A stretch of 64,000 nucleotides of DNA from an uncultured Prevotellaceae bacterium (GTDB taxonomy: Bacteria; Bacteroidota; Bacteroidia; Bacteroidales; Bacteroidaceae): assembly GCA_900316445.1 (NCBI GenBank), contig ONCZ01000002.1, positions 5,986-69,985 of the forward strand. The letters are read 5' to 3'. A program made the translations under genes and the position numbers. Position 1 is the stretch's first letter. Each line of letters starts with the position of its first letter. Shown in pieces: positions 1-64,000 of this stretch. The notes beneath the pieces were generated by a model. The model searched no databases, was not told where the DNA came from, and saw nothing but the letters and a program-made list of their open reading frames with translations.

Positions 1-251
1 CGCTGCGCCCTCACCCCACGATGCCACGCATCTTCCAGGAGGCGGCCTATCTCTTTGCCGACATGCAGAACAAGGACGTCAGGAGCCTGCCCTTCGACCA
101 GGGCGTGATACGAAGCTATGAGGCCTTCATGCAACAGCTGCAGCGTTACGACGGAGCGACGCTGGTACAGGCGAAGACAGTCCTCTATCCCTATTTCGGG
201 AATACTTATTTCTATGAGTATTTCTTCCTAAAGGACATTACGTATATGTAA
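1..251 (+). CDS. 3' end of an upstream gene (hypothetical, partial)
   Basis: The frame is open from the window edge to the stop at 249-251. The tail is aromatic-rich (YPYFGNTYFYEYFFLKDITYM). No motif recognised. Confidence 0.3.
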   Translation, partial: LRPHPTMPRIFQEAAYLFADMQNKDVRSLPFDQGVIRSYEAFMQQLQRYDGATLVQAKTVLYPYFGNTYFYEYFFLKDITYM

Positions 252-289
252 TTGAGAATTGAAAATTGAGAGTTGAGAATTATGATTAC
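250..289 (+). repeat. AATTGAG heptamer array ending in AATTATGATTAC
   Basis: Reads aattgag aattgaa aattgag agttgag aattatgattac. The last 17 nt (273-289) are identical to 63034-63050. The array runs into the ATG at 282. Confidence 0.9.
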
Positions 290-1841
290 TAAGATAAACG
301 TAGAAAAGTGGCTGAGGGCAAGAGGACGATCGGTACTCACCATCGTCTTCTCTTACCTCTTACCTCTGACATCTTACCTCTTATTGACCGCCTGCGGCAG
401 TGGGATTCCGACGGAGTATCAGGAGGTGAATAAGCTGCCGGAGATTTATCCTGATTATACCAATGTCACCGTGCCCATCAATATTGCGCCGCTGACGTTT
501 GAGATGGAAAAGAAGAACACGGAGATGGCCGTGCGCTTCAAGGCCGGAGACGAGGAGGTGGTCTGCAACGGCACGAAGGCACAGCCCTCGTTCGATGAGT
601 GGCAGGCACTGAAGGAGAAGGCTAAGGGAAAGGCCATCAACGTGGAGGTGTTTGCGGAGAACGACGGCCAGTGGATGCGCTATAAGCCCTTCTCCATCTA
701 TGTTTCCAACGACTCGATTGACCCCTACATCAGCTACCGTCTCATCTCGCCGTCATATGTGTCATACGAGGAACTGACCATCAACCAGCGCTGTCTGGAG
801 AACTACGACGAGAGCATCATCTACAACAACATGCTCTGTACGACAGCGACGGAGGGACAGTGCATCAACTGTCACAACTACCAGCAGTACAATCCGCAGC
901 GCATGCAGTTCCATGCCCGTGAGAACCTGGGGGGCACCGTCATAGCCTACGACGGTCAGATACGGAAGATCAACATGAGAAACGACTCGTTGCTCTCCGC
1001 CGGTGTCTATCCTGCCTGGCACCCCACCCTGCCCGTCATCGTTTATTCCACAAACAAGACGCAACAGACCTTCCACATCACCGATCCCAATAAGATCGAG
1101 GTGTTCGACACCCAGAGCGACCTCATCGCCTACGACGTGGTGAAGAACGAGGTCACGAACATCGAGAAGGATTCCACGGAGTTCGAGGTGTTCCCCTTCT
1201 GGGCACCCGACGGTAAGGCACTCTACTATTGCAGTGCCCACTTTGAATACAACGACACGACTGACCATGGACGAGAGGCTATGGTCCGGACTTATGAGGT
1301 GAAATACAATCTCTATAAGAAAGCCTTCGACATGGAGACGATGACCTTCGGTCCACGGGAACTGGTGTTCGATGCGGCAGCCATCAACAAGAGTGCCACC
1401 CTGCCACGCATCTCACCCGACGGACGGTTCCTGATGTTCACCCTGGCAGAATACGGTGTGTTCCACATCTGGCACCACGATGCAGACCTCTGGCTCCTGG
1501 ATCTCGCCACAGGCCAGGCACGATCGGTGAAGGAGATCAATTCCAACGATACGGAGAGTTACCACGCATGGTCTTCCAATGGCCGTTGGGTGGTGTTCAG
1601 CAGTCGTCGCTATGACGGCAACTACACCCGTCCTTTCATCGCCCATATCGATGCCCATGGACGAGCCACCAAACCCTTCGAACTGCCTTGTGCCGATCCG
1701 GACTACCACCGTCAGTTCATGAAGTGCTACAACATCCCCGAGTTCATGCGCGGTCCTGTCACCATCCGTCCTCAGGACTTTGCTGACGTGCTTCATCGCG
1801 ACGGAGAGCCCGTCAAGTATGTGCAACACCTGAACAAATAA
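282..1841 (+). CDS. Lipoprotein with a CxxCH heme-binding motif and a PD40/TolB-like beta-propeller
   Basis: Lipobox LLLTAC|GSG. CINCH motif. PD40-like repeats (WAPDGKALYY, ISPDGRFLMF, WSSNGRWVVFSSRR). ATG at 282 is preferred over the TTG at 273. Confidence 0.7.
   Translation: MITKINVEKWLRARGRSVLTIVFSYLLPLTSYLLLTACGSGIPTEYQEVNKLPEIYPDYTNVTVPINIAPLTFEMEKKNTEMAVRFKAGDEEVVCNGTKAQPSFDEWQALKEKAKGKAINVEVFAENDGQWMRYKPFSIYVSNDSIDPYISYRLISPSYVSYEELTINQRCLENYDESIIYNNMLCTTATEGQCINCHNYQQYNPQRMQFHARENLGGTVIAYDGQIRKINMRNDSLLSAGVYPAWHPTLPVIVYSTNKTQQTFHITDPNKIEVFDTQSDLIAYDVVKNEVTNIEKDSTEFEVFPFWAPDGKALYYCSAHFEYNDTTDHGREAMVRTYEVKYNLYKKAFDMETMTFGPRELVFDAAAINKSATLPRISPDGRFLMFTLAEYGVFHIWHHDADLWLLDLATGQARSVKEINSNDTESYHAWSSNGRWVVFSSRRYDGNYTRPFIAHIDAHGRATKPFELPCADPDYHRQFMKCYNIPEFMRGPVTIRPQDFADVLHRDGEPVKYVQHLNK
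351..385 (+). repeat. TCTTACC heptamer x5 inside the signal-peptide coding region
   Basis: Reads tcttacc tcttacc tctgaca tcttacc tcttatt. It encodes SYLLPLTSYLLL of the lipoprotein signal peptide. Confidence 0.85.
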
Positions 1842-1846
1842 CTATT

Positions 1847-2491
1847 ATGAGAAAAGAAGAAAGATATGCGAGGGTTCTCGCCTATTTCCGGGAGCAGATG
1901 CCGGAGGTGAACACCGAACTGGAGTTCGGCAGTGTGTTCCAGTTGTTGGTGGCCGTGATATTGAGTGCCCAGTGTACCGACAAACGGGTTAATCAGGTGA
2001 CGCCCGAACTGTTTCGCCACTATCCTGATGCCCGTTCGATGGCTCAGGCAGAGCCCGAGGATCTGTTGGTCTATATCAGCAGCGTGTCGTATCCCAATGC
2101 GAAGGCAGACCACCTTGTGAAGATGGCCCGTCTGTTGGTGGAGCGGCATCATGGTGAGGTGCCTTCAGACATGAACCTGCTTCTCGATCTCCCTGGTGTA
2201 GGTCGGAAGACGGCGAATGTCATCCAGAGCGTTGCCTTCGGGAAGCCCACCCTCGCTGTGGATACGCATGTCTATCGCGTGGCACATCGCTTAGGATTGG
2301 TCCCACAGCGTGCCAACACCCCCTATAAAGTGGAAATGGAACTGACGAAGTGTATCCCGGCTGAGGATATTCCCCGCGCCCACCACTGGCTCCTGTTGCA
2401 TGGCCGTTATGTATGTACATCAAGAAAGCCACACTGTGAAAAGTGTGGCCTCTCTAATGTTTGTTGTTGTTACCCTGTCCCCAATTCCTGA
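1847..2491 (+). CDS. nth: Endonuclease III (DNA glycosylase/AP lyase)
   Basis: HhH-GPD motif LPGVGRKTANV. C-terminal 4Fe-4S cluster cysteines CTSRKPHCEKCGLSNVC. Length 214 aa. Confidence 0.92.
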   Translation: MRKEERYARVLAYFREQMPEVNTELEFGSVFQLLVAVILSAQCTDKRVNQVTPELFRHYPDARSMAQAEPEDLLVYISSVSYPNAKADHLVKMARLLVERHHGEVPSDMNLLLDLPGVGRKTANVIQSVAFGKPTLAVDTHVYRVAHRLGLVPQRANTPYKVEMELTKCIPAEDIPRAHHWLLLHGRYVCTSRKPHCEKCGLSNVCCCYPVPNS

Positions 2492-2888
2492 ATGCCCGAC
2501 GGTGGAACCGTTCCTCGGCAATCAAAACATCAAATACCTTAGATGGACTAATCACACTGAAAAACTTCTGATGATAGAGCTGTTGGATCTTCTTCTGTTC
2601 CAACTCATTGGCGTCACGCCTCTCCACGAGCTTGCGACAGCTGGCATCATCGACAGGCTTGACAAAGCCTTCCTTCCTCACCTTCTCGAAGATGGCACGC
2701 TGTTTCTGCTGCATCTCCCTGAACAGGGGGAAGAACTTGGCTGCCTCCTCAGGGGTCAGATTGGCCTCCTTCGTGATAAACTGCTCCATCTCTGCCTGGA
2801 ACTTCTCCGGAGAGAACTTCCTGGTTTCCTGAGCCATTAACGGTGAAACGGTGAAAAGGTGAAAGAGTGAAAGCCACAAGGCCTTCAT
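2454..2888 (-). CDS. Periplasmic Spy/CpxP-like helical protein, third gene of the ECF sigma operon
   Basis: Signal peptide MKALWLSLFHLFTVSPLMA|QE when started at the internal ATG at 2888. Helical K/E/Q-rich repeat (LTPEEAAKFFPLFREMQQKQRAIF). Sits downstream of sigma/anti-sigma. Confidence 0.55.
   Translation of the reverse strand: MKALWLSLFHLFTVSPLMAQETRKFSPEKFQAEMEQFITKEANLTPEEAAKFFPLFREMQQKQRAIFEKVRKEGFVKPVDDASCRKLVERRDANELEQKKIQQLYHQKFFSVISPSKVFDVLIAEERFHRRAFRNWGQGNNNKH
2842..2873. repeat. GGTGAAAN octamer x4 inside the signal-peptide coding region
   Basis: Reads ggtgaaac ggtgaaaa ggtgaaag agtgaaag. On the minus strand it encodes LSLFHLFTVSP. Confidence 0.85.
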
Positions 2889-2942
2889 CCAGACACTTTT
2901 TACCTGACACCTTATCATACGATATCTCTTCATCACTCTTCC

Positions 2943-2977
2943 CTCTTAATTCTTAACTCTTAATTCTTAATTCTTAA
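2943..2977. repeat. TTCTTAA heptamer x5 (TTAAGAA on the minus strand)
   Basis: Reads ctcttaa ttcttaa ctcttaa ttcttaa ttcttaa. Intergenic, between the anti-sigma stop and the next gene start. One base away from the AATTGAG family. Confidence 0.9.
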
Positions 2978-2978
2978 T

Positions 2979-3371
2979 TTAGTACTCAGATGCCAGACAG
3001 GCATAGATATCCTGATTGTCGAGCATCATATAGTCGGCAGCTTCATCGAAGAAGGCATCGTCAGGCTGACTCTGCTGAATGACTTCTGCCACATGTCCCT
3101 GGTTCTGCTGCGACTCACCGGGAATCACCAGCCAGGCAGCGGTAGACACAAACAGCGCACAGACGGCTGCTGCAGCCCACCACACGGGACGCATCCATAC
3201 CCTCCGAGCCTTAGGACGACGGTCGGGAATCTGTTCCATCACCTTCGTTGTCAACTGCTCGAAATAGCCCTCAGGCACCGTAAAAGGATTCCTGCGGCCA
3301 AGCTTGTCTGATATGTACTTTTCTTCTTCCATCGAATGTTTGACGTATAAGTATTCAATTGGTTTAATCAC
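2979..3371 (-). CDS. Anti-sigma factor (single-pass membrane protein)
   Basis: Overlaps the sigma gene by 8 nt. One TM segment (VWWAAAAVCALFVSTAAWLVI). Small size, typical partner position. Confidence 0.6.
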   Translation of the reverse strand: MIKPIEYLYVKHSMEEEKYISDKLGRRNPFTVPEGYFEQLTTKVMEQIPDRRPKARRVWMRPVWWAAAAVCALFVSTAAWLVIPGESQQNQGHVAEVIQQSQPDDAFFDEAADYMMLDNQDIYACLASEY

Positions 3372-3903
3372 GTAGCTTAAAAAATTCAGAGATTTTCTTC
3401 ACGGCGATGTGATAGGAGGCTTTCAGCGACCCTTCCGTAGTACCCAACATCAGACTGATGTCGCTGTATTTCAGTTCATCAAAATAGCGCAATTGGAACA
3501 CAGTACGCTGAACGTCAGGCAGTTGTGCGATAGCCTCCTGCAACAGTGCCTCGGTTTCCGTACCGTCGAAATAGGGGTCTGCCAATAAAGAGCTGGCCAC
3601 CGAATATTCATCCTCGCTAACGGTCATTCGCCGTTTGTTTTTGCGCAGCAGATCGAGCGCCTCGTTGATGGCGATGCGTGAGAGCCAGGTGAACGCCTTC
3701 GAATCGCCTCCGAAAGTATCGAGGGCGTTCCAGGCCTTCAGGAAAGCGTTCTGCACCACATCGTCGGCATCATCATGGGTGAGCACGATCTTTCGGACCT
3801 GCCAGTAGAGCTGTTCACCATACTGACGCACAGCAGCCTCGAAGCCCTGACGTTGGGTCTCGGGGTTCAAAAGCATCTGTGTGATCTGCTGGTCGTCCAT
3901 CAC
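3364..3903 (-). CDS. ECF-type RNA polymerase sigma-70 factor
   Basis: Region 2 (DADDVVQNAFLKAWN) and region 4 (QRTVFQLRYFDELKYSDISLMLGTTEGSLKASYHIAVKKI). Confidence 0.92.
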   Translation of the reverse strand: MMDDQQITQMLLNPETQRQGFEAAVRQYGEQLYWQVRKIVLTHDDADDVVQNAFLKAWNALDTFGGDSKAFTWLSRIAINEALDLLRKNKRRMTVSEDEYSVASSLLADPYFDGTETEALLQEAIAQLPDVQRTVFQLRYFDELKYSDISLMLGTTEGSLKASYHIAVKKISEFFKLRD

Positions 3904-3910
3904 CTATAAA

Positions 3911-5509
3911 CTATAAACTGTCAACTATATATTCCCCCATCTTCCTACGGATGACCTTGTCATAACCATAGAGGTCCGGATAGTATTTGACCTCTCCCGT
4001 TTCCGGATCTGGATAGGCAGTATAATAAATAATGTACACGGGCACGCGCGGAATAATATCCCGATAAGTGATGACCTTGAGTGGCTTGGGGTCCTCTTCA
4101 TGCTCCTCCATATACTCGAGGCCTCTATCGGTCTCCGGCTTCAAATCCATGGCGATACGGATCTTGTCGATGGTCCACTCGTCAGCACCCTGCAACAGGA
4201 AACGAGCCAGGTCGAAGGGTCTCTGCACCCTCACACAACCATGTGAGAGCGTCCGTCTTTCGCGGTTGAAGGCCCCTCTGTTGTTCGTGTCATGCAGATA
4301 CACACCGAAGTTGTTGGCGAAGCGGAACACGATACGTCCGAGGGAGTTGCCTGCCCCACCCCTCTGGCCCACACGCAGACCACCTTCCATCAGCTGACTC
4401 TTCGTCACCTTCTTTGGGTCAAGGGTATCACCCTTCGCACGGTCTATGATATAATAGCGGTTTCTGGCAAAGTAGGCAGAGTCCCCGCCATGGGCAGACA
4501 CTTCTCCCTTCACGATTGACGGGGGGATGATCCATTCGGGATTCACCTGCATATAGGAGATCTCACTGTTCAGCAACGGTGTCTTCGTCGGTATCGCCCC
4601 ACAACAGATCTTCATGGGCATCACACTGTCAGGACAGATGGCCCACAACTGTTGGGCGGGGATGTTCACCACCACCTGATGGGTTCTGCCATCCGGTCTG
4701 ACGATCTGCCAGCGACAGCGTTCCAGGTTCGCGATGAGCGTCTCTCGTTTGGCACTGTCAGTGGTCTGTTCCAATTGTTTCACAAATGTCTGATAGAGGC
4801 TGTTGGTAGGGACTGAGGTCTGCAGATAGGTCATTCTGTCGGGCGACTTCAGCTTCTGTAGGGGTTCCTCATAGTCTGGGGTCTTCACCTCGTAGTCGAA
4901 GAGTCTGGCATAGCCCGTGCCGTCAGTCTTATAATCCATGTGGTTAAACACCTGGTCTGGCCGCATAAACCCATAGCGCTGTCCGACGGTATATCTGACA
5001 TACGCCTTCGTCAGATGGTATTCCAGTCTGGGAAGCACCTCGTTGATGCTCTGTCCCAGGGAGTCAAAACTGAGCTGATGCACCATCTCAAGGTCTGATG
5101 CAATCTCTGGCAGGAAGAACGCCTTCGGATCCAGTCCCTGTCTCGGCAGTTCTCTTTGCAACTGTGCCAACAGGGTGTCTGCCTGATCCGTCACCCCTGC
5201 CCTATTATACCAGAGAGGCTCAAATATCCGTCCTGTCTGCAGTTGTTTTACAGCTGTCTGATAATACGCCTTTGTCTTTTTGTCTGCCTCCCACTTCGAC
5301 GTGTCGGCATCTAAAAGATGCGTCAGATACTTCCCTTGTTCGGTGGTATCCAACGCATGTACGAATGTTCCAAAGGCGGAAGAGTCGGCCTCGTCATACT
5401 CACGGTTTCCGTTCACACAGGAAGCCAGGAGCATGAGGCCCGTCGCAAGTCCTGTGATTAACGGACGTAGACCCTGCGGACGACCTTGCCTACCTTGACG
5501 ATGTAGCAA
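3911..5509 (-). CDS. L,D-transpeptidase family (YkuD) lipoprotein
   Basis: Catalytic motif YLHDTN...LSHGCVRV. Lipobox LLASC. The start is uncertain because the ORF overlaps the upstream gene by 52 nt. Confidence 0.8.
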   Translation of the reverse strand: MLHRQGRQGRPQGLRPLITGLATGLMLLASCVNGNREYDEADSSAFGTFVHALDTTEQGKYLTHLLDADTSKWEADKKTKAYYQTAVKQLQTGRIFEPLWYNRAGVTDQADTLLAQLQRELPRQGLDPKAFFLPEIASDLEMVHQLSFDSLGQSINEVLPRLEYHLTKAYVRYTVGQRYGFMRPDQVFNHMDYKTDGTGYARLFDYEVKTPDYEEPLQKLKSPDRMTYLQTSVPTNSLYQTFVKQLEQTTDSAKRETLIANLERCRWQIVRPDGRTHQVVVNIPAQQLWAICPDSVMPMKICCGAIPTKTPLLNSEISYMQVNPEWIIPPSIVKGEVSAHGGDSAYFARNRYYIIDRAKGDTLDPKKVTKSQLMEGGLRVGQRGGAGNSLGRIVFRFANNFGVYLHDTNNRGAFNRERRTLSHGCVRVQRPFDLARFLLQGADEWTIDKIRIAMDLKPETDRGLEYMEEHEEDPKPLKVITYRDIIPRVPVYIIYYTAYPDPETGEVKYYPDLYGYDKVIRRKMGEYIVDSL

Positions 5510-5781
5510 CCCTTCGGGATATTAAGTTCGATCTTCTGTTCCGGACTGTCTATCCGCTTGTGCAGCACGACATTGCCGGTGACGGTGACGATTTGCAGCA
5601 CCAGGCCATCTGCCCCTGTAATGGTCAGCGTGCCCTCACTGTAAACCACGTCCACCTCCTGCTCGTCCGTCAGTTCCATGACCCCGGCGAAATACGCTGG
5701 AGCAGCACTGGCGGTCACAGGTACCAGCCAGAGGGCAGCCACGGAGAAGGTAAGAATGAGTAAACGTTTAATCATACGCAT
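5458..5781 (-). CDS. Small secreted protein consisting essentially of a T9SS-type C-terminal sorting domain
   Basis: Signal peptide MRMIKRLLILTFSVAALWLVPVTASA. The tail ...KGCYIVKVGKVVRRVYVR resembles Por/T9SS CTDs. Confidence 0.5.
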   Translation of the reverse strand: MRMIKRLLILTFSVAALWLVPVTASAAPAYFAGVMELTDEQEVDVVYSEGTLTITGADGLVLQIVTVTGNVVLHKRIDSPEQKIELNIPKGCYIVKVGKVVRRVYVR

Positions 5782-5798
5782 GCATATATAGTTTGGTG

Positions 5799-5806
5799 CA
5801 AAGTTA
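5799..5806 (-). promoter_or_regulatory. Bacteroidota -7 box (TAACTTTG on the minus strand)
   Basis: caaagtta lies 18 nt upstream of the ATG at 5781. Confidence 0.5.
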
Positions 5807-5874
5807 GCATTTTTCTTTGAAACCACAAAACTTTTTCGACGGAAAATGCAATTTTTACCTAAAAAGGAGTATTT

Positions 5875-6789
5875 TTACACGTCAATGATATCCATTTCGT
5901 TCGTCAGACGGGTGTTTTCAAACACGGCCTTCGCCTCTTCCAGCAACACGTTCTCGTCGTTATAGCGCGAACTGTAATGGCCCAGCAACAACTGTCCCAC
6001 ACCTGCTTCCTTAGCCACCATCGCAGCCTGTCGGGCAGTAGAGTGACAGTATTTCTCAGCCGATTGGATCTTGTCCTCGCCATAGGTGCTCTCGTGGTAC
6101 AGGGTACTCACACCCTTTATCCGTTCATACAAGGTGGGGATATAACGGGTGTCACTGCAATAGGCGTAGCTTCTGGGCGCATCGGCAGGTTCCACCAGTC
6201 GCTCGTTGGGAATCACATCACCGTCCTCTGTGGTCCAGTCTGCCCCCATCTTGATGTTGTTGATCTGACTGCGTGGCACCCCGTAGGCCTTCAGCATCTC
6301 CGGTCGGATATGGGGCAACAGGGCCTTCTCACGGATGAGATAGCCACAGGTAGGCATACGGTGCTCCAGGGGAATGGTCTCCACGGTGATGCTGTTGTCC
6401 TCATAGACGATGGCCTGCTTGGAGGTATCCACAGGATGGAACGCTACCTCATAACCCAGGTCATGGGTGAAGAAGGCAATCTGGTCGTTCAACATGGGTC
6501 CCAGCGCCTCCGGGGCATGGATATGGAGGGGAGCCGTACGACCTAACAGTCCGAAGGTGGAGATCATCCCGATCAGACCGAAACAGTGGTCGCCATGCAG
6601 ATGCGAGATGAACACCCGACTGAGTTTCGCGAAGTGCAGATGACACTTCCGCATCTGCGTCTGGGTTCCCTCCGCACAGTCGAGCATCAACAGCCTGTCC
6701 CTCACCTCCACCAGTTGTGAGGAGCCATTGTGACGAAGGGTGGGAAGCGCACTTCCACACCCTAAGATATGTACCCTGAAAGGTTCCAC
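5875..6789 (-). CDS. rnz: Ribonuclease Z (tRNA 3' processing)
   Basis: Metallo-beta-lactamase motif HLHGDHCFG. Length 304 aa. Overall RNase Z pattern. Confidence 0.9.
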   Translation of the reverse strand: MEPFRVHILGCGSALPTLRHNGSSQLVEVRDRLLMLDCAEGTQTQMRKCHLHFAKLSRVFISHLHGDHCFGLIGMISTFGLLGRTAPLHIHAPEALGPMLNDQIAFFTHDLGYEVAFHPVDTSKQAIVYEDNSITVETIPLEHRMPTCGYLIREKALLPHIRPEMLKAYGVPRSQINNIKMGADWTTEDGDVIPNERLVEPADAPRSYAYCSDTRYIPTLYERIKGVSTLYHESTYGEDKIQSAEKYCHSTARQAAMVAKEAGVGQLLLGHYSSRYNDENVLLEEAKAVFENTRLTNEMDIIDV

Positions 6790-6794
6790 GACGT

Positions 6795-7484
6795 TTAGAT
6801 CTTATTGAACTCGTCGCCGGTATCTTCCAGTTCCAGTCCGTGGAGGTCCACCTTGGGCTTCGGCTTCCAGCGGCTGTACTCGAAGGTCTCTGTCTCGTCA
6901 CGGGGCTTGCCCAGTGTCTTGAATGCCAGCGTGTCGGCACCGAGGGTGAGGATCTCGTAGCGGTTCAACTCTTCCTCATCACCGCCACCCTCACGCATGA
7001 GTTCGATCTCCAGTTCACCGTTGAAGATCTTCCAGGTGCGATAGACGATCACCGACTGGTCGATGCTCTCTGCCACACCACCCTCTTTGATGCGGATGCC
7101 GATCTCAGCACTGCCGTCGATGGGGTCTGGCATCACCCAATCACCCATGAGCGTGTTCAGGTTGATCACGAGCAGGGCGTTCTTCTTGAGCGAGTCAGCC
7201 AGCACGGCCACACGGTCTGCCACCTGGAGACCACCCAGCACCTTGCCGGCCTCCTGGGCCTTGGTCAGACTCAGCGACAGGGTGTCACCGTTGTCGGTCG
7301 TCAACTCCAACGTGTTCATGGCCGTTCCATCCGTACACACGCCATAGATGGTCTGGTCTCTGAACATGGAAACATCGGTCTTCTCGGTTTCCTCTGTTTC
7401 CTCAACCTGTGTCTGTTGTTTACCACCACAGCTGCCCAATACCATTGCCGCAGCCGCCATCAACAAAAATCCTGTTTTCTTCAT
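6795..7484 (-). CDS. Lipoprotein, function unknown
   Basis: Lipobox MVLGSC|GGK. Acidic mature protein. Confidence 0.55.
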   Translation of the reverse strand: MKKTGFLLMAAAAMVLGSCGGKQQTQVEETEETEKTDVSMFRDQTIYGVCTDGTAMNTLELTTDNGDTLSLSLTKAQEAGKVLGGLQVADRVAVLADSLKKNALLVINLNTLMGDWVMPDPIDGSAEIGIRIKEGGVAESIDQSVIVYRTWKIFNGELEIELMREGGGDEEELNRYEILTLGADTLAFKTLGKPRDETETFEYSRWKPKPKVDLHGLELEDTGDEFNKI

Positions 7485-7511
7485 ATCAATTCGTTATATT
7501 TGTTGTCTTAA

Positions 7512-7538
7512 AAATCCGTTTAATCCGTGAAATCCGTT
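7512..7538. repeat. 3 x 9-nt tandem repeat (AAATCCGTT TAATCCGTG AAATCCGTT)
   Basis: Read directly. Flanked by the 10-nt direct repeat GTTGTCTTAA (7502-7511 and 7536-7545). Same pattern as 62540-62566 and as 63889-63914 read on the minus strand. Confidence 0.85.
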
Positions 7539-7549
7539 GTCTTAATAAA

Positions 7550-8404
7550 CTATCTTTTTGTCTTTGCCTCCTGCCACAGCTCCTCCATTTCCTCGAGTGT
7601 CATCTCCGTCAGAGGCTTCCCTACCCTGATGCTGTGTTCCTCGATATAATTAAACCGTTCGATAAACTTCCGGTTCGTCATCTCCAGCGCATTATCAGGG
7701 TTCAGTTTATACAGTCTCGCAGCATTGATGACGGCGAAGAGGAAATCTCCCAACTCCTCCGTCGAACGCTCCTTGTCATCCTTGTTCAGTTCAGCCTCCA
7801 GCTCGTCCAGTTCCTCACGCACCTTCTGCCACACGTCCTCACGTTTCTCCCAGTCGAAGCCCACGTTCCTGGCTTTGTCCTGAATTCGGTACGCCTTGAT
7901 GACACTGGGCAGCGCAGCTGGCACACCCGACAGTACCCTTTCATTCCCGTCCTTCTCCTTCAGCTTGATCTGCTCCCAGTTCTGCAGCACCTGTGTGACG
8001 GTGGTGACCTTTTCCCCGTTGGCAACGGGGGAAAGATCATCGGGTACGTATGGCAGCGGCTTGGGGTCCTCGGCATCAATCTGCGACGGATGATACACAT
8101 GCGGATGCCTGGTGATCATCTTCTTCGTCAGGGCGTCACACACGTCCGCCATGTCAAACTGTTCCTGTTCCTCTGCGATCTTCGCATAGAAACAAATGTG
8201 CAGCAGCACGTCACCCAACTCCTTGCAGATGTCGTGGATATCGTTCTTGATCAGGGCGTCGCAGAGCTCGTAGGTCTCTTCGATCGTATTGGGCCTCAGA
8301 CTCTCGTTCGTCTGTTTCTTGTCCCACGGACAGTTCGCCCTCAACGCGTCGAGCACGTCCAGAAAACGACCGAAAGCCTTCATTTTTTCCTCTTTTGTAT
8401 GCAT
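7550..8404 (-). CDS. mazG: Nucleoside triphosphate pyrophosphohydrolase MazG
   Basis: Two MazG EExxE-type domains (IEETYELCDAL; STEELGDFLFAVIN). Confidence 0.9.
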   Translation of the reverse strand: MHTKEEKMKAFGRFLDVLDALRANCPWDKKQTNESLRPNTIEETYELCDALIKNDIHDICKELGDVLLHICFYAKIAEEQEQFDMADVCDALTKKMITRHPHVYHPSQIDAEDPKPLPYVPDDLSPVANGEKVTTVTQVLQNWEQIKLKEKDGNERVLSGVPAALPSVIKAYRIQDKARNVGFDWEKREDVWQKVREELDELEAELNKDDKERSTEELGDFLFAVINAARLYKLNPDNALEMTNRKFIERFNYIEEHSIRVGKPLTEMTLEEMEELWQEAKTKR

Positions 8405-8423
8405 AATACATTAATAATTGGGG

Positions 8424-8431
8424 CAAAGATA
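8424..8431 (-). promoter_or_regulatory. -7 box (TATCTTTG on the minus strand) for mazG
   Basis: caaagata lies 20 nt upstream of the ATG at 8404. Confidence 0.5.
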
Positions 8432-8437
8432 CAAAAT

Positions 8438-8466
8438 AATTGAGAATTGAGAATTGAAAATTAGAA
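8438..8466 (+). repeat. AATTGAG heptamer array
   Basis: Reads aattgag aattgag aattgaa aattaga. Lies in the divergent mazG/valS intergenic region, just upstream of the valS -7 box. Confidence 0.9.
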
Positions 8467-8474
8467 TTTTTATG

Positions 8475-8482
8475 TAATTTTG
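8475..8482 (+). promoter_or_regulatory. -7 box TAATTTTG for valS
   Basis: Matches TAnnTTTG, 33 nt upstream of the ATG at 8515. Confidence 0.5.
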
Positions 8483-8514
8483 CACCGATTTTTGAAAATA
8501 ATTAAACATAAAGC

Positions 8515-11217
8515 ATGGAACTTGCAAGTAAATACGACCCAAAAGAGGTCGAATCGAAATGGTATCAGTACTGGCTTGACCACAAACTCTTCGCCAGCAA
8601 ACCCGACGGACGTGAACCCTATACGATAGTCATCCCCCCGCCCAATGTGACGGGTGTGCTCCACATGGGACACATGCTCAACAACACCATCCAGGACATC
8701 CTGGTGCGTCGTGCCCGTATGGAGGGTAAGAACGCCCTGTGGGTACCTGGCACTGACCATGCCTCCATCGCCACGGAGGCCAAGGTGGTGAAGAAGCTCG
8801 CCAGTGAGGGTATCAAGAAACACGACCTCACCCGTGAACAGTTCCTTGAGCATGCCTGGGCCTGGACCCACGAGCACGGCGGCATCATCCTCCAGCAGCT
8901 GCGTCGCTTAGGTGCCAGCTGCGACTGGGACCGCACTGCCTTCACCATGGACGAGAAGCGTTCCGAGAGCGTCATCAAGGTCTTCGTCGATCTCTATAAC
9001 AAAGGGCTCATCTACCGTGGCCTGCGTATGGTGAACTGGGATCCCAAGGCCCTCACCGCCCTCTCCACCGAGGAGGTCATCTACAAAGAGGAGCAGAGCC
9101 ACCTCTTCCACCTGAAATATTACGTGGCTGATCTGCAGACGCTCGATAACGAGGAAGCCCTCAAGGCCGATGGCAATGTCATCCACAAGGATGACCGTGG
9201 CTACTACGCTGTCGTGGCCACCACCCGTCCTGAGACGATCATGGGCGATACCGCCATGTGTATCAACCCCAAGGACCCGAAGAACCAGTGGCTCAAGGGC
9301 CGCAAGGTCATCGTCCCTCTGGTGAACCGTGTCATCCCCGTCATCGAAGACCGCTATGTGGACATCGAGTTCGGTACAGGCTGTCTGAAAGTCACACCGG
9401 CCCACGACACCAACGACTATATGCTCGGTAAGACGCACAACCTCGAGACCATCGACATCTTCAATCCCGACGGCACCATCTCCGACCAGTCACCCATCTA
9501 CGTGGGTATGGACCGTATGGACTGCCGCAAGCAGATTGCCAAGGATCTGCAGGAGGCCGGTCTCATGGAGAAGATAGAGGACTACACCAACAAGGTGGGC
9601 TACTCTGAGCGTAACCCCGACACCCCCATCGAGCCTCGTCTCTCCCTGCAGTGGTTCCTCAAGATGCAGCACTTTGCTGACATCGCCCTGCCACCGGTGC
9701 TCAACGGCGAACTGAAATTCTATCCGCAGAAATACGTGAACACCTATAAGAACTGGTTGGAGAACATCCAGGACTGGTGTATCTCCCGTCAGCTGTGGTG
9801 GGGCCACCGCATCCCGGCCTATTATTATAATGAGGAAGGAGACTTCGTGGTGGCCGAGACACGGGAAAAGGCCCTGGCACTGGCTCAGCAGAAGGATCCG
9901 AAGATCACCGATGCTGACCTCCGACAGGAAGAGGATGCCCTCGACACCTGGTTCTCCTCATGGCTCTGGCCCATCTCCCTCTTCGACGGTATCAACAACC
10001 CCGGCAACGAGGAACTCAAATACTATTATCCCACCAATGTCCTCGTGACTGGTCCCGACATCATCTTCTTCTGGGTATCCCGAATGATCATGTCCGGCTA
10101 CGAGTATGTGGGTGACATGCCTTTCAGAAGCGTTTACTTCACAGGTATCGTTCGCGACAAGCTCGGTCGTAAGATGTCTAAGTCACTCGGCAACAGCCCC
10201 GACCCCATCGAACTCATCGAGAAGTTCGGTGCCGACGGTGTGCGCATGGGTATGATGCTCTCTGCCCCTGCAGGCAATGACATCCTCTTCGACGAGGCTC
10301 TCTGCGAACAGGGACGTAACTTCAACAACAAGATCTGGAATGCCTTCCGCCTCGTAAAGAGCTGGAAAGTGGCTGATAACGAACAGACGGAGGTTGGCAA
10401 AATTGCCACCTCCTGGTTCGAGGCCAAGCTCCGTGAGACCAATGCTGAGGTAGACGACCTCTTCAAGAAATACCGTATCTCCGAGGCCCTCATGGCAGTC
10501 TATAAGCTCTTCTGGGATGAGTTCTCATCCTGGTACTTAGAGATGGTGAAGCCCGCCTATATCAATGGTGAGGCACAGCCCGTGGACCGTGAGACCTACG
10601 ATAAGACACTCTCCTTCTTCGAGCAGCTGCTGAAGATGCTGCATCCCTTCATGCCCTTCATCACCGAAGAGCTCTGGCAGCACCTCTACGACCGTCAGGA
10701 CGGCGAGAGCATCATGCGCGACAAGTTGGAGATTCCAGCTCCTACGGCAGCCGACAGTCAGCTCATCGCCCAGATTGAGAGTGTGAAGCAGATTGTCTCC
10801 GGTGTACGTATGGTCCGTTCATCGAAGAACATCGCCCCGAAGGAACAGCTCGAACTGCAGGTGATTGGCCAGAACGACTTTGAGGCTTTCAACAGCATTA
10901 TCACGAAGATGGCTAACCTCAGTGCCATCAACGTCGTGGCAGAGAAGGATCCCACGGCATCTGCCTTTATGGTCGGTACAGACGAATTTGCAGTGCCCCT
11001 GGGCAATATGATCGATGTCGAGGCAGAGATCCAGAAGATGGAGGCTCAGCTGCAGCATCTCGAAGGTTTCCTCGCTGGTGTCAAGAAGAAGCTCTCCAAT
11101 GAGCGTTTCGTCGCCAACGCCCCCGAGGCAGTCGTCGCCCTCGAACGTAAAAAGCAATCCGACGCCGAAGAGAAAATCGCTTCTCTCCAAGCCTCGATTG
11201 CCGCCCTCAAAAAATAG
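8515..11217 (+). CDS. valS: Valine--tRNA ligase
   Basis: HIGH-type motif ([12 protein letters not shown]), KMSKS, C-terminal coiled coil. Length 900 aa. Confidence 0.97.
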
Positions 11218-11226
11218 TAATTCATA

Positions 11227-12084
11227 ATGAGGAAGCATTATACCGTTGCTGGACACGGCTTCATTGTGGATGCAGAAGACGCTATATTCACAGAAATGAA
11301 GCAGTACGAGCCTTTCATGGATGAAGACGATGGTACCACTCTCTTTACCTTCCGTATCCACAAATCAGATACACCTATTATATATAAAGAGTATCATAGG
11401 CAGGAGGAAGAAGGCCAGTCGATAATTTGTGGGGAAACTCCCGAGGGGAATAATATCCTTGAATACCAACTTGGAAACAAAATCGTGGGTTGGCTGGTAT
11501 GCAGTCATGACTACAAGGAAGGAGATGTTTATTATTTAGGCCCGCAAAGGTTATTTGTGATCAATGGTGCACTGATGATGATGTACACCTTTGCCACATC
11601 CGACAAGTTAACGACTCTCTTCCATTCTTCCGTGGTCAGCTATCACAGCAAGGCCTATATGTTTCTTGGCAAGAGCGGAACTGGCAAGAGTACCCACTCT
11701 CAGCTCTGGATTAAGCATATCGAAGGAACGGAACTGGTCAACGATGACAATCCCGTTGTCCGCATCATCGATGGCGAGGCCCGGGTCTACGGATCGCCTT
11801 GGAGTGGCAAGACGCCGTGCTATAGAAATGTCGACTACCCGATTGGCGGTATCGTCAAACTGAAACAGACGCCACACAATGAAATCCGTCGTATGAAACC
11901 CATTGAAGCTTATGTCGCCCTTGCCATGAGCATATCGGGTATGCGCTGGAAGAAACAAATGGGCGACGGGCTGCATCAGACAGAGAATCAGTTGACGGCA
12001 ACCGTTCCTGTATGGCATCTGTCCTGTCTGCCAGACCAAGAAGCGGCAGAATTATGCTGTAAGACTATCACTAACAAAGATTAA
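11227..12084 (+). CDS. HPr-kinase-C-terminal-like / PEPCK-fold P-loop protein
   Basis: P-loop GKSGTGKSTHS followed by NDDNPVV...YGSPWSGK. It sits directly upstream of a PqqD-family gene, as RiPP-associated HprK-like kinases do. Confidence 0.5.
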   Translation: MRKHYTVAGHGFIVDAEDAIFTEMKQYEPFMDEDDGTTLFTFRIHKSDTPIIYKEYHRQEEEGQSIICGETPEGNNILEYQLGNKIVGWLVCSHDYKEGDVYYLGPQRLFVINGALMMMYTFATSDKLTTLFHSSVVSYHSKAYMFLGKSGTGKSTHSQLWIKHIEGTELVNDDNPVVRIIDGEARVYGSPWSGKTPCYRNVDYPIGGIVKLKQTPHNEIRRMKPIEAYVALAMSISGMRWKKQMGDGLHQTENQLTATVPVWHLSCLPDQEAAELCCKTITNKD

Positions 12085-12098
12085 TAGATTATTATCAT

Positions 12099-12368
12099 AT
12101 GAGACAAAAGAAAGGACTTGTACTTCGCGACGTATGTGGCGAGAAAGTAATCATTGGAGAAGGATTGGAAGCTGTCGACTTCGGCCGTTTGATGTGTTTG
12201 AACGACACAGCAGCCTGGCTTTGGGAGAAAGCATCTGAGATGGGAGAGTTTTCCGTTGAAGGACTTGCTGAAGCCCTCTTCGAGGAATTTGAAGTAACAA
12301 AGGAACAGGCTCTTCACGATGTGAAAGGCATCGTAGCCAAATGGGAAGAGTCCGGTATCTTAGAATAA
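12099..12368 (+). CDS. PqqD-family protein (RiPP recognition element-like)
   Basis: 89 aa. The pattern LNDTAAWLWEKA...FSVEGLAEALFEEFEV..EQALHDVKGIVAKWEESGILE is typical of PqqD/RRE. Confidence 0.65.
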   Translation: MRQKKGLVLRDVCGEKVIIGEGLEAVDFGRLMCLNDTAAWLWEKASEMGEFSVEGLAEALFEEFEVTKEQALHDVKGIVAKWEESGILE

Positions 12369-12371
12369 AAA

Positions 12372-12399
12372 AGTCTGCAGCGTGCTGCAGACTTTTTTA
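12372..12399. terminator. Bidirectional intrinsic terminator
   Basis: agtctgcag-cgtg-ctgcagact, flanked by an A-run and a T-run, between convergent genes. Confidence 0.8.
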
Positions 12400-12421
12400 A
12401 ACCTACAATTTGATCATTAAT

Positions 12422-13072
12422 TTAGAAAGTCTTTCCAAACACAATAAACAGGAAAGTTTTTAATAGAATGGTTATATCCAATGCCCACGAACGATTCTCC
12501 AGATAGTCAAGGTCGTACTGAAGACGTACAAGCATCTTCTCCATCGTGTCCGTATAACCATTATAAAGCGTAGCGTAGCTCGTCACACCCGGCCGAATCT
12601 GATAAAGCATATAATAGCGAGGATCTTCCTTCTCTATCAATTTGATGTAATAAGCTCGTTCCGGACGGGGACCCACAAATGCCATATCACCTATAAAAAC
12701 ATTCCATAATTGCGGAAGCTCATCAAGATGATGCTTTCTTAAAAAACGTCCGATTTTGGTCAGGCGAGGATCTTTATGTCCTTCCTGTAGCAACATGGGC
12801 TTTTCTTTCTCTGCATCCATTTTCATCGAACGGAACTTATAGATAGTGAACGGACGTCCAAAACGTCCTATCCGCTCCTGTTTGAAAATCGCAGGACCAC
12901 CGTCTTCGTGTTTCACAGCGAAATAACAGAACACAAAAAGAGGAGAAAAAAGAATCAAGGCTACCAGAGCAGCCAGACAATCGAGAATACGTTTAGTATT
13001 CCGCTCGAAAGCACTCATGCCGTCTGGAATAAACCGTATTTCCGCATCGTTATCAGTCCTTTTCTCACTCAT
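12422..13072 (-). CDS. Polyprenyl-phosphate sugar-phosphate transferase (bacterial sugar transferase, WbaP/EpsL-like)
   Basis: Motifs KQERIG..GRPF.IYKFRSM and PGVTSYATL. One N-terminal TM segment. Confidence 0.9.
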   Translation of the reverse strand: MSEKRTDNDAEIRFIPDGMSAFERNTKRILDCLAALVALILFSPLFVFCYFAVKHEDGGPAIFKQERIGRFGRPFTIYKFRSMKMDAEKEKPMLLQEGHKDPRLTKIGRFLRKHHLDELPQLWNVFIGDMAFVGPRPERAYYIKLIEKEDPRYYMLYQIRPGVTSYATLYNGYTDTMEKMLVRLQYDLDYLENRSWALDITILLKTFLFIVFGKTF

Positions 13073-13100
13073 TAATTCACCATTATTTCTTTCAAGGGTG

Positions 13101-13108
13101 CAAAGTTA
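13101..13108 (-). promoter_or_regulatory. -7 box (TAACTTTG on the minus strand), internal promoter for the priming transferase
   Basis: caaagtta lies 29 nt upstream of the ATG at 13072. Confidence 0.4.
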
Positions 13109-13133
13109 CTAAAAAAAACGGTAATATCCTCAA

Positions 13134-14312
13134 CTAAATAGCTTCTTTTTTTGTTCCGAACATCTTTTCTACACAAATCTCAGTGGCATGTCCACCTATA
13201 TAGGTGAATTTATTCTTAATCATATCCCGCGTTTTCAGGCATTCTGCCTCGTAATCCATCTGTCGAATGTGATTCAATACTTCATCCTCAGTATAGAGTA
13301 CACCACTTGGCATCTCTTTCTCAAAATCAATATTCAAATGACGACGTTTGGCATAAGTCTGATAGTCATAGGCAAAACAAATAATTGGCCGTTCCAAGAT
13401 GGAGAAATCAGTGATACATGAAGAATAGTCCGAAATCAGAATATCACTGACGACAAACAAGTCATTAATAACAGGATACGATGAATAGTCTCTCACGAAA
13501 TCATTGAATTCTATGCCTAACAACTTCGTGGTATAATGGTGAGTACGGAACAAAAGGACATATTCATCTTTTAGATTTGCCTCCCATTTATCCATCTGAA
13601 TAGGGGGCTTGATAGAATAAGTTTTACCATGATCATCACTGTCACGCCAAGTTGGAGCATACAAAATTACTTTCTTGTCAAGAGGTAATCCCAAAGCTTT
13701 CTTTTTGGTCATCACGTCATCAGCAGACACCTGATATAACATATCATTCCGAGGAAGTCCACTGGGCAGCATGATGGATTCTGGTGCTTTGAAACTCCGC
13801 ATCAGCACTTTCTTATGGAACTCACTCTCATAACAAAAGAAGTTCAGATGACTGAAATCATAGTCTTTACGTCCCGGAACATCGTTACCAACTGCATTCA
13901 GGCTACAGCCATGCCAGGTATTCAGATAGATACAATCCTTCTTCTTATACCGCAAACCGCGTTCGATATTGACACTCGTAATCCAATAACGGGCTTTCAG
14001 AGTTGTTTTGAAATAATGAAACGTATCCACTTTAACCTTAAATGCCGGACCCGGAATCTCTATATCCAAATCTTCCAGCGCCCAAACCATCGTAAAATCC
14101 TTAAATTGCGGCAGACGAACCATATACTCATAAATGGCTTTGGGACTATCATTGTATTTACAACTCAAGGCACTAAACAACACCATTTTATCATCAGTCT
14201 TTACAAAAAAGCCCCAACACCGCGTCACAGCATTGGCAATTATCCTAATTACTTTTAGGATCCAACTGTGATGTTTCAACACATAATCAATCTTTGCTTT
14301 ATAACTTTGCAT
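13134..14312 (-). CDS. CDP-glycerol glycerophosphotransferase family (TagB/TagF-like)
   Basis: Motifs VILYAPTWRD and SDYSSCITDFSILERPIICFAYD. Confidence 0.8.
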   Translation of the reverse strand: MQSYKAKIDYVLKHHSWILKVIRIIANAVTRCWGFFVKTDDKMVLFSALSCKYNDSPKAIYEYMVRLPQFKDFTMVWALEDLDIEIPGPAFKVKVDTFHYFKTTLKARYWITSVNIERGLRYKKKDCIYLNTWHGCSLNAVGNDVPGRKDYDFSHLNFFCYESEFHKKVLMRSFKAPESIMLPSGLPRNDMLYQVSADDVMTKKKALGLPLDKKVILYAPTWRDSDDHGKTYSIKPPIQMDKWEANLKDEYVLLFRTHHYTTKLLGIEFNDFVRDYSSYPVINDLFVVSDILISDYSSCITDFSILERPIICFAYDYQTYAKRRHLNIDFEKEMPSGVLYTEDEVLNHIRQMDYEAECLKTRDMIKNKFTYIGGHATEICVEKMFGTKKEAI

Positions 14313-15493
14313 AATAAATTACTATTCCTTTCCTTTGAAAAAACTTCTATAGCATAATTTAATCCTTTCATCCCTTTTGCTTTCAACTTCTCAGATGACT
14401 CAAAAGCAGCTCTTTTCATCACCTCTGACAACGACTTACAATCCTCTGGTTTTACAGTCCATCCAGCTCCACTCTTCTTAATGCAATCAGCCGTATCGCT
14501 GTCTTGATCTACAGAAGCAATAATAGGCTTAGCTGAAAACATATAAGCTATCAACTTACTGGGAACAGAATACCTTGCATAGCCTTTCTTAATAGGGAGC
14601 AGCATGACATCCGCCTTCGCCTGCGTCTCAGGAACCATTCCCGTTGGCACATCCCAAAACTCTATCTGACAAGAATAGTTCTTGGCCTTTCGCTGTAAAT
14701 CTGCCTTTGAAGGTCCTGAGCCAGCAATGATAAGCCGCGCATCCTTCAAATCAGCCATGGCAAAAGCATCAAACAACAACTCTATTCCTGCCAATGGCCC
14801 GACATTCCCCATATACATAAAGGTAAAAGGAGTTTTCTCAGATAGACGCCCATTTTTCTCGGCATATTCAAGAAATGGCTTTTCGTCCTGCCAATTCCTG
14901 ACAACCACAAAATGATTCCTGTCTATTTGCCGACTCTCTGACAGATAATCAGCCATCTTCTCTGAATTTGTCTGAACGCAAGCAGCATGGCTAAGGGTGT
15001 GTTTATTTAAAGGAAGCAACAAATGCATCACCAGCCATTTCAAAGGTATTAAGTTTGGCAGCTTAGAAGTCAGAGACTCAGGGTAGATATCCTGAACAGG
15101 GGTGATATAAGGTATCTCATATTGGCATGCAGCTTTAGCAACCAAATAGACGCCAAACAAATGCCAGGAGTCATTGTAGACAAAGTCAATCTCCTCATGA
15201 TGCTGACGAATATACTTGGCACACCACCGTCCATGACTGAGACTCTCACGCATTCTGCCTATTGGAGAGGAGGCTGGGCATGTATAGGCATCAAATTCTA
15301 TTACCTCAAATGGCAGGCCTGTATAATCATAGTCCGGAAAAGCAAATCCCTTCGGCCTTGTCGGATGAGGCCGAAGGATTGTTACCTGACAATTCTCTGA
15401 GAGCTTGATTGCCAAATCGGTCTGAAGTCGTGCTGACACAACCGGTTCCGGGTAAAACACGCCACAAACGAACAACACCCTCTTTCTTTCCAT
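14276..15493 (-). CDS. Glycosyltransferase family 4 (GT-B)
   Basis: GT1/GT4 C-terminal pattern (FMYMGNVGPLAGIELL...LLPIKKG..RYSVPSKL). Confidence 0.8.
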   Translation of the reverse strand: MERKRVLFVCGVFYPEPVVSARLQTDLAIKLSENCQVTILRPHPTRPKGFAFPDYDYTGLPFEVIEFDAYTCPASSPIGRMRESLSHGRWCAKYIRQHHEEIDFVYNDSWHLFGVYLVAKAACQYEIPYITPVQDIYPESLTSKLPNLIPLKWLVMHLLLPLNKHTLSHAACVQTNSEKMADYLSESRQIDRNHFVVVRNWQDEKPFLEYAEKNGRLSEKTPFTFMYMGNVGPLAGIELLFDAFAMADLKDARLIIAGSGPSKADLQRKAKNYSCQIEFWDVPTGMVPETQAKADVMLLPIKKGYARYSVPSKLIAYMFSAKPIIASVDQDSDTADCIKKSGAGWTVKPEDCKSLSEVMKRAAFESSEKLKAKGMKGLNYAIEVFSKERNSNLLCKVIKQRLIMC

Positions 15494-16600
15494 TTACGCT
15501 TTTTTCTTAGCGTCAAAACGATCCTTGATCTTCCAACGCTGATTAGTCAGTTTTGCAAAAGGCTTCCATAGCGCCTCCGACGGGAACATACGCGCCAACA
15601 GGAAATCTCTATAAATATCTGTCAAGGCCGTAGCTAAAGCACCGTGTTCCCTGAAGGTGTATCGTGTATCCATCGTTCCAAAGTTTCCTGTCTCGAAGAT
15701 CTCCTCTGCAAGGAATTCTCCTGCTTTATCATTAGGTTGCATCAATAAATAGCGATGATCCAAGCCCAACACCTTCTCAAGAATCCACATCACAGCTCCG
15801 GCAAACTTCTTCATCCCAAGATAATTGACCGCCTTGCAGAATTCTTCCTTCTCAGCATCAGAAAAGCCCTGTTTCAACAGATAATAATAGTCTATGAACT
15901 GCCGCAGTCCGATTCCCTCATTAAAGAAATGACGCATCATATGCGACAACAAGAAAATGGCATTGAAACCATTCGTTGGTGTACAAACATGTTTACCTAA
16001 CACAGGATTGTTGTTTGCGAACTGCTCAGCCTGATGGCTTTTATAATAGTTTTGCAACCGTCTGTTGTGCAAAGGACTTGCCATCTGCGAAGGAAGATAA
16101 TGAACTTCAACGTCCACATCCTTATATATGGGGAAATCTATATGATGAAACTGCTCAAATGTACCCGGTGTCTTCGAATGTACGAAATCCGTAATGGTCT
16201 TACGGTCACCTTCTACCCAAATATCAATATCACCAGCAGCACGACCTTCAGGATTTGGATACATCAATGCAAGCCCCTGCCCTTTCAGAATGCATGACCT
16301 TAGACCTGACTGTGCAAACATTTCTGACAGATCCGCAACTCTGCGATTAACCACTTCGAAATGTCGTCTTTTCTTTTCCGTGGCATAAAGCCACCTCATC
16401 ACCTCCTGTCTCTCCACATATTCAGGATACTGTTGACGACACAGCTTCACACCTTCAAAAACCACTCCTACAATAGCCTGCTTCGCTGCAAAAACCTTAA
16501 GTTCTGACCAGTCCATCGACTGAATAGTTCCCTTAGTGGCACTTTTACCCTGGAGGGTACTTCTAAGAAATGATAATATAGGTGTATTTAGTGATAACAT
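15494..16600 (-). CDS. Uncharacterised nucleotidyltransferase family protein (NTP_transf_5-like)
   Basis: Pattern ILKGQGLALMYPNPEGRAAGDIDIWV. Confidence 0.6.
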   Translation of the reverse strand: MLSLNTPILSFLRSTLQGKSATKGTIQSMDWSELKVFAAKQAIVGVVFEGVKLCRQQYPEYVERQEVMRWLYATEKKRRHFEVVNRRVADLSEMFAQSGLRSCILKGQGLALMYPNPEGRAAGDIDIWVEGDRKTITDFVHSKTPGTFEQFHHIDFPIYKDVDVEVHYLPSQMASPLHNRRLQNYYKSHQAEQFANNNPVLGKHVCTPTNGFNAIFLLSHMMRHFFNEGIGLRQFIDYYYLLKQGFSDAEKEEFCKAVNYLGMKKFAGAVMWILEKVLGLDHRYLLMQPNDKAGEFLAEEIFETGNFGTMDTRYTFREHGALATALTDIYRDFLLARMFPSEALWKPFAKLTNQRWKIKDRFDAKKKA

Positions 16601-16603
16601 ATT

Positions 16604-17440
16604 TCAATCTAATTGCTGTTGCCGTATCCACAATGACAAGATGCTGTACGATTCTTCGTGATTCTCCCATGAATTACTCTGAATAGTCGAACTGGCTCCC
16701 TCCAAGTGTGTGACTTCCAACTTTGGTACATAATATACAGGAATTTGTAACTGGCGACAACGATAAGCCAGATATAATTCCTCATTGTATAAGAACATTT
16801 CTTCATGAAAAATAGGACTTAGTGCCTGTGAAGCCTGACACGTCAGTATGATGAATGAGCCATGAGCAGAAAACACCTTCACCTTTCGACCTCCATTCAA
16901 TTTGGTCCAGATTACCAATAATTCCCTCATAATACGGTTAAAAGCAAACGCTACGTTCATCAACAGGTTACTCTTCCACCGGTATGACAAATCAAGAAGT
17001 TTCAAATATAGCCCAACCTTAAATGGCAGATGAGGGTTCTGACGATGACCATTCTCCATTCTGACATCTGCTGCATATACAGCCTTTAAATCATCCATTT
17101 GGTTCAAAAAATTTATATCCCTGATAATGATGTCTGAATTGGAAAGGACCAGGAAGCGATATTGATAATGTTCCATAGCGTATCTGGATCCAATATTGTT
17201 ACCTGCCCCGTACCCTTTATTTGGTACTGAAATAAAGTCCGCATCATATCCTAAAGACAACGTCCGACAGGCCTCCTCTGTTTCCTGATTGCAGAAACTG
17301 TTGACAACAATAACACGATAGCTATATGGCAATACCAAAGAAGCAAAGAACTGCTGCAACACTTCTACATTCTTATATACCAACACCACAAAGACCAGCT
17401 CGTAGTATGGCTTTTCTATTTGATTCTCGCTAACAGCCAT
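16604..17440 (-). CDS. Glycosyltransferase family 2
   Basis: N-terminal GT-A pattern (FVVLVYKN...VVNSF...GYGAGNN). Confidence 0.8.
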   Translation of the reverse strand: MAVSENQIEKPYYELVFVVLVYKNVEVLQQFFASLVLPYSYRVIVVNSFCNQETEEACRTLSLGYDADFISVPNKGYGAGNNIGSRYAMEHYQYRFLVLSNSDIIIRDINFLNQMDDLKAVYAADVRMENGHRQNPHLPFKVGLYLKLLDLSYRWKSNLLMNVAFAFNRIMRELLVIWTKLNGGRKVKVFSAHGSFIILTCQASQALSPIFHEEMFLYNEELYLAYRCRQLQIPVYYVPKLEVTHLEGASSTIQSNSWENHEESYSILSLWIRQQQLD

Positions 17441-18198
17441 GGTTTTATGATTCTATCCACCCAATTGATAATACCTCCCAAGAGACGATGCCTTTCACAA
17501 AACCATTTGAAATGTCTCCAATATCGGATATACCACTCAACTGTATTATGCGGCCAAGTCTCAAAATAAGGATTTCTCTCAATGTTTTCTTCAAAGAAAG
17601 AATACTTCACCTGGTTTAGGTAAAGCACATACGACAGACATGTCTGATCTCTACCAGAATAGTTGACAACATGGTAATACCAGTCATCCATCAGTTTTTT
17701 TCCCAACTCACTATGGTGATTACGCAAGATAATTTTATTATCAGAGATTCCTGCATGCTCGGGCATTCCTGCCTTTTTGTAATCTTCAAACTGTTTCTTT
17801 AATAGTGCGGGATCGGCATTTCTACGCCTTAGACACCTCTTTATCTCCACAAATATGCAATCATTATGTGGATGACGGAAGTTCATCATAACCAGATCCT
17901 TTGATATGTATTTATGAAGGAATGCGCTGATATCACCTTTTATCATTATGGAACCATCAATATAGAGTGAATACTCATATTCCTTCAATACTGTATATGG
18001 ATACAACAGTTTTATTTCCCTGTTTAATAAAGATGGGGACTCTCCATTCGTATCCACCTTAACAATCTTCCAAATCTTTGAACGAACCTTATCTGAATCA
18101 GTATAACAGATGAAATCTATTCCTTTTGGAACCACAACAGGATCTTTCAGCCAGTCATAGTTATTAAATATCGCCGTATAGACAACAAACCTGTTCAT
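17416..18198 (-). CDS. DUF616-type putative glycosyltransferase
   Basis: VVYTAIFNNYDWLKDP start and overall DUF616-like pattern. Overlaps the downstream gene by 25 nt. Confidence 0.55.
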   Translation of the reverse strand: MNRFVVYTAIFNNYDWLKDPVVVPKGIDFICYTDSDKVRSKIWKIVKVDTNGESPSLLNREIKLLYPYTVLKEYEYSLYIDGSIMIKGDISAFLHKYISKDLVMMNFRHPHNDCIFVEIKRCLRRRNADPALLKKQFEDYKKAGMPEHAGISDNKIILRNHHSELGKKLMDDWYYHVVNYSGRDQTCLSYVLYLNQVKYSFFEENIERNPYFETWPHNTVEWYIRYWRHFKWFCERHRLLGGIINWVDRIIKPWLLARIK

Positions 18199-18199
18199 G

Positions 18200-19321
18200 T
18201 CAGATTTCCAACAACTGATAGTTTACCCACAGGATATCAGAAGCACTCTTAAAGAAGAAGAAGCTATTGAAAAGTATATATATAACAGCACATGCGAACT
18301 GCCATGATGACGACTTGAGATATTGGAGTGTATTAGGTATAATCAGAAATGTCATATTAGTAAAAAACATCGCCACACGACTCGTCAGTCCAAATCCGAA
18401 TCCCATACCCGCCGAATAGACGATGACGGCAAGTATCATGACAATGGACAAGAGGCGGTTGATACCTTCTTCATAAAAATGTTCCTTCATCACAATTATC
18501 CTGAAAAGGAGAATGGCAGATAATAATGCAGGCATCTTCCAACTAGCTCCTTCATAATTATCAGCATTAATTATATAATAGGCATATTCTGGAACGACGT
18601 ACTCCACAAACCATGGCAAAAGAGTATCGAAACCGGCAATCAACAACACTGTCAAAAACAGCAATAACAATAACAAATATCTCCAATTCTTTATCCCATA
18701 TAGGAAATAAACTGGTAAGAAAATGACAGACGACATATGTACCGAAAAAGCGATACCACTGAGCAAGAGGAAAGGAATGACCTTCCTATTGATGATAAAC
18801 GGAAAAGAAAACAGATAAATACTAATGGCCAAAAATGCCCTCAGAATAAATAGGGACTGAGGGAATGAATCTGTCATAAACACAAATACTGAAACCCATA
18901 ATATTGGAGAATACTGCCTGACAGAGAAATAAACGGCATAGAGAATAAAAACGCTCGTCAGTATAAACAAGATCTGGTCAGAACTGAACAAGCTTGAAAC
19001 AGCCTTGATAACTAATGCAAATCCTGTTTCCGTTTTCAAAGACTCATACCCCAAACCAATAACTCTTGTCCACGAAACATTATCTGATTCATAAAAAGCA
19101 TCCACATAGAAAGGGATATCATCAAGTGTCAAAGGATTCTTAAAAGCATGAAAAATAAAAATAGCACCTAATGATAGGAGCAGATACACATTCAAACGCT
19201 CATCAGAAAGATATCGCAATGTCCGTTCTTTCACAGGCATAAAGGTATACTCCACTACATTGGTGAATGCTGTAATGGCGATAACGATTTCAATAATAAA
19301 AAGAAGATAAAAAAGATGCAT
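18200..19321 (-). CDS. wzy: EpsG-family polysaccharide polymerase (Wzy-like)
   Basis: 373 aa, about 10 TM segments, located inside the capsule locus. Confidence 0.7.
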   Translation of the reverse strand: MHLFYLLFIIEIVIAITAFTNVVEYTFMPVKERTLRYLSDERLNVYLLLSLGAIFIFHAFKNPLTLDDIPFYVDAFYESDNVSWTRVIGLGYESLKTETGFALVIKAVSSLFSSDQILFILTSVFILYAVYFSVRQYSPILWVSVFVFMTDSFPQSLFILRAFLAISIYLFSFPFIINRKVIPFLLLSGIAFSVHMSSVIFLPVYFLYGIKNWRYLLLLLLFLTVLLIAGFDTLLPWFVEYVVPEYAYYIINADNYEGASWKMPALLSAILLFRIIVMKEHFYEEGINRLLSIVMILAVIVYSAGMGFGFGLTSRVAMFFTNMTFLIIPNTLQYLKSSSWQFACAVIYILFNSFFFFKSASDILWVNYQLLEI

Positions 19322-19323
19322 GA

Positions 19324-20580
19324 CTATCTTTCTGATAACATTTGGTTTGCTATCTTCTTAAATTTCAGCACACGATAGATAAACTCAACAAGATATGCTA
19401 CCATGGAAATCATAACAAACGCCATGAGAGAATTCATATGATGAGTCATATAACAACAAATGAGTAATACCAAATAAAAGCCTGTAGTAATCAGAATACT
19501 ATTTAAGACATATCTGTTATACCCGAATGCGACAAAAACATTAAAAGCGATCAGTACACTGACCGATAGCAACATTGGTGCCATTGTGAAGAGTCTGAGA
19601 GGTAGAAGATCAACTTCTTCATTCAAGAAGAACCGACCAATAAAAGGCAGGGTTATATTAACAACGACAACTAATATGAATGATATGAAGACAGATACAA
19701 TGATAGTCTTTCTAACCTCTGGAATACTTCTGTCCTTTGCTGCACGGGGGAACATTGCAATCCGGAGGATCTCGGTGGGCTTTGATACCAACAAATTTAT
19801 TTTCATACCCAAATCATAGATAACAACATTACCCATTCCAATAAGTCCACCCATTAACAAGATATTAAAGCGATCCTTGATTGCCGTTATCATATCAGAA
19901 GCAAAAATGGGCAAAGACTCCTTTATCAATGAGAATACTGCCCTGCTACTGACTTTCTTCAATCTCAAGCCCAATAGGCAAAAAACAATATACAAAGAGA
20001 AAAGGCCACCCAAAAGATAACCTATAGAATATAAAAGCGGCACCAGATAAAGATCTGATGAATCTTTAACCAATGCAAAAATCAACACGATGAAAAATGA
20101 CTTAACCATCACCACGACGAAAGTGGCATACTTCATTTTCTCCAAACCTTGGAACAGGTATTGTGGAAATAATACGTCATAAATGGCCATGCCATAGGTA
20201 AGCGTGAATATCAGGCAGCTTTCACGATAGGTTGGTGTTAACAATACAATCAATAGAAAAACGGCTAAGCCTATCAGCCAGACGACTGCTCTTCCTACAA
20301 AAACAGAACTGAATATCTCAGACAATTTTTGTTTATCGTCTCTATAGATGGAGATATATTTGGCACAAACACTGTCTGAACCCCAGATTACAAACAAAGA
20401 GATATATGATACCAGCACCTGGGCCGTGATAAACACGCCATACATATCACGCCCGATGACTCTGACCAGATACGGATAGGTAATTAGAGGGGCTATCACA
20501 TTGAATACTTGAAGAATCGTTATGTATGATGTGTTCTGTACAAGTGTTCTGTTTCTTTCTGTATTGATCTTAAGCATCAT
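19324..20580 (-). CDS. wzx: Oligosaccharide flippase (Wzx, MOP superfamily)
   Basis: 418 aa polytopic membrane protein. The N-terminus is typical of polysaccharide biosynthesis proteins. Confidence 0.8.
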   Translation of the reverse strand: MMLKINTERNRTLVQNTSYITILQVFNVIAPLITYPYLVRVIGRDMYGVFITAQVLVSYISLFVIWGSDSVCAKYISIYRDDKQKLSEIFSSVFVGRAVVWLIGLAVFLLIVLLTPTYRESCLIFTLTYGMAIYDVLFPQYLFQGLEKMKYATFVVVMVKSFFIVLIFALVKDSSDLYLVPLLYSIGYLLGGLFSLYIVFCLLGLRLKKVSSRAVFSLIKESLPIFASDMITAIKDRFNILLMGGLIGMGNVVIYDLGMKINLLVSKPTEILRIAMFPRAAKDRSIPEVRKTIIVSVFISFILVVVVNITLPFIGRFFLNEEVDLLPLRLFTMAPMLLSVSVLIAFNVFVAFGYNRYVLNSILITTGFYLVLLICCYMTHHMNSLMAFVMISMVAYLVEFIYRVLKFKKIANQMLSER

Positions 20581-21469
20581 ACTTTTTCAAGTCCAACCAA
20601 CCGCCTATGATATCATCCCATTCATCAGGTGTCACACTAAAGAAACCAGAAAGATGGAAGAAAGTCATTTCACCAAAGAATATGTGATTATTAATTAAAT
20701 ACATATCAACACGGACATGAGGAATTCCTTTTGAAAGCGTACGAGCAATTTCTTTCATTTCCTCAAACTTATCAGGCATGGATGGTCTTACTTCTGCATG
20801 AGGATCTTTAAATTTAAAAGGAAGATAATTCCAGTCCATATCAAAAAAATCTGTTCTTGGGTCTGCTGACACGTCCTTTGAAATATACATCATTTTAGGT
20901 TCTCCATTAAAACAGAAGAACTTATAATCCGTCAAAGCATCACCATTCCCATTTTCCAAGTACTTTTCCGCGATTATCCTTGGCTGAATGTCCTTATAGG
21001 GCCATTCACGCTTATTCCAATAATAATTCTTTCTAAGCTCTCTATTGAAAAAAGAACGGGCTTTAACCTTGCTGAATGTACTCTTGTCTTTGCAGATCAT
21101 AAACCCACCAGAATCATGAGTACACTTCAAGACAAACCGCTCTGGCAAATGATCAAAGTCAATCTCATCGAAAGAGTTCCATACACCTAACAGAGGGACG
21201 ACTTTATCTACACCTATTTTTCTACTCACATAATCTTTAACCGCATATTTGTCTGTCAACTTCGTATATAGCGGATTCCTATCATGCAGTTTCAGCCAAT
21301 TCAACTTTTCACTAAATGTATGGGGGGTCTTCAAATCTGGCCATTTCTTTAAATGCAGGTAATAGAAAATTTTGATGTACAACTCCGCCGGCCAAAGCCT
21401 GGCTGTCAGCACCATAAAGTAGATACCAGCCATCTCTGGCTCCTTCAGAATCTTACGAAGGTATTTCAT
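20570..21469 (-). CDS. ATP-grasp fold amidoligase (TupA-like)
   Basis: Motifs KLNWLKLHDRNPLYTKLTDKYAVKDYV, VLKCTHDSGG, DYKFFCFNGEP. Confidence 0.7.
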   Translation of the reverse strand: MKYLRKILKEPEMAGIYFMVLTARLWPAELYIKIFYYLHLKKWPDLKTPHTFSEKLNWLKLHDRNPLYTKLTDKYAVKDYVSRKIGVDKVVPLLGVWNSFDEIDFDHLPERFVLKCTHDSGGFMICKDKSTFSKVKARSFFNRELRKNYYWNKREWPYKDIQPRIIAEKYLENGNGDALTDYKFFCFNGEPKMMYISKDVSADPRTDFFDMDWNYLPFKFKDPHAEVRPSMPDKFEEMKEIARTLSKGIPHVRVDMYLINNHIFFGEMTFFHLSGFFSVTPDEWDDIIGGWLDLKKYDA

Positions 21470-21479
21470 CTTAGTTCAT

Positions 21480-23822
21480 TTATTTATGGTTGAAAATGAT
21501 AACAGGCGACGCAAGGCGCTGGCTCTCAGCCCACTCGTTCAGATGATAGATGGCAGTCTTGGGGGTCTTCCCGGAACGGCATACATAGCAGGTCATATCA
21601 GCCAGACCGTCAATCAGAATATCACCATATTGACCAACTGCTGATGTATCAAGCACGATGAGGTCGTAGTGTTCTTTCAGGATAGTCAGAACCTTCATCA
21701 TATTTTTGTGTGCCAATAAATCGGCAGGATGAACAGAAGGAATCCTACCTGCTACAAGAATGTCTGGTACACCAGAAACGGAGGATTTCTTCACTAAGTC
21801 CATAACTTGATTGATATCACTCTCCCCATTTATTAATATGCTGCACAAACCCTTCTCTTCCTGGAGGTTAAAAGCACGCGCCACTGAAGGATTGCGGAAA
21901 TCCATATCACATAACAAAACTTTCTTACCCATCTCGGCTAAGGATTCTGCAAGATGGATGGCCATATATGTCTTTCCATCACCTGTTGCATTTGAGGTGA
22001 CAAGTACGGTCTTTTGCCCTTCTTCCATTTGATGCAGCAGACTTGACCTGCAATTGACGAATGCTTCTTTTGTCAGAGATCCTTCTGAAGGGATCTCACC
22101 GCAGACAGGCAGACTGGTCAATCCTTTCAAATCCTGACTATCACTGATGGTGCCTTTCAACCATCTACGAAGATGTAATGTGATAAATGGCAGCAATATG
22201 CCTATTACCAAAGCTAACAGTAAGACAATCTTCGTTCTAGGCTTAACTTTCCTGTCGTATTGAACCATGTCTATGAAACGACCTTTATCCACCGTATTAA
22301 TCAAGTCCATGGCATTCTCCTCACGCTTCTGCAGCAATGACAGGAACACACCCTCCTTGATCTTACGTTGACGACCTATCTCCGTTAAGGCCCGTTCTTG
22401 TTCCGGCGCGTCAGCGACACGGCCCATATACTTATTATACTCCCGTTCCAGACTGCTACTGCGCAGACGAAGAGACTCTATGTCACGCTTCAGGGCATTC
22501 TTAATCACAGGTTGGAGCTCATCAAGCATCGCTGTGACGCGCATCACCTGAGGAGACTTTTCTGTAGCGCTCTTCAACAGAAGGTTCCGCTCTGTCACCA
22601 GACTATTATGACGGACGATGACTGTGACAACATCCCCGAGAGTGGCATTTGAAGAAGAGGCAGGAACAGCATCCGAAGAACTTACAGACGAAGAAACAAG
22701 ACCACCAAGATTGACAGGTATGATTTCATAGACATTGGCAGGATCATCCACATACTCCTTCATATAATTCAGAAGTTGCAATTGAATGCCAAGTCCTACA
22801 ATCTGCGACTCATAGCTACTTTTCTTCTTCATCACCTCTTCAGCGTCCACCCTCACATCGGTCACCTGATAACGTTTCTTATAACTTTCCAAATTCTCGT
22901 CGGTTAGTCCAAGATCCTTATCTACCATAGTCAGACGCTCTTTGACAAACAGATCATACTTGCTGACTTCTTTATGCTTCTCTTCCGTGGAGAATGTATT
23001 ATACTCATCTACCAAGCTATTAATGTAATCATATCCCCGTAAGATACTCTCGTCCTTCATCGACAACAGGACTGTACTCGTCGCTTTCTTAGAGGCAGTG
23101 CTGATAGCAATCCTCTTGGAGAATTGCTGGGCAGCAAGGGTCGGTGGAATGACAGACACATTCAGCTGATAGTCTTCCCGATAAGGTTTCATCTGTTCAG
23201 ATGTCAGATCTTTATTCTCTGTAAGCACCAGATTGCCGATACTGGTTTTAACTGTAAATGGGAACTGAGAAAAATGTTGCTCAGATAGTTCTGTTTTGTT
23301 CTTACCAGAATACACGATTCCCTCTACGCGGAAACCTTCGTCTGACTTATAGATTGAAAGACTGATACGATGTGCAGTCATTGGCAGGTCGTCATCCATC
23401 AGCTGAATCATCTCAGGACTGACGGACACATTGATAGGTTGATTCTTATACACCAATCGGTCCTTTAAGAATTTATGAATGCGATATTCAGTATGAAGTC
23501 CGAGTTGATTAACAACGTTTCTGGCTAATAATTTGGAACCCAGGATCTCCTTCTCATTCTCGACACCATTCGCACCACCGAGGCTACTTCCAAGACCTAA
23601 AGGAAGTTGGTTTGATAACAACAGGGCGGCACTGGAAGAACTCGAGTTACTCTTCTTCTCCGTCACTAAGATTTTACCTGTCACACTATATGCCGGATGG
23701 GCAAAGTAAATGTATAAAAGACCGCATAATAGGCATAGAACAACCGATAATGCAAACCATCTCCTATTTAACTTAAAATCCATCCAAATCTGGTGGACAT
23801 CATATATTTTTTGTTTCTTCAT
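21480..23822 (-). CDS. wzc: Polysaccharide co-polymerase / tyrosine autokinase (Wzc/GumC-like)
   Basis: N-terminal TM plus Wzz domain, coiled coil, second TM, and a C-terminal P-loop (VTSNATGDGKTYMAIHLA, LCDMDFRNP). Confidence 0.85.
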   Translation of the reverse strand: MKKQKIYDVHQIWMDFKLNRRWFALSVVLCLLCGLLYIYFAHPAYSVTGKILVTEKKSNSSSSSAALLLSNQLPLGLGSSLGGANGVENEKEILGSKLLARNVVNQLGLHTEYRIHKFLKDRLVYKNQPINVSVSPEMIQLMDDDLPMTAHRISLSIYKSDEGFRVEGIVYSGKNKTELSEQHFSQFPFTVKTSIGNLVLTENKDLTSEQMKPYREDYQLNVSVIPPTLAAQQFSKRIAISTASKKATSTVLLSMKDESILRGYDYINSLVDEYNTFSTEEKHKEVSKYDLFVKERLTMVDKDLGLTDENLESYKKRYQVTDVRVDAEEVMKKKSSYESQIVGLGIQLQLLNYMKEYVDDPANVYEIIPVNLGGLVSSSVSSSDAVPASSSNATLGDVVTVIVRHNSLVTERNLLLKSATEKSPQVMRVTAMLDELQPVIKNALKRDIESLRLRSSSLEREYNKYMGRVADAPEQERALTEIGRQRKIKEGVFLSLLQKREENAMDLINTVDKGRFIDMVQYDRKVKPRTKIVLLLALVIGILLPFITLHLRRWLKGTISDSQDLKGLTSLPVCGEIPSEGSLTKEAFVNCRSSLLHQMEEGQKTVLVTSNATGDGKTYMAIHLAESLAEMGKKVLLCDMDFRNPSVARAFNLQEEKGLCSILINGESDINQVMDLVKKSSVSGVPDILVAGRIPSVHPADLLAHKNMMKVLTILKEHYDLIVLDTSAVGQYGDILIDGLADMTCYVCRSGKTPKTAIYHLNEWAESQRLASPVIIFNHK

Positions 23823-23829
23823 ACAAGTT

Positions 23830-24600
23830 TTATTTCAAAATACTAACAAGCAGTGTAGCCACTGACACTAAGATACTTGTAGCCGACAACCAAAGTGTTG
23901 TCATACTACCAATGGTGGAGTTTTGTGCCTTGATTTTGTTCGGCTCCACATAGAGAATGTCGTTCTGCTGCAGATAGTAGTAAGGCGAATTAACGATATT
24001 GGCATCGTTCAGATTCAGAGTATGGTAGCTCTTGGTTCCGTCACTTTCCTCTCTGATGAGGGTCACATTGTTTCGGACACCATAGATAGTCAGATCTCCA
24101 GCCTTTGCCAGTGCTTCGAGAACATTTATTTTCTCACGCTCTATTTGGAACGTTCCAGGCTGATCCACCTCTCCCAACACAGAGACAGAAAAACTCGACA
24201 TCCGCACGTTCACAACTGGTTTTTCTAATTCCTTCAGATAGGGACTGATCTTCTCGGTAATCAGCTTTTCCGCCTCTGTTTTTGTCAGCCCACCTATTTT
24301 CAACTGTCCGACGATGGGGAAATTGATCATTCCATCATTATCCACAAGATAGGTCTGTAGCTGGGTCTGAGAGGTCGGCGTCACCAAGTTGAACTGTTTA
24401 GCAGCCTCAGGCGTCGTAGTACTGACAGTGATGGTCAACACGTCTTTCGGCATGATACGGGCATCTGCGAGATAACCTTGTACAGTCTTTTCTATCGCTT
24501 CGCGATTTTGGAAGTAAGTCACATTCTTGGGTGAGGCGCATGATGTCAGCAGACAAACTGCCGCAAATACCAAGAACAATAGGATATGGTTCTTTTTCAT
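23830..24600 (-). CDS. wza: Polysaccharide export outer-membrane lipoprotein (Wza-like)
   Basis: Lipobox LLTSC|ASP when started at the ATG at 24600. Poly_export and SLBB patterns (MPKDVLTITV, DGMINFPIVGQLKIGGLT). The longer ORF reaching 24738 is unlikely. Confidence 0.85.
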   Translation of the reverse strand: MKKNHILLFLVFAAVCLLTSCASPKNVTYFQNREAIEKTVQGYLADARIMPKDVLTITVSTTTPEAAKQFNLVTPTSQTQLQTYLVDNDGMINFPIVGQLKIGGLTKTEAEKLITEKISPYLKELEKPVVNVRMSSFSVSVLGEVDQPGTFQIEREKINVLEALAKAGDLTIYGVRNNVTLIREESDGTKSYHTLNLNDANIVNSPYYYLQQNDILYVEPNKIKAQNSTIGSMTTLWLSATSILVSVATLLVSILK

Positions 24601-24760
24601 AAATGATGATAATTTGTTTGCGAGTGAAGACAAAAAGAGAGGGTCACCCTGTTTCTGCAGAGTGGCTGACATATACAGTTCAATGTCCTTTACCCTCATA
24701 ATGCACTGATTCCCAGCCACATTACGCATTCCAAACATTGATATGGCATATAATTGGGTG

Positions 24761-24768
24761 CAAAGATA
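24761..24768 (-). promoter_or_regulatory. -7 box (TATCTTTG on the minus strand) of the capsule operon
   Basis: caaagata at this position. It implies a leader of roughly 155 nt before the wza ATG at 24600. Confidence 0.5.
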
Positions 24769-24832
24769 CGTAAAAAATAGCGAAAAACAAAGAAAAAGCC
24801 TCCTAATTATTCTTTCTTTGAAAGAAAAGCAT

Positions 24833-24840
24833 TACCTTTG
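24833..24840 (+). promoter_or_regulatory. -7 box TACCTTTG for the UpxY-like gene
   Basis: Matches TAnnTTTG and ends 8 nt before the ATG at 24849, giving a near-leaderless mRNA. Confidence 0.45.
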
Positions 24841-24848
24841 CCCTCGAA

Positions 24849-25388
24849 ATGGAAAGTAACGACATCATCAGATGGTACCCGATGCGGGTCACTTACCACC
24901 GCGAACTGAAGATCAAGGAACAGTTGGATCTCATGGGCATTGAGAATTTTGTGCCCATGCACTACGACCTGACAGACTCGTCTGAAGGTCCACGTAAAAC
25001 GCTTGTTCCTGCCATCCACAATCTCATCTTTGTCCACGCTTCTCAAGAGGTATTGACAAATCTGAAAATGCATCGGAAAGAATTTGACCCTATGAGATAT
25101 ATGACAAAGACCTCATCCGATGGACATAACAATTTACTTTACGTTCCTGACCGTCAAATGGAGGACTTCATGAGGGTTGCATCCGTACAAGATAACCACA
25201 TCATTTTTCTTGACGCCAGAGACTCCGCCAACATGGGCCGCCGGGTTCGCATCACCGCTGGGCGTTTCAAGGGTATCGAAGGGGTCATCAAGCGCATCAA
25301 GAAGAACAAATACTTCCTCATCCAGATCGACGGTGTGGCTGCCGTTGCCATCACTTACGTCCCCGCCGACTGTTTGGAGTTGGTATAA
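24849..25388 (+). CDS. UpxY-family transcription antiterminator (NusG paralogue)
   Basis: NGN-like N-terminus (WYPMRVTYHRELKIKEQL) and KOW motif (GRRVRITAGRFKGIEGVIKRI). Confidence 0.85.
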   Translation: MESNDIIRWYPMRVTYHRELKIKEQLDLMGIENFVPMHYDLTDSSEGPRKTLVPAIHNLIFVHASQEVLTNLKMHRKEFDPMRYMTKTSSDGHNNLLYVPDRQMEDFMRVASVQDNHIIFLDARDSANMGRRVRITAGRFKGIEGVIKRIKKNKYFLIQIDGVAAVAITYVPADCLELV

Positions 25389-25401
25389 AATTTTTATAAT
25401 T

Positions 25402-25431
25402 ATTCCCGAAACGGTCAAGCGTTTCGGGAAT
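25402..25431. terminator. Conserved CCCGAAAC hairpin, copy 1
   Basis: attcccgaaacg-gtcaag-cgtttcgggaat, a 12-bp stem between convergent genes. Confidence 0.75.
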
Positions 25432-25460
25432 AATTTATTACAAATGAGGTATAGTATTTC

Positions 25461-27950
25461 TTATGACTGAAGCATCTTGATGAGGAGTACAAGGTCTGCG
25501 GCATCCACCTTATTATCACCGTTCAAGTCGGCATTCTTGAGGTTAAAGCCTTCGAAGTCTCCCTCCATGATATATTTTACAACGGCATCAATGTCTGCAG
25601 CTTCTACCTTACCATTGCCGTCAGCATCACCAGAGATAGGTGTATCTTCCGGTTCTTCTGGATCTACCGGCTCTTCCTTCAAAATAAAAGACGTTTCAGC
25701 AGGGATTAACTCCACACCCATGTTTTCCGAGTAATACCAGATAGAATAGAAATACTTACCGTCAAGGTCAAGATCCTTAACCTCGAAGTTGACTTCCATC
25801 GTTTCTCCTGGCAGAATAGTGGTCATCACGGACTTTGTTTTATCGTACGAATAACCATAGCTTCCTGTCTTAGGATCTTCCCATGTGATCTTACACAATT
25901 GCAGCTTTATGCCATTCTCATACGTATTCGAGCCTTCATTCTTAACAATGGCATTAACCTTCAGTGTCGTACCTGTCAGTACATTATTCACGAGACCAGG
26001 CGTCGTTGCCGTAGCCGACAACAATTGCGGCTTAGCCGCTTCCACCGTAACTTGTTCAGACCAGACCTCGTTCGAAGCATAATAATCAGTTGATATCTTA
26101 AGAGTCATTGTGCCCACCTGAGCAGGTGTCAAATGCAACTTGACGTTTCCGGTCTGCCCAGCCTCCACAGAACCGCAAACGACAGTTTTCTGACTTCCCA
26201 ACGAGAGGTACACCAATTCCTGATAGGAGTCGCCATTGTTCGTCAGGTTCACTGTCACTTCTACAGGCTTTCCATACTCTAACGATGTTGGGTAGAAACT
26301 GACACTATTGACAGTAATCTTTGATGTATATTCATCTGGTTCAGACTTTCTCAGTGTCAGGTTATTGCCAGATACGACGGCCTCTATAAAGGTAATCGTC
26401 GGTGACCCATAATAATCATACGGAGTCTTGCATAACTGCCACTCTGTCGATCCTTGAAGTCTGTACATCTGACGGAACTGGTATCGGCCGTCATCTAGGT
26501 CTTTACCGAAGGAGATTGTGGGACTATTTAAGACGGCATTACTATTAATAAAATCCAAGGTAACGGGTTCTGAGACACCCAACACTTGCAGCAGACTGCC
26601 ATCCTTATACAAACCCCATCCCGTCTCAAAAGTACAGCCGTCAGTCTGGTCTGTATTTTCATATTGGAAGAAAACGAGGCCTGGAAAGACTACATCCGTG
26701 AAATCCTCATTGGCCGATACACGGCTAAACTCAGAGTTCACCAGATTCCCTTTAAACTTTCCATAAAATTGAGGTATTTCAACTTCCCCAGCTGTGCCGG
26801 GTTTCAGTCCGATGATGGCATGCTGATCCATGGAATAGCCGTCAGTACTCGTACCGCCTCCAGCTCCCAATTCATCGGGATTGGCCAAAGAGAGTACAAA
26901 GTAACCATCGCTCATGCCGCCCCATCCCCAGTTCATGTGGAAGAGCCCATTGCCATCATAACCATCGACGATAAATTGGTGACCACCGCTCATACTTGAT
27001 CCGCCATAGAGCACTGGACGGTTTTCAGAAATATCCTTATAGATCATATTCTCCCATTCTGACGATGAATACATGGATCTTATTACCTGTTTCGCATTGT
27101 TGCTAAACCCAAAATAATAGGCCATATCTACAGGAGTTATACCGGCAGACGATCCACCTAAATTATAATCCATTTCGACAGCCTGACCACAATAACGGAA
27201 CAGTTCTGCGACGGCCTCTGCCGATTCGTTTGTCTCATCTCCACGATACGTCTCTTTCATCTGAGACCACTTGAAGGTTGTTGCAGGCAACGCTTTCATT
27301 GTCCATCCATACGTACTCGTTTTATAGTCAGTAATAGCCGGGCAATCATCGAGGCATTTCCAATAATAGATCACCTGAGCCATTGCGGCAGCGACACAGC
27401 CCGTGACGCAGTGATAATTTGTCTGATCAATTGTCATGAGATGGTCTGTGTCAAAGCCAGCATCCCGCCAGTCTTTTCCACTCCAGTCGGGACACATCAT
27501 ATTATATGGGTAATTCTGATTCCACTTTGTCTTAATCAGCGGATCGACAGCATTCCAACTGTCTACCCCACGGGTCTTGACCTTTTGTACAGGCTTTGCC
27601 GAGGTGCCCAATGTCCCTATTTGACGGGCATAATTGTCGAGCCACCATTTCAGGTTCTCTGGCAACTGTTCCATATCGAGAGTGCCTGTATTGGAATAGC
27701 CAAGAATCTCCGTCGTGCGGTCATCGCCAGAAACGATGACAAAGCCCTGATTGCCATCGGCATTGAACACATAGAACGGCTCTCTTTCGGAAGAACTGGC
27801 GGAGCGAGCGAAACTTCTGGCCTCGCCAAACTGCTTACCTGGCATAAACTGTTGCGCTTTCTGCAGTGCCTGCTGTTTAGAAATTTGATCTGCATTCATG
27901 GCTACCGTCACCATGAAAGCCAATAGAGTTAATAGAACTTTCTTCATCAT
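25461..27950 (-). CDS. C10 (streptopain-like) cysteine peptidase with Ig/CARDB-like domains and a C-terminal dockerin-like module
   Basis: Signal peptide. Spi-type propeptide (ISKQQALQKAQQFMP...FYVFNADGNQGFVIVSGDD). Catalytic Cys (VTGCVAAAMAQV). His/Trp motif (GGHQFIVDGYDGNGLFHMNWGWGG). C-terminus GDADGNGKVEAADIDAVVKYI...NADLNGDNKVDAADLVLLIKML. Confidence 0.85.
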   Translation of the reverse strand: MMKKVLLTLLAFMVTVAMNADQISKQQALQKAQQFMPGKQFGEARSFARSASSSEREPFYVFNADGNQGFVIVSGDDRTTEILGYSNTGTLDMEQLPENLKWWLDNYARQIGTLGTSAKPVQKVKTRGVDSWNAVDPLIKTKWNQNYPYNMMCPDWSGKDWRDAGFDTDHLMTIDQTNYHCVTGCVAAAMAQVIYYWKCLDDCPAITDYKTSTYGWTMKALPATTFKWSQMKETYRGDETNESAEAVAELFRYCGQAVEMDYNLGGSSAGITPVDMAYYFGFSNNAKQVIRSMYSSSEWENMIYKDISENRPVLYGGSSMSGGHQFIVDGYDGNGLFHMNWGWGGMSDGYFVLSLANPDELGAGGGTSTDGYSMDQHAIIGLKPGTAGEVEIPQFYGKFKGNLVNSEFSRVSANEDFTDVVFPGLVFFQYENTDQTDGCTFETGWGLYKDGSLLQVLGVSEPVTLDFINSNAVLNSPTISFGKDLDDGRYQFRQMYRLQGSTEWQLCKTPYDYYGSPTITFIEAVVSGNNLTLRKSEPDEYTSKITVNSVSFYPTSLEYGKPVEVTVNLTNNGDSYQELVYLSLGSQKTVVCGSVEAGQTGNVKLHLTPAQVGTMTLKISTDYYASNEVWSEQVTVEAAKPQLLSATATTPGLVNNVLTGTTLKVNAIVKNEGSNTYENGIKLQLCKITWEDPKTGSYGYSYDKTKSVMTTILPGETMEVNFEVKDLDLDGKYFYSIWYYSENMGVELIPAETSFILKEEPVDPEEPEDTPISGDADGNGKVEAADIDAVVKYIMEGDFEGFNLKNADLNGDNKVDAADLVLLIKMLQS

Positions 27951-27987
27951 TCTTTATTTTTTAGTTATCATTTCTTATTTTAGGCTA

Positions 27988-27995
27988 CAAAGATA
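27988..27995 (-). promoter_or_regulatory. -7 box (TATCTTTG on the minus strand) for the 829-aa protease gene
   Basis: caaagata lies 38 nt upstream of the ATG at 27950, immediately downstream of hairpin copy 2. Confidence 0.5.
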
Positions 27996-28001
27996 CAAAT
28001 A

Positions 28002-28032
28002 AATCCCGAAACGACCAAACATTTCGGGAATT
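28002..28032. terminator. Conserved CCCGAAAC hairpin, copy 2
   Basis: aatcccgaaacgaccaaacatttcgggaatt. The loop is identical to copies 4 and 6. It ends the long protease operon. Confidence 0.75.
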
Positions 28033-28058
28033 ATTTATTAATAACTAAGGTGTAATAA

Positions 28059-31000
28059 CTACATCTTCTTAATCATGTTCACAAGGGTTACGATATCTTT
28101 GGCATTAATCTTATTATCACCATTCACATCGGCATTCTTGATATTAAAGCCATTGATGTCGCCATTCATGATATAACGGACTATGGATTCAATATCCTTA
28201 TTGTCTACTTTCTCATCATTATTGGCATCACCCAACATTTCTGACTCTTTAATAACATTTGTACGGTCTGCATTCATAATCTCGCCCGACTTGTTGTCTA
28301 TCAGTAACGTCACGATGCGGATGTTCTTCTTGTCTTGAATGTTGTCTGGAAGGTCGAAGGTGTATTCGTATTCATACGTTTGCCCAGCCACGACCGATGT
28401 CGGTACGCTGCCCTCCATTCCGTTCAGATCAGGATAAATTCCACGGGCCACATCGTTGAACCTCATCTCTACAGGACTACCTTTCTTATACCATTCATTC
28501 ATATAGTCATCAGGGTTGTCTGGCATAGAAGAGTCGCTGTAGAAATTAGCTTGACTATAAGGGCCAACGTTGTCCTCTACTACAACGTATGCAATACGGA
28601 AATCGGTATGCCCTTCATCCGTGAATCCAAAAGTAGTTGAAGTCTTCACCGTCACCGAAGTATTGTCCTCTGGTACAAAGACGACATTAGATTGAATTAT
28701 AGCGTCGGCATGGTCCTTTTGTTCCTCGTATGCTTTGGCTGCTTCATCAAGAGTGGAATCAATTGTTTTAAGCCGGTTGATGAGGAAAGTTGGAGTGGAT
28801 GAGTATTCTGTTATGTACTTACCATAATTGTAAGGTTCTCCCACAGCGTCAGCTGCTCCATAACAACTATTCTCATGTATTTCAATTGGAATGAAGTTGT
28901 TGGGATATTTCTCATGCATTTTTTCGGTAGCGACATAACCACGTGGAGACCATCCACACCATGTGCCAACAAAATCTTCCAAGACCATCTTGCGAGGATA
29001 ATGATTAGCAGAACTGGTAAATTCATAGACTAAGTGGCTGTTGGCTGGTATGGCATCTTCTATTCCATTCACACTGACCACATCTAATGTGAGTGTATGA
29101 TGGTAGCCTTCCAACTCTGTGGGGACATCAATTTCTAAAGTCTCTGCCAAACATGAGGCCAAGCAGGTCTCGATGGTCTTTGTTCCATTCACCTTGCCAT
29201 CGAAGTCCCATTTTATGGCATAAGATGTAAGAAGATCAGCACATCTGTTGACAACAGATACCTGAATCTTGTTTGTAGAATCTTCATTTACCATTTTCGG
29301 CTGACATAATCTCAAATCCTTTGGTAGGTTCTCACCTTCAATGATAAAACGAAGGGTCAATGGATGACCTGTTTCTTCATTGTAGCGATTCTCCCAAGTC
29401 TTATCCCCACCCATAATTCTGCACCATTGACCATCGTAATCATGGGGTTCAAATGAGGATATACCAAAATCATGCACATAATACCTTCCAATTCCAACAT
29501 AAAGCTCATCGCCAGTTATTATGTATGGTTCGGATAAAATTATGCTCTTCCACCCTGTTGTCCGAGAAACAGTTACTGATTGCTTTACCAGATAGTCTGT
29601 ACCAGGTTTGGTGATAAACACGTAGTCAGGAAAGTTTGAGTTGAGCATATTTATACAGAAGAACTCAATGCCAGTAATTTTTTGATCTTTATACTTGCCA
29701 ATCATCTCGGCAGGTACATGAATGGCAAGATCCACATCACATCTCTCGAGTGATCCTATTTCTGGCGAATTATAGTGTCCCGTATTATTATCATTAACAT
29801 ATCCCCATTTTACTGCCTTGTTTTCTACAACCAGGTCATCAGACAGGTTCCAGCTCTTCCATCCAGATTTTTGGTAATCAGGCATGGCTCCCTTTGGAAT
29901 ATGAAGTGTCACGTTTTCTTTTACCGAGAAATTATCCTCCCCATAAAATGGAGGCTGAGATGGCGGATATATCGACATGAAATACACATCTGTCAAAGCT
30001 GGCAGATAATCCTCAAACGGGCAGCCTTGAAACAGCAATTGATTAATGGTGTTAAACTTTATTGTTTTTAGTTTGTCACACAAGAATATCCTGTTTTTAT
30101 CAGGGTAATCAGTAGTACCTTCACGAAATTCTATGGTCTTCAATTTCGGACAATTCCATATACGAGGACCTTGAATCATAGAAATGGACAGCGATGTCAG
30201 CTCCTGACAATTCTCAAAAGTTGTAAGGTCGGCATCATAGACCTTATAATCTTTAGAATTATGTGAAATCACATCAGGAATTACTATGTCTCCTGAATAA
30301 TGACCTGATTGAGGTGTAATCACTGTTGCGTAATGTTTCTCATCTAAATCCTGCCATAAATCAAAAGCGATACCATCTTTAATCAAGTATCCATGATTAT
30401 CTCTTTCAAAAGACTTTGAAGTACCATCATAAATAAGCTTCATCAGATTATTGGATATTCGTATTTCAGTATAATAATCTGGCCGCAATCCACTTCCATA
30501 TAAATTCGCAACATCAGCAGACCATTCTTCTGAATCACTGCCCCTACATACTGGCAATAGGCAATAATCACCATCAGCAATTTTGTCATCTATGACAATA
30601 GAAGCAAAATAACCATAGCTTTCAGATTCGTCAGATCCAATTTCATGCTGTTCTTGGGCATAGACTGTAACAAAACCTTTTTCGTTAAAGAGACCCCAGC
30701 CCAACTGAAGTTTTTCCTTCTCACCAGTTGTGCTATATACATTCGCGAACATATTAAATTTTGGAAACGTCCCATCATCCCGTCGCCAAAAATACTTTTT
30801 TTCGCCATTATAAACTACGGAATAAACTTGTGCCTTAGGCTTAACAATCCCAGATGTTCCTTCAGGTGACTGAATTCCTATGACTGCATCTTGATAATCA
30901 TTGAAAGAATTGCCTGTGACGTTGAGACCTGTGAGCATGAAGAATCCATTGCTTTGACCATCCCATCCCCAATTCACATGATAGCGCCCAGAGTCATATC

Positions 31001-31922
31001 CGTCAATGACAAAAGCATGTCCTCCATAACCTGTCATAGATTCTCCGAAGCCAGAGTATATCACAGGTCGGCCTCCTGCCATCTCAGCATACATCAGGTT
31101 ATCCCACTCTTCGTCTGTATATTCTTCCTTAACGACAAATTGCGCACCATCTGGATATCCAAAGATATTCTTTAGCAACTCTGGTATGATTGAAGTATCT
31201 GCGGCAGACTCATCTACACCATAATTCATCTGAACTGCTTGTCCACAATAGAGCATCAGATTGCCAAGGAATTGCAGGCTCTCAGTTCCCCAGCCGAATT
31301 TGATGGGCTCCAACTGAGGCATGTATATCTGATTAGACCATGTGGTATATGCGGGGACTGTAGACGTGTAATCCTTAGGCCAACGGTTATAATTCAGAAC
31401 CTGAGCCATAGCAGTTGCCACACAGCCGGTCACAGAGCGTTGCCCATTATAAATAGGACATTTGGTATTATATGGGAAATCCTGTCCCCATTCTGTTGCC
31501 ATCAGTGTCTCTACTTTTGCACGTCCTTCTGCTCCACGGGTTCTGGCAGGGCGGATATAGTTCTTGTCGTTGGCAATAGCAGTGAGGACCTTCTCGTAAT
31601 AGTTAAGAAGTTCTTTTACATTGTCAGGAACGCTGTCAACATTCAGGCTACCACGGTCTGAATAGCCGAGGATGGGCTCTGTACGGTCATCACCTGAGAC
31701 AATCACAAAGCCCTTCTTGCCTTCAGCATTGAAGACATAAAAGGCTTCATATTCCGCAGGGCTGTCAGCTTTCTCACCTCTGGCAAAGGCTTTCACTTCC
31801 CCGAACTGTTTCCCCGGCATAAACTGCCGGGCCTTCTGCAAGGCTTCCTGCTTGGATACTCTCTCAGCATTCACAACCACCGTCACCATGACGGCCAAAA
31901 GTGTTAACAGCAACTTCTTCAT
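28059..31922 (-). CDS. Giant C10 cysteine peptidase with BspA-type LRR, thioredoxin-like (degenerate CxxC) domain and dockerin-like module
   Basis: VTGCVATAMAQV and GGHAFVIDGYDSGRYHVNWGWDG. LRR_5-like segment (NCQELTSLSI..NCPKLKTIEF). TWCGWSPRG. C-terminus GDANNDEKVDNKDIESIVRYI...NADVNGDNKINAKDIVTLVNMI. Confidence 0.85.
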   Translation of the reverse strand: MKKLLLTLLAVMVTVVVNAERVSKQEALQKARQFMPGKQFGEVKAFARGEKADSPAEYEAFYVFNAEGKKGFVIVSGDDRTEPILGYSDRGSLNVDSVPDNVKELLNYYEKVLTAIANDKNYIRPARTRGAEGRAKVETLMATEWGQDFPYNTKCPIYNGQRSVTGCVATAMAQVLNYNRWPKDYTSTVPAYTTWSNQIYMPQLEPIKFGWGTESLQFLGNLMLYCGQAVQMNYGVDESAADTSIIPELLKNIFGYPDGAQFVVKEEYTDEEWDNLMYAEMAGGRPVIYSGFGESMTGYGGHAFVIDGYDSGRYHVNWGWDGQSNGFFMLTGLNVTGNSFNDYQDAVIGIQSPEGTSGIVKPKAQVYSVVYNGEKKYFWRRDDGTFPKFNMFANVYSTTGEKEKLQLGWGLFNEKGFVTVYAQEQHEIGSDESESYGYFASIVIDDKIADGDYCLLPVCRGSDSEEWSADVANLYGSGLRPDYYTEIRISNNLMKLIYDGTSKSFERDNHGYLIKDGIAFDLWQDLDEKHYATVITPQSGHYSGDIVIPDVISHNSKDYKVYDADLTTFENCQELTSLSISMIQGPRIWNCPKLKTIEFREGTTDYPDKNRIFLCDKLKTIKFNTINQLLFQGCPFEDYLPALTDVYFMSIYPPSQPPFYGEDNFSVKENVTLHIPKGAMPDYQKSGWKSWNLSDDLVVENKAVKWGYVNDNNTGHYNSPEIGSLERCDVDLAIHVPAEMIGKYKDQKITGIEFFCINMLNSNFPDYVFITKPGTDYLVKQSVTVSRTTGWKSIILSEPYIITGDELYVGIGRYYVHDFGISSFEPHDYDGQWCRIMGGDKTWENRYNEETGHPLTLRFIIEGENLPKDLRLCQPKMVNEDSTNKIQVSVVNRCADLLTSYAIKWDFDGKVNGTKTIETCLASCLAETLEIDVPTELEGYHHTLTLDVVSVNGIEDAIPANSHLVYEFTSSANHYPRKMVLEDFVGTWCGWSPRGYVATEKMHEKYPNNFIPIEIHENSCYGAADAVGEPYNYGKYITEYSSTPTFLINRLKTIDSTLDEAAKAYEEQKDHADAIIQSNVVFVPEDNTSVTVKTSTTFGFTDEGHTDFRIAYVVVEDNVGPYSQANFYSDSSMPDNPDDYMNEWYKKGSPVEMRFNDVARGIYPDLNGMEGSVPTSVVAGQTYEYEYTFDLPDNIQDKKNIRIVTLLIDNKSGEIMNADRTNVIKESEMLGDANNDEKVDNKDIESIVRYIMNGDINGFNIKNADVNGDNKINAKDIVTLVNMIKKM

Positions 31923-31961
31923 ACTTATTTTGCTTTTAGATTATTCTATCTTGTCATTCCT

Positions 31962-34900
31962 TTATTTGATCTTGTTTATGAGCACAATATCAACGATATT
32001 CACTTTCTTGTCACCATTCACATCGGCATTCTTGAAGTTGAAGCCATTGGCATTGCCTTCTATGATATATTGTGAGATAGCATCAATGTCTTTGGAGTCC
32101 ACCACCCCATCGCAATTGGCATCACCAGGAATGTCAGTTTCCTGTACGACTTTCGCCTGGCCGGCATTAATAATCCGACCCGTGTTCTTGTCTAACAACA
32201 GTGCGACAGCAGAGAGCTTTGTCTTGTCCTGGATATGGCTGTTGTCCGTGATGTCAGCCCTCAAGGTATAGGGATTCGCCTGGCCAGCCTTGACACTGGT
32301 CGGGATGGTTCCTTCGATGCCTTTATATGGGCTCCAAGCAGCCACTGGCACGTAGTCATATTTCAAGCCTTCAATCTTGCTGGGCATATTGCACCATTTG
32401 TCAAACATAGGATCTTCTGGATATGGATTATTATCTGCAAAGCCATTGACCTGAGCCCATGCAGAGCCTGTCCCGCTTAAACCATCCTCTAACAAGACAA
32501 AGCCCAACTGGAATGGCAGATTGTCGGCATCCATTTCAAACTGGGTATCAGCACTAATGTCAATCTTGTTATGATCCTCATCTGCCCAAACAGCACGTAC
32601 GTTGACAGAACCTGGCACAACCATATTCAAGGCATACTGTACATCCCTATCAATTCCAAAGCGATCTGACATCCAGTATGTTAAATACTCACGTTTCGAA
32701 CCAATGTAAACATCTACCGCTTTCTTACGATTAACATATGTAACAGAAGAATTAGTGAGTGTCAAAATTTCATGATAATCATCAATTTCCATGATATCCA
32801 GATGGTGAATGACTATCGGAATAATCTTATCTCCATACATCTCACATAGTTTCTCTCTGACGGATATCCCCATAGGGCTATAATTGTATACCACTCCTGT
32901 TTTCTCCTCAAAGACGACATTCGTCTCTGGTTTTTTAGTCAAAGTAAACAAAGTACCTGTATCCGAGATATCTTTCTGGGCAGTATTGGCTACGCCATTG
33001 ACTTTCGTGATGGTGATGGTCTTCTCGTCATAACCTTGAACAGGGTCGGAATCTAACTCAAGGGTAACAGCCCTTTTGTTAAATGCCGGAATAGAGAGAG
33101 TAGCTTCTTTTTCGTATGAACCACTTTTTTTACCTGATACCTTATAGCTGATACTATTGACATTATTACCACCGTCATTAACGAGCACAAGTTCGGCTTG
33201 AGCCTTTCCATTCAAAATTGCAGAAGCGTGATTAAACCCAAGGACTCTGACGGCATTCTGATTGTAATTGCCACCACCAAACAACACATAAACCCTCAAA
33301 TTACCCCATTGGGGAACCAAATTCTCCCAATTGGACTGAAATGAAGGTCTTACCCAGAAAGCGCCTTCGCGATTCAACTCAGATCTTACACACTGCAAAG
33401 GATAACCCGCATTCATACCGCCCTCTGTGATATCAAAGGAATAGCCTACATAGAGACCTTCTTCAGGTATCACATGAGAATGTTTGAATGCTACTTGATG
33501 GTCTCGGAACATCTCTGTAGCCAACTGGCTATTGGGAACATCCAAAATCTCTACATCAGCATCCATTTCAGACTTAGGCAAATGAGTAGATACCCATAAG
33601 GTAACATTTTGCATCGCAAGAGTATTCCTGTAGATGTTGATACCATCAATAGTCGTACCTTGTCCACCCACCAAGTTGAAGGGGATATAAACGGCTACAT
33701 GATATCGTATGCCAACCCGTTCCTTACCAATGATATTAGTATTTTCACCCTCGCTATTATACATTTCCACTTCATCATGATTGCTCCACCACATCTGTCC
33801 TTCCTTCAGCTCCACATTATTGACAATCTGTACACCATCATCAATGGGTGTATCCGATGAAGCGAAAGGAATAGCTCCAGAGCTGTTGGCAGCCAGGGCG
33901 TCATCCTTACCATTAACTTTTGTAACCTGATAGATCAACTTATGGTACCTGTCAGAGAAGGTAGCTTCAAAGTTGAAACCTGCTTCCATCGAATGTCCTG
34001 GGCGCAAATCTGCCTCCAGCATTTTACTTCCTTGGTGACTGCCGTCAACATCCCATTCTAAGACAAACGATTTTACAATTTCCTGCGAATGGTTTTGCAC
34101 GGTCATCTTCACATCATAATGGTCTTCTTTCACATCAGATTTCTCCACTTGGATATCCATTACTGCCACATCGAGTGCCATATTATCACCACTGATGACA
34201 AACTTCAAAGGGATGGGATGCTCAAAATCTATAGTCTGATCCGGCATATACTTCCATGTTCCGGGCTCCATACCCTGACTATGATCATCACCCATCGTCC
34301 TGTACCAAAAACCGTCAGGAGCACTCACTTCGATATTTGACATATAAGTAGATATCAAACCATGACGGCCTACACCCACATACAGCTCGTCACCCGTGAT
34401 GGTATATGGCTCTGACAGTTCTATATCCATCCAGGCATTCTCCAAGATCTCAGCGTTCTGCTTCACGATATAGTCAGTACCCGGTTTGGTGATAAAGACA
34501 TAATCGCAAGCCTCTGTCGGCTGATAGAATAGTATATGGCTGATGGACTTTCCTATGTATGGAACCAGTACCTCAGCGGGAACATGAATGGCATACTCAC
34601 CATCGTTGTCACCACACTCGTCATAAACGGAATAAGGAGACACCTCATCACCATTGCAATAGCCCCACTCTATACCGTTAACCTCTGGCACGGGCTGGTC
34701 ATCCACGATATTCCACCCCTTCCAGCCTGCCGTTTCATAGTCAGCCTTGGCACCCTTGGGCACATGGATGGTGGTATTTGGATTCACAACAAACTCTCCG
34801 TCTTTCCAAGTAAAGACTGGTGGTTCTGGGGATGCGAAATAGACATCCGTCAAGGCAGGCAGAGACTCGGTATCCCAGTGAGGGTAGGAATAGAGAGTAA

Positions 34901-36788
34901 ACTGCCGTGGATTCTTGAAACGGATGGTCTTGAGCTTGGAACACCATTCTATACCATGATCTATCGTTGATAAAGATTTTGGGAACTCGATACTTTCAAG
35001 AAGATTACAACCAGAGATCTGTTTCAACGTGCATACGCCCTCACGCAGTTCTAACATTGAAAGTTTGGGGAAACCGCTCATATATGAGAAATAAGTGGTA
35101 GACAACGAAAGGGATGTCAGGTCTGGGAAATCGGAAAAGAGATTTTCGTCAAATTTACTGACATAATAATCCTTGGACTTGTATGATATCTGGCTGGGGA
35201 TATTTAATGTTCCCTTAGGTTTGCTGTCACCAAAGCTGATGATGGAGGCCCGGCCTCTGTCGTACTGATTGTAGACTGAATACGTGATGCCATCGACTGT
35301 CATCACTCCCACATCATCAATAGAACGTTCTTCCCAACTCAGCATAAAGGTACGTAAACGCATCCACTGCCCATCAATCTTAATCTCCAGATAATAGTCT
35401 GACGAGTTGGCTGCTGCCAACCAGTTGGCTGATTCATCTGTCCGGCAAATGGGCACAACACGATAGGTTCCGTCAGAGATGGTAGAGGGTATTGCAAATG
35501 TAGCATCCATACGGTATTCCTCGCCAACAGGGAAGGTATGACTCTCTTCATATAGCACTTGTTGCAATCCGTCACTGTCATAAAGACCATATCCAATTTG
35601 TATGGACATGCTTTCAGACAAGTCGCTGACAAGTGCTGACGACAAATTGATGTTGGTAAATGAGCCACTGGCATTACGAGGCACAATACGGCTGCCACCA
35701 TAATTGACTTCCTTGACCACAGCCTTAGGCCTGTCCACCACATTGCCAGTAGGAGGTTGGATGCTGATTGTTGCAGATTGATCTGAAGTAAAATCACTGC
35801 CACCTGGATTAAGATTCGTCAGCGCAAAGAAGCCATCTTCACTACCACTCCAGCCCCAATTGAAATGAAAACGACCATTTCCATCATAGCCGTCACAAAC
35901 AAACTCATGGCCTCCAGCACTGCCCTGTCCGTCATAGATAATGGGACGACCTTCTGCCAGTTCATTGTACAACAGTAATTCCCAGTCATCATCTTGATAA
36001 CTACTGCGTTCCACACGGTGAGTGGTCTGGCTATAGCCAAACACATTGATCAACGCAGGAGCAATCAGAAAGGAGTTAGCACCAGACTCACCAACGCCAT
36101 ATTCCATCCGGACAGATTGTCCACAATAGAGCATGAGCCGCGAAATGTCTGCATTGGTCATATTATCCCAAGCAAACTCTGTCGGTTCAAGTTGAGGCAT
36201 TTCTATGCCTATAGACTGTGGCGTGTAGGCATCCACACTATTCGTTGGTCCCTGAGGCCAACGGTTGTAGTAAATCACCTGGGCCATGGCCGTCGCCACA
36301 CAACCTGTAACACAACGGTGTCCATTATACACAGGACAGAGATCATTATAGGGAGTACCCTGATCCCATGTCGTCGTGATCAATGGATTAATAGCCGACA
36401 TGGAAGACCTGTCCAAAGAACGTGTCTTTATCTTATTGGGCTGTTCATTTAAAGAGTTGGCCACCTTCTTATAATAGCCCAATAGCCATTTCACGTTGCA
36501 GGGAGCCGTCTGCTGGTCCAGGGATCCATGATCAGAATAGCCAAGGATATCAGGCATGCGGTCATCACCGCTGATGATCACAAAACCACCCTTGTTCTCT
36601 ACATTGAAGATATAGAACGGTTCAACTTCAGCTATTCCTCCAGAACGGGCAAAGGCTTTTGTTTCCCCAAACTGCTTGTCAGGCATAAACTGCCGGGCCT
36701 TCTGCAAGGCTTCCTGTTTGGATACTCTCTCAGCATTCACAACCACCGTCACCATGACGGCCAAAAGTGTTAACAGCAACTTCTTCAT
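31962..36788 (-). CDS. Giant C10 cysteine peptidase with LRR, Ig-like domains and dockerin-like module (1608 aa)
   Basis: VTGCVATAMAQV and AGGHEFVCDGYDGNGRFHFNWGWSG. C-terminus GDANCDGVVDSKDIDAISQYI...NADVNGDKKVNIVDIVLINKI. Confidence 0.85.
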   Translation of the reverse strand: MKKLLLTLLAVMVTVVVNAERVSKQEALQKARQFMPDKQFGETKAFARSGGIAEVEPFYIFNVENKGGFVIISGDDRMPDILGYSDHGSLDQQTAPCNVKWLLGYYKKVANSLNEQPNKIKTRSLDRSSMSAINPLITTTWDQGTPYNDLCPVYNGHRCVTGCVATAMAQVIYYNRWPQGPTNSVDAYTPQSIGIEMPQLEPTEFAWDNMTNADISRLMLYCGQSVRMEYGVGESGANSFLIAPALINVFGYSQTTHRVERSSYQDDDWELLLYNELAEGRPIIYDGQGSAGGHEFVCDGYDGNGRFHFNWGWSGSEDGFFALTNLNPGGSDFTSDQSATISIQPPTGNVVDRPKAVVKEVNYGGSRIVPRNASGSFTNINLSSALVSDLSESMSIQIGYGLYDSDGLQQVLYEESHTFPVGEEYRMDATFAIPSTISDGTYRVVPICRTDESANWLAAANSSDYYLEIKIDGQWMRLRTFMLSWEERSIDDVGVMTVDGITYSVYNQYDRGRASIISFGDSKPKGTLNIPSQISYKSKDYYVSKFDENLFSDFPDLTSLSLSTTYFSYMSGFPKLSMLELREGVCTLKQISGCNLLESIEFPKSLSTIDHGIEWCSKLKTIRFKNPRQFTLYSYPHWDTESLPALTDVYFASPEPPVFTWKDGEFVVNPNTTIHVPKGAKADYETAGWKGWNIVDDQPVPEVNGIEWGYCNGDEVSPYSVYDECGDNDGEYAIHVPAEVLVPYIGKSISHILFYQPTEACDYVFITKPGTDYIVKQNAEILENAWMDIELSEPYTITGDELYVGVGRHGLISTYMSNIEVSAPDGFWYRTMGDDHSQGMEPGTWKYMPDQTIDFEHPIPLKFVISGDNMALDVAVMDIQVEKSDVKEDHYDVKMTVQNHSQEIVKSFVLEWDVDGSHQGSKMLEADLRPGHSMEAGFNFEATFSDRYHKLIYQVTKVNGKDDALAANSSGAIPFASSDTPIDDGVQIVNNVELKEGQMWWSNHDEVEMYNSEGENTNIIGKERVGIRYHVAVYIPFNLVGGQGTTIDGINIYRNTLAMQNVTLWVSTHLPKSEMDADVEILDVPNSQLATEMFRDHQVAFKHSHVIPEEGLYVGYSFDITEGGMNAGYPLQCVRSELNREGAFWVRPSFQSNWENLVPQWGNLRVYVLFGGGNYNQNAVRVLGFNHASAILNGKAQAELVLVNDGGNNVNSISYKVSGKKSGSYEKEATLSIPAFNKRAVTLELDSDPVQGYDEKTITITKVNGVANTAQKDISDTGTLFTLTKKPETNVVFEEKTGVVYNYSPMGISVREKLCEMYGDKIIPIVIHHLDIMEIDDYHEILTLTNSSVTYVNRKKAVDVYIGSKREYLTYWMSDRFGIDRDVQYALNMVVPGSVNVRAVWADEDHNKIDISADTQFEMDADNLPFQLGFVLLEDGLSGTGSAWAQVNGFADNNPYPEDPMFDKWCNMPSKIEGLKYDYVPVAAWSPYKGIEGTIPTSVKAGQANPYTLRADITDNSHIQDKTKLSAVALLLDKNTGRIINAGQAKVVQETDIPGDANCDGVVDSKDIDAISQYIIEGNANGFNFKNADVNGDKKVNIVDIVLINKIK

Positions 36789-36828
36789 ACTTTTTATGCT
36801 TTTTAGTTATTTCTTTTTTGTCATTCCC

Positions 36829-39800
36829 TTATTTGATCTGGTTCAAAATTTTTACAATGTCTATCACATTCACTTTCCGGTCATTATTCGTTTCGGCATT
36901 CCACCAATTGAAACTTTCGGGTTCCTCGGCAGTCATAATGAAATCAGTAACAGCATCAACGTCTTTTTGATCAATGACCTTATTACAATCAGCATCTCCG
37001 CTCAATAGTTCACCCACGTCAACAATCTTGGCATTCTTAAGATCGAAACTATTACAATTAATAACAGGTTTCCCTGTCGTCTTACCTTCCAGATCCTCTT
37101 CTATGAAAGCAATAATATGCATATTATCTGTATTCCATTCTTGATTAAGACGCATATAATAACTCATTTTATAATGATTACCATGCCATATGATGGGATC
37201 TCCCCATAAATCTGAAGCGGTATCTTGTAAAACACCCTTATGTTTATAATCGGCAATCCAAGTATTATTCATTTCATCATACTGGGGAGCCACAAGATTG
37301 TCTTCCGTAAGATATACACTTAGTTTTGATGTAGCATGCAGAATATCAAATTCACTATTCTTATCTCCTTCTACGATTATTTTCAGTAACCGTTTATTTT
37401 TATCGTACTCCACATCAATATTCACATCAGCAAATGACGGCATTTCACGAAGCTTAGCAAAATAATATGAATCTGCCCCAAAATGTCTATTGGCATCTAA
37501 CACCAAACCGATAATACCACACTCATATTTCTTGAAAAACTCTTCACTGGCATTTGATGTCAGTTCATCCCGACAATGATAGGCAACAAGAGCCAAATCA
37601 TCATTTTCTTCTAACAACACATCCTGACGATTATTAGTATTGAGCGCATCGTGACACCATGTTGATGTAATATTCTCGACGAGTATCTTCTGTCTGGTCA
37701 TGCCCTCCTTATATACTCTAAAAGTATATGTGCCAAAGTCATCGTTGGGGAAAAGAGGCTTCTCACCACAGATCTCGTCAACATAGATTTTCACTTTGTG
37801 AAGTCCAACTGAGAGATTGTCAGGAAGATTAAAAGAATATATCTTATATGCTGCAGACGTTTGATCCAATTCCAGACCATAATAGTCTCCGCCTATAATA
37901 TCTTTCCCATCAATTTCTCCCTTGATGTGGAAATCATTACCTATCAACTTTTTACCCCAATTTTTCAGGAACAATGCAAACTGTAATTGCGCATGACTAT
38001 CATATTTATAATAATAAGGGTCAGGATCATTGAGTACCATGGATGTGACATGGATATCATATAAAGGAAGATGATCCCCCTCCAAGATACATTGCATGGC
38101 CAGGCAATTGTCATCTTCTTCAAGCCATTCGTATTCGTTGTTCTCTCCGTATGGTCCATATAAGCAAGCACTCCCTGGCTCCGCTGCACGAGAGCCACTA
38201 CTATTTGTGCCTCCCAAAATATAACTTATCGGATAAATATATCCTTCAGAGTTGTATTCAATACCCATAAAGATACTATCTCCTGTTATTACATACGGTT
38301 TTTCCAAAGACAACACATTCCAACCTAACTTCACATCTCCTATGGCCTGTTTGTAAATGTCCTTCTTGTCGCGAGATGATCCAATCCAGAAATAGACATC
38401 CGAAATATTCTTATCTATCAGGGCAAAGCGGAAATGTTTGATTGAAGCACCGACAAAAGACTGTATTGACTCTTTTGAGAAACTGATGAATGCCTTATAT
38501 GTACCAGCAGCCTGGCCTCCATAACCAAACAATTCGCTATATTCATCAGAACGATAATAACCAAAAAGCATCTGGCTTTCATCAATGTTTTCGAAAGGGT
38601 TGTCGCTGATTATCACATCTGGCATGTCTATTTCTTCGATGCTCTTGAAGTTCTCCCATCCTGCAGAGTTTTTATATATTCTGGCACGACCCTTCGGAAC
38701 ATATAAGGTTGCCTTCTGATAGGTTTCTTCTGAGAAAATATTCGCATTGATAGGAAGATATCCCTTACGGACCACAATCGATTCCAATTGAGTGCAATTG
38801 TAAAAAGCATAATCTCCGATGCTCATCAAAGATTGGGGGATTTCCAAGGATTTCAATTTCTCACAATTTACAAAAGAACTCTTTCCGATTTCTTTGAGAT
38901 TGGGTGGCAACTTGAGATTCTCAAGTCCTGTTCCATCAAATGCTCCTTCTTGAATGATTGTTATATGATCAATATGATGTATTTCCTTCAAGGAAGAACA
39001 ACATGAAAATGCTTGAATAGGAAATCCCGGTAATTTTGAATTCCAATGAATGACTTCAAGGTATTTTGCCCCCATAAAAGCACCCCAAGCCATACTCTCT
39101 ACACTTTCAGGAAGCGTGTATTCTTTCTGAGTCAATCCTCCAGCATACCCCATAAGATGATCCTTATTTGTTGTCAGCAATGCCCCATTCTCAACACAAA
39201 AATCCGTATTGCCTTCCTCAACAATCAATTCTGTTAAGTTATCACACATAGAGATGCAGTATTCCATGGTCCACATTCCATTCAAGGTGTTAAGTTTCAG
39301 TGACTTGGGAATGGTCAGAGTCTTTATCTGAGAACAACCCTCAAAGGCTCCTAAGAACCAATACTTCATGGAAGAAGGCATCTTTATTGATGTCACATTT
39401 TTACAATAGCTAAAGCCGTGGGCTGCAATTGCTGTTACTTTATACAGTTTTCCTTCTATTTCGACCGCTTCTGGTATAACAATGTCTCCTTCTATTTCCT
39501 GATTGGCTGCACTTACTTCTACTTCGTCCGTAGTATAAGGATTAAACTTCAGCCTCTCATCATGCGCAGCATCGGGCATCACTTTCTGTATCAGACTGTT
39601 GCCGCTAATGACAGCCTGAACATACCGCCAGTCTGAGCCTTCATCTGCTACCCAATCTGCAGTCTCACTCTCACGATAGATAGGAACAATGCGATAAACG
39701 CCTTCAGCCAAACCACTGCCGAATGAGAAGATGGCATTAAAGGTGATATTGAATCCAGGGGTGATGTCTATATTACCATATCCCAGCACTTTTTTCAACT

Positions 39801-41037
39801 CCGTACCCCGATAGAGTGCAAAGCCAATCTGGGCTGTCCCCTCCTCCATGAAAGCATGCTGAAGAATGGTCTTGATGGTGATGTCCGTGAAATCGGCAGA
39901 GGCAGATGCTCTTGTGACCGTCTCATTCGAAAGGAGTTCCAACTTTGTCACAGTCACCAAAGAATTACTGACGGCAGCATCACCCGTTGGCTTCTGGATG
40001 CCAATGATGGCAGTCTGGTCCTGACCGTAAGAACCTGTGCCGTCAGGATTGAGTGCCGTCAAAGTGAAGTAGCCATCAAACAAGCCGTCCCAGCCCCAGT
40101 TGATGTAGAACATACCATCCTGGTAGCCATGACAGATAAAGGAGTGACCACTGGTTATCGACTTTCCACCATAGATGACTGGACGCCCAGCCTTCAGTTC
40201 ATTGTAGATCATCGTCTCCCAGTTCTCAATGTTATAGCCATTGCGATAGACAATGCGCAGGCCTTTGTCATAGCCGAACTTTCCAATCATGGCTCCTGGG
40301 ATACGGGCATCGTAAGCACCAGAATTATCAAGGCCATAGTCCATGCCTACCGACTGGCCACAATAGCGCATCAGGCTGGCGATTTCATCATCAGTCATGC
40401 TGTCCCAGTTGAAGGTCGTGGCCGACAGTTTGGGCACCTGGAGGTTCAGGGTCTCTGTGGTATATGAAGCAATCTCACCTGTCGGGCCCTCTGGCCATCT
40501 GGTATAGTTCATGACCTGTGCCATCGCCGTAGCAATACAACCTGTCAGGCAGTTTTTGCCATGATAGGTCGGACACTGGTTGTTATAGGGAGAATCCTGT
40601 CCCCAAGTAGTGGTGATGAAAGGAGCAATGGCCTCCTTGACTCCTGACGTTCCACGAGTTGCTGACCTTTTGGCTCGTACTGCTGTATCGGATTTGCCAA
40701 GGTTTTCGAGTGCCTTTGTATACTCTCCAAGCCACCAGCGGACATTTTCAGGCATTCTGCCAAGATCAAAGCTACCGTGTTCTGCATAACCCAAGATGGA
40801 CTTCATACGGTTATCACCACCAACAATTACAAAGCCTCCATTATTCTCAGCATTGAAGATATAGAAAGGTTCATTGTTGTCTGGACGCTCTGATCGGGAG
40901 AAAGCCTTTGTCTCCTTGAACAGCTTGCCTGGCATAAACTGCCGGGCCTTCTGCAAGGCTTCCTGCCAGGATACTCTCTCAGCATTCACGGCCACCGTCA
41001 CCATGACGGCCAAAAATATTAATAGCAACTTCTTCAT
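36829..41037 (-). CDS. Giant C10 cysteine peptidase with BspA-type LRR and dockerin-like module (1402 aa)
   Basis: LTGCIATAMAQV and SGHSFICHGYQDGMFYINWGWDG. About 8 LRR_5-type repeats (AFEGCSQIKTLTIPKSL..., SFVNCEKLKSLEIPQSL...). C-terminus GDADCNKVIDQKDVDAVTDFI...NAETNNDRKVNVIDIVKILNQI. Confidence 0.85.
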   Translation of the reverse strand: MKKLLLIFLAVMVTVAVNAERVSWQEALQKARQFMPGKLFKETKAFSRSERPDNNEPFYIFNAENNGGFVIVGGDNRMKSILGYAEHGSFDLGRMPENVRWWLGEYTKALENLGKSDTAVRAKRSATRGTSGVKEAIAPFITTTWGQDSPYNNQCPTYHGKNCLTGCIATAMAQVMNYTRWPEGPTGEIASYTTETLNLQVPKLSATTFNWDSMTDDEIASLMRYCGQSVGMDYGLDNSGAYDARIPGAMIGKFGYDKGLRIVYRNGYNIENWETMIYNELKAGRPVIYGGKSITSGHSFICHGYQDGMFYINWGWDGLFDGYFTLTALNPDGTGSYGQDQTAIIGIQKPTGDAAVSNSLVTVTKLELLSNETVTRASASADFTDITIKTILQHAFMEEGTAQIGFALYRGTELKKVLGYGNIDITPGFNITFNAIFSFGSGLAEGVYRIVPIYRESETADWVADEGSDWRYVQAVISGNSLIQKVMPDAAHDERLKFNPYTTDEVEVSAANQEIEGDIVIPEAVEIEGKLYKVTAIAAHGFSYCKNVTSIKMPSSMKYWFLGAFEGCSQIKTLTIPKSLKLNTLNGMWTMEYCISMCDNLTELIVEEGNTDFCVENGALLTTNKDHLMGYAGGLTQKEYTLPESVESMAWGAFMGAKYLEVIHWNSKLPGFPIQAFSCCSSLKEIHHIDHITIIQEGAFDGTGLENLKLPPNLKEIGKSSFVNCEKLKSLEIPQSLMSIGDYAFYNCTQLESIVVRKGYLPINANIFSEETYQKATLYVPKGRARIYKNSAGWENFKSIEEIDMPDVIISDNPFENIDESQMLFGYYRSDEYSELFGYGGQAAGTYKAFISFSKESIQSFVGASIKHFRFALIDKNISDVYFWIGSSRDKKDIYKQAIGDVKLGWNVLSLEKPYVITGDSIFMGIEYNSEGYIYPISYILGGTNSSGSRAAEPGSACLYGPYGENNEYEWLEEDDNCLAMQCILEGDHLPLYDIHVTSMVLNDPDPYYYKYDSHAQLQFALFLKNWGKKLIGNDFHIKGEIDGKDIIGGDYYGLELDQTSAAYKIYSFNLPDNLSVGLHKVKIYVDEICGEKPLFPNDDFGTYTFRVYKEGMTRQKILVENITSTWCHDALNTNNRQDVLLEENDDLALVAYHCRDELTSNASEEFFKKYECGIIGLVLDANRHFGADSYYFAKLREMPSFADVNIDVEYDKNKRLLKIIVEGDKNSEFDILHATSKLSVYLTEDNLVAPQYDEMNNTWIADYKHKGVLQDTASDLWGDPIIWHGNHYKMSYYMRLNQEWNTDNMHIIAFIEEDLEGKTTGKPVINCNSFDLKNAKIVDVGELLSGDADCNKVIDQKDVDAVTDFIMTAEEPESFNWWNAETNNDRKVNVIDIVKILNQIK

Positions 41038-41070
41038 ATTTATTTTGCTTTAGGTATTTCTTGTCACATC

Positions 41071-42165
41071 CTATTCAATCATGTTCACGATGAGTACAAT
41101 GTCGGTGGCATTGACTTTTTGATCACCGTTCATGTCGGCAGCATCCTTGTTGAAGTCCTCCGTTGGGTTCACGATATAGTTTGCCACCGCATGCGCATCA
41201 TTGATGTCTACCTTTCCATCACCATTCACGTCGCCTTTATTCAGACAAATGCGAGAGATACCCTTGAGTGTAGACCCCTCATAATAATAGAAATAGATGA
41301 TGCCTGAAAAAACTTCCTCAGGAGCCGTAAAGTTCAGCGTTTTACCGACAATCTCCACTGTACCTTTCGATGCGTATGCCGAAGTCAAAGAATAGTCCTC
41401 AGGAAGTCCTGTTTCCAGTGACACCGTTTTTCCTGCCTCTACCCTATAGTACTTGGGCGGTATGGCATAAGTAGTTATGGTTTTTTCTCCGTTAGTAAGT
41501 GTCACCTCTGTCGTTTCTGTGAGCCTTGTTCCCAGAATAGCCGTATGACTATCTCCGTCTATCTGAGCTGCCTCACTGACAGAACCACATTTTATGCTGG
41601 TGGCAGCCGACATGTTTGTATAACCCCGATAGCTGATCATTGGCTGACCACTACCATCAATATTCGCATAGAACTGGTATATGTCAAAGTAGGGCGCATC
41701 CTTCTCCATCTGCGAGCCCATTCCATAGAATGTGATATCACACAGACCAGGTGTATAGAAATAAGAGAAGTCGCTGATGTAGTTGTTGCTGACATCCAAC
41801 TTCAGGCTTTCGGACTGTATAAATGCCAGGATATTGATGTTCTCCAAATGGTTGTTGCTCAGGTTGAGCTCACGCAGTGATTCCAACGGCACCAATGGCG
41901 ACACATCGCTGATATCGTTATAACTGAGGTCGAGCTTGGATACTGCTGTCAGGTTAGCGACATCACGGATATCCGTAATCTCCAGTCCTGACAGGTTCAG
42001 CGTAGTGATGGTATCTGTTTGGGTCTGCAGCACATCGTCTGATTCACCAAGACCAATATGATGCCGTACACCATTTTCAAACTCAGGCGAATAAAAAGTC
42101 ACCTTCTGGGCCTGCGCCACCAATGCAGTCATCATGAGGACTGCTATACTTGCTATCTTTTTCAT
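41071..42165 (-). CDS. Internalin-type LRR protein with a C-terminal dockerin-like module
   Basis: Signal peptide. 22-aa LRRs ([28 protein letters not shown]). C-terminus [21 protein letters not shown]...[23 protein letters not shown]. Confidence 0.8.
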
Positions 42166-45100
42166 TCTCTGTCTTTGTTTGATCCTAAATAAATGTCGTC
42201 TGCCATATTATCCATTCCCGACTTAGTGGCAAGGGTAACGCTATAAAGCGATGGCTTCAGGTCTTCACCCTTGAAATCACCAGTCCTTAGGGTTCCGCAT
42301 GTTATTTCTACACCATTAGTTTCCTGATTAAGCGGGATAATGGTTATGCGATCATTGGCCCAATAAATGGTCATATAGAATTGCGTCAGGTTCGAACCAC
42401 CACCTTTTTCTTTATCTGTCATCGGCTTGACAGCATTAGGGAAGAGCGTATCATATCGCTTGAGCTTCAGCATAATGCCATCATCAAGATATTGCATATC
42501 AAAGTGATACGTCGCAACAAACAGTTTTTCAGGATCATTGGATGCGCTAATCGTGATGTCTTTTATCTGTTTGTTACGTTTCTCTTTTTGAAAGTTCATT
42601 TTGATTCCCAAGCTGTTTTTAACCATTAACTTGAAATCGCAAGTAGTGTTATAGCTCGGATCGCCACTCTCATGCAGACCGTTCTTGGCATTTAAGCGGG
42701 AGTCATTTGCAATCAGACGGTCAGGAAGTTCTGCGTCATGCATGACTTGCTGCAGTTGTTTTGCGGCATTCACCAAGGTCTGGCCGGCTTCCATATAAGT
42801 ATACATCATACTCTTCAATGGCAAGTAAGTATCTGCAGTCAGCCCGTACAGCGTGCTGGCGCAGGTCATCACCTGCTCCAAGGTACTACCGAATTGAACG
42901 CTTTTGGCAGCATTAAACGCACTTACTACATTGCCCATCATCGCATTGGCATAATGGATATCATCAATGTTCACGATCATGTCTTTTCTGAATTTCTGCA
43001 AGATGGATTTCTCTGGCAGGAATATATTCTTTAGTTCCATGACGATGTCTTTGATCGTAGAAGAGCCGTTGTATATTCTATTGGCCGGGCCTATCTCGTT
43101 CAAGGTTTCCAGGGCAGTCTTTCCACCCACCCATTCATTCACATATTCAAAAAAGACTTTTACTGCTTCAAACTTGTCACGCTCGCCAGTATATAATTGG
43201 GCGAACTCCATCATCTTGTCTTTATACTGATAGCTGGAGAAGTCACCGAACACACCATCCATTCCTGGTGTCAGGCTGCTCAATCCCATCATCAGATAGC
43301 TGAAGTCTTCTTTGGCTTCACGATTCCAACTGTCCCACTTGTTCGGGTGTGTCTTGTTGATTAAGACTTCCTCTCCAGCCAACTTCCAACCCGACATCGT
43401 AACGATTGTTTTTTCAGTGATTTCTTCTTGGATACCGCTCCTATCCCATCTGCCCTTGGATATGAGATACAGTTTGAATTCAGTATCTCTTCTGAGCTCC
43501 ATGTCATCAAAAACAATATCTATCTCCTGGGGCTTTTTATTCAAAATCCTGATGTCAGACACTTCACCACGAAAGACAGGCTTTTCTCCATTCAAAATGT
43601 CTTTCCATGTATCGAAATATGTAAGATGGTTTTGCTGGACAAGCTCTGCGATGACCGATCCAACCCAGGCGTATTCTTCATTGGGATTAACGATGGTAAA
43701 CCTAAGATGATGCTTCCCGTCCTCCACGTAGAATTGCATGTCGGAAGATTTTTGCAGATCATACTCACCCTCGTTAGGTGTATAGTCCTTTTTCAATGTA
43801 CCATGGATGGTCACAGTATTCAATCCCGGCTGTATGGTGGCTGTTGCAGACTCATACTCATGTGACTCGTCTCCCAGTACGGTCATGGTCACTTTCGTTC
43901 CTACCGGTATCCTCTGGCGGGAGAAGATGGTACCACGGGCATTGACGGTCACATCATTATCAGAGAATTTCACCTTCAGCCCTCTTACCGGCGGGTACTT
44001 GTCACATTCAATACGTCCTGTGATCATACCATACTCCAAAGCAGCTTTTTCCTCGTCCAGAGGCTCTGACACCGTCACTGTCAGCGTGTTCGACTTAGCC
44101 ACCTGCTTCTCACCATTTTCATCATAATAAGCCATCATTAATGAATAGGTGTATGTGCCAGCAGCAGGCGGATAGTCAACATATTCCAGATTGCCAGAAT
44201 CATGTCTTACCTGATCATTGTAATCAAATTGTACACCATTGATATCTGTACGAGTGATGCGGTAGCTGATTTCATCAGGAACAACATTGAACTTCAAACG
44301 AACCAGGCCGTTCTCTTCAGTTGCAGACATATTCAATTCGACAGGCGAAACGTTATTTCCTTCTATTGCAACGATGCTCTTAAACTTATTCCAAGGTTCT
44401 ACTGCCGCATACTTGTCTATACTTTCTTCTGGTACATGGAGGATGACATTTTTAAGCTCTACACTAGAAAATACAGAAGTATCTGTTGATGGCACCTCTG
44501 TAGCTAAACAGACAAAGTCGGTTAGGCCGCTGCAATGACTGAAAGCATATCTATCAATGATTGTTACGCTATTGGGAATCGTGATGGAGATCAAGCCGCT
44601 GCAATACATGAAAGCCCCCTCTCCTATGCTCGTTACGCTGTTGCCAATTGTGACGGAGCTCAGGTTGCTGCAATACATGAAAGCATAGTTCTCTACGCTC
44701 GTCACGCTGTTGCCAATTGTGGCGAAGGTCAGGCTACTGCAATAACTGAAAGCATCTTTTCCTATGCTTGTCACGCTGTTAGGAATCGTGATGGAGGTCA
44801 GACTGTTGCATCCTTCGAAAGAACTACTACCTATACTTGTCACGCCGTTGGGAATCGTGACGGAAGTCAGACCGGTGCAGCCACTGAAAGCAGACTCTCC
44901 TATACTTGTTACGCTGTTGGGAATCGTGACGGAGGTCAGTCTGCTGCAACCTGAGAAAGCATCGTCTCCTATGCTTATCACGCTGTTGGGAATCGTGATG
45001 CAGGTCAGGCCGCTACAATAAGAGAAAGCATCGTCTACTATGCTTGTCACACTATTGGGAATCGTAATAGAGGTTAGGCCGCTGCAATAAGCAAAAGCAC

Positions 45101-45857
45101 CGTTTTCTATGTTCGTCACGCTGTTAGGGATCGTGATGGATGTCAGACTTTTGCAGCCAGAGAAAGCTCCGTGTCCGATGCTCGTTACGGTTTTGGGAAT
45201 GGAGATAGTGGTCAGGCTGCTGCAGTTATTGAAAGCATCGTATCCTATGCTCGTCACGCTGTTGGGAATCGTGACGGAGACCAGGTTCGTGCAATCACAA
45301 AAAATTCTATTACTTATGCTTGTCATGCTATTGGGAATCGTGATGGAGGTCAGACCGCAGCCTTCGAAAGCACCGTGACCTATGCTCGTCACGCTGTTAG
45401 GAATCGTAATGGAGGTCAGTCTGCTACATCTATAGAAAGCACCGCTACCTATGCTCGTCACGCTGTTAGGAATCGTGACGGAAGTCAGGCCCCTGCAACC
45501 AGCAAAAGCATAGTCTCCTATGCTTGTCACGCTGTTAGGAATCGTAACGGAGGTAAGGCTCCAGCAGCCATCAAAAGCAAATTTTCCTATGCTCGTCACG
45601 CTATTGGGAATCGTAACGGAGGTAAGGTCCCAACATCTTTGGAAAGCATATTCTCCTATGCTCGTCACACTATAGTTGACGCCCTCATAAGTAAAGTACG
45701 GAGGGATATCTACATGGCCGGAGTAATAGTTTTGATTACTTACCACTTCAGCTTCCCTGTTTTCGCTTATGTTGTACATAACGCCATCAATCTCAACCGC
45801 TGCATTTGCCGCCAACGGTAAGATGATGAGGAGAAATAGTAATAATAGTTTTCTCAT
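42162..45857 (-). CDS. BspA-type LRR surface protein (17 x 23-aa repeats) with a large uncharacterised C-terminal region
   Basis: Signal peptide [19 protein letters not shown] when started at the ATG at 45857. Repeats of [14 protein letters not shown].xAFxGC. No dockerin and no CTD recognised. Its stop overlaps the next gene's start (ATGA at 42162-42165). Confidence 0.8.
44500..45675. repeat. Coding tandem repeat, about 69-nt period x17 (LRR units)
   Basis: Recurrent gctcgtcacgctgtt(g/a)ggaatcgt(g/a)a(c/t)ggaggtcag blocks on the plus strand. Confidence 0.85.
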
Positions 45858-45891
45858 TGTTATTGTTGTCTTCTTGTTAATGATTTGTCTG

Positions 45892-45899
45892 CAAAGATA
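45892..45899 (-). promoter_or_regulatory. -7 box (TATCTTTG on the minus strand) heading the LRR/C10 operon
   Basis: caaagata lies 35 nt upstream of the ATG at 45857, just downstream of hairpin copy 3. Confidence 0.5.
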
Positions 45900-45905
45900 C
45901 AACAA

Positions 45906-45936
45906 ATTCCCGAAACGAGCAAGCGTTTCGGGAATT
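45906..45936. terminator. Conserved CCCGAAAC hairpin, copy 3
   Basis: aattcccgaaacg-agcaag-cgtttcgggaatt. Confidence 0.75.
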
Positions 45937-45959
45937 ATTTATAAATAAGGTGTAAGTTG

Positions 45960-46430
45960 TCACCACAGCCAGTCTTCCTGCTCGCCGTCGTAGACGAGAG
46001 GACCGTCCCAGCCGTGAGAGCGGCAGATGGCGGCGATGACTTCCTGGTCTTCGGGGGTGATGAGGCGCTTACCCTTACGCATCTCGAAATACTGGGTACG
46101 GCCGAAGTGCCAGATGAGTTCCTGACGGATGGCATGTTCGATACGACCAGGCATGTCGTAGTAGAAACGGGTCATGCCCTGTTTCTTTACGACACGTATG
46201 TTCTTGCGGAACTTCACACACTGTTCCCCTCCGACCTGCGGGTTACGAGGGTTGATGGATATCTGGGCATAGGGCATCGTGTCGGCATACTGTCCCACGA
46301 GCCAACGCAGACATTGCTCCTTGAGCGGACAACGCTCGATGAAACACACTAAGTAGTTGTGGATCTTCCCACGAAAGACCTCTTCCTGCGACGGCGTCGC
46401 CTGTTTTTGTTGTTCTTTCTTTGTATTCAT
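45960..46430 (-). CDS. Conserved hypothetical protein (Cys-x-rich, CPLKEQCLRW motif)
   Basis: 156 aa from the ATG at 46430. The -7 box TACCTTTG (46436-46443) sits 6 nt upstream, so the longer TTG-started ORF is unlikely. No catalytic motif recognised. Confidence 0.5.
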   Translation of the reverse strand: MNTKKEQQKQATPSQEEVFRGKIHNYLVCFIERCPLKEQCLRWLVGQYADTMPYAQISINPRNPQVGGEQCVKFRKNIRVVKKQGMTRFYYDMPGRIEHAIRQELIWHFGRTQYFEMRKGKRLITPEDQEVIAAICRSHGWDGPLVYDGEQEDWLW

Positions 46431-46502
46431 GGGGACAAAGGTACAAAGAAAATGTGATACTGCAAAACTTTTCAAAAGAAAATTATTACAAAAATGGCAT
46501 AT

Positions 46503-46587
46503 AACGTCACTCTTATGACTAAATATCTGATAATCAAAGGATTATAATATGACGTTATGTATTTTGAAACGTCATATTAACGTCACT
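46503..46587. promoter_or_regulatory. Cluster A of TGACGTTA / TAACGTCA motifs (4 copies)
   Basis: Copies at 46503-10, 46550-58, 46568-77 and 46578-87. Includes the inverted repeat atatgacgtt-N12-aacgtcatat (46547-46578). Confidence 0.6.
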
Positions 46588-46703
46588 TTTGCCGCATATT
46601 TGCTGTTTTCCTATGTAAAAATCACCTAAAAGATAGACTAAACCACTGAAAACCATATAGTTATACAATAGTATATATGGCTTGTACTATGAGTTTATAA
46701 AGA

Positions 46704-46756
46704 GTAAACTGATAGTTTAGGCTATGTAAACTGACAGTTTAGGCTGTCTAAACTTT
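46704..46756. promoter_or_regulatory. Two tandem 20-nt palindromic operator-like repeats plus a half-site
   Basis: gTAAACTgatAGTTTAggct (46704-23) and gTAAACTgacAGTTTAggct (46726-45), 22-nt period, followed by gtcTAAACTtt. Confidence 0.6.
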
Positions 46757-46817
46757 CGCAAACTATTTTCCTCTATCTGACTCTAAATGGCCTAAAATGG
46801 GCGTTTTTGACCGAAAA

Positions 46818-46903
46818 GTGACGTTACGATGACGTTACAAAACAGTAAACGTCATAGTCTAATATCCTGAAAATCAATAAGAAAGGTCAAAAAGTGACGT
46901 TTC
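46818..46903. promoter_or_regulatory. Cluster B of TGACGTTA / TAACGTCA motifs (4 copies)
   Basis: gtgacgttac (46818-27), atgacgttac (46829-38, 11-nt period), aaacgtcata (46848-57), gtgacgtttc (46894-903). Confidence 0.6.
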
Positions 46904-46963
46904 AACCCAAAAATAAAGAAAAAAATTTCAAAAAGTTTATTTGCACATTTCAGATATTTTCCG

Positions 46964-46971
46964 TACCTTTG
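46964..46971 (+). promoter_or_regulatory. -7 box TACCTTTG for the VirE-like gene
   Basis: Matches TAnnTTTG, 24 nt upstream of the ATG at 46995. Confidence 0.5.
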
Positions 46972-46994
46972 CAGAGAATACAAACGAAGGCATT

Positions 46995-49190
46995 ATGGCA
47001 CCAAGAATCACGTTAATCAAGAACTACCGGAACAAGGAAACCCTGCGGCTGATGGAGCAGCGGGAAGTGGCAGAACTCATCAGCCAGGGCGAGTACGAAG
47101 ACCAGGTCAGCACGTTCCGCAGGGACCTGCCGACGATGCGGTATGCCCATGTCAGCAACAACGGCACCCTTGAGGGCTACGAGAACTGGCCGAAGGACCT
47201 GCCGCGTATTTGTTTTGCGCTGGAACAGGAGAACCGCAACCACGAGTTAGTGACACGAGGATACACAGGGCTCGTATTATTAGAGGTAAACAACCTGACC
47301 AGCTACGATGAGGCCGAGGCTGTGCGTCGCGGTGCCGGAGAGATGCCCCAGACGCTGATGGCGTTCGTGGGGGCCGACGGAATGTCGGTGAAGATTGTAT
47401 GTAGGGGGGAGTTGTTAGAGGCAGTTCAGGTAGAGGCGGTTCAGACCACCCCGCCCTACGGGCAACCCCTCCTGACTCAGGAGGGGAAGGGATTACCACT
47501 TTCCGCTGAACAGATTGCTCTGTTCCATGAGAACCTCTATGAGCGGGCAAGGCTGATTTATAATGGACAGTTAGGCGTCACCATCGAGAAGCTGGAGCCG
47601 CTGACACAGCGCATCTGCTACATGAGTTCAGATCCGAGATTAGTTTATAATCCGTTGGCAACGCCTATTTATGCCAAGGCCGAGAAGCCGACTGCTTCAA
47701 TCTCCCATCAGACCGCCTACAGCCAGAGGACGGAGATTTCTGACCGTGACCTCTATCGCAGTCAGCAGGTCATCTTCGAGTTCAACCTCACGAAGGCCTA
47801 CGACGACACGGAGGGCATCGCCGACAAGGAGGAACGCCGTCACGCCACGTTGAAACGTCTGGCACAGTACTGTCAGGAGACGGGCATCCCGATGGCCGTC
47901 GCCCAGCGGCAGGCCATCATGCAGTCGGCATTCTGGGGCGAGGAGCAGCTGGTGAAGAAGGTGTTTGAGAACGCCTATCGGGAGGAGCATGTCAGGAAAT
48001 ACATGGAGAAGAAAGGCATCCAGCGCACGAAGACCATCCCGCCGGAAACGCTGCTGACGATGAAGATCAACATCTTCCTCAACGCGAACTACGAACTGCG
48101 GAAGAACGTGATGCGGGGTGTCGCCGAGTACCGTATGAGGACGGGCGTCGGCTTCTCTTATCAGGATCTGACGGAGGAGGCCCGCAACTCCATTACGATG
48201 CGGGCCCTGGAACAGGGCATCCGCTGCTGGGACAAGGACATCCGCCGCTATGTGAACTCCGACGACATCGAGCGTTACGATCCTGTGAATGACTATCTGG
48301 AGCATCTGCCGAAGTGGGATGAAAAAGACAGAGTGACGGCGATGGCAGAGAGAGTTCCTACGGAATGGGCGGACTGGACTCACCTCTTCCATATCTGGAT
48401 GCGCTCGATGGTAGCGATGTGGTTAGGCAAGGGCCAGTTGACGGGAAACGCCCTCGTACCTTTATTAATAGGAAGGCAGGGCTGCGGCAAGTCATCGTTC
48501 TGCCGTATCCTGCTGCCCCGCGACCTGATGGACTACTACAACGACCGCATCAACTTCAAGAACGAGCAGGACCTGAACCTCGGTCTGTCGTCGTTTGCGC
48601 TGATCAACCTCGACGAGTTCGACCGTGTGACGCAACGCCAGCAGATCGTGCTGAAGTACCTCGTCTCGACGGCAGACCTGAAATACCGTCCGCCTTACGG
48701 CAAGGCGTACACCTCTAACCGCCGCTATGCCTCGTTCATCGGCACCACCAACGAGCAGATGCAGCTGACGGACCCGACGGGTTCGCGTCGTTTCGTCTGT
48801 GTGGGCATCGACGGCGACATCGACTTCCTGACGCCTGTGCAGCACGACCAGCTCTATGCCCAGCTCGTGCAGGAGATCCGCCAGGGAGAGCGTTACTGGC
48901 TGACGAAAGAAGAGGAGCGCAGTCTGATGGAGCACAACCTGCAGTACCAGCGCCTCAACGGTCTTGGCGAGATGCTGATGGCCGTTGTGCAGAGACCTCG
49001 CAACGATGAGGAAGGCGAGTGGCTATCGCTCAATGATCTCTCCTCAATGCTCAAATCCCACTTCAAAGGCTACAAGGAAGATGAAGGCACCTTCCGCAAG
49101 ATCGGCAATTACCTCAGCCGTTCAGAATACAAGTTCCAGAGCAAGCACACCAACGCCGGTGCCCTCTATTGGGTGATGCGGAAAGTGTAA
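46995..49190 (+). CDS. VirE-like (virulence-associated protein E) P-loop primase/helicase-type protein
   Basis: Walker A (LLIGRQGCGKSSF) and Walker B-like (ALINLDEFD). The long N-terminal domain is typical of Bacteroidales VirE/BT4734-like proteins. ATG at 46995 is preferred over the TTG at 46941. Confidence 0.75.
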   Translation: MAPRITLIKNYRNKETLRLMEQREVAELISQGEYEDQVSTFRRDLPTMRYAHVSNNGTLEGYENWPKDLPRICFALEQENRNHELVTRGYTGLVLLEVNNLTSYDEAEAVRRGAGEMPQTLMAFVGADGMSVKIVCRGELLEAVQVEAVQTTPPYGQPLLTQEGKGLPLSAEQIALFHENLYERARLIYNGQLGVTIEKLEPLTQRICYMSSDPRLVYNPLATPIYAKAEKPTASISHQTAYSQRTEISDRDLYRSQQVIFEFNLTKAYDDTEGIADKEERRHATLKRLAQYCQETGIPMAVAQRQAIMQSAFWGEEQLVKKVFENAYREEHVRKYMEKKGIQRTKTIPPETLLTMKINIFLNANYELRKNVMRGVAEYRMRTGVGFSYQDLTEEARNSITMRALEQGIRCWDKDIRRYVNSDDIERYDPVNDYLEHLPKWDEKDRVTAMAERVPTEWADWTHLFHIWMRSMVAMWLGKGQLTGNALVPLLIGRQGCGKSSFCRILLPRDLMDYYNDRINFKNEQDLNLGLSSFALINLDEFDRVTQRQQIVLKYLVSTADLKYRPPYGKAYTSNRRYASFIGTTNEQMQLTDPTGSRRFVCVGIDGDIDFLTPVQHDQLYAQLVQEIRQGERYWLTKEEERSLMEHNLQYQRLNGLGEMLMAVVQRPRNDEEGEWLSLNDLSSMLKSHFKGYKEDEGTFRKIGNYLSRSEYKFQSKHTNAGALYWVMRKV

Positions 49191-49195
49191 AAAAT

Positions 49196-49227
49196 AAATC
49201 CCGAAACGACCAAACATTTCGGGATTT
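49196..49227. terminator. Conserved CCCGAAAC hairpin, copy 4
   Basis: aaatcccgaaacgaccaaacatttcgggattt followed by a T-run, between convergent genes. Confidence 0.8.
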
Positions 49228-49369
49228 ATTTTTAATCTTTTCTGTTTTCATGTTACCAGCCAAGGAAACCGTCAAGAATCTTGTTCAAATCGACAGCATT
49301 GTTTTGCTTTGTGGACTTACTGCCCTTTCCTGCAGTTTTATTAGCAGACTTTTTTACTTTACCCTGATT

Positions 49370-49828
49370 CTACGATTTGCTATTTGACGATTTATTATTC
49401 ATAAAAAAGTCATACATGGCATCGTTATCAATACCTCCGGCATCATGAGCACCTTTGAAAGCGCGGTTCATTTCATAATCTGCCTCTGTTGCCTTTACTT
49501 TTCCAGCCCCATCACAGGCTTCGCAAGTTGTTGTTGTAATCACACGTTGCTTTCCTGACTCGCGTTCCTCGGCATGGTTCCATGAATCGTCACTGATAGT
49601 TCCGCTTCCGTGACAGGATGAGCATATCTTGTAACCATTCTCGTCGATAGACATGGGATTGCTGGCAATTTCACCCAAAATGCCGCCAATCAGATGCCGT
49701 TTCATGTCTTCCTCCTGCTGTTCATAGTCAACTTTCTCCTGCAGCGATTTCAGCTTTTTGGGGTTAATGTCGATGATACCGCTTCTGGCCAGCAGTTTGG
49801 GATTAACTTCATCATACATCACGAACAC
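49370..49828 (-). CDS. Hypothetical protein with a DnaJ-type CxxCxGxG zinc-finger pair
   Basis: CSSCHGSG and CEACDGAG motifs. No signal peptide. GTG start is uncertain. Confidence 0.45.
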   Translation of the reverse strand: MFVMYDEVNPKLLARSGIIDINPKKLKSLQEKVDYEQQEEDMKRHLIGGILGEIASNPMSIDENGYKICSSCHGSGTISDDSWNHAEERESGKQRVITTTTCEACDGAGKVKATEADYEMNRAFKGAHDAGGIDNDAMYDFFMNNKSSNSKS

Positions 49829-49933
49829 TTGGGCATGCAGAATCTCTTCCTTGCCATTTAGCTTTTCGTTATCTATGAATATGGCACTTCCACCTCAGAG
49901 GTCTTCTGTGTCGTGGCAGCTTCAAGATCCTCA

Positions 49934-50155
49934 CTACCGAAACAATATGTCTGGGCAGACTCCAGCAACAAGATTGATTCCCGTGGGACCCATCTCGTCA
50001 AACTCCGGCATGAATCCCAATGCCTGAACATCGTCAATTGTAGCACGCTGAGCCTGAACCGTCAGACCTAAGCCCAGCATCAATACCATTATCAGTTGTT
50101 TTCTTATATCCTTAAAAGTAAGTATATTCATTGTCTTTTCTTCTTTAGAATGCAA
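49934..50155 (-). CDS. Small secreted hypothetical protein
   Basis: Signal-like segment IRKQLIMVLMLGLGLTVQAQ. Overlaps the stop of the upstream gene. The start may be the ATG at 50131. Confidence 0.3.
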   Translation of the reverse strand: MHSKEEKTMNILTFKDIRKQLIMVLMLGLGLTVQAQRATIDDVQALGFMPEFDEMGPTGINLVAGVCPDILFR

Positions 50156-51131
50156 GGAATGGGCGGATGCGCAGATCGTTCTTGGAAATGATATGAGTTA
50201 TTTGGAAACCAGAATTTGCCAAGAAATATGTAAGAATGACTCGGGTTGTTTTGGGATATGTCTTTTCAGGAGAACATGTCCAAAATCTATAGTTATTGAT
50301 ATTGACCGTTGTATCGCCCGCTTTTCTCAAGTCACCCAAAATCAGATCTCCAGCTTTGGAGCCATTATAGATCGGTTTCCCATTGGCATTATATCCATCA
50401 AATAGAGCGAAAGATCTCCAGTCAAGTTCAATACTTTCGTCAAATGTGAGACCGAATGACTGGTAGAAGGCTATATACTGTCCTGCACTGGGCATGAACC
50501 AACCACTGGTAATATTTCCAGGAGGAACGGGAACATCATAAGAAATAGGGACCTCAAGACCATTCCTGGCATCAATTTCAAAGAGTTTGTTAATGGATTC
50601 ATATCCAGAGGATTTATTGTTGATATGTTTACTACCATCTGTAATTTCCAAATCCGACAGGGCAATAGCCAATCCGCGATAGGTGTCGCTATTCTTGTCA
50701 GCCGATCCTGGTAAACCAACATACACGATCATGGCAATCGGCGTGATGCCGATAGTTCCTGCCGGATAGACCTTGCCGTCCAAGGCAATCACACTGCCCA
50801 GATCTTCTGCTGTGGCTTCACTCAACGCCTTGCCACGGTTCTGGCGCTTTGCCTCACTCATCATCAGATAGTCAGCAATGGTCTTCACGTCTTCCATATC
50901 GATTTTCCCATCGACATTGGCATCAGCCCAGATCTTCTTGACATCGACAATGACAGAAGTCCATAAGTTGTCTAAGTCAGAACGAGTCTTTAAGATGTAT
51001 TCTGATACAATCTCCACGATGTCAGCGACATCTACCTTACCGTCATTGTTGGCATCGCCCGATCCTGCGAACATAGCCGACGGCGTAAAGCACGCAAAAA
51101 ACAGAATTAACAGTTTCTTTCTCATATCCAT
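50145..51131 (-). CDS. Secreted protein with an N-terminal dockerin-like module and a DUF1566/Lcl-like C-terminal domain
   Basis: Signal peptide, then GDANNDGKVDVADIVEIVSEYI...ADANVDGKIDMEDVKTIADYLM. C-terminal motifs SGWFMPSAGQYIAF, FWTCSPE, LRIRPFLAF (weak DUF1566 resemblance). Confidence 0.65.
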   Translation of the reverse strand: MDMRKKLLILFFACFTPSAMFAGSGDANNDGKVDVADIVEIVSEYILKTRSDLDNLWTSVIVDVKKIWADANVDGKIDMEDVKTIADYLMMSEAKRQNRGKALSEATAEDLGSVIALDGKVYPAGTIGITPIAMIVYVGLPGSADKNSDTYRGLAIALSDLEITDGSKHINNKSSGYESINKLFEIDARNGLEVPISYDVPVPPGNITSGWFMPSAGQYIAFYQSFGLTFDESIELDWRSFALFDGYNANGKPIYNGSKAGDLILGDLRKAGDTTVNINNYRFWTCSPEKTYPKTTRVILTYFLANSGFQITHIISKNDLRIRPFLAF

Positions 51132-51162
51132 CGAATTTAGAAGTTACTTTCTTCAAACTGTG

Positions 51163-51170
51163 CAAAGTTA
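51163..51170 (-). promoter_or_regulatory. -7 box (TAACTTTG on the minus strand)
   Basis: caaagtta lies 32 nt upstream of the ATG at 51131. Confidence 0.5.
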
Positions 51171-51300
51171 AGCATTATTTTCTAAACTGCCAAGAAAAAT
51201 GTTGGGAAATTCATTTCATTAGCCTAAACTGCATAAGACCAAGGACAGTCTAAAACCATTGAAAATTATAGACTTTCTTGGTTATATCATTATAAATTTG

Positions 51301-51308
51301 TAACTTTG
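51301..51308 (+). promoter_or_regulatory. -7 box TAACTTTG for the radical SAM operon
   Basis: Matches TAnnTTTG, 19 nt upstream of the ATG at 51327. Confidence 0.5.
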
Positions 51309-51326
51309 CAGGCAAAATAGCGAATC

Positions 51327-52691
51327 ATGCAGACGATCTATCAGACAGCCAAACCCTTCGACCAGCTCCTGAAGAAACAAATGATGGCGGCAGGGCAGAC
51401 GTATAGGCCGATGTATTATGTGGTGGAACAGCCCGTAGAAGAGGGGCTGCTGCTCTACCATACGATGACAAAGGCGATGCTGTTGCTCACTCCTGAGGAA
51501 GCGGAGACGTACAGGACAAGCCCTACTGCCCTACCCCAACTGGTTGAGCAGTGGTTTCTGGTGCCAGAGTCGCATGACGACCGTCTGCTGAGCCGTCAGA
51601 TCAGAGACGTGGCCAGGATGCTTGAGAAGAAAACGGGAGCCATCACTTCGTACACCATCCTCACCACCACCGACTGCAATGCCCGCTGTTTCTATTGCTA
51701 TGAGTTGGGGCGTCCAAGAGTTCCTATGAGTGAGGAGACCGCCATAAAGACAGCAGACTATATCATCAACCATTGCAAGGGCGAAAAAGTTTCAATACAC
51801 TGGTTCGGCGGAGAGCCTCTATACAACAAGCCCGTTATCTCGCAGATCTGTCAACGACTTAAGGATGCAGGTATCCAATACGCTTCTACGATGACCTCAA
51901 ATGGCTATCTGTTTGATGACAGCATCGTCACTGAGGCCAAGGAAGAATGGCGTCTGGAAAAGGTGCAGATCACGCTTGACGGTACAGAGCAGACCTACAA
52001 CCGCTGTAAGGCCTATATATATAAAGATGTGAATGCCTTCCGCCGTGTGATTGGCAATATCCACAAACTACAGGATGCCGGCATCCACGTCAGCATCCGA
52101 CTCAACATCGATATGCATAATGCCGAGAACCTGTCGGAACTGGCAGATGAACTTCACAGGGAATTCAACGATTCCAAAGGTATTTCGGTCTATATACATG
52201 CGCTGTTTGAAGAAGTGAAAGGAAGTAAGGCCATACACGATGAGGAGAAAAGGAAGTTCGTCTTCGACCAAATCAACGACATCGAGAGTCGGCTGGCAGA
52301 TTACGGCTTGTTAAAACCCCGCCAACTGAAACGAGAAGTCAAGACAAACCGCTGTATGGCTGACAACGACCATAGCGTTGTCATTGTTCCAGACGGACAT
52401 ATCGGGAAATGTGAGCACTACTCAGAGGATCATTTCGTCGGACATATTGGACAAGAGGAATGGGACGCTCAGATGCTGGATCATTTCAGGGACACACGTG
52501 ACGAGATCACTGCCTGTGCCACCTGTTTCAACTATCCGGACTGCATCAGGCTGAAACTGTGTAAGGATAATCCCAACTGTTATCAGGAGGAACGTGAGCA
52601 CAAGCACAGCAAGTTACGTCAAAGCATTTTGAGAGCCTTCAACAATTATAAAGACCAGCAAGAAGAAAAACAAGATGAAGCACAAGATTGA
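51327..52691 (+). CDS. Radical SAM / SPASM-domain peptide-modifying enzyme
   Basis: CxxxCxxC (TTDCNARCFYCYE), GGEPL, and a C-terminal Cys-rich SPASM-like region (NRCMA...GKCEHY...CATCFNYPDCIRLKLCKDNPNCY). About 100 aa of N-terminal extension. Confidence 0.85.
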   Translation: MQTIYQTAKPFDQLLKKQMMAAGQTYRPMYYVVEQPVEEGLLLYHTMTKAMLLLTPEEAETYRTSPTALPQLVEQWFLVPESHDDRLLSRQIRDVARMLEKKTGAITSYTILTTTDCNARCFYCYELGRPRVPMSEETAIKTADYIINHCKGEKVSIHWFGGEPLYNKPVISQICQRLKDAGIQYASTMTSNGYLFDDSIVTEAKEEWRLEKVQITLDGTEQTYNRCKAYIYKDVNAFRRVIGNIHKLQDAGIHVSIRLNIDMHNAENLSELADELHREFNDSKGISVYIHALFEEVKGSKAIHDEEKRKFVFDQINDIESRLADYGLLKPRQLKREVKTNRCMADNDHSVVIVPDGHIGKCEHYSEDHFVGHIGQEEWDAQMLDHFRDTRDEITACATCFNYPDCIRLKLCKDNPNCYQEEREHKHSKLRQSILRAFNNYKDQQEEKQDEAQD

Positions 52692-52929
52692 GATAGCACC
52701 TTTGCTCGACTACTATGTCATCGCCGTCAAGGATAAGGAAACGGGCGATCTGGTTGAGACCTTCACGCTCAACGAGAGTGGCACAGATATGCTCAGGCTC
52801 TTCTGCCAGGATAAGGATGCGGCAACTGTTGCTCAGGAAATAGCAGAGATGTATGAAGCGCCATTGGAATTAGTCACAAAAGACGTATCAGCCTTTGCAG
52901 AAAAGTTACAGGAGAAAGGACTGATTTAG
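52675..52929 (+). CDS. PqqD-family protein (RRE-like peptide chaperone)
   Basis: 84 aa. Pattern LNESGTDMLRLFCQDKDAATVAQEIAEMYEAPLELVTKDVSAFAEKLQEKGLI. Overlaps the radical SAM gene by 17 nt. Confidence 0.8.
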   Translation: MKHKIEIAPLLDYYVIAVKDKETGDLVETFTLNESGTDMLRLFCQDKDAATVAQEIAEMYEAPLELVTKDVSAFAEKLQEKGLI

Positions 52930-52954
52930 TGACATTAAATAAGCAATATCAAAA

Positions 52955-52986
52955 AATGGGGACTGACATGATTGTCATTCCCCATT
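52955..52986. terminator. Hairpin terminator between the convergent PqqD gene and the small peptide gene
   Basis: aatggggactgaca-tgat-tgtcattccccatt, 13 of 14 bp paired. An A6 run on the plus-strand 5' side gives a T-run for the minus-strand transcript. Confidence 0.7.
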
Positions 52987-53010
52987 AAATTTCAGATGTG
53001 TGTGAGAAGA

Positions 53011-53139
53011 TTATGCTTCACCATCATCATCACATTCATCAGCAATTTTCTCTTTACTCGGCTCAACAACGTTGTCCAATACAACAACCTCATCAACCTT
53101 TACTTCTTCCATTTCGGGAGCAAAATACTTCTTTTTCAT
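53011..53139 (-). CDS. 42-aa acidic single-cysteine peptide (candidate RiPP precursor), not in the ORF track
   Basis: Hand translation: MKKKYFAPEMEEVKVDEVVVLDNVVEPSKEKIADECDDDGEA*. It has its own -7 box (53206-53213), its own terminator (52955-52986), and is preceded by hairpin copy 5. Confidence 0.5.
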   Translation of the reverse strand: MKKKYFAPEMEEVKVDEVVVLDNVVEPSKEKIADECDDDGEA

Positions 53140-53205
53140 TTCTCAATTATTTTTAAACGTTTAAAATATTAATATCTTTTAAGTTGCAATTACACTTTTG
53201 CGCTG

Positions 53206-53213
53206 CAAATTTA
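53206..53213 (-). promoter_or_regulatory. -7 box (TAAATTTG on the minus strand) for the small peptide gene
   Basis: caaattta lies about 67 nt upstream of the ATG at 53139. Confidence 0.45.
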
Positions 53214-53218
53214 AGCAT

Positions 53219-53250
53219 AAATCCCGAAATGACCAAACATTTCGGGATTT
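53219..53250. terminator. Conserved CCCGAAAC hairpin, copy 5
   Basis: aaatcccgaaatgaccaaacatttcgggattt, one mismatch relative to copies 2, 4 and 6. Confidence 0.75.
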
Positions 53251-53303
53251 ATTTTACGATTTAGTGCAATATTTTGTCAATTTACTCACTTAACAATCAT
53301 CAC

Positions 53304-54806
53304 TTACTTAACCACGACCTTCTTACCATTCTTGATGTAGAGACCCTTTCTGGTCGGAGTGCTAATGCGCTGACCCCTCAGGTTGTACCAAGCGTCGTTG
53401 CCAGATTCTGCAGCAATACGGCTGATACCTGTGGCACTCTCTTCATCACCATCAAAAAGAATTCTGCTCAACTCGGCAACTTTCTCGTTAAGAACGATAT
53501 CTTCGGAACCACGGACAGAAGCCTTAGCCGTATATGAAGTCAAGATCTGGAGATATGCCTTATGTGCACCTGTCGTACGAGCCTTTGTAACCGGCGTGAA
53601 GCCCTTGCTACCAACGTAGAAATTCGAGTAGAGTCCGTCTGTCGGCTGAATCGTGATTGCCTCATCGGTGTTATTGCCTACCATCATGTTGGCATAGTTT
53701 GCCTGAACAGCAGCAGACTTAATCGTATAATCACCCTGAGGACCCTTAATATAAAGCGGAGTACCAGCTGATACACGCTTAACAGGTGTAATCCAAAGTG
53801 AACCATTCTCATATCCTATCACGGTATAGGCAGTCACTGACTTCTGGTCGGTGAAATCAAGGTCAACATTAGCACAGAGAGAAGTCTGATTTGCTTCACC
53901 TATCGACAATGCCCAATCTGTACCAGCCTTAGCAGCAGGCAGAGCAGCTACACGGATGTAAGCTTTATGAGCACCAATGTTACGTGCAGATGTAAACGGC
54001 GTGAAGCCCTTGGTTCCCAAGAAATAGAACTTGTCTTCACTTCCTGTAGGATCAACACTAATAGCCTCATCCGTATTGTTACCAATCAGGAAGCTCTTGA
54101 AATAAGTCTTTGTCAGTGTTGTCGTAGCCACAGCGAAGGTTCCGGCCTCATTACCTTTGACGTAAATTGGCGTTCCAGCTGGAACCTGGCTAATGCGTGC
54201 CGACCAAATACCGTCCTCGTCAATACCTGTTACAAGGTAAGCGGTCAAATCTTTATTATCTGTGAAGTCTAGATCTTTGTCACAAATAAACGTCGTCGCC
54301 TTAGAATCACCAATAGTAATTGAAACGCCCTCAGCAATCGTGACAGTGGCAACATCGCCACCAGCCTGCTTTGTAGAGGTGCCTTCGGGATCAACAACCA
54401 GGTTCTGGTCTTCAGTACCATTGAGTGAAACTTTTCCAGTCTCTGCTTCATTTTCAGCCTCCAAGGTAATCAGCACACCATCACCGTCACTTGTCAAAGT
54501 AGCATTCTCATTATCGTATGACAAGAAACGATAGATATTGTTACTGGGATCAACCTGCTGGAACTTCAACTCACGGCCGGCACCGTATGAGCCTTTCATG
54601 CCTGCGCTTTTGACACTCACCTTAGCAGGCAACTTCAGATCGAATTGGAAAGCCGTGTTGCTCGTAGGTTTGTCAATCGTGACCTCCATCTGACCCGTAC
54701 CGCCTTTAGTAAGGGTAACATCTTTAACACTAATTGCCGACTGGGCATAAGCCATTGCTCCACAAAGGGAGACAGCCATCATCGTAAATAGTTTCTTCAT
54801 GTTCAT
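53304..54806 (-). CDS. Surface protein with an N-terminal cohesin-like domain, two copies of a ~125-aa repeat domain and a T9SS-type C-terminal tail
   Basis: Signal peptide. AISVKDVTLTKGGTGQMEVTIDKPTSNTAFQFDLKLPAKVSV resembles the cohesin beta-sandwich start. Internal duplication (LDFTDNKDLTAYLVTG...GAHKAYIRV and LDFTDQKSVTAYTVIG...GAHKAYLQI). Tail WYNLRGQRISTPTRKGLYIKNGKKVVVK. Confidence 0.55.
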   Translation of the reverse strand: MNMKKLFTMMAVSLCGAMAYAQSAISVKDVTLTKGGTGQMEVTIDKPTSNTAFQFDLKLPAKVSVKSAGMKGSYGAGRELKFQQVDPSNNIYRFLSYDNENATLTSDGDGVLITLEAENEAETGKVSLNGTEDQNLVVDPEGTSTKQAGGDVATVTIAEGVSITIGDSKATTFICDKDLDFTDNKDLTAYLVTGIDEDGIWSARISQVPAGTPIYVKGNEAGTFAVATTTLTKTYFKSFLIGNNTDEAISVDPTGSEDKFYFLGTKGFTPFTSARNIGAHKAYIRVAALPAAKAGTDWALSIGEANQTSLCANVDLDFTDQKSVTAYTVIGYENGSLWITPVKRVSAGTPLYIKGPQGDYTIKSAAVQANYANMMVGNNTDEAITIQPTDGLYSNFYVGSKGFTPVTKARTTGAHKAYLQILTSYTAKASVRGSEDIVLNEKVAELSRILFDGDEESATGISRIAAESGNDAWYNLRGQRISTPTRKGLYIKNGKKVVVK

Positions 54807-54856
54807 TTAATATTTTAAATTAATTATTAGTTACACATTTATATACTATTTGGTTG

Positions 54857-54864
54857 CAAATTTA
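54857..54864 (-). promoter_or_regulatory. -7 box (TAAATTTG on the minus strand) for the cohesin-like gene
   Basis: caaattta lies 51 nt upstream of the ATG at 54806. Confidence 0.5.
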
Positions 54865-54869
54865 AAAAA

Positions 54870-54906
54870 AAATCCCGAAACGACCAAACATTTCGGGACT
54901 TTTTTT
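54870..54906. terminator. Conserved CCCGAAAC hairpin, copy 6, with runs on both sides
   Basis: aaaaaaaaatcccgaaacgaccaaacatttcgggacttttttt. Confidence 0.8.
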
Positions 54907-54938
54907 CAAAAATAGTATGATTTTTCTTTTTTCCCCCT

Positions 54939-56207
54939 TTATTCTGCTATGGTGTGCTCCTTCACAATCTGGATTACCTTCACCAAATCAGCCACATTGA
55001 CAGTACCATCTCCATTGACATCGGCCAGTGTCAAATTAAAGACAACGGGAGGTGCGCCCATGATATAATCGACAATGGCATTTACATCATTCAAGTCAAC
55101 AATACCGTTGCCATTGACATCGCCTGGGAGATCAACACTACCGGTACACTTGGCATAGTAGATCTTGCCATGAGCCGTGGCGCGTCTTCCGATTCTGGTG
55201 CCAGCCCGGACAGCACTGGCTTTCTCTACCATATATATATATACATAGGTGTCTTCATTTACATCGTATGGTACTGACAGCCATTTGCGTGTCGTACTGG
55301 ATATTTGGACTGGGGCATTGTCGCCAACCTTCACATGGAAGGCAAAGTCTGACTCATTCTCTGCTTCTATTTTGATGAAGCCCTTACCTTTGCTCACCAT
55401 CATGGTGATACCTCCGGCAAAGTCAATGGCATAGCCACCATCTCCAGGAGAATAGCTATGATTTTTAACAGCATTATTCACATTATCGACAGCAGCGTCA
55501 GTAAGTAGCGACCCAATATAAATGACACCCTCGCCATCCTCATCCTCAAAACCATCATCATTCGACCCGTCCAATGTAAAGAGAATGCCTCTATAAGAAT
55601 AGTTAGACAGGTCTGCTGACGACAACTCCGAAGGATCAAAGGCCACAGTTTTATCATTTTCGAGAGGAACTACTGCATCATCAATATAGACCGTGACACT
55701 CCTTAGCCCAGAGACTGACGCGCCATTCGTTGCTGACTGAGGTGATGCGATAAACTTTAGGGACAATGGTTCTGACAGCATGCCATAGGATAATTGTGTA
55801 ATACCGTAATCCATTGTCTTCTGATTATAAACCAGTTCTCCCAACTCTGTCTGACCGACATACGCCTTGAGTTCCAAGCCGTAAGCATTATCGCATGTGA
55901 CACTGACACTCTTAATCGTGCCAGAAAAAGTTTGTGCGGACGTCAGTGTCAGTGAACTCTCTGCGACGTCAGAAGGACTGAGATAGAAGTAAAGAGCATC
56001 GGCATCTTCAGAATAGCCAAAATTGCCGACGGTTCCTGTGTCGGAGTAAGTCCACACTATGGCACCATTTGCATTCATGATGCTGCCTTTTGACGGAGTG
56101 CCAAAGCCGATAGTATATTCTGAGGCCTGGCCTGTCAACGAACTCAGCAATAAGGGCAGAGCCAACATGAATGCCCTCCAGTTTTTTGAGTAGTGATAAT
56201 TTGACAT
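54939..56207 (-). CDS. Secreted protein of unknown function with a C-terminal dockerin-like module
   Basis: Signal peptide (AFMLALPLLLSSLTGQA). C-terminus GDVNGNGIVDLNDVNAIVDYI...LADVNGDGTVNVADLVKVIQIV. Only 26 nt downstream of the PP2C gene, with no promoter box between. Confidence 0.7.
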   Translation of the reverse strand: MSNYHYSKNWRAFMLALPLLLSSLTGQASEYTIGFGTPSKGSIMNANGAIVWTYSDTGTVGNFGYSEDADALYFYLSPSDVAESSLTLTSAQTFSGTIKSVSVTCDNAYGLELKAYVGQTELGELVYNQKTMDYGITQLSYGMLSEPLSLKFIASPQSATNGASVSGLRSVTVYIDDAVVPLENDKTVAFDPSELSSADLSNYSYRGILFTLDGSNDDGFEDEDGEGVIYIGSLLTDAAVDNVNNAVKNHSYSPGDGGYAIDFAGGITMMVSKGKGFIKIEAENESDFAFHVKVGDNAPVQISSTTRKWLSVPYDVNEDTYVYIYMVEKASAVRAGTRIGRRATAHGKIYYAKCTGSVDLPGDVNGNGIVDLNDVNAIVDYIMGAPPVVFNLTLADVNGDGTVNVADLVKVIQIVKEHTIAE

Positions 56208-56233
56208 AAATGATTACATTTGAATATGATTGA

Positions 56234-58234
56234 CTATTGTTGATTGCCTTGTATCCGCAGACAGAGTATCGTCAGGTCGTCGCTCTGCTCTGCCCCTTTC
56301 ACATGCTTCTGTACCTCGACATTCAGCATACCGATGGTCTGCTCCGCACTCTCATAGTCGAGCTGTTCCATCAGTTCAAGCAGATGCTCATCGCCGAACT
56401 GTTGTTTATCTGCATCCTCTGCCTCATTGAGACCATCGCTGTACACCAGGAAGGGCATCATGCTGATATCCTCGACACACTCACCCTGATACTCCAGATC
56501 GGGCCAGAAGCCCAGGGGTGCATTGGGCAGCATATCCAGGAAACGGGCATGTCCCTCAGCATCCTTGATGACAGGGGGATTATGACCGGCATTGCAGAAC
56601 TCCAGCCTGCCGGTCTTGAGGTCTGCCACGCCGATGAACATCGTGACAAACATCATGTTCTCGTTATGATCAGCCAGCACCCCGTTCAGTCTGGTGGCAA
56701 TCTCTGCCGGCTGCAGCTGTTGTTTAGATGCCACGCGGAACATATTCACGGCAACAGCCATGAACAGCGAGGCGGGAACGCCCTTGCCACTGACATCCCC
56801 CAGACAGAAATACAGTTTCTCATTGAGGATGAAGAAGTCGTAGAGGTCTCCTCCGACAGCCTTTGCCGGCGTGATAGAGCCGAAGAGGTCGATATCCGTA
56901 CGTTCCGGGAAAGGCGGGAACACCCGTGGCACCATGCCCATCTGGATATCCCTGGCGATGCGGAGATCGCTCTCGATACGTTCTTTGGCCGTCGTGGTCT
57001 CCTCTAACTGGTCGTAGGCCGTCAGCAACTGCTGGTGAGCGTCCTCCAGTTTGTTGTGGGCAGCCTTCAGACGCCTGGCTGCTATATACCTGAAGAGGAT
57101 GAACACGATCAGGGCAACGATGACGATGCCCACGATGATGAGCGTATTGCGGTACTGAGCCCGCTGCTTCTCCAGTTCAAGCTCTCCCACATGGAAACGC
57201 GCATTCATCTCCGTCAGCTGCTGTTTCACATCGTGGGAATTAATGGAATCATTGAGGTTATACATCTCATGATAGAGCTGGGCTGCCTCTTGATAGCGTC
57301 CCAACACCTCCATGAGTTCTGCCCGCTGCTGACGCGTCTGGATCAGCACCGACTTATCGTCGGAGTCCATCATCAAGCTGACACTCTGGTCGTTCAGCTT
57401 TAGCGCTTCCTGATAACGCCCTTGTTTCTGGTATAACTTGGCCTGGTAGTAAAGCCACAACCTTTGGATATAGACCTCATCCTCCGCTCCCAGTTCCTTC
57501 ACCTTATTGAGCATCTCCTCCGCCCGTTCCAGTTTTCCCAGTCCGAGGGCTGCCTGGGCACAAGACATATAGTAATATCGCCAGCGGTTGGCAATCTCAC
57601 TTTCCTTAAATGTGGCTTGCTCATCCTTATAATAGGTGGTCAGGAACTTCTGCCACAGATCTGTCACATGTTCCAGGGTCCGGAAGTCCTCTGTTCTCAC
57701 CAGTTCCTCCGCATAATAAGAGAACACATCCGACAATTGTACGGGAAGCGAATCCAGCTCCATCAGGATGTCCACGCTCTTCTGATAGGAGGAGAGCGCC
57801 TCGTCAGGGTTGTACATGTTAGAATACACATTTCCCATGGCGTAATAGGCCATACCCATCCCGAAACGGTCCTGACGGTCTTTGGCATCATGGTACATGT
57901 CGTTCACCTCCTTGAGTCCGGCACTGGTATCTCCAGAGAAATTATAGAGGTTCACCAATAGCGTCCACACATCATAATAAGACTTCCACGACTTATGACT
58001 CTTCAACAGTTCCATCGTCTGCGGAAGTTCTTTCTTGAGGGAGTCATCCCATTCATTATTATAGAAGAAGGTCATTTTCAGCACCAAGGCTTCATCCTCC
58101 TTATTCATGTCTCCTTGCTGGCGTGCTTTGCGGAGAATGGAATCAAGCCGACTGATTTCCGTGGTTTCGTCAGCGAAAGCGACAACCGCAGAAATCTGCA
58201 TGATCATGATGATAGCCATTCTTACCAACCGCAT
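56234..58234 (-). CDS. TPR-repeat sensor fused to a SpoIIE/PP2C-family serine phosphatase (RsbU-like)
   Basis: N-terminal signal/TM, TPR-like repeats, a central TM (LIIVGIVIVALIVFILF), and a PP2C region (GGDLYDF...LGDVSGKG...NAGHNPP...SDGLNEA...DDLTILC). The ATG at 58234 is preferred because the longer ORF runs through the promoter box and hairpin. Confidence 0.8.
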   Translation of the reverse strand: MRLVRMAIIMIMQISAVVAFADETTEISRLDSILRKARQQGDMNKEDEALVLKMTFFYNNEWDDSLKKELPQTMELLKSHKSWKSYYDVWTLLVNLYNFSGDTSAGLKEVNDMYHDAKDRQDRFGMGMAYYAMGNVYSNMYNPDEALSSYQKSVDILMELDSLPVQLSDVFSYYAEELVRTEDFRTLEHVTDLWQKFLTTYYKDEQATFKESEIANRWRYYYMSCAQAALGLGKLERAEEMLNKVKELGAEDEVYIQRLWLYYQAKLYQKQGRYQEALKLNDQSVSLMMDSDDKSVLIQTRQQRAELMEVLGRYQEAAQLYHEMYNLNDSINSHDVKQQLTEMNARFHVGELELEKQRAQYRNTLIIVGIVIVALIVFILFRYIAARRLKAAHNKLEDAHQQLLTAYDQLEETTTAKERIESDLRIARDIQMGMVPRVFPPFPERTDIDLFGSITPAKAVGGDLYDFFILNEKLYFCLGDVSGKGVPASLFMAVAVNMFRVASKQQLQPAEIATRLNGVLADHNENMMFVTMFIGVADLKTGRLEFCNAGHNPPVIKDAEGHARFLDMLPNAPLGFWPDLEYQGECVEDISMMPFLVYSDGLNEAEDADKQQFGDEHLLELMEQLDYESAEQTIGMLNVEVQKHVKGAEQSDDLTILCLRIQGNQQ

Positions 58235-58263
58235 AGGCAGATAGGGTTTAGTTGATTTGGCTG

Positions 58264-58271
58264 CAAAAATA
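58264..58271 (-). promoter_or_regulatory. -7 box (TATTTTTG on the minus strand)
   Basis: caaaaata lies 30 nt upstream of the ATG at 58234. Confidence 0.45.
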
Positions 58272-58277
58272 AACAAA

Positions 58278-58307
58278 ATTCCCGAAACGGCCAAACGTTT
58301 CGGGAAT
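58278..58307. terminator. Conserved CCCGAAAC hairpin, copy 7
   Basis: aattcccgaaacg-gccaaa-cgtttcgggaatt. Confidence 0.75.
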
Positions 58308-58320
58308 TATTTCAAAATAA

Positions 58321-60090
58321 TTATAGAGCGACGGTGACATCGAGGGTGTTACCCGAGGTGCCAATGGCAACCTGCGACTTGGGGAAGAGCTTATCCGTCA
58401 GCCACCAAGTGAGTTCTGTAGAGGCAACACCGAGGGCAGCACCTGCAACGACATCATACCAGTGGTGCTTGTCGTTCACGACACGCTCCACGCCAATGGC
58501 CGTAGCAGCGGCATAGCCGGTGATGGGAATCCAGATACTCTCCTTACGGAACTCCTTGTCAATCGACCGTGCAGCAGCAAAAGCCATGGCGGCATGGCCT
58601 GAAGGGAATGACTTGTTATCCGAATGGTCTGGACGCTCCTCCTTGGTGACAGCTTTCAGGGCTGTCTTTCCGACATAAGCCACACCCACTGATGCCACTG
58701 TGTTCAAGATAAACCGTGACCAGTTGTGACGTCCCATAGGTCCTGCATAAGCTTTCTGCTTCTCCTCGGTAGTCCTGTAGAACCTGTTTCTGCCGAGGTC
58801 ATACACCACACCGAAGTCGATGTCGAAGAAGCCATTGCTGCCGGCAGCCACCTGCATGCCCGTGGTACTATAGCCCATGCCCTCGCTCGTCGATACCTGA
58901 TAACCCGCAGAAGCAAACAGGCTCAGCTTATCCGACAGCCGATAGGTCTGCTCCAGGCCTGCACCCCACAAAGGAGAGGCAGAGCTCTCAACAAACTGAG
59001 TGATCAGCCCACCGCCCATATATAAAGATGTATGCCATTTCTTCTCCGGGTCATAGCCGGCTATGACATTCGTCAGGTTCAACATGGCATCGAGCCTGGC
59101 CGTTCCGATGCCACCTTTCTTATAATTCTGACAGGGATCCTCCCTGGGGGCCACCCACTCCAGATTTTTGTTCTCGATCAGGCCGTTATCCCACTGCACA
59201 CGGGCTCTCAGCGCGAACTCCGGTGTGAATCTCTTTCCGAAAGCGGCATTCAGTCCGAACGTCATACCCTTGGGGATTACCTTCGAGAAATTGCAGCCAT
59301 AGGGGTTCATCAGGCTCATGTCGATACCGGCCTGCAAAAACCAGTTGTCCCAAATCCCGTTCGTCAGCACCCCATCGCTCACTGAGGCCAGATCAGGCTG
59401 TGTGCGGATTTTACCAAGGTCCACCTGGGCACCGATGCCGAGGGAGAAATAACCGTTGCTGTTTGAACCGGTACCCGTACCTTCCACCTTCTCGCTGCCG
59501 ACGAAGCCACTGCCAGTCATGATATAGGCCGCGTCGAGGTACACACTCCAACGGTTACTCAGGCGATAGGTGTTCAGAACACCGAATCCGAGCAGCAAAG
59601 CGCCCTTGCTCACGCCGAAGTTATAGTTTACACCGACACGCGGATAGACACTCAGGTTCCAGGTCCGGTCAGGACGATAGGCCCCGAAGAAGTTGTGCAT
59701 ATTGAACAGCTCATCGAAATATAAAGCCACATAGCCACCCTTTTCCCTATTCACGCCAGGCTCATAAAACGGTGCCACCCAGTTGGCGTGGTCGTTCTTC
59801 AGCAGCGGCAGTTTATTTTCCCAATTGAACTTCACGCGGTAGCCCACCTGTGGGGTGAACCACTTTCCCACAGCGATATCGAGACCGAAAGTCTTGCCGT
59901 TGGGGAAGACTTTCGAGAAGTCATAGCCATAAGGGTTCTGCAGTGTCATGTCAAGGTCCATCTGCAGGAAGAAGTCATCCCAGATACCATCGGTACGCAC
60001 TGAACCTGGTTCATCCCCCGGCTCAAACAACTGGGCCTTTGTTGTTCCGAAACAACAAAGTGCCACTATCATAAAATACAGTTTTTTCAT
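58321..60090 (-). CDS. Duplicated beta-barrel-like domain fused to a C-terminal PAP2 acid phosphatase domain
   Basis: Signal peptide MKKLYFMIVALCCFGTTKA. Two homologous ~200-aa modules (GIWDDFFLQMDLDMTLQNPYGYDFSKV... and GIWDNWFLQAGIDMSLMNPYGCNFSKV...). PAP2 motifs K..ERP, PSGH, ERVVNDKHHWYDV. An alternative start exists at 60105. Confidence 0.75.
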   Translation of the reverse strand: MKKLYFMIVALCCFGTTKAQLFEPGDEPGSVRTDGIWDDFFLQMDLDMTLQNPYGYDFSKVFPNGKTFGLDIAVGKWFTPQVGYRVKFNWENKLPLLKNDHANWVAPFYEPGVNREKGGYVALYFDELFNMHNFFGAYRPDRTWNLSVYPRVGVNYNFGVSKGALLLGFGVLNTYRLSNRWSVYLDAAYIMTGSGFVGSEKVEGTGTGSNSNGYFSLGIGAQVDLGKIRTQPDLASVSDGVLTNGIWDNWFLQAGIDMSLMNPYGCNFSKVIPKGMTFGLNAAFGKRFTPEFALRARVQWDNGLIENKNLEWVAPREDPCQNYKKGGIGTARLDAMLNLTNVIAGYDPEKKWHTSLYMGGGLITQFVESSASPLWGAGLEQTYRLSDKLSLFASAGYQVSTSEGMGYSTTGMQVAAGSNGFFDIDFGVVYDLGRNRFYRTTEEKQKAYAGPMGRHNWSRFILNTVASVGVAYVGKTALKAVTKEERPDHSDNKSFPSGHAAMAFAAARSIDKEFRKESIWIPITGYAAATAIGVERVVNDKHHWYDVVAGAALGVASTELTWWLTDKLFPKSQVAIGTSGNTLDVTVAL

Positions 60091-60112
60091 TCCCTTAATA
60101 TGCATTCATCGG

Positions 60113-60120
60113 CAAAGTTA
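60113..60120 (-). promoter_or_regulatory. -7 box (TAACTTTG on the minus strand)
   Basis: caaagtta lies 23 nt upstream of the ATG at 60090. Confidence 0.45.
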
Positions 60121-60177
60121 CACATTATTTTTATAACTACCAAATAACTCGCACTTTTTCTTGTTATTAGCAAAAAA

Positions 60178-60207
60178 ATTCCCGAAACGTTTTGCTGTTT
60201 CGGGAAT
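60178..60207. terminator. Conserved CCCGAAAC hairpin, copy 8
   Basis: aattcccgaaac-gttttgct-gtttcgggaatt. Confidence 0.75.
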
Positions 60208-60236
60208 TATTATATTATTAATAAGGTGTATGTCTA

Positions 60237-62372
60237 TCAGAAGAACAGATAGCGGTTGTCGACGACGTTGGCCTTCTGGTAGAGCTCCTGCATGAAACGA
60301 CCGGCGGCCTGCTGGGCACGCTGGCTGAGCTGACGCTCCATGGCCTTCTCATCGAAGTTGGCACCTTCGCGCTGGGCCTTCTTGATGACACGGAAGAGGA
60401 AGGCACCGCCATTACCCTTGACAAGGGCCTTGCTGAAGTCACCCTGCTTGAGGGCTGCCACAGCACCTGCGAGGGCAGGCTCACTGGAACCGGTAGCCTG
60501 AACGAAGGCAGGGGCAGAGAAGGTGATCTGCTTCACAGAGTCGATGCGGGCACCCTTGGCCTTGGCTGCTGCGATGTCAGCAACACCAGCGAACTTAGCC
60601 TTGATCTGCTCGAACTTCTTGTCGCGGATGACCTCGGGCTTCACCAACTCCTGAACGTCGCTGAGTGAACGGTAACCGATGGGGTTGACCTTTGTCAGAG
60701 CCACCACAAGGAGGTTGTCGTTGCTGCCGCACTCGTAGAGGGGGCTGACCTCACCGACCTTGGCGTCGAAGATCCACTTCATGGCCTCACGGGTGGCACG
60801 AAGACCCACGACGTTGTGCTCAGAGTTGAACATATCCTTGCGCTCCTGCACCTTGAAGCCGAACTTCTCGGCGTTCTTCTCGAGATCCTCGATGGTCTTG
60901 TTCTCACTAACGTACTGACTGAACTTGTTATAAGCGTCAGAGTAGGTAGCCTTGGAGAAGTCGATGGTGTGCTTGACGACAGCGACGTCGTACTTGTCTA
61001 CCATGGCCTTGCGGGCTGTAACCTGGAGCACGATGTTACCCTGAGAGAACTCGAGGTTCTTCACATCGTTGACTGCCAGGGTGTTGATGCTGTTAAGGTA
61101 GTTCTTCGATTCCTCATCCATCGCGTTGGAGTTCTCGTACATGGCAGAGGTGAGCCACTGCTTGTCACCTGTCTGACCGTACTTCTGAGCGAGTTCCTCG
61201 AAGTTGGCACCGGCCTTGAGGGCGGTGTAGATGCTGTCGGCTGTCTTGCGGACCTCGTCGATGGTGGCACCACCCACCTGGATCTGACGATACTCGATGG
61301 AGTCAGGCATCTGGACCTTGGAAAGGAGCTTCACGACGTTGAGGGTGTTGTCGGACTTGGTCTCGAAGACACTTGAAGTCTGACCGACAGACATAGAGTC
61401 GAGCTTGGCTGCGATGTCAGAGGGATATGCCTTACGAGTGGCAGCGATACCAGTATAAGGGAACTGTGACTGGGCCTTGCGCACCACCTCAGCGGGGCTG
61501 GCACCACTCTGCAGCTTCTCAGAGGCCTCCTTCATAGTAGCCATAAGGGCCTGACGGTCAGCAGCAGAAGCGAGAACCTGATAGGCGACATACTTAATGT
61601 CGCGGGTCTCCACGGTCTGCTTGAACATCTCCTTCTGAGCGTCGTACTTGGCCTTGAGGTCTGACTCCGTCACCTGCACGTCGTTGTCGTTGACAGTACT
61701 ATAAGCAATAGAGGCCAGCTCCACATCGCTCTCCTGCGTCTGACCCTCGAAAGCCATCTTGGCTGAGACGGGGTTAGAAATCAGGCTGTTGGCGATGAGG
61801 GCCTGGAACTTCTGGGCAAGGGTCTGCGTGCGCAGCTGCTTCTCGATGAACTGCCAGTACTGGTAGATCTTCTGGTAAGACTCTGCCAGCTGGGGATTGG
61901 AAGAATTCTTCTTATAATCTGCCAGGAACTTGGTGAGCATGGTGGCGTCGAAACGACCTGTCTGCTGGTTGACGAAGGGTGAACGCAGAAGCATGGGGTT
62001 GGTACCCTCCTTCATGATGTTCTGCATCTCCTCGTCGGTGACGGTGAGACCAATCTTACCAGCCTCGCTGGCGACAATCTGCTCGTTGACGTAAGAGCTC
62101 CAAACCTCGTCTTTCAGGCTGTTGAGCTGCTCCTCAGAGAGGTTGTCGACGTTCTGAGACATCTTGAGGACCTCCTGGTACTCGTCGACCAGAGACTGGA
62201 ACTCCTGTACGTTGATTTTGTTACCTAACACTTCGCCTATCTGCTGACGCTGCTGGTTCTTGGTTGCTTCGCAAGAACGGAAGGCTTCTTCAGCAATGAA
62301 GGCGAAAAGGCCAAGGCCGATGATGATCACAAGGGCCACGCCTCTTTTTCTGATTTTTCCTAATGCTGCCAT
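60237..62372 (-). CDS. PpiD/SurA-N-like periplasmic chaperone / peptidylprolyl isomerase
   Basis: N-terminal TM anchor (GVALVIIIGLGLFAFIA) and a long SurA_N-like helical region. Length 711 aa. Confidence 0.75.
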   Translation of the reverse strand: MAALGKIRKRGVALVIIIGLGLFAFIAEEAFRSCEATKNQQRQQIGEVLGNKINVQEFQSLVDEYQEVLKMSQNVDNLSEEQLNSLKDEVWSSYVNEQIVASEAGKIGLTVTDEEMQNIMKEGTNPMLLRSPFVNQQTGRFDATMLTKFLADYKKNSSNPQLAESYQKIYQYWQFIEKQLRTQTLAQKFQALIANSLISNPVSAKMAFEGQTQESDVELASIAYSTVNDNDVQVTESDLKAKYDAQKEMFKQTVETRDIKYVAYQVLASAADRQALMATMKEASEKLQSGASPAEVVRKAQSQFPYTGIAATRKAYPSDIAAKLDSMSVGQTSSVFETKSDNTLNVVKLLSKVQMPDSIEYRQIQVGGATIDEVRKTADSIYTALKAGANFEELAQKYGQTGDKQWLTSAMYENSNAMDEESKNYLNSINTLAVNDVKNLEFSQGNIVLQVTARKAMVDKYDVAVVKHTIDFSKATYSDAYNKFSQYVSENKTIEDLEKNAEKFGFKVQERKDMFNSEHNVVGLRATREAMKWIFDAKVGEVSPLYECGSNDNLLVVALTKVNPIGYRSLSDVQELVKPEVIRDKKFEQIKAKFAGVADIAAAKAKGARIDSVKQITFSAPAFVQATGSSEPALAGAVAALKQGDFSKALVKGNGGAFLFRVIKKAQREGANFDEKAMERQLSQRAQQAAGRFMQELYQKANVVDNRYLFF

Positions 62373-62414
62373 TTGATGAATTTATTTTTTAGTTTTAAAA
62401 TTTCTACCACCCAA

Positions 62415-62468
62415 CCCTCCTATCAAGGAGGGCTTTTGAGAGGGGAGTTTCCCGCCAGTGGCGGGAAA
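62415..62468. other. Two adjacent stem-loops in the putative leader of the PpiD-like gene
   Basis: ccctcc-tatcaa-ggaggg (62415-32) and tttcccgcc-agt-ggcgggaaa (62448-68). They lie between the -7 box and the ATG at 62372. Confidence 0.5.
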
Positions 62469-62496
62469 TCTCCAATGATTCTATGAAATCAGCGTG

Positions 62497-62504
62497 CAAA
62501 ATTA
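62497..62504 (-). promoter_or_regulatory. -7 box (TAATTTTG on the minus strand)
   Basis: caaaatta lies about 125 nt upstream of the ATG at 62372. Confidence 0.4.
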
Positions 62505-62539
62505 CGACTTTTCTTTGAAACGGCAAAATTTTTATGAGA

Positions 62540-62566
62540 AAATCTGCATAATCTGCGAAATCTGTG
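62540..62566. repeat. 3 x 9-nt tandem repeat (AAATCTGCA TAATCTGCG AAATCTGTG)
   Basis: Read directly. Same architecture as 7512-7538. Located 6 nt after the stop of the CorC/GldE-like gene. Confidence 0.85.
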
Positions 62567-62571
62567 GTTTT

Positions 62572-63870
62572 TCATTTGAGCACGGTGAGGCGGACAAGTT
62601 CAATCTTTGTCGCGGTGTTTTTGACGATCTTGAACTCATAGTTGTCAAACTTGACCACCTCGTTGAGCTTGGGGAAGGACTGGTAGACATGGAGGATGAG
62701 TCCACCGAGCGTCATGTATTCATCACTCTCAGGGAGTTCGAGGTCGAACTGTTCGTTGATCTTACTGATCTCCAGACGTGCGGAGAGGATGTATTCATGG
62801 TCGGAAAGCTGTTTAGCCACGTGGTTGGTGCTGTCGTGCTCATCTTCAATCTCACCGGTGATCTCCTCCACAATATCCTCGAGAGAGACGAGGCCACTGG
62901 TACCTCCAAACTCATCGACGACAATGGCGAGGGAGCGTTTCTGTTGCATGAGCTGCTTCATCAGGCGAGAGGCGAGCATGGTCTCAGGGATGAAAGAGAT
63001 TTCCCTAATAAATTGAGAATTGAGAATTGAGAATTGAGAATTATGATTACCTGGTTCTGCATCCTTGGTACCGATAGTAAACATGTCGGAGGAGTGGATG
63101 TAACCGATGATGTGGTCGATGTCTTCGTGATAGACGATGATCTTGCTGTGGCCACTCTCGATGAAGGTCTGTTTGAGCTCCTCGATAGTGGCAGTGTCTT
63201 CAACGGCATCAATCTCCGTACGGGGCACCATACAGTCACGAACCTTCGTTTCGGAGAAGTCGAGGGCGTTCTGGAAGATTTTCACTTCCTCGCCAATCTG
63301 GTCTTCATCTTCGGCATTATCGATACTGGTCTGCACGAGGTAGTCGAGATCGACTTTCGTGAACTCGCGTTCTTCGTTCTCCTTGGTCATACGGATGCCC
63401 ACCAGTCGGAGGAGTCCTTTGGAGAGGAGGGTTGCCAGACGGGAGATGGGATAGAGGATGACGTAACAGAGCCAGGCCGGGATGGCAAAGACGGTGAGCA
63501 TCGTGTTGGGCGTGTTCTTGAAGATGGTCTTCGGAAGGAACTCACCTGTGAAGAGGACGATGACTGTGGAGAGGAGGGTATCGAGGGTGACGCGTATGCC
63601 GTCGCTGAATGGCTGGAACAGCGTGGCGTCGAAGATACGTGCGAAGAGGATGCCATAGATGACGAGGGCGATGTTGTTGCCCACAAGCATGGTCGAGACA
63701 AAGTTGTTCGGGTGCTGATAGAAGACGCTGATGGCCTTCTGGGACAGACCGTTTTTCTCACGGTCCATCTCTGCCAGGAGCCGATTGCTCGAGACAAAGG
63801 CGATCTCCATACCAGAAAAGAAGGCGGAGAAGAGCATCGCGACGATGAGACCAATGATGAGATTAGACAT
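62572..63870 (-). CDS. CNNM/CorC/HlyC-family transporter (DUF21 + CBS pair + CorC_HlyC), GldE-like
   Basis: N-terminal 4-TM DUF21, a CBS pair, and the C-terminal CorC_HlyC pattern (EYMTLGGLILH..). Confidence 0.85.
   Translation of the reverse strand: MSNLIIGLIVAMLFSAFFSGMEIAFVSSNRLLAEMDREKNGLSQKAISVFYQHPNNFVSTMLVGNNIALVIYGILFARIFDATLFQPFSDGIRVTLDTLLSTVIVLFTGEFLPKTIFKNTPNTMLTVFAIPAWLCYVILYPISRLATLLSKGLLRLVGIRMTKENEEREFTKVDLDYLVQTSIDNAEDEDQIGEEVKIFQNALDFSETKVRDCMVPRTEIDAVEDTATIEELKQTFIESGHSKIIVYHEDIDHIIGYIHSSDMFTIGTKDAEPGNHNSQFSILNSQFIREISFIPETMLASRLMKQLMQQKRSLAIVVDEFGGTSGLVSLEDIVEEITGEIEDEHDSTNHVAKQLSDHEYILSARLEISKINEQFDLELPESDEYMTLGGLILHVYQSFPKLNEVVKFDNYEFKIVKNTATKIELVRLTVLK
63011..63050 (+). 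repeat. AATTGAG heptamer x4 + AATTATGATTAC element, antisense and in-frame inside the CorC/GldE-like CDS
   Basis: Reads aattgag x4 then aattatgattac. It encodes GNHNSQFSILNSQF on the minus strand. 63034-63050 is identical to 273-289. Confidence 0.9.
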
Positions 63871-63888
63871 GTATTTTATTTAAAAACA

Positions 63889-63914
63889 ACGAATTACACG
63901 AATTACACGAATTT
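63889..63914. repeat. About 3 x 9-nt tandem repeat (ACGAATTAC ACGAATTAC ACGAATTT)
   Basis: On the minus strand it reads AAATTCGTG TAATTCGTG TAATTCGT. Same family as 7512-7538. Confidence 0.85.
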
Positions 63915-63917
63915 AAA

Positions 63918-64000
63918 TTAGGGAGTGGAGTGACGGCGGGACTTCTCGAGCTTGGGACGGAGGATGGGCTCGGGGGCACGAGTAGTGTCAGCAGGCGAGG
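63918..64000 (-). CDS. 3' end of a minus-strand gene running off the window (hypothetical)
   Basis: Open frame ending ...PKLEKSRRHSTP* at the stop 63918-63920. Too short to identify. Confidence 0.25.
   Translation of the reverse strand, partial: SPADTTRAPEPILRPKLEKSRRHSTP

Follow-up and report, generated by a model that had tools for sequence, protein, structure and literature searches.

Whether dockerin-tagged proteins of a Gram-negative bacterium are gathered on the cell surface by a cohesin of their own is the question raised by a locus of rumen Prevotella. It lies in a 64-kb window, meaning the whole stretch of DNA that was analysed. The first-pass annotation read this locus as a set of dockerin-tagged proteases and adhesin-like proteins with one cohesin-like partner that ends in a type IX secretion system (T9SS) tail. 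This overall reading is supported by the fold of the partner, by matches of its relatives to Pfam Cohesin (PF00963), and by motifs of a short T9SS C-terminal domain (CTD), and each of the proposed checks that were run agrees with it. All eight ORFs, p1-p8, are verified at the coordinates given below, on the minus strand.

Dockerin-tagged proteins

The dockerin-tagged ORFs are as follows, with bit scores for Pfam Dockerin_1 (gathering score, 22.9 bits).

p1, 25461..27950, minus strand: I69 pro-domain, C10, CARDB-like domain and C-terminal dockerin (nt 25464-25643; 44.4 bits), by Pfam
p2, 28059..31922, minus strand: I69, C10, Omp28-like region and C-terminal dockerin (nt 28062-28247; 35.1 bits)
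p3, 31962..36788, minus strand: I69, C10, long region and C-terminal dockerin (nt 31965-32144; 35.6 bits)
p4, 36829..41037, minus strand: I69, C10, BspA-type LRR, Omp28-like domain and divergent C-terminal dockerin (nt 36832-37005); Pfam matches are C10, LRR_5 and Omp28
p5, 41071..42165, minus strand: internalin-like LRR protein (LRR_4 and LRR_8) with C-terminal dockerin (nt 41074-41250; 51.5 bits)
p6, 50145..51131, minus strand: 328 aa; dockerin at aa 21-91 (nt 50859-51071; 23.7 bits, marginal), then C-terminal ~235 aa
p7, 54939..56207, minus strand: 422 aa; a signal peptide is followed by a tandem pair of beta jelly-roll (CBM-like) domains and, C-terminally, a dockerin (aa 359-418, nt 54954-55133; 37.8 bits)

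A two-loop type-I dockerin is present in all seven ORFs, as the first-pass annotation had stated. Six of them reach the gathering score of Dockerin_1. The seventh, p4, gives no Pfam dockerin match at E<=0.01. Two loops, DADCNKVIDQKD and ETNNDRKVNVID, are nevertheless present in its last 58 residues, which match a profile derived from only the other six dockerins (61.7 bits, E 3e-20). All seven match one common, locally built profile at 60-99 bits, p6 at 79.9 bits. Judged by these matches, the modules are genuine dockerins of type I and differ from generic EF-hands. The dockerin is located at the extreme C-terminus in six proteins and directly behind the signal peptide in p6, as originally described. 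When the whole window is scanned in all six frames, the same seven dockerins and no further ones are found. With the same profile, 871 kb of control rumen-Prevotellaceae DNA yields three dockerin ORFs. The count of seven in 64 kb therefore greatly exceeds background, though the window was chosen for its dockerin content.

Four ORFs encode C10 cysteine proteases, in which an I69 pro-domain and intact Cys and His are present, and two of the dockerin ORFs contain LRRs. Pfam detects no glycoside hydrolase among the dockerin cargo, in agreement with the earlier description of this cargo as cysteine proteases and LRR proteins. The dockerin is found at the C-terminus of all of the best 120 homologs of p1 (45-95% identity; locally built profile). 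The AF2 model of p7 (pLDDT 82.9) is matched by tandem jelly-roll/CBM modules in Foldseek, at low TM-score. The signal peptides of p1-p5 and p7 are plain Sec signal peptides, and these proteins have neither a lipobox nor a CTD. The signal peptide of p6 contains a Cys, and the canonical lipobox is not matched. No known outer-membrane sorting signal is found in p1-p7, and by current rules all of them would remain periplasmic.

Cohesin protein p8

The features of p8 and its downstream flank are as follows.

p8, 53304..54806, minus strand: 500 aa; signal peptide, cohesin, two beta-sandwich spacer domains and short T9SS-type C-terminal tail
cohesin domain, 54333..54743, minus strand: aa 22-158, by Foldseek, Pfam matches of the family and a domain profile
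tandem beta-sandwich repeats, 53523..54329, minus strand: aa 160-292 and 296-428, ~130 aa each
short CTD-like tail, 53307..53432, minus strand: aa 459-500, about 41 aa, GISRIAAESGNDAWYNLRGQRISTPTRKGLYIKNGKKVVVK
terminator-like hairpin, 53217..53252, minus strand: 15-bp, right behind the p8 stop codon, by consensus scan only

p8 itself matches no Pfam or NCBIfam model, PF00963 included. Its designation as cohesin-like is supported by the fold and by the relatives. The best 23 Foldseek matches of the AF2 model (pLDDT 86.8) in the PDB are all solved cohesins (e.g. 2jh2, 5nrm and 2vn6), with a target-normalised TM-score of up to 0.77. Full-length homologs number 274, and PF00963 is matched by 10 of 44 full-length family members (best E 1.1e-7). 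By sequence only, the p8 cohesin profile matches solved cohesins at E 0.05-0.4, which is not significant; the only full-domain matches, weak ones, are given by the Clostridium perfringens NagJ cohesin. Invariant among 44 homologs are a run of six residues in strand 3 (T50-D55) and two residues of strand 6 (R92 and L94); these strands are part of the 8-3-6-5 dockerin-binding face. The two repeats behind the cohesin are all-beta with pLDDT above 90, and each is matched by the profile of the other. They have no Pfam match and presumably form a stalk or spacer. p8 is a monovalent anchor rather than a multi-socket scaffold, because it contains only one cohesin. The p8 family profile detects no second cohesin in the 64-kb window, so that the locus has one cohesin for seven dockerins.

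The tail of p8 is not matched by the standard T9SS models TIGR04183 and PF18962, but its proposed T9SS type is supported by its conservation and motifs. T458, I460, G477, R479, G487, Y489, I490, K495 and K499 are invariant. The motifs are a cleavage motif T/GI, with an invariant Ile at +2, and motifs B (Y..G.R), D (GLYI) and E (KKVVVK); cleavage is predicted between T458 and G459. A tail of this type is located at the extreme C-terminus in 77 of 80 unrelated large proteins; thermolysin-type peptidase, pullulanase and rhamnogalacturonan lyase domains are among those recognised in the carriers. As far as its sequence tells, the p8 tail agrees motif by motif with the short CTD of Prevotella intermedia, which has been validated by experiment as a T9SS signal (Ye et al. 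2025, PMC11969387). No T9SS gene is recognised among the window ORFs scanned.

Conservation of the p7-p8 pair and clustering of dockerin genes

A dockerin gene of the p7 type is located directly upstream of the cohesin gene at seven loci (L001-L004 and L068-L070), at which p8 identity is 41-56%. Thus, p7-p8 is a conserved gene pair in rumen Prevotella genomes, newly described here. One locus (L004) contains two p8 paralogs in tandem, and one lineage has a p7 dockerin without the first Ca2+ loop. At a related locus (L071), p8 is present and the p7 neighbour is absent. The consensus scan finds no terminator-like hairpin between p7 and p8, and this, together with the hairpin behind p8, fits a p7-p8 operon. 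By locally built profiles, cohesin-containing loci have 17 dockerin ORFs in 218 kb and control loci 3 in 871 kb, so that the density is approximately 20-fold higher in the former. When the adjacent p7 orthologs are subtracted, 9 dockerin ORFs are observed as compared to 0.75 expected (Poisson 1e-7). This enrichment around cohesin genes is likewise new here.

The p8 cohesin might bind the p7 dockerin only, in a two-protein surface unit, and the dockerins of the C10 and LRR proteins might use different cohesins, from other parts of the genome or from other cells. In that case, the 31-kb cluster would be a matter of shared regulation or island structure rather than one assembly. The gene-for-gene conservation is indeed limited to p7-p8 adjacency, and the C10/LRR block, ~3 to 28 kb off and past a VapE/BT4734 primase-like gene, varies among genomes. 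The tandem p8 paralogs also favour this explanation, as does the size of the cohesin family, in which several cohesins per protein are frequent and further sockets in the same genome therefore plausible. However, the enrichment near the cohesin gene persists for dockerin genes that are not p7 orthologs, all seven dockerins fit one profile, and the window has no second cohesin of this family. We regard so restricted a pairing as rather unlikely.

Wider family of the p8-type cohesin

The p8-type cohesin family, also new here, comprises 5,531 representatives. Of the best 143, 130 contain several cohesins and 74 a dockerin; the short tail is present in 57 and a canonical long CTD in at least 13. 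Thus, as its members' sequences suggest, the family consists mostly of multi-cohesin proteins, many with dockerins and short or canonical T9SS tails. Relatives match PF00963 down to E 1e-32, and one protein found by the p8 cohesin domain profile (P0242) is by Pfam Cohesin x6 plus Por_Secre_tail. Fusion of cohesin and dockerin in one polypeptide is a hallmark of scaffoldins and adaptors, and such fusions occur repeatedly: Coh-LRR-Coh-Doc-Coh-Doc and C10-Doc-Coh-tail (both at L046), Doc-Coh-tail (L009), and Coh-Doc beside Coh-X-tail (L011).

These fusions speak against the absence of any assembly, in which case the dockerin-like modules would be Ca2+-binding stabilising or matrix-binding tags, the p8 N-terminus a generic beta-sandwich such as a carbohydrate-binding module, and the clustering a surface-protein island beside a capsule locus. 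Failure of p8 itself to match Pfam Cohesin, the non-significant sequence profile and the non-cellulosomal cargo are compatible with this explanation. Isolated dockerins without cohesins are also widespread, as Peer et al. in 2009 are said to have noted (cited in PMC6487960). Nevertheless, it is quite improbable, given that cohesins are the exclusive best structure matches, that relatives match PF00963 so strongly, that the p1 dockerin is retained in every relative inspected and that the dockerin-cohesin gene adjacency is conserved.

Proposed mechanism

We consider it reasonably likely that p8 is exported by the T9SS, is anchored at the surface and, with its single cohesin, captures C10 proteases and LRR proteins that carry a dockerin. 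The Sec signal peptide would take p8 to the periplasm, where the T9SS would recognise its short CTD of ~41 residues. The sortase-like peptidase PorU would cut p8 at ~T458/G459 and attach it covalently to a surface glycan (LPS), with the N-terminal cohesin kept off the outer membrane by the two beta-sandwich spacer domains. This cohesin would serve as a socket for Ca2+-dependent binding of the type-I dockerins encoded nearby, first that of its conserved neighbour, the tandem jelly-roll binding protein p7, and likewise those of the four C10 proteases and the LRR proteins. A changeable protease/adhesin-like set would thus be displayed on the cell and its vesicles. We infer the specificity of this binding and the passage of the dockerin proteins to the outside. 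Several observations count against the mechanism: p8 itself escapes PF00963, and its tail escapes TIGR04183 and PF18962; the scanned window ORFs include no recognised T9SS gene; p1-p7 would by current rules be left in the periplasm; one cohesin faces seven dockerins; the C10 and LRR dockerins are unlike the p7 dockerin and may therefore use a socket encoded elsewhere in the genome; L071 has no p7 neighbour; and the p7 dockerin of one lineage lacks its first Ca2+ loop. The searchable literature contains no description of such a T9SS-tailed cohesin anchor with dockerin-tagged proteases. If correct, this mechanism represents a little-described way of surface protein display in Gram-negative bacteria.

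Comparison with known systems

Single-cohesin anchoring scaffoldins are represented by ScaE of Ruminococcus flavefaciens, which is anchored by sortase/LPXTG, and by SdbA and OlpA of Acetivibrio thermocellus, which are SLH-anchored. p8 appears comparable to a monovalent anchoring scaffoldin like ScaE, with T9SS/PorU attachment replacing sortase/LPXTG. They share one cohesin on a spacer and a C-terminal sorting module for surface attachment, as predicted for p8, and p8 would likewise capture dockerin proteins of its own genome and be attached covalently by a sortase-type enzyme. Unlike these scaffoldins, p8 belongs to a Gram-negative host with an outer membrane, has a T9SS short CTD (PorU pathway, glycan/LPS attachment) instead of LPXTG or SLH, and has a cohesin too divergent for PF00963. 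The cargo at its locus, C10 proteases and LRR proteins, differs from the glycoside hydrolases of the cellulosome. The closest solved structures to the p8 cohesin are those of C. perfringens toxin/glycosidase complexes (NagJ cohesin; PDB 2jh2, 2o4e, 2ozn and 2w1n), in which a cohesin-dockerin pair also acts outside cellulose degradation and joins virulence-type enzymes. However, their host is a Firmicute, and the modules are located inside large, mutually joining glycosidases, with neither a dedicated surface anchor nor a T9SS tail.

Cohesin-dockerin pairs are species-specific as a rule and a cognate-type cohesin is encoded beside the dockerins in the same genome, so that docking of Prevotella dockerins, acquired from Firmicutes, to scaffoldins of cellulosomal rumen Ruminococcus instead of p8 is hardly tenable, even though Bensoussan et al. 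(2016, PMC6487960) inferred lateral dockerin transfer from Firmicutes to Bacteroidetes and did not find cohesin and dockerin together on any Bacteroidetes contig. Their survey did not see the p8 cohesin because the Pfam model misses it. It describes rumen Prevotella dockerin proteins that include 'streptopain/peptidase C10-DOC', the same kind of C10 and type-I dockerin protein from the same habitat and genus, but proposed neither a partner nor a T9SS link for them.

The p8 tail falls in the same length class (40-55 aa) as the short CTDs found on cargo of P. intermedia and shares their cleavage, B, D and E motifs, and the cargo families, LRR proteins and proteases, are alike (PMC11969387). The proposed arrangement also resembles the gingipain/adhesin complexes of Porphyromonas gingivalis in placing cysteine proteases on a Bacteroidota surface. 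In these oral species, each protease or LRR protein has its own CTD, whereas at the p8 locus a dockerin takes its place in the proteases and the CTD is confined to the cohesin protein. Attachment of the proteases would therefore be indirect and non-covalent.

Dockerin modules and their carrier proteins

The eight ORFs named by the first-pass annotation are all present, as follows.

25461-27950, minus strand: p1, C10 protease with dockerin
28059-31922, minus strand: p2, C10 protease with dockerin
31962-36788, minus strand: p3, C10 protease with dockerin
36829-41037, minus strand: p4, C10 protease with LRR and dockerin
41071-42165, minus strand: p5, LRR protein with dockerin
50145-51131, minus strand: p6, dockerin protein
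53304-54806, minus strand: p8, cohesin-like protein
54939-56207, minus strand: p7, dockerin protein

The assignment of type-I dockerins to seven of these ORFs is upheld. Six of the modules (p1, p2, p3, p5, p6 and p7) match Pfam Dockerin_1 (PF00404) above its gathering cut-off of 22.9 bits, with scores of 23.7-51.5 bits and with p6 marginal. The p4 ORF (36829-41037) gives no match to PF00404 at E<=0.01. The last 58 residues of p4 contain two recognizable Ca2+ loops and score 61.7 bits against a profile built only from the other six modules, and therefore this module is a divergent dockerin rather than a false positive. The type-I dockerin is a tandem of two segments, about 22 residues long, in which a 12-residue Ca2+ loop, with D or N at positions 1, 3, 5, 9 and 12, is followed by a helix. 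The tandem segments and both loops are visible in all seven modules when they are aligned. A six-frame profile scan detects exactly these seven modules in the window and no others. The module is located at the extreme C-terminus in six proteins and directly after the signal peptide in p6, as originally described.

Four of the carriers are C10 cysteine proteases, each with an I69 pro-domain and with its catalytic Cys and His intact. Two carriers contain LRRs, and one of them (p4) is also counted among the proteases; two have no known domains. No glycoside hydrolase domain is detected by Pfam in the dockerin proteins of the window, so that the domain searches agree with the earlier view that the cargo is cysteine proteases and LRR proteins, not glycoside hydrolases. 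The C-terminal dockerin is kept in all of the 120 best relatives of p1 (45-95% identity), which argues that the module of this C10 family is under selection. No module swap, with a T9SS tail substituted for the dockerin, is found among these 120 C10 relatives.

Cohesin domain of p8

p8 matches no model of Pfam up to E 10 and none of NCBIfam up to E 0.1. These direct searches are silent, and p8 is identified solely through its family alignment, its modelled structure and a domain profile. p8 has 274 homologs, and the 120 listed are almost all full length (about 500 aa); the full-length relatives are from rumen Prevotella MAGs. The Pfam Cohesin model (PF00963), which does not detect p8 itself, individually matches ten of the 44 full-length homologs in the family alignment (best E 1.1e-7), and it matches proteins retrieved with the p8-domain profile at 1.9e-32 and 6.9e-21.

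The AlphaFold2 model of p8 built on the 44-member alignment is confident (pLDDT 86.8), and each of its 23 best PDB matches by Foldseek is a cohesin module. Among these are cohesins of Clostridium perfringens that are non-cellulosomal (2jh2, 2w1n and 2o4e), and the cellulosomal cohesins 2vn5, 5nrm and 6kgd, which were solved with bound dockerins. For single-module cohesin targets, 138-155 columns are aligned with the model, at target-normalised TM-scores of up to 0.77. The cohesin fold is a nine-stranded flattened beta-sandwich (jelly-roll) of about 140 residues. By the model and its structure matches, the N-terminal domain of p8, initially described only as cohesin-like, has this fold. When a profile of the cohesin domain only is compared with the PDB, C. 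perfringens cohesins are matched over the whole domain, weakly and non-significantly (E 0.05-0.4), and the whole-length p8 alignment matches the tail alone, in 4kca and 7jvi.

Invariant across the p8 family are a run of six residues in strand 3 (T50-A51-F52-Q53-F54-D55) as well as R92 and L94 in strand 6. These strands are part of the dockerin-binding 8-3-6-5 face of cohesins, and this face of the p8 cohesin may be under selection. C-terminal to the cohesin domain, two mutually related beta-sandwich domains of about 130 aa, which belong to no known family, probably act as a spacer. p8 contains one cohesin, so that the scaffold role first proposed for it gives way to that of a candidate monovalent anchor.

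p7, the conserved neighbor of p8

The AlphaFold2 model of p7 (pLDDT 82.9) consists of two tandem beta jelly-rolls followed by a three-helix dockerin (helices at aa 372-418). It resembles tandem CBM-like and galactose-binding-like modules, and p7 is probably a binding protein, nothing more specific; a specific function is not assigned because all of these matches have low TM-scores. In seven related loci (L001-L004 and L068-L070, of which L002 and L069 are apparently from the same genome), the gene directly upstream of the cohesin gene shares its strand and encodes a p7 ortholog of 400-460 aa that ends in a dockerin. Downstream of p8 the window has a strong terminator-like hairpin, and there is no such hairpin between p7 and p8. 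The gap between the two genes (54807-54938) is exactly 132 nt, keeps the same reading frame and contains five stop codons.

In one Prevotella lineage (L069:8608-9843 and proteins P0201-P0240), the dockerin of the 410-aa p7 ortholog no longer has its first Ca2+ loop and retains the second loop and helix, and the cohesin partner of this ortholog is intact. This dockerin may be a single-mode dockerin.

C-terminal tail of p8

Conservation within the p8 family is highest in the last 41 residues of the protein (GISRIAAESGNDAWYNLRGQRISTPTRKGLYIKNGKKVVVK). The key residues of this 41-aa tail (ATGISRIAAESGNDAWYNLRGQRISTPTRKGLYIKNGKKVVVK) are invariant in the 44 homologs, and these include T458 and I460. 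The tail was initially taken for a T9SS-type sorting tail, and p8 matches neither TIGR04183 nor PF18962. A link to these two families through other carriers is likewise not found: among 33 tails of this type (p8 and 32 other proteins) one reaches only E 0.097 with TIGR04183 and none matches PF18962. T9SS sorting tails of a short type (short CTDs) have been described in Prevotella intermedia (Ye et al. 2025, PMC11969387). With a length of 40-55 residues, they fold into a sheet of three strands, and they undergo the same cleavage and C-terminal glycosylation as long CTDs (Ye et al. 2025, PMC11969387). Their motifs, with spacers of 6-11 aa and 1-6 aa between them, are (P)T/GI for cleavage, in which the Ile at +2 is conserved, motif B of Y..G and a basic residue, motif D of GxY or GxN and a subsequent Ile, and a basic motif E near the end (Ye et al. 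2025, PMC11969387). By motif comparison, rather than by an HMM, the p8 tail fits each of these features, namely length, the motif for cleavage as well as motifs B, D and E.

A pattern of the tail retrieves 63 loci of rumen Prevotellaceae or Bacteroidales, in which 80 tail-bearing ORFs lie outside the cohesin family. The tail is at the very end of 77 of these 80 ORFs, whose products range from 200 to 2,800 aa and have few recognized domains (among them a thermolysin-type peptidase, a pullulanase, a rhamnogalacturonan lyase and a CBM). Since the loci were selected by the pattern, only the position of the tail and the diversity of its carriers are independent evidence. In the p8 model, the tail region consists of a low-confidence linker (aa 452-467), a two-residue bridge at about 472-473 and two clear strands (487-491 and 494-498). 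Because it fits the motifs and similar tails are at the extreme C-terminus of diverse carriers, the tail of p8 is read as a predicted short T9SS sorting signal. Two solved structures of gut or rumen metagenomic origin, those of an arabinanase (4kca_A, 639-682) and a beta-helix domain (7jvi_A, 812-842), end in the same short tail and could show it experimentally.

Genomic neighborhood and linkage of cohesins and dockerins

The gene order around p8 is kept across species whose p8 proteins are 41-56% identical, as follows.

Start: CNNM transporter, SurA-like chaperone, TPR-SpoIIE phosphatase, p7, p8, small ORF
Middle: PqqD/radical SAM, VapE/BT4734 primase-like gene, LRR and C10 dockerin genes
End: UpxY-like NusG, capsule export genes

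Because the flanking gene order is conserved across species, the p8 locus is a chromosomal neighborhood and not a recent insertion. An origin of the cluster from a prophage or mobile element is rejected: the VapE/BT4734-like gene is present, but the flanking order from SurA, SpoIIE, p7, p8 and radical SAM to UpxY and capsule genes is chromosomal synteny kept across species.

Most of the 63 loci retrieved by the tail pattern contain other tail-bearing proteins and were reused as controls, while some hold extra cohesin proteins. When dockerin ORFs are counted with locally built profiles, with the window itself excluded, the cohesin-containing loci have 17 in 218 kb, and the control loci, which come from comparable rumen Prevotellaceae or Bacteroidales, have 3 in 871 kb. 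Without the p7 orthologs, 9 are observed and 0.75 are expected (Poisson 1e-7). Cohesins and dockerins occur together, either as adjacent genes in the seven loci or on the same polypeptide in fused proteins.

Several other features of the neighborhood are observed. A radical SAM/SPASM-like enzyme (51327-52691, plus strand) and an 84-aa ORF in a PqqD-like position (52675-52929, plus strand) converge with a 42-aa acidic ORF (53011-53139, minus strand; MKKKYFAPEMEEVKVDEVVVLDNVVEPSKEKIADECDDDGEA) directly downstream of p8. A trio of a 44-50 aa ORF, PqqD and radical SAM is at the same position in L068, L070 and L071, and L069 has PqqD and radical SAM with a different small ORF. The trio at 51327-53139 looks like a RiPP cassette conserved beside p8. 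Immediately upstream of p7, a TPR-SpoIIE (PP2C) phosphatase is encoded (56234-58294, minus strand). In two loci, L069 and L070, genes for a STAS protein and for a protein of about 120 aa lie between this phosphatase gene and p7, which points to a regulatory module of the partner-switching type that is linked with the dockerin-cohesin pair.

The VapE/BT4734 primase-like gene (46941-49190, plus strand) and a DUF6078 gene (45960-46475, minus strand) lie between the cohesin pair and the C10/LRR block. The GC content of 45960-49190 is 0.49-0.51, as compared to 0.41-0.46, and the same genes are at this place in L068 and L069. This segment may be what is left of a mobile element, or else a conserved module for recombination that drives the variability of the dockerin block. 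A small protein with two CxxCxGxG zinc-finger motifs (49370-49828, minus strand), which resembles the DnaJ central domain at a sub-threshold score, adjoins p6. A BspA-type LRR protein of 1,247 aa (42162-45905, minus strand) has a signal peptide and neither dockerin nor short tail, and its stop overlaps the start of p5 by 4 nt. A low-GC (0.37-0.43) capsule/polysaccharide locus (12422-25388), with genes for a sugar transferase, a flippase, a TupA-like ATP-grasp protein and Wzc- and Wza-like export proteins, ends at a divergent UpxY/NusG-like gene (24849-25388, plus strand) that abuts the first C10-dockerin gene. This juxtaposition is also found in L070 and L071.

Fusion proteins and the wider cohesin family

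The cohesin profile detects proteins in which cohesins are combined with dockerins and other modules at three other loci of Prevotellaceae, as follows.

L046:125-7307: Coh-LRR-Coh-Doc-Coh-Doc and Big2-LRR-C10-Doc-Coh-tail proteins
L009:1649-2491: Doc-Coh-tail protein
L011:4360-10450: Coh-Doc protein beside a Coh-X-tail protein

Pfam confirms the dockerins, C10 and LRR of these proteins, and again misses the cohesins. In a search of 1.84 billion representative proteins, the p8 cohesin profile matches 5,531 at E<=1e-3 and 2,159 at E<=1e-10. Among the best 143 of the 5,531 matches, 130 contain at least two cohesins (14 at most, in a protein of 3,008 aa), a dockerin is present in 74, and the C-terminal end is the short tail in 57 and a canonical long CTD in at least 13. 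These scaffoldin-like proteins (P0241-P0383) are evidently of Bacteroidota origin, as judged from their T9SS-type tails. Pfam detects six copies of Cohesin together with Por_Secre_tail in P0242, and both Cohesin and Dockerin_1 in P0248 and in P0251, the latter of which has the short tail at its end as well. Its Cohesin model misses many of these proteins, with no match in P0244, P0246, P0250 and P0252. By the Pfam matches of P0242, P0251 and P0248, members of its own family connect the divergent Prevotella cohesin, at the level of sequence, to textbook cohesins whose carrier proteins have textbook T9SS tails. The p8 cohesin belongs to a large family that has apparently been overlooked.

Discussion

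Display of dockerin-tagged proteins by surface-anchored p8 is the reading best supported by these results, with p7 certainly a candidate partner and the C10 and LRR proteins probably so. According to this reading, p8 would be exported by the T9SS, cleaved by the sortase-like peptidase PorU and linked to surface glycan, and its single cohesin would capture dockerin-tagged proteins, presumably in a Ca2+-dependent manner, so that proteases and adhesins would be displayed on the outer membrane or on vesicles. The first-pass interpretation is supported overall, with the corrections that p8 would be an anchor and not a scaffold, that its tail is a predicted short CTD which the standard models miss, and that one of the dockerins is below the Pfam threshold.

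This display requires an exit from the periplasm. p1-p5 and p7 have ordinary Sec signal peptides with neither lipobox nor CTD, and a Cys is present in the p6 signal peptide, in a setting unlike a canonical lipobox. All seven dockerin proteins are predicted by current rules to stop in the periplasm. Possible exits are release by vesicles or lysis, an unrecognised route, or co-export through the T9SS translocon in a cohesin-bound state. In the last case, the dockerin proteins would bind the p8 cohesin in the periplasm and cross the outer membrane as T9SS passengers. Piggyback transport is established for Tat and for peroxisomal import. The T9SS translocon passes folded proteins (PMC9251779), and no report of piggyback or hitchhiker export by the T9SS is found in the searched literature. 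In a broader view, thousands of Bacteroidota proteins with up to 14 cohesins each may act in a scaffoldin-like manner. That such hitchhiker export and a widespread T9SS-linked cohesin-dockerin surface assembly in Bacteroidota both hold is rather unlikely in our estimation.

Cohesin-dockerin assembly is regarded as a way of digesting plant fibre that belongs to Gram-positive bacteria, the Firmicutes. One rumen study states that cohesins and dockerins are absent from Bacteroidetes genomes (Naas et al. 2018, PMC5831590). Another survey assigned dockerins, including a C10 peptidase-dockerin protein, to rumen Prevotella, and Bacteroidetes contributed none of the 18 contigs on which it saw both modules (Bensoussan et al. 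2016, PMC6487960). It is the one survey in which Prevotella dockerins were seen, and it offered no partner for them (PMC6487960). The p8 locus supplies this missing candidate partner, as judged from sequence, and ties it to the secretion and anchoring system of the phylum itself, with proteases and adhesin-like proteins as cargo. No description of cohesins, dockerins or scaffoldins combined with the T9SS is found in a literature coverage that leaves out most subscription journals, so that an earlier mention is possible. The system would have been missed by standard annotation because the curated models of Pfam and NCBIfam miss the cohesin and the short tail alike, which, if the binding is real, would be a blind spot of annotation. 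Real binding would also permit modular and exchangeable arming of the surface or vesicles in a highly abundant rumen genus, bear on ruminal protein breakdown and nitrogen efficiency, pose the sharp and testable question of how proteins without a T9SS signal exit the periplasm, and provide a natural cohesin-dockerin display system for engineering of Gram-negative bacteria.

A cellulosome has a primary scaffoldin with multiple cohesins, usually with a CBM, and glycoside hydrolases as cargo. The p8 system is not a cellulosome, because p8 has one cohesin and the dockerin cargo contains no glycoside hydrolase, in agreement with its initial description as non-cellulosomal, although multi-cohesin relatives of p8 exist elsewhere in the family. 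In its proposed mode of working, p8 would instead be comparable to ScaE, in that it would likewise be a monovalent anchoring scaffoldin.

Follow-up and report, generated by a model that had tools for sequence, protein, structure and literature searches.

Predicted C10 cysteine protease paralogues with C-terminal dockerins, and a nearby cohesin with a putative type IX secretion tail, in a rumen Prevotella

The window analysed, a 64,000-nucleotide stretch of DNA from a rumen Prevotella, carries four protease genes (P1–P4), all on the minus strand and with open reading frames positioned exactly as in the original prediction, together with genes for two LRR proteins, a cohesin protein and two further dockerin-bearing proteins (Table 1).

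Table 1. Coordinates and predicted layout of features in the window (aa, residues; nt, window positions)
Feature	Position	Strand	Description
P1	25461–27950	-	829 aa, or 828 aa with the second Met as start (828-aa gene call); signal peptide, I69 propeptide, C10 (Cys185, His324), beta-sandwich, CARDB/Ig-like repeats, dockerin (aa 775–829, nt 25464–25628)
Hairpin and promoter-like motif	27980–28044	-	P2/P1 intergenic; hairpin (TCCCGAAA..TTTCGGGA) then Bacteroidetes-type TTTG..TAnnTTTG promoter-like motif
P2	28059–31922	-	1287 aa; signal peptide, I69, C10 (Cys167, His302), beta-sandwich 364–499, degenerate LRR 508–697, jelly-roll 703–880, Ig-like 885–985, thioredoxin/Omp28/HBP35-like 992–1224 with WCGWS motif, dockerin 1232–1287
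P3	31962–36788	-	1608 aa; Cys163, His294; dockerin 1556–1608
P4	36829–41037	-	1402 aa; signal peptide, I69, C10 (Cys167, His298), beta-sandwich, BspA-type LRR_5 (three matched stretches, best aa 693–817), Omp28 ~1203–1316, degenerate dockerin 1348–1402
LRR-dockerin protein	41071–42165	-	364 aa; internalin-like LRR, dockerin aa 310–364; 33 nt upstream of P4, co-oriented
BspA-type LRR_5 surface protein	42162–45905	-	1231 aa from ATG at 45857
Second hairpin-plus-promoter-like element	45884–45948	-	85% identical to 27980–28044; upstream of BspA gene
328-aa protein	50145–51131	-	dockerin-like EF-hand pair aa 25–89, right behind signal peptide
Cohesin protein	53304–54806	-	500 aa; signal peptide, cohesin aa 23–161 (nt 54324–54740), two beta-domain repeats ~165–295 and ~300–435, short T9SS-type CTD aa 455–500 (nt 53307–53444)
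422-aa secreted protein	54939–56207	-	C-terminal dockerin aa 361–417; directly upstream of cohesin gene

Each of the four protease translations gave Pfam matches to Peptidase_C10 (E = 4e-54 to 2.8e-58) and Inhibitor_I69 (E = 9e-22 to 3.5e-29), the latter bearing out the Spi-type propeptide originally proposed for all four, and the motifs quoted in the original prediction were recovered from the translations and found to be invariant across an alignment of P1–P4. The claim of a C10/papain fold with intact Cys and His was likewise upheld by Pfam and PDB matches and by alignment: the Cys listed for each protein in Table 1 aligned with the catalytic Cys of SpeB and interpain (a column occupied by Ser in the 1dki zymogen and by Ala in 3bb7, the InpA C154A variant), and the listed His aligned with the SpeB catalytic His. 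Both residues, along with the NWGW motif, were invariant in P1–P4 and at least 90% conserved among 62 homologues. At the position equivalent to papain Gln19 (−6 from the Cys), Gln was present in P2 only, and is also missing from active interpain A. Judged by sequence, P1–P4 are thus predicted secreted cysteine protease zymogens of the C10 (streptopain/interpain) type, in which a Sec/SPase-I signal peptide would direct each protein into the periplasm, the I69 propeptide would confer latency, the Cys-His dyad would serve catalysis and the long C-terminal extension, with its beta-sandwich, BspA-type LRR, jelly-roll/Ig and thioredoxin-like HBP35/Omp28 modules, would provide binding functions.

Pairwise identities of 46–56% over the first ~380 residues, and of 36–42% over longer stretches, mark P1–P4 as old paralogues rather than recent duplicates. 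The C10 array as such is ordinary: expansions of this family are already known within the genus Prevotella, and C10-dockerin fusions were mentioned in passing in 2016. The clustered C10 paralogues of Bacteroides thetaiotaomicron and B. fragilis (Btp/Bfp; btpB, btpC and btpZ) provide a comparable case within a Bacteroidales genome, but those enzymes are lipoproteins of ~48–52 kDa co-transcribed with staphostatin-like inhibitor genes, whereas P1–P4 are 829–1608 aa long and have no lipobox Cys, and the gaps within the protease array (33–108 nt) contain no open reading frame of 100 aa or more. Interpain A of Prevotella intermedia and streptopain SpeB (MEROPS C10) share with P1–P4 the I69/Spi-type propeptide, papain-like core, Cys/His and NWGW; unlike these enzymes, P1–P4 carry extensions of up to ~1250 aa, containing LRR, jelly-roll, Ig and thioredoxin-like modules, and terminate in a dockerin in place of a secretion domain. 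The earlier assertion that known enzymes of this type are much smaller holds for Btp/Bfp but not for interpain A, an 868-aa protein with a 465-aa extension of its own, nor is it true of the database homologues of similar size, which number more than 5,300, those listed being mostly of 1000–2200 aa.

With regard to the accessory modules, P3 follows the layout of P2 (42% identity over residues 1–978), apart from a P3-specific insert at ~979–1211 and a diverged thioredoxin-like module. The LRR repeats previously ascribed to the extensions were strongly evident in P4 as BspA-type LRR_5 (Pfam), but are degenerate in P2 and P3, where the evidence consists of a BLAST match (E = 8e-6) and periodic strands in the AlphaFold2 (AF2) model, and are absent from P1. 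The predicted thioredoxin/Omp28-like module is genuine, with Pfam Omp28 matches in P2 and P4, and this module in the AF2 model of P2 (pLDDT 86.9) superposing on Porphyromonas gingivalis HBP35 (PDB 5y1a; Foldseek E = 1.5e-9). The reported degeneracy of its CxxC motif required some correction: unlike HBP35, P2 has CxxS (TWCGWS, first residue 987) and P3 has neither Cys, but P4 retains the first (TWCHDA), and the WCGWS of P2 is a common CxxS/T variant of the family rather than an instance of one-off decay. The proposed arrangement in P1–P4 also resembles that of the gingipains, in which a cysteine protease and adhesin domains occupy the cell surface, although both HBP35 and the gingipains have a CTD of their own and the latter belong to family C25, not C10.

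Dockerin_1 matches exceeded the Pfam threshold in P1–P3, and Pfam dockerins were also detected in three further proteins of the window; the C-terminus of P4 gave no Pfam match, but by BLAST was 39–43% identical to other window dockerins. By sequence, then, P1–P4 each end in a type-I dockerin, that of P4 being degenerate. Alignment indicated that D/N is kept at positions 1, 3, 5, 9 and 12 of both calcium loops, whereas positions 10 and 11 vary among the seven window dockerins, so that a single cohesin may not bind all of them. As originally proposed, the dockerin lies exactly where homologues bear a T9SS CTD, directly behind the thioredoxin-like module: among the best 120 of the more than 5,300 protease homologues, 30 end in a dockerin, at least 58 in a CTD-like tail and none in both, the remaining 32 being mostly tail variants missed by the regular expression. 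Within the window, the CTD is confined to the cohesin protein and occurs in none of the seven dockerin proteins.

The cohesin gene lies 12 kb from the protease array, outside the region covered by the original prediction, and was not seen by its author. The AF2 model of its product (pLDDT 88.9) had cohesins as its top PDB matches (2jh2, 1g1k, 6kgf and 5nrm; Foldseek probability 1.0, TMt 0.62–0.77), every specific Foldseek match being a cohesin, and on the evidence of this model the gene encodes a cohesin. Sequence-profile matches to PDB cohesins were weak (E = 0.2–0.35); the protein itself matched none of Pfam Cohesin, Pfam Por_Secre_tail or the NCBIfam T9SS models, while precomputed Pfam Cohesin annotation was present in 6 of 120 homologues. 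A profile built on the cohesin retrieved 5,026 representative proteins at E ≤ 1e-3, and among the best 144 of these, 126 had at least two cohesins, 97 had CTD-like ends and 73 also had a dockerin.

The tail of the cohesin protein conforms to the T/GI cleavage motif and to motifs B (Y..G plus basic), D (GxY-I) and E (K/R) that define P. intermedia's short CTDs, which are experimentally cleaved and glycosylated (Ye et al. 2025, PMC11969387). The likeness to that type IX cargo comes from sequence motifs and the model, which displays only a few C-terminal beta-strands and no seven-stranded sandwich; in the window, moreover, the CTD is on the cohesin protein and not on the proteases. The first two matches of a tail profile were unannotated chains (4kca and 7jvi) with the same tail, and among those following were CTD structures from gingipain and PorSS, with alignments falling at or close to the C-terminus (E = 0.05–0.2). 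By motif, the tail matches a short T9SS CTD.

An arrangement of a dockerin gene followed by a cohesin gene is kept in four Prevotella species (the window, L018, L019 and L021). Cohesin genes also adjoin C10-dockerin genes in L008, where the gene next after a C10-LRR-dockerin gene encodes a 208-aa cohesin plus CTD, and in L009. In L009 and L025, modules of the cohesin, dockerin and CTD kinds occur mixed, and one C10 protease there has all three.

We moderately favour the view that P1–P4 dock via their dockerins onto T9SS-anchored cohesins, constituting a cellulosome-like display of proteases. Since the cohesin protein carries a short T9SS CTD, the type IX system would export it and fix it to the cell surface; the proteases, the LRR-dockerin protein and the two further dockerin proteins would bind such cohesins non-covalently, and proteases and adhesins would thereby be displayed on the cell or vesicle surface in a manner analogous to the cellulosome. 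The analysis yielded the domain identities, intact catalytic residues, cohesin fold, CTD motifs, gene linkage and exchange of modules across homologues; we infer the binding of dockerins to cohesins, dependence on the T9SS, the path by which dockerin-only proteins are exported and the substrates. The originally suggested target-directed proteolysis of host or competitor proteins was overstated and would at most be a hypothesis for this rumen organism. To our knowledge, dockerin-only proteins have no way over the outer membrane to a surface cohesin, which counts against display. Firmicutes cohesin-dockerin systems (cellulosomes, the R. bromii amylosome and C. perfringens GH84/toxin complexes) likewise pair a type-I dockerin with two calcium loops and a cohesin beta-sandwich, and in both settings there are few cohesin proteins for many dockerin proteins, related Bacteroidota proteins including multi-cohesin, scaffoldin-like ones. 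The differences are a Gram-negative host, a T9SS CTD as anchor instead of an SLH domain or sortase motif, and a cargo, in this window, of proteases and LRR adhesins, not CAZymes, that must cross the outer membrane. If true, this would be cellulosome-style protease display in a Gram-negative bacterium, what is new being not the C10 array but the cohesin that the window also encodes.

The dockerin-like modules could instead be mere Ca2+-binding EF-hand pairs that stabilise the proteins or bind something other than cohesin, the proteases being periplasmic or vesicle-lumen cargo, or freely released, and the nearby cohesin unrelated. EF-hand families also match the modules weakly, rumen bacteria such as R. 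albus have dockerins without cohesins, and the window cohesin is distant from the array; the gene pair kept in four species, the adjoining genes in L008 and L009, the mutual exclusion of dockerin and CTD at one position and the combination of cohesin, dockerin and CTD in some proteins nevertheless render this explanation rather unlikely. It is very improbable that the proteins are chiefly BspA/LRR-type adhesins with a protease for self-processing only, or one inactive despite its Cys and His: although binding modules make up most of their length, two pure LRR genes stand ahead of the array and Gln is restricted to P2 at the Gln19-equivalent position, active interpain A manages without that Gln, the catalytic residues and NWGW are conserved as described, and a retained propeptide makes sense only for a latent enzyme.

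Least probable of all is that the dockerins are aimed at cohesins of other rumen species, such as Ruminococcus scaffoldins, thereby planting proteases on foreign cellulosomes or cell surfaces. The PDB matches of the dockerins are clostridial, cross-species use has been speculated upon for R. albus, and rumen metagenomes have prompted the proposal that dockerins moved laterally between Firmicutes and Bacteroidetes (PMC6487960), but the same lineage has a large cohesin family of its own with T9SS tails, and cohesin and dockerin genes are syntenic in Prevotella genomes.

As to transcription, the hairpin and promoter-like motif between P2 and P1 suggest that P1 has its own promoter. The second copy of this element is the likely start of a unit comprising the BspA, LRR-dockerin, P4, P3 and P2 genes, within which intergenic gaps are of 33–40 nt, with a single 4-nt overlap between the BspA and LRR-dockerin genes. 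The BspA gene, likely the first of its unit, contains thirteen tandem repeats of 69 nt; its product lacks both a dockerin and a CTD.

The four minus-strand C10 protease genes, P1-P4, were confirmed as co-oriented ORFs encoding proteins of 829, 1287, 1608 and 1402 aa respectively, located as originally predicted (see the table below). Each product contained, as likewise anticipated, both a Spi-type inhibitory propeptide (Pfam Inhibitor_I69, ~aa 19-110, E 9e-22 to 3.5e-29) and a C10, papain-type core (Pfam Peptidase_C10, PF01640, ~aa 141-350; 174.6-197.8 bits for a cut-off of 26, E 1e-51 to 1e-58). When searched against PDB chains with phmmer, P3 recovered SpeB (1e-44) and interpain A (6e-42), and a profile of the four N-termini recovered the same two enzymes at 5.5e-66 and 2e-60. 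The protease cores of P1-P4 are ordinary C10 members.

The predicted integrity of the active sites was borne out by alignment with SpeB and interpain A. The Cys of the TGC(V/I)A(A/T)AMAQ motif (Cys185, Cys167, Cys163 and Cys167 in P1 to P4) fell in the same column as the nucleophile of both reference enzymes, and the His of GH.F (His324, His302, His294 and His298), together with the NWGW block, was aligned and invariant. At that position 1dki has Ser and 3bb7 has Ala; each is an inactive mutant, 1dki being the C47S zymogen mutant. The Ala of 3bb7 fits the InpA C154A mutant named in PMC2642729. A reading of the paralogues as pseudo-proteases arose from the position equivalent to papain Gln19 (-6 from the Cys), which is Gln in P2 only; it was dropped because interpain A, an active enzyme, is likewise without Gln there. 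The N-termini (MKKLLLTLLAVMVTV.VNA/ERVS) contain no Cys, which indicates signal peptides of the SPase-I rather than the lipoprotein type; by contrast, the Btp/Bfp enzymes of Bacteroides are lipoproteins with adjacent genes for staphostatin-like inhibitors, neither of which applies to P1-P4. On sequence evidence, P1-P4 are C10 proteases secreted in latent form: their active sites are intact, and each carries a multi-domain binding extension and a dockerin.

Identity among the paralogues is 46-56% in the first 380 aa and 36-42% when longer stretches are compared, levels from which the duplications are judged to be old. Their 5' ends (see the table) are 83-91% identical among P2, P3 and P4 (91% for P2 and P3) compared with only ~40% for the whole proteins, a likeness that points either to gene conversion in this part of the genes or to tight constraint on the signal peptide and the first part of the propeptide.

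Directly after the protease, and up to ~aa 500, a beta-sandwich is common to P1-P4, followed in P1 by CARDB/Ig-like repeats. BspA-type leucine-rich repeats (LRR), which the original prediction had placed among the downstream modules, were located in P4 as three LRR_5 (PF13306) stretches (Pfam, E 2e-40); none was found in P1, and P2 and P3 gave no Pfam match to such repeats, P3 resembling the neighbouring BspA gene by BLAST at E 8e-6 and the structural model of P2 (below) having strands with a period of ~24 residues at aa 575-697. The Omp28/thioredoxin-like module (PF11551, cut-off 34.9 bits) was recognised in P4 (61 bits, E 1.3e-16) and, when scanned as a segment, in P2 (46.9 bits), P3 being linked to it solely via BLAST to P2 (30% identity over ~400 aa). 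The thioredoxin motif in the family is W-C-G-W-[C/S/T]: P2 has WCGWS (CxxS), P3 has none, and P4 keeps a single Cys in TWCHDA, so that the predicted absence of the CxxC stood for P3 and did not for P4, and the WCGWS of P2 falls within the family pattern.

An AlphaFold2 (AF2) model of P2 aa 340-1287, built from a 62-sequence alignment (pLDDT 86.9), contained the domains listed in the table. Its specific Foldseek match was P. gingivalis HBP35 (5y1a; E 1.5e-9, TMt 0.54), a thioredoxin-like T9SS cargo protein whose fold the P2 module shares, and a second, weaker match was to 2axo; the GH2 enzymes that made up most matches were disregarded as generic beta-sandwich arrays (rmsd >20 Å). For P3, the idea that the insert at ~979-1211 is a copy of the preceding jelly-roll/Ig unit gained no significant support from BLASTP (best E 0.08-0.5). 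The C-terminal end of the NCBIfam profile NF045500, 'Omp28-related selenoprotein' (positions 318-375 of 377), matched the dockerins of the LRR-dockerin gene and of the dockerin gene upstream of the cohesin gene, which argues that a stand-alone Omp28-plus-dockerin family exists; the NF045500 family has a selenocysteine version of the thioredoxin motif, and the protease tails resemble its Omp28-plus-dockerin unit.

Positions of genes and other features in the window (nt) and of domains in the encoded proteins (aa)
Feature	Position	Strand or basis
P1, C10 protease gene	25461-27950	minus strand
P2, C10 protease gene	28059-31922	minus strand
P3, C10 protease gene	31962-36788	minus strand
P4, C10 protease gene	36829-41037	minus strand
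First ~164 nt of P1-P4, including ~20 nt before the start codon	27807-27970, 31782-31945, 36648-36811, 40897-41060	
LRR-dockerin gene	41071-42165	minus strand
BspA gene	42162-45905	minus strand
Thirteen 69-nt (23-aa) tandem repeats in the BspA gene	44451-45713	
Gene for N-terminal EF-hand pair	50145-51131	
Radical-SAM (SPASM-like) gene and 84-aa ORF	51327-52929	plus strand
42-aa ORF	53011-53139	minus strand
Cohesin gene	53304-54806	minus strand
Cohesin of the cohesin protein	aa 23-161	
Tail (short CTD) of the cohesin protein	aa 455-500	
Dockerin gene	54939-56207	minus strand
TPR-SpoIIE (PP2C phosphatase) gene	56234-58294	
Repeated intergenic element	25380-25444, 27980-28044, 45884-45948, 53206-53237, 54857-54888, 58264-58295	minus strand, between genes
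Beta-sandwich	P2 aa 364-499	AF2 model
Solenoid, strand period ~24 residues	P2 aa 575-697	AF2 model
Jelly-roll	P2 aa 703-880	AF2 model
Ig-like domain	P2 aa 885-985	AF2 model
Alpha/beta module	P2 aa 992-1224	AF2 model
Two dockerin helices	P2 C-terminus	AF2 model

Type-I dockerins (PF00404) were matched in P1-P3 (35-44 bits, cut-off 22.9); that of P4 gave no Pfam match and showed 39-43% BLAST identity to the other dockerins. In the alignment the dockerins show two Ca2+ loops, each of 12 residues, in which D/N occupies positions 1, 3, 5, 9 and 12, save that loop 2 of P4 begins with E, not D. Dockerins are present in seven window proteins, and since positions 10 and 11 differ among them, several cohesins may be involved in their binding. 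P1-P4 have no C-terminal sorting domain (CTD) of the T9SS: among nine window proteins tested, P1-P4 included, the tail HMM matched the cohesin protein only. The prediction that a dockerin-like module occupies the CTD position gained support from the best 120 homologues of P3, where 30 ended in a dockerin, at least 58 in a short CTD and none in both, the remaining 32 being mostly CTD variants missed by the regex; the switch between dockerin and CTD falls directly after the thioredoxin-like module. In one window protein (encoded at 50145-51131), a dockerin-like EF-hand pair is N-terminal, directly after the signal peptide, and not C-terminal, the remainder being without a family match.

The 500-aa cohesin protein, when read by eye, was cohesin-like at its N-terminus and CTD-like at its C-terminus. 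It gave no Pfam match even at E<=10 (PF00963 included) and nothing useful from NCBIfam at E<=0.1; a profile of the cohesin region matched cohesins among PDB chains at E 0.2-0.35 only, and with the whole-protein profile the tail alone was matched. Identification was via the Pfam tags of homologues and via structure: a precomputed PF00963 domain occurs in 6 of 120 homologues, those at 42-48% identity, and an AF2 model built with 107 sequences (pLDDT 88.9) retrieved ~20 cohesin structures in a Foldseek search of the PDB, each at probability 1.0 (TMt 0.55-0.77, ~140 aligned columns). The tail (ATGISR...WYNLRGQR...KGLYIKNGKKVVVK) matched neither PF18962 nor TIGR04183, the tail of one homologue matching Por_Secre_tail (PF18962) at E 0.12. 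It fits the short-CTD motifs of P. intermedia, namely T/GI cleavage, B (Y..G+basic), D (GxY/N-I) and E (K/R): 48 'short' CTDs of 40-55 aa in that species carry the T/GI cleavage motif plus motifs B, D and E (Ye et al. 2025, PMC11969387), and are cleaved and glycosylated as long CTDs are (PMC11969387). The tail also matched the C-termini of two crystallised proteins, one being a rumen-metagenome arabinanase (4kca), and the next matches of its profile included gingipain CTDs (7pq4, 5hfs, 5ag8, 5ag9) and a PorSS CTD (8glj), at E 0.05-0.2 and aligned at or near their C-termini. All 120 homologues of the cohesin protein have a CTD and none has a dockerin. From the homologues' Pfam tags, the modelled cohesin fold and the short-CTD motifs, this ORF is read as a cohesin protein that is probably T9SS-exported and surface-attached.

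Near P1-P4 the window encodes a cohesin that has a T9SS-type tail and whose linkage with dockerin genes extends to other species. The dockerin gene lies directly upstream of the cohesin gene, and three other species (related Prevotella loci L018, L019 and L021) have the pair in the same gene order: CNNM, PpiD, TPR-SpoIIE, dockerin gene, cohesin gene and PqqD/rSAM. Elsewhere, L008 has a gene for a 208-aa cohesin plus CTD protein directly after a C10-LRR-dockerin gene, and in L009 two cohesin plus CTD genes stand beside four dockerin genes; at L025, a single C10 protease (P0042) has a dockerin, a cohesin and a short CTD, and its neighbour is a cohesin-LRR-CTD protein (L025 10001-14371 and 14372-16972). 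Free shuffling of modules characterises this lineage. A cohesin-only profile, run against 1.84 billion representatives, matched 5,026 proteins at E<=1e-3, of which 1,825 reached E<=1e-10. Among the best 144 of these 5,026, at least two cohesins were counted by HMM in 126 (as many as 10 per protein, the search output itself giving up to 13 matched stretches), CTD-like ends, whether short or long, in 97, and a dockerin also in 73.

A 1952-aa protein of L009 (14972-20830) has cohesin plus dockerin at its C-terminal end. The TPR-SpoIIE gene precedes the dockerin-cohesin pair in the window as in L018, L019 and L021, with a STAS-domain gene between them in L019 and L021, and TPR-SpoIIE/STAS may constitute a partner-switching regulator of the pair.

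These data suggest a docking system built of modules, with dockerins on proteases and LRR adhesins and cohesins on T9SS-anchored proteins. The proteases and LRR proteins would dock Ca2+-dependently on the anchored cohesins at the cell or vesicle surface, where the LRR, Ig and thioredoxin-like modules may serve to target substrates. For the passage of dockerin-only proteins through the outer membrane, the simplest idea, a speculative one, is periplasmic pairing with a cohesin-CTD carrier and subsequent co-export. A further-reaching proposal, tentative and in our estimate rather improbable, is that rumen Prevotella, and more widely Bacteroidota, possess a T9SS-coupled cohesin-dockerin assembly in which dockerin-only cargo pairs with cohesin-CTD carriers in the periplasm, hitch-hikes through the T9SS translocon and, once outside, forms a non-covalent 'proteolytic/adhesive cellulosome' on the surface of cells or vesicles; if true, it would give the T9SS its first piggy-back route and a diderm an analogue of the cellulosome. 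The docking system would explain the deployment of dozens of Bacteroidota dockerin proteins, long taken for orphans in metagenome surveys, would carry the cohesin-dockerin principle over to the surface of a Gram-negative bacterium, and would give surface display in Bacteroidota a natural plug-and-socket pair; for the T9SS field it raises the question of the exit route of proteins without a CTD. Prevotella is dominant in the rumen and a major source of ruminal proteolysis, C10 being among its most expanded secreted peptidase families (PMC9045265).

The view that known interpain-type C10 enzymes are much smaller proved mistaken: with interpain A at 868 aa, long extensions on Prevotella C10 enzymes are already known, and the family gave >5,300 matches, mostly of 1000-2200 aa among the matches listed. 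Given also that C10 expansions reach 17 genes per genome in Prevotella (PMC9045265), and that a 'peptidase C10-DOC' protein of rumen Prevotella was pictured already in 2016 (PMC6487960), the array itself adds only new members. Cohesin and dockerin matches in Bacteroidetes have been counted in rumen surveys, including PMC6487960. What appears new is the whole arrangement of cohesin-dockerin display, T9SS anchor and protease/adhesin cargo: within an incomplete coverage of the literature, and as absence of evidence only, no paper was found that ties cohesin-dockerin to the T9SS or reports a Prevotella cohesin partner.

A scan of genome contigs with full-length P3 yielded no relatives; with the four-paralogue alignment it yielded 10 loci, all from rumen, sheep-abomasum or other uncultured Prevotella/Prevotellaceae/Bacteroidaceae MAGs. 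The exact P3 sequence was present on 13 metagenome contigs, the four-gene array being intact wherever the contig was long enough. Comparison of strains showed no difference in P3 or in the LRR-dockerin protein; P4 is 99.7%, P1 91% and P2 88% identical, and the number of BspA repeats differs; in another species (L021), the syntenic position holds one C10-dockerin gene. The BspA protein, which has neither dockerin nor CTD, varies in length between strains (1231 vs 1047 aa), and the stop of its gene overlaps the LRR-dockerin start by 4 nt.

On one side of the array lies a capsule locus (12.4-24.7 kb), which includes a divergent NusG/UpxY-like gene; on the other are the LRR-dockerin gene, the BspA-type LRR gene, DUF6078 and the gene for a VapE-like primase. 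G+C is 0.37-0.48 across 12-46 kb, as against mostly 0.50-0.55 in the flanks, 50-56 kb being also low (0.44-0.45). This low-G+C stretch (12000-46000) covers the capsule locus and the LRR/protease array, with the primase and DUF6078 at its right edge; the same two genes occupy this position in another species (L018), so that the stretch is no recent insertion.

Gaps between BspA, LRR-dockerin, P4, P3 and P2 are -4 to 40 nt, and a hairpin plus TTTG..TAnnTTTG motif is present ahead of BspA and, a second time, in the gap between P2 and P1, an arrangement that suggests one long transcript from BspA to P2 plus a separate P1 promoter. In the repeated intergenic element, which resembles a cassette of terminator plus promoter, an inverted repeat, TCCCGAAAC(N)GTTTCGGGA, precedes a promoter-like TAnnTTTG box of the Bacteroidetes type. 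Matches to TTTG..TAnnTTTG numbered 12 vs 1.4 expected; a sigma-70 promoter scan (60 found vs 46±7 expected) performed no better than on shuffles.

In the window the 84-aa ORF next to the radical-SAM (rSAM) gene takes the place of the PqqD of related loci, and the 42-aa ORF (MKKKYFAPEMEEVKVDEVVVLDNVVEPSKEKIADECDDDGEA), which is convergent with both, has its own promoter-like element. In L018, L019 and L021, too, the cohesin gene adjoins an rSAM/PqqD pair and a small ORF (41-50 aa), and rSAM/PqqD plus small ORF represent a possible RiPP cluster.

Follow-up and report, generated by a model that had tools for sequence, protein, structure and literature searches.

A candidate RiPP precursor gene convergent with a radical SAM/SPASM and PqqD gene pair in an uncultured Prevotellaceae bacterium

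INTRODUCTION

Does a 42-codon open reading frame (ORF), lying on the opposite strand to a radical SAM (rSAM)/SPASM gene and its PqqD-family neighbor, encode the substrate of that enzyme? The question arises in a 64-kb stretch of DNA (64 000 nt, termed the window here) from an uncultured Prevotellaceae bacterium, for which a preliminary description had proposed a candidate RiPP locus from the sequence alone. Few RiPPs are known in the Bacteroidales, and a 2023 survey called the class I bacteriocins of this order 'elusive' (PMC10352776). We have analyzed the locus by comparison with its relatives in other genomes. The features discussed are collected in Table 1.

Table 1. Features of the peptide locus and of the distant kinase-like gene pair, with positions in the window
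Feature	Position	Strand	Remarks
HPr-kinase-like/ScmC-like P-loop protein, 285 aa	11227..12084	+	
Second PqqD-family protein (PqqD2), 89 aa	12099..12368	+	ORF, precomputed PF05402 match; paired with the HprK-like gene
Two tandem -7 boxes, TAAATTTG and TAACTTTG	51293..51308	+	Second ends 18 nt before the rSAM start codon
Radical SAM/SPASM peptide maturase, 454 aa	51327..52691	+	ORF, Pfam Radical_SAM and Fer4_12
PqqD-family peptide chaperone (RRE) (PqqD1), 84 aa	52675..52929	+	PF05402, 45 bits (cut-off 23.4)
Intrinsic-terminator-like hairpin and U-run, 3' end of peptide transcript	52949..52986	-	Between the two convergent genes
Precursor peptide gene (putative), 42 aa	53011..53139	-	ORF; net charge -8
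Perfect 14-nt palindrome TTTAAACGTTTAAA	53152..53165	.	12 nt 5' of the peptide ATG
Bacteroidetes-type -7 box TAAATTTG of peptide gene	53206..53213	-	
Terminator-like hairpin of upstream p500 gene	53217..53252	-	Separates p500 from the peptide promoter

RESULTS AND DISCUSSION

The peptide and its relatives

The small ORF translates exactly as previously quoted, and it is placed downstream of the PqqD gene on the opposite strand as described; the distance to the PqqD stop codon is 81 nt, rather than the 82 nt given before. The peptide comprises a leader (approximately MKKKYFAPEMEEVKVDEVVVLDNVV) and a core (approximately EPSKEKIADECDDDGEA), with a single cysteine, Cys36, that falls within a C-D-D-D39 motif. 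A search of the full 64 kb revealed no other leader-type ORF in the window. No source names it, and a homologue at one locus is labeled 'hypothetical protein'.

Elsewhere 32 close homologous small proteins were found, in which the leader is almost invariant while the core is variable. M1, K2, K3, A7, P8, E9 and M10 are present in all of them, and Cys36 is retained in at least 90%, being missing from two (P0130 and P0141). The leader codons have pN/pS = 0.285 (28 pairs), and are by this measure under purifying selection. The wider family is large. Matches to a leader profile fall into at least 1216 clusters at 90% identity and at least 1756 clusters at 50% identity, from Prevotella, other Bacteroidales, Oscillospiraceae, Lachnospiraceae and Faecalibacterium in rumen and human-gut samples. 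The window peptide matches no Pfam model, nor any NCBIfam model at E ≤ 1. When eight diverse family peptides were compared with both collections the sole match was a sub-threshold one, of clostridial leaders to the StsA sactipeptide model (E = 0.05, 13.6 bits against 42). No description of the family appeared in the literature searched (the main text of open papers), where OhkG, FlmE, CefB and TIGR04463 returned unrelated acronyms only. Judged from these searches, this large peptide/rSAM/PqqD family, found in Bacteroidales and Clostridia of the gut and rumen, is unnamed in the databases consulted.

The association of peptide and enzyme extends across phyla. We compared 80 species-representative GTDB loci from Bacteroidales and Clostridia, with rSAM homologues 39–79% identical to the window enzyme. 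A leader-type small ORF is found near the rSAM gene in 58 of these, within 2 kb in 56 cases; the other 22 have no leader match. The placement of the ORF varies (convergent, upstream, downstream or in multiple copies), and the genes flanking the pair differ between loci.

Within the Prevotella clade the arrangement is constant. A check suggested by the preliminary description was whether the peptide accompanies the rSAM/PqqD pair in Prevotella relatives, and it does so in all 11 Prevotella-clade loci. In the 10 other than the window the rSAMs are 63–87% identical to that of the window, and five carry one identical peptide. All 10 have the convergent layout. This had been recognized correctly but considered atypical; its retention shows that it is no oddity of the window's genome. 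The genes p500 and p422 were considered as possible parts of the system, and are syntenic with the locus in the Prevotella clade only. We note that in Prevotella the peptide locus adjoins an operon of cohesin/dockerin-type surface proteins and a SpoIIE-type phosphatase.

The variability of the core bears on the possibility that the peptide gives rise to a fixed redox cofactor, as PqqA and MftA do, through an rSAM-SPASM enzyme assisted by a PqqD-like protein. Such pathways have the same three-gene logic (i.e. short peptide, PqqD-like chaperone and rSAM/SPASM enzyme, with no exporter or protease nearby). However, cofactor precursors have invariant cores, and here the core is hypervariable even where the enzymes are 87% identical, with three cysteines in locus L001 compared with one in the window. 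Moreover, neither PqqE nor MftC appears in the best 25 of 54 NCBIfam matches of the enzyme, and no further pathway genes were seen. We regard a cofactor precursor as very improbable.

Transcription signals

The small ORF had been reported to possess its own -7 box and a hairpin with a T-run, and both are present. The TAnnTTTG motif is enriched in the window, with 55 matches compared with 36.6 ± 6 expected. A wider string upstream of the peptide gene, GCTTAAATTTGCAGCGCAA, is largely retained in six of seven other loci, L010 being the one without it. A scan for the sigma-70 consensus is uninformative for Bacteroidetes promoters.

Between the -7 box and the start codon lies the palindrome TTTAAACGTTTAAA. 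It is unique in the window, even allowing two mismatches, so that the further copies sought as the sign of a regulon are absent from the 64 kb. The exact sequence occurs once per locus at the same position in 10 of 10 Prevotella-clade loci, while the remainder of the 5' UTR diverges. The palindrome looks like an operator site.

At the 3' end UUUUUU comes directly after a hairpin of 13 pairs (52986..52955). The folding energy of the 88 nt around this hairpin (53012..52925) is -22.9 kcal/mol (z = -4.0), and none of 200 shuffled sequences folds as well. Pieces of the hairpin of p500 are visible 5' of the peptide promoter in L002, L007, L008 and L011. A scan of the locus against Rfam gave nothing significant, and no Rfam family accounts for the region.

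Could the ORF nevertheless have arisen by chance, with the rSAM/PqqD pair acting on some other substrate? It is short, unnamed apart from the one 'hypothetical protein', and matched by no protein-family model. Yet it is conserved, under purifying selection and found with the enzyme across phyla, and it has a dedicated promoter, an operator-like site and a terminator. The comparative data effectively refute a chance ORF, to which we give scarcely any credence; on these data the 42-codon ORF is a real gene.

The rSAM enzyme and PqqD1

The preliminary account of the two proteins is borne out. The rSAM triad is C117-x3-C121-x2-C124. Since the Pfam Radical_SAM domain covers residues 112–274, the N-terminal extension comprises about 105 aa. 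The Cys-rich C-terminal region contains seven invariant cysteines (C343, C362, C397, C400, C406, C412 and C418) in SPASM-like spacing, including G357-x4-C362 and C397-x2-C400-x5-C406; the Pfam SPASM model itself does not match the window enzyme. The gene overlaps that of the stand-alone 84-aa PqqD by 17 nt.

The best NCBIfam matches of the enzyme are all RiPP SPASM maturases of Cys-rich peptides, including PapB, and all lie far below their cut-offs. No rSAM tested from the peptide family reaches the cut-off of a named NCBIfam family. A sequence search of the PDB returned a single match, CteB (5WGG, E = 1e-14). CteB was also the best Foldseek match of the AF2 model, with TigE, SkfB and SuiB among the other top matches, the model being of moderate quality (pLDDT 66.7) with its SPASM part poorly modeled. 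The N-terminal domain is apparently common to other RiPP rSAM families. Comparison of this domain with PqqD/RRE by hhalign gave a probability of 0.1 and no similarity at the level of sequence, so that an RRE identity would be suggested solely by AF2 secondary structure and the length of the Foldseek alignment.

In 27 loci, most of them from Bacteroidales, a PqqD1-type gene comes after the rSAM gene, and in L012 the two are fused into one protein of 530 aa. PqqD1 scores 23.7 bits against 46 for the PqqD equivalog model TIGR03859.

The locus has the features generally expected of a RiPP system: an rSAM motif with SPASM-like cysteines, a PqqD-like RRE encoded alongside, and a linked precursor with leader and variable core. 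The earlier proposal that the small ORF is the precursor for an rSAM/SPASM and PqqD system is supported by the cross-phylum co-occurrence, the conserved leader with its hypervariable core, the fusion in L012, and the peptidase and exporter of the sister clusters described below. By this comparison the RiPP reading of the locus is supported, and the 42-codon gene most likely encodes the precursor for the neighboring rSAM enzyme and helper protein.

The core motif and the candidate chemistry

Cysteine is found in 169 of 176 unique cores, and is the sole near-invariant core residue. Asp or Glu is located at Cys+3 in 44% of cases compared with 17 ± 2% in shuffled cores, and none of 1000 shuffles attains the observed value, although the test overstates independence because the sequences are related to one another. 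A set of 104 diverse cores gives the same result. In a ranthipeptide the Cys sulfur is linked to a non-alpha (beta or gamma) carbon, and in a sactipeptide to the alpha-carbon. The enrichment of C-x-x-[D/E], taken with C36-D-D-D39 in the window peptide, favors a small thioether ring from Cys to Asp/Glu. The similarity of the enzyme to PapB and CteB is likewise indirect evidence for a ranthipeptide.

The same locus and substrate could support a different chemistry, i.e. a sactionine, a link to the C-terminal residue, or a Cys-independent reaction such as C-C cross-linking or epimerization. The fold of the enzyme does not fix the chemistry, because its structural neighbors include not only thioether-forming enzymes (CteB and SkfB) but also one that forms a Lys-Trp C-C bond (SuiB) and TigE, which makes cyclopropylglycine (PMC10878394). 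PapB forms Cys-Asp/Glu thioethers in C-X3-D/E motifs, with n = 0–6 accepted (PMC9413430), and can also join Cys to the C-terminal residue (PMC12373016). In addition, the cut-off of every named family is missed, and the clostridial leaders have the weak StsA match noted above. By contrast, the near-invariant Cys and the specific acidic enrichment at Cys+3 point to a Cys-Asp/Glu pair, and the enzyme lacks the GYW motif of cyclopropyl synthases, having Cys343 at the corresponding position before the SPASM region. We consider a different chemistry to be an appreciable possibility, but clearly a secondary one to the Cys-to-Asp/Glu ring.

A distant kinase-like gene and second PqqD

Sister clusters additionally encode an HPr-kinase-like (ScmC-like) protein, a second PqqD, a leader peptidase (of type S24/S26 or M6 in the fuller clusters) and an ABC exporter; such RiPP-type content is seen in L029, L006 and L038. 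At the peptide locus it is correct, as had been stated, that no protease or transporter is adjacent, and the 64-kb window contains no homologue of the S24/S26 peptidase, M6 peptidase or ABC exporter. Of the additional genes the window retains just the kinase-like gene and PqqD2, 40 kb from the peptide locus (11227–12368).

The kinase-like protein matches the profile of HPr kinase 1KO7 (E = 1.4e-5) around a Walker A sequence GKSGTGKST. It has a weak precomputed match to Pfam ScmC, and no match to the NCBIfam ScmC model at E ≤ 0.01, for which the L029 homologue scores 30 bits against 125. It is 55% identical to a 289-aa protein in the L006 cluster, where the rSAM is 79% identical to that of the window, and its homologues adjoin the rSAM gene in 32 fetched loci. 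PqqD2 shares 52% identity with the second PqqD of L006 and 41% with that encoded in L038, and is of the type closest to the single PqqD of Clostridia clusters. The gene pair lies downstream of valS in 16 metagenome loci. In three close relatives (L099, L101 and L103) an S24/S26 peptidase gene lies between the two, where the window has a 14-nt gap. Judged by synteny in other genomes only, the HprK-like gene on the valS side probably belongs to this RiPP system as a remote component.

These absences raise the possibility that the cassette is a decaying or retired remnant in the Prevotella lineage, which has lost its peptidase and exporter and no longer makes a mature product. The window is without homologues of either, and the peptidase that persists in L099, L101 and L103 is consistent with loss. 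But none of the five genes is disrupted, purifying selection acts on the leader, and promoter, palindrome and ORF are retained in 10 further loci whose rSAMs have diverged to 63–87% identity. The cores diversify yet remain in frame with the Cys, and a peptidase or exporter may be encoded elsewhere in the genome. A remnant is thus unlikely.

Proposed mechanism

We consider it fairly likely that the 42-codon minus-strand ORF is a genuine RiPP precursor gene, acting within a system of the family, mechanism and split, reduced organization proposed here. The peptide gene would have a Bacteroidetes promoter of its own, probably controlled by a regulator with TTTAAACGTTTAAA as its binding site, and the transcript would end at the hairpin common to this gene and the convergent operon. 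From the known behavior of RREs, the conserved leader (beginning MKKKYFAPEMEEV) would be bound by a PqqD-type recognition element. The peptide would then be presented to the rSAM/SPASM enzyme, where the 5'-deoxyadenosyl radical and auxiliary Fe-S clusters would cross-link the sole Cys. From the C-x-x-[D/E] motif the likeliest product is a four-residue thioether ring of ranthipeptide type, between the sulfur of Cys36 and a side-chain carbon of Asp39. In the Prevotella lineage the system would be split and reduced, with the HprK-like gene and second PqqD located 40 kb away, next to valS. The preliminary description had not covered how large the family is, nor the operator-like palindrome, the shared N-terminal domain of the rSAM and the remote HprK-like/PqqD2 module.

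A more extended reading is tentative, and as a whole rather doubtful. The locus would be what Prevotella retains, in reduced form, of a widespread, uncharacterized RiPP class, in which a distinct rSAM/SPASM clade makes Cys-x-x-Asp/Glu four-residue thioether 'mini-rings' (1–4 repeats). The HPr-kinase-like partner may add a further modification, e.g. phosphorylation of a conserved Ser at the leader/core junction. Loss of the peptidase and exporter, a dedicated palindrome-binding regulator and the fixed surface-protein/phosphatase neighborhood would point to a role inside the cell or in regulation, and away from a bacteriocin.

In terms of annotation, the comparison adds a genuine gene of 42 codons, a site resembling an operator and a putative functional link between loci 40 kb apart. 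antiSMASH-style rules detect ranthipeptides via the SCIFF model only (PMC13289728), and the peptide family therefore probably escapes that rule. Given its size and its spread over gut and rumen taxa, the chemistry and role of the family could bear on interactions between microbes there. If the proposed reaction is correct, this natural enzyme would close C-x-x-D/E into a minimal thioether ring on very diverse cores, and would interest peptide engineers, as PapB has.

Comparison with known systems

The best-scoring profiles for the window enzyme are the TIGR04463, Clo7bot, CefB and geopeptide maturases, at 141, 121, 104 and 92 bits against cut-offs of 400–600. For TIGR04463 the cut-off is 525, and three other family members score 111–138 bits. 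The alignments to TIGR04463 and geopeptide begin at residues 35 and 40 of the enzyme, and so include much of the N-terminal domain, while those to Clo7bot and CefB begin at 108 and 103. Clo7bot and CefB ('Cys-every-fifth') are peptide maturases by their NCBIfam names. We know of no experimentally defined chemistry for the four maturases, and their precursor families differ from that of the window.

QhpD, also of the rSAM/SPASM type, forms thioethers that join Cys to Asp and Cys to Glu (PMC8326336). Its model scores 48 bits against a cut-off of 453, and its substrate is an enzyme subunit, unlike the leader-bearing hypervariable peptide here. The streptococcal RaS-RiPP system NxxcB/NxxcA makes a single small four-residue beta-thioether ring, with Asn at Cys-3 (PMC8326336). 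The ring span is alike, but the order is reversed here (Asp/Glu at Cys+3), the leaders are unrelated and no specific similarity was found. The cyclopropyl synthases TvgB and TigE have a GYW motif, in which the Tyr ligates auxiliary cluster I (PMC10878394). This identity was rejected for the window enzyme, which has no GYW before the SPASM region and a conserved N341-x-C343 there.

The SynChlorMet cassette (ScmC/ScmE) likewise combines an HPr-kinase-like P-loop protein with PqqD-family and rSAM/SPASM proteins. To our knowledge its peptide and chemistry are uncharacterized. The scores here are far below the cut-offs, as given above for ScmC, and the kinase-like gene is unlinked from that of the rSAM.

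PapB, which makes the ranthipeptide freyrasin in Paenibacillus polymyxa, is likewise an rSAM/SPASM enzyme, and joins the sulfur of a Cys to an Asp/Glu side chain located a few residues further toward the C-terminus. Its model (NF047865) aligns to the rSAM and SPASM regions of the window enzyme (residues 106–407, E = 7e-25). The score of 88 bits against a cut-off of 340 indicates that the enzyme is not a member of the PapB family, and other members of the present family score 70–84 bits. The acceptor motif is C-X3-D/E in PapA, and the analogous motif here is C-X2-D/E, present once in the window peptide. The systems differ further in that here the leader family is different, the PqqD is stand-alone, there is an HprK-like partner and the host is one of the Gram-negative Bacteroidales.

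For the CteB/SCIFF (thermocellin) ranthipeptide system, the window precursor gives no match of the TIGR03973 type, and is thus not a SCIFF peptide. The maturase model TIGR03974 is not among the best 25 of 54 NCBIfam matches of the window enzyme, and scores 51–53 bits against 425 for the enzymes of L029, L006 and L021. Unlike the CteB system there are separate PqqD proteins here, and the N-terminal domain is without sequence-level RRE similarity. CteB is nevertheless the closest structure, and the three-part architecture of N-terminal domain, rSAM barrel and SPASM region appears to be alike in the two enzymes.

The peptide gene and its conservation

The 42-aa ORF on the strand opposite to the genes for the radical SAM (rSAM) enzyme and PqqD1 (an 84-aa PqqD-family protein) ends 81 nt from the PqqD stop codon. 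All three ORFs were found as in the preliminary description, which placed the short ORF correctly and gave the gap as 82 nt. The peptide contains 14 acidic and 6 basic residues and a single Cys. The -7 box and the hairpin with a T-run that had been noted around the gene were both located (Table). The 13-pair hairpin 3′ of the ORF is followed by UUUUUU, and the 88-nt stretch containing it has a folding energy of -22.9 kcal/mol (z = -4.0). No Rfam family was matched across the locus region.

Features of the peptide locus, its surroundings and the remote module in the window
Feature	Position	Strand	Remarks
Tandem -7 boxes of rSAM gene	51293-51308		
rSAM gene	51327-52691	+	454 aa
PqqD1 gene	52675-52929	+	84 aa; PF05402, 45 bits (cut-off 23.4)
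Peptide ORF	53139..53011	-	42 aa; MKKKYFAPEMEEVKVDEVVVLDNVVEPSKEKIADECDDDGEA
Palindrome	53152-53165		Perfect, 14 nt, TTTAAACGTTTAAA; 12 nt 5′ of peptide ATG
Bacteroidetes -7 box of peptide gene	53213..53206	-	TAAATTTG
40-nt hairpin element	49194-49233		After VapE-like gene
40-nt hairpin element	53217-53256		After p500 gene
15-pair hairpin	53252..53217		End of p500 gene, upstream of peptide promoter
p500 gene	53304-54806	-	
Conserved block	53304-58294	-	
Dockerin protein genes	54939-56207; 50145-51131; 41071-42165	-	Type I dockerin domains
VapE-like gene	46941-49190	+	VapE-like/BT4734-N/DUF5906 primase-helicase type
Large secreted protein genes	36829-41037; 42162-45905	-	
ScmC-like gene	11227-12084	+	285 aa; 55% identical to L006 protein; directly 3′ of valS
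PqqD2 gene	12099-12368		89 aa; next after ScmC-like gene

A search of 5.8 billion proteins gave 32 homologues of the peptide, of 41-74 aa. In their alignment M1, K2, K3, A7, P8, E9 and M10 are invariant, and K4, Y5, F6, E11, E12, V13, K14, V20 and C36 are at least 90% conserved. The last 15-25 residues are freely variable, with core types having one Cys (xCDDDGEA, xCPEEDEA and others) or three (GCPTKTCDADTCPADSD). Over the first 20 codons at eight loci pS is 0.47 and pN is 0.13 (ratio 0.285), and therefore the conservation operates at the level of the protein. Judged by its conservation, the small ORF is a real gene. Two close homologues (P0130 and P0141) have no Cys; the P0130 tail, SSHTHLKFNGE, resembles a core read out of frame, so decay may be under way in some copies.

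Linkage of the peptide gene to the rSAM and PqqD genes

One genome per GTDB species was scanned, giving 200 stretches encoding rSAM relatives, from which the best 80 were taken (rSAM identity 39-79%). These come from Prevotella, other Bacteroidales, Oscillospiraceae, Lachnospiraceae, Faecalibacterium and others, mostly as rumen or gut MAGs. An iterated leader HMM found a small ORF of leader type in 58 of the 80 loci, lying within 2 kb of the rSAM gene in 56. In the window and in 10/10 other Prevotella-clade loci (L001-L005 and L007-L011, where L002-L005 are four places with one identical peptide) the peptide gene is convergent after PqqD.

The contigs carrying the divergent peptides P0148 and P0139 have the same convergent layout. 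The peptide gene is upstream and co-directional in L006, L012, L019 and L021-L023; the clostridial gene lies either upstream or downstream and is frequently present in 2-5 copies. L012 (8001-9593) encodes a single 530-aa rSAM-PqqD fusion, and its peptide gene starts in the same direction 76 nt upstream. Outside the Prevotella clade the flanking genes are not conserved. In terms of gene order, the peptide gene is linked to the rSAM/PqqD pair, and not to its other neighbors.

The common leader has the pattern M-x-K-[YF]-x-x-[PA]-E-[MV]-E-[VI]-[VI]-x-[FVL], which in Clostridia continues as ...EDVITTS. Its profile matched 1,216 clusters when proteins were grouped at 90% identity; at 50% identity, 1,756 representatives matched among 1.84 billion proteins. 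All are short, and named no more than 'hypothetical protein'. Comparing the window with L001, the enzymes are 87% and the PqqD proteins 86% identical, yet the cores are unrelated, with one Cys in the window and three in L001. Such similar enzymes with unrelated cores are typical of diversifying RiPP cores.

The substrate motif and predicted ring chemistry

Cys is present in 169 of 176 unique cores, and 134 of these 169 contain at least one C-x-x-[D/E]. Counted for each Cys of these mutually related cores, Asp or Glu occurs at Cys+3 in 44% of cases compared with 17 ± 2% after shuffling (0/1000 shuffles being as high), and in 45% compared with 19 ± 3% for 104 mutually dissimilar cores. Pro, Ser or Thr is preferred at +1, and Gly at -1. 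Counted manually in the alignment of the window peptide and its close homologues, C-x-x-[D/E] is found in 29 of 31 Cys-containing sequences; the window peptide has it as C36-D-D-D39.

In C-X3-D/E motifs PapB joins Cys to Asp/Glu through a thioether, and it tolerates spacers of 0-6 residues (PMC9413430); NxxcB forms one Asn-x-x-Cys thioether (PMC8326336). Given these precedents, the enrichment at Cys+3 and the window motif, the most economical prediction from these non-independent sequences would be a thioether between Cys36 and the side chain of Asp39.

The rSAM enzyme

The rSAM triad, the N-terminal extension of about 100 aa and the 17-nt overlap with the PqqD gene that had been described were borne out by the ORFs, Pfam and the Cys alignment. 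The cluster motif is C117-NAR-C121-FY-C124, and since the Pfam Radical_SAM match (residues 112-274) begins at residue 112, the extension is about 105 aa. Seven C-terminal Cys are invariant in the homologue alignments (C343, C362, C397, C400, C406, C412 and C418). G357-x4-C362 and C397-x2-C400-x5-C406 fit a SPASM-like pattern, and the Pfam SPASM model gave no match to the enzyme. The cyclopropyl-synthase GYW motif is absent.

The best NCBIfam matches are RiPP SPASM maturases, i.e. TIGR04463 (141 bits), Clo7bot (121), CefB (104), FlmE/OhkG (99), geopeptide (92) and PapB (88), and none comes near its curated cut-off (340-600 bits). Likewise the rSAM proteins of L029, L006 and L021 reach no named-family cut-off (NCBIfam release 20).

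Among solved structures, the sequence search matched only that of the thioether synthase CteB (5WGG, E = 1e-14). An AF2 model (mean pLDDT 66.7) is good in the N-terminal domain and barrel and poor in the SPASM part; residues ~20-100 form strands and then helices, followed by the rSAM barrel. Foldseek ranked CteB first, then TigE, SkfB and SuiB, with ~360-425 aligned columns and TM-scores of only 0.38-0.49. The domain boundaries of TigE (RRE 3-85, rSAM 108-332, SPASM 352-469; PMC10878394) match those of the window enzyme. Profile-profile comparison of the N-terminal domain with PqqD proteins gave no similarity (probability 0.1). These structural neighbors catalyse different reactions, so that the fold alone gives no chemistry.

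Fuller clusters and a remote module

The Oscillospiraceae locus L029 contains, in order, peptide, ScmC/HprK-like, rSAM, peptide, PqqD, S24/S26 peptidase and ABC exporter genes. In the Prevotellaceae locus L038 (919-6003) the order is second rSAM, peptide, PqqD, S24/S26 peptidase, ScmC-like, rSAM and ScmC-like, comprising two different rSAM/SPASM, two ScmC-like, one PqqD and one S24/S26 peptidase genes, with a divergent precursor (MKTEKKTYEEPTVQKVEFDF...CPGNSSECDPS). L006, with an rSAM 79% identical to that of the window, has surface protein, peptide, rSAM, PqqD1, M6 peptidase, PqqD2 and ABC exporter genes, and on the opposite strand a gene for a ScmC-like protein of 289 aa and another peptide gene. 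Among the fetched loci a ScmC-like protein occurs in 33 sources including the window, S24/S26 peptidases in 22 and ABC exporters in 16-20.

The window carries its ScmC-like and PqqD2 genes remote from the peptide locus (Table). PqqD2 shares 52% identity with the second PqqD of L006, and is the type nearest to the single PqqD of the Clostridia clusters. In 16 metagenome loci with close relatives (75-98% identity) the order valS, ScmC-like, PqqD2 is kept wherever contigs reach, with valS in 15/16 and PqqD2 in 15/16. In L099, L101 and L103 a gene for an S24/S26-type peptidase lies between the HprK-like and PqqD2 genes (e.g. L103 3845-4300); in the window these two genes are just 14 nt apart (12085-12098), indicating that the probable leader peptidase has been lost. 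Homologues of the M6 peptidase, the S24/S26 peptidase and the ABC exporters were all absent from the 64-kb window, in agreement with the earlier remark that no protease or transporter gene is adjacent. Because the module is kept beside valS, and peptidase and exporter are absent from the window, we infer that this lineage has a split and reduced form of the RiPP system, where synteny in other genomes is what connects the two loci.

Around the Walker A motif, the ScmC-like profile matches HPr kinase (1KO7, E = 1.4e-5). In lasso-peptide clusters, HprK-like kinases reportedly phosphorylate the precursors, as in the work on paeninodin. This suggests that the peptide may undergo a second modification.

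Promoter-proximal elements and neighboring genes

The palindrome TTTAAACGTTTAAA occurs once in the window, even with two mismatches allowed. It is found exactly, once and at the same position in all ten other Prevotella-clade loci, where the surrounding 5′ UTR has diverged, and is probably the operator of a dimeric regulator. The near-identical 40-nt hairpin element present twice (ATAAATCCCGAAAyGACCAAACATTTCGGGATTTATTTT) is a terminator module that has been reused; L002, L007, L008 and L011 carry parts of this hairpin 5′ of the peptide promoter.

Within 10 kb of the peptide gene are genes for surface proteins, a SpoIIE-type phosphatase, and VapE-like, PAP2 and SurA-like proteins. A conserved block encodes a SpoIIE-type TPR-PP2C phosphatase, in some loci STAS and 115-aa proteins, then p422 (a dockerin protein), p500 and the peptide. 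The full block is present in L001-L003, L005, L007-L009 and L011, and p500 only in L004 and L010; L010 has no -7 box between the p500 stop codon and the peptide gene that follows it. Large surface-protein genes (MBG domain, BspA-LRR) also precede the peptide genes of L006 and L012.

p500 is fast-evolving (31-56% identity). Its N-terminus is like a signal peptide, it contains two internal repeats of ~110 aa, and on visual inspection its C-terminus is similar to a T9SS sorting domain; it has no match in Pfam or NCBIfam. Together with the three dockerin proteins nearby, these features suggest a cohesin/dockerin-like surface system in this rumen Prevotella. One of the large secreted proteins is a C10 (streptopain-like) peptidase that also has BspA-LRR and Omp28 domains, and the other is a BspA-LRR protein of 1247 aa; in L002 and L004 a C10-LRR protein is encoded ~1 kb upstream of rSAM. 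A VapE-like gene is also near rSAM in L001 and L009. What lies between this gene and rSAM varies (dockerin protein, methyltransferase, TraX), and this may mark the boundary of a mobile or variable region.

Relation to known systems

The window peptide matched no curated family. No description was found in the searchable literature; paywalled atlases and supplementary tables may list it as an uncharacterised cluster. We note that the family is not surprising in kind; it is large, overlooked and present in important ecosystems. The predicted minimal-ring chemistry is testable, and the Prevotella form, split and lacking an exporter, is unusual. The locus falls below the membership cut-offs of the PapB, SCIFF/ScfB, TIGR04463, QhpD and PQQ/mycofactocin families; in its predicted operation it works like a RiPP system of the ranthipeptide or sactipeptide type.
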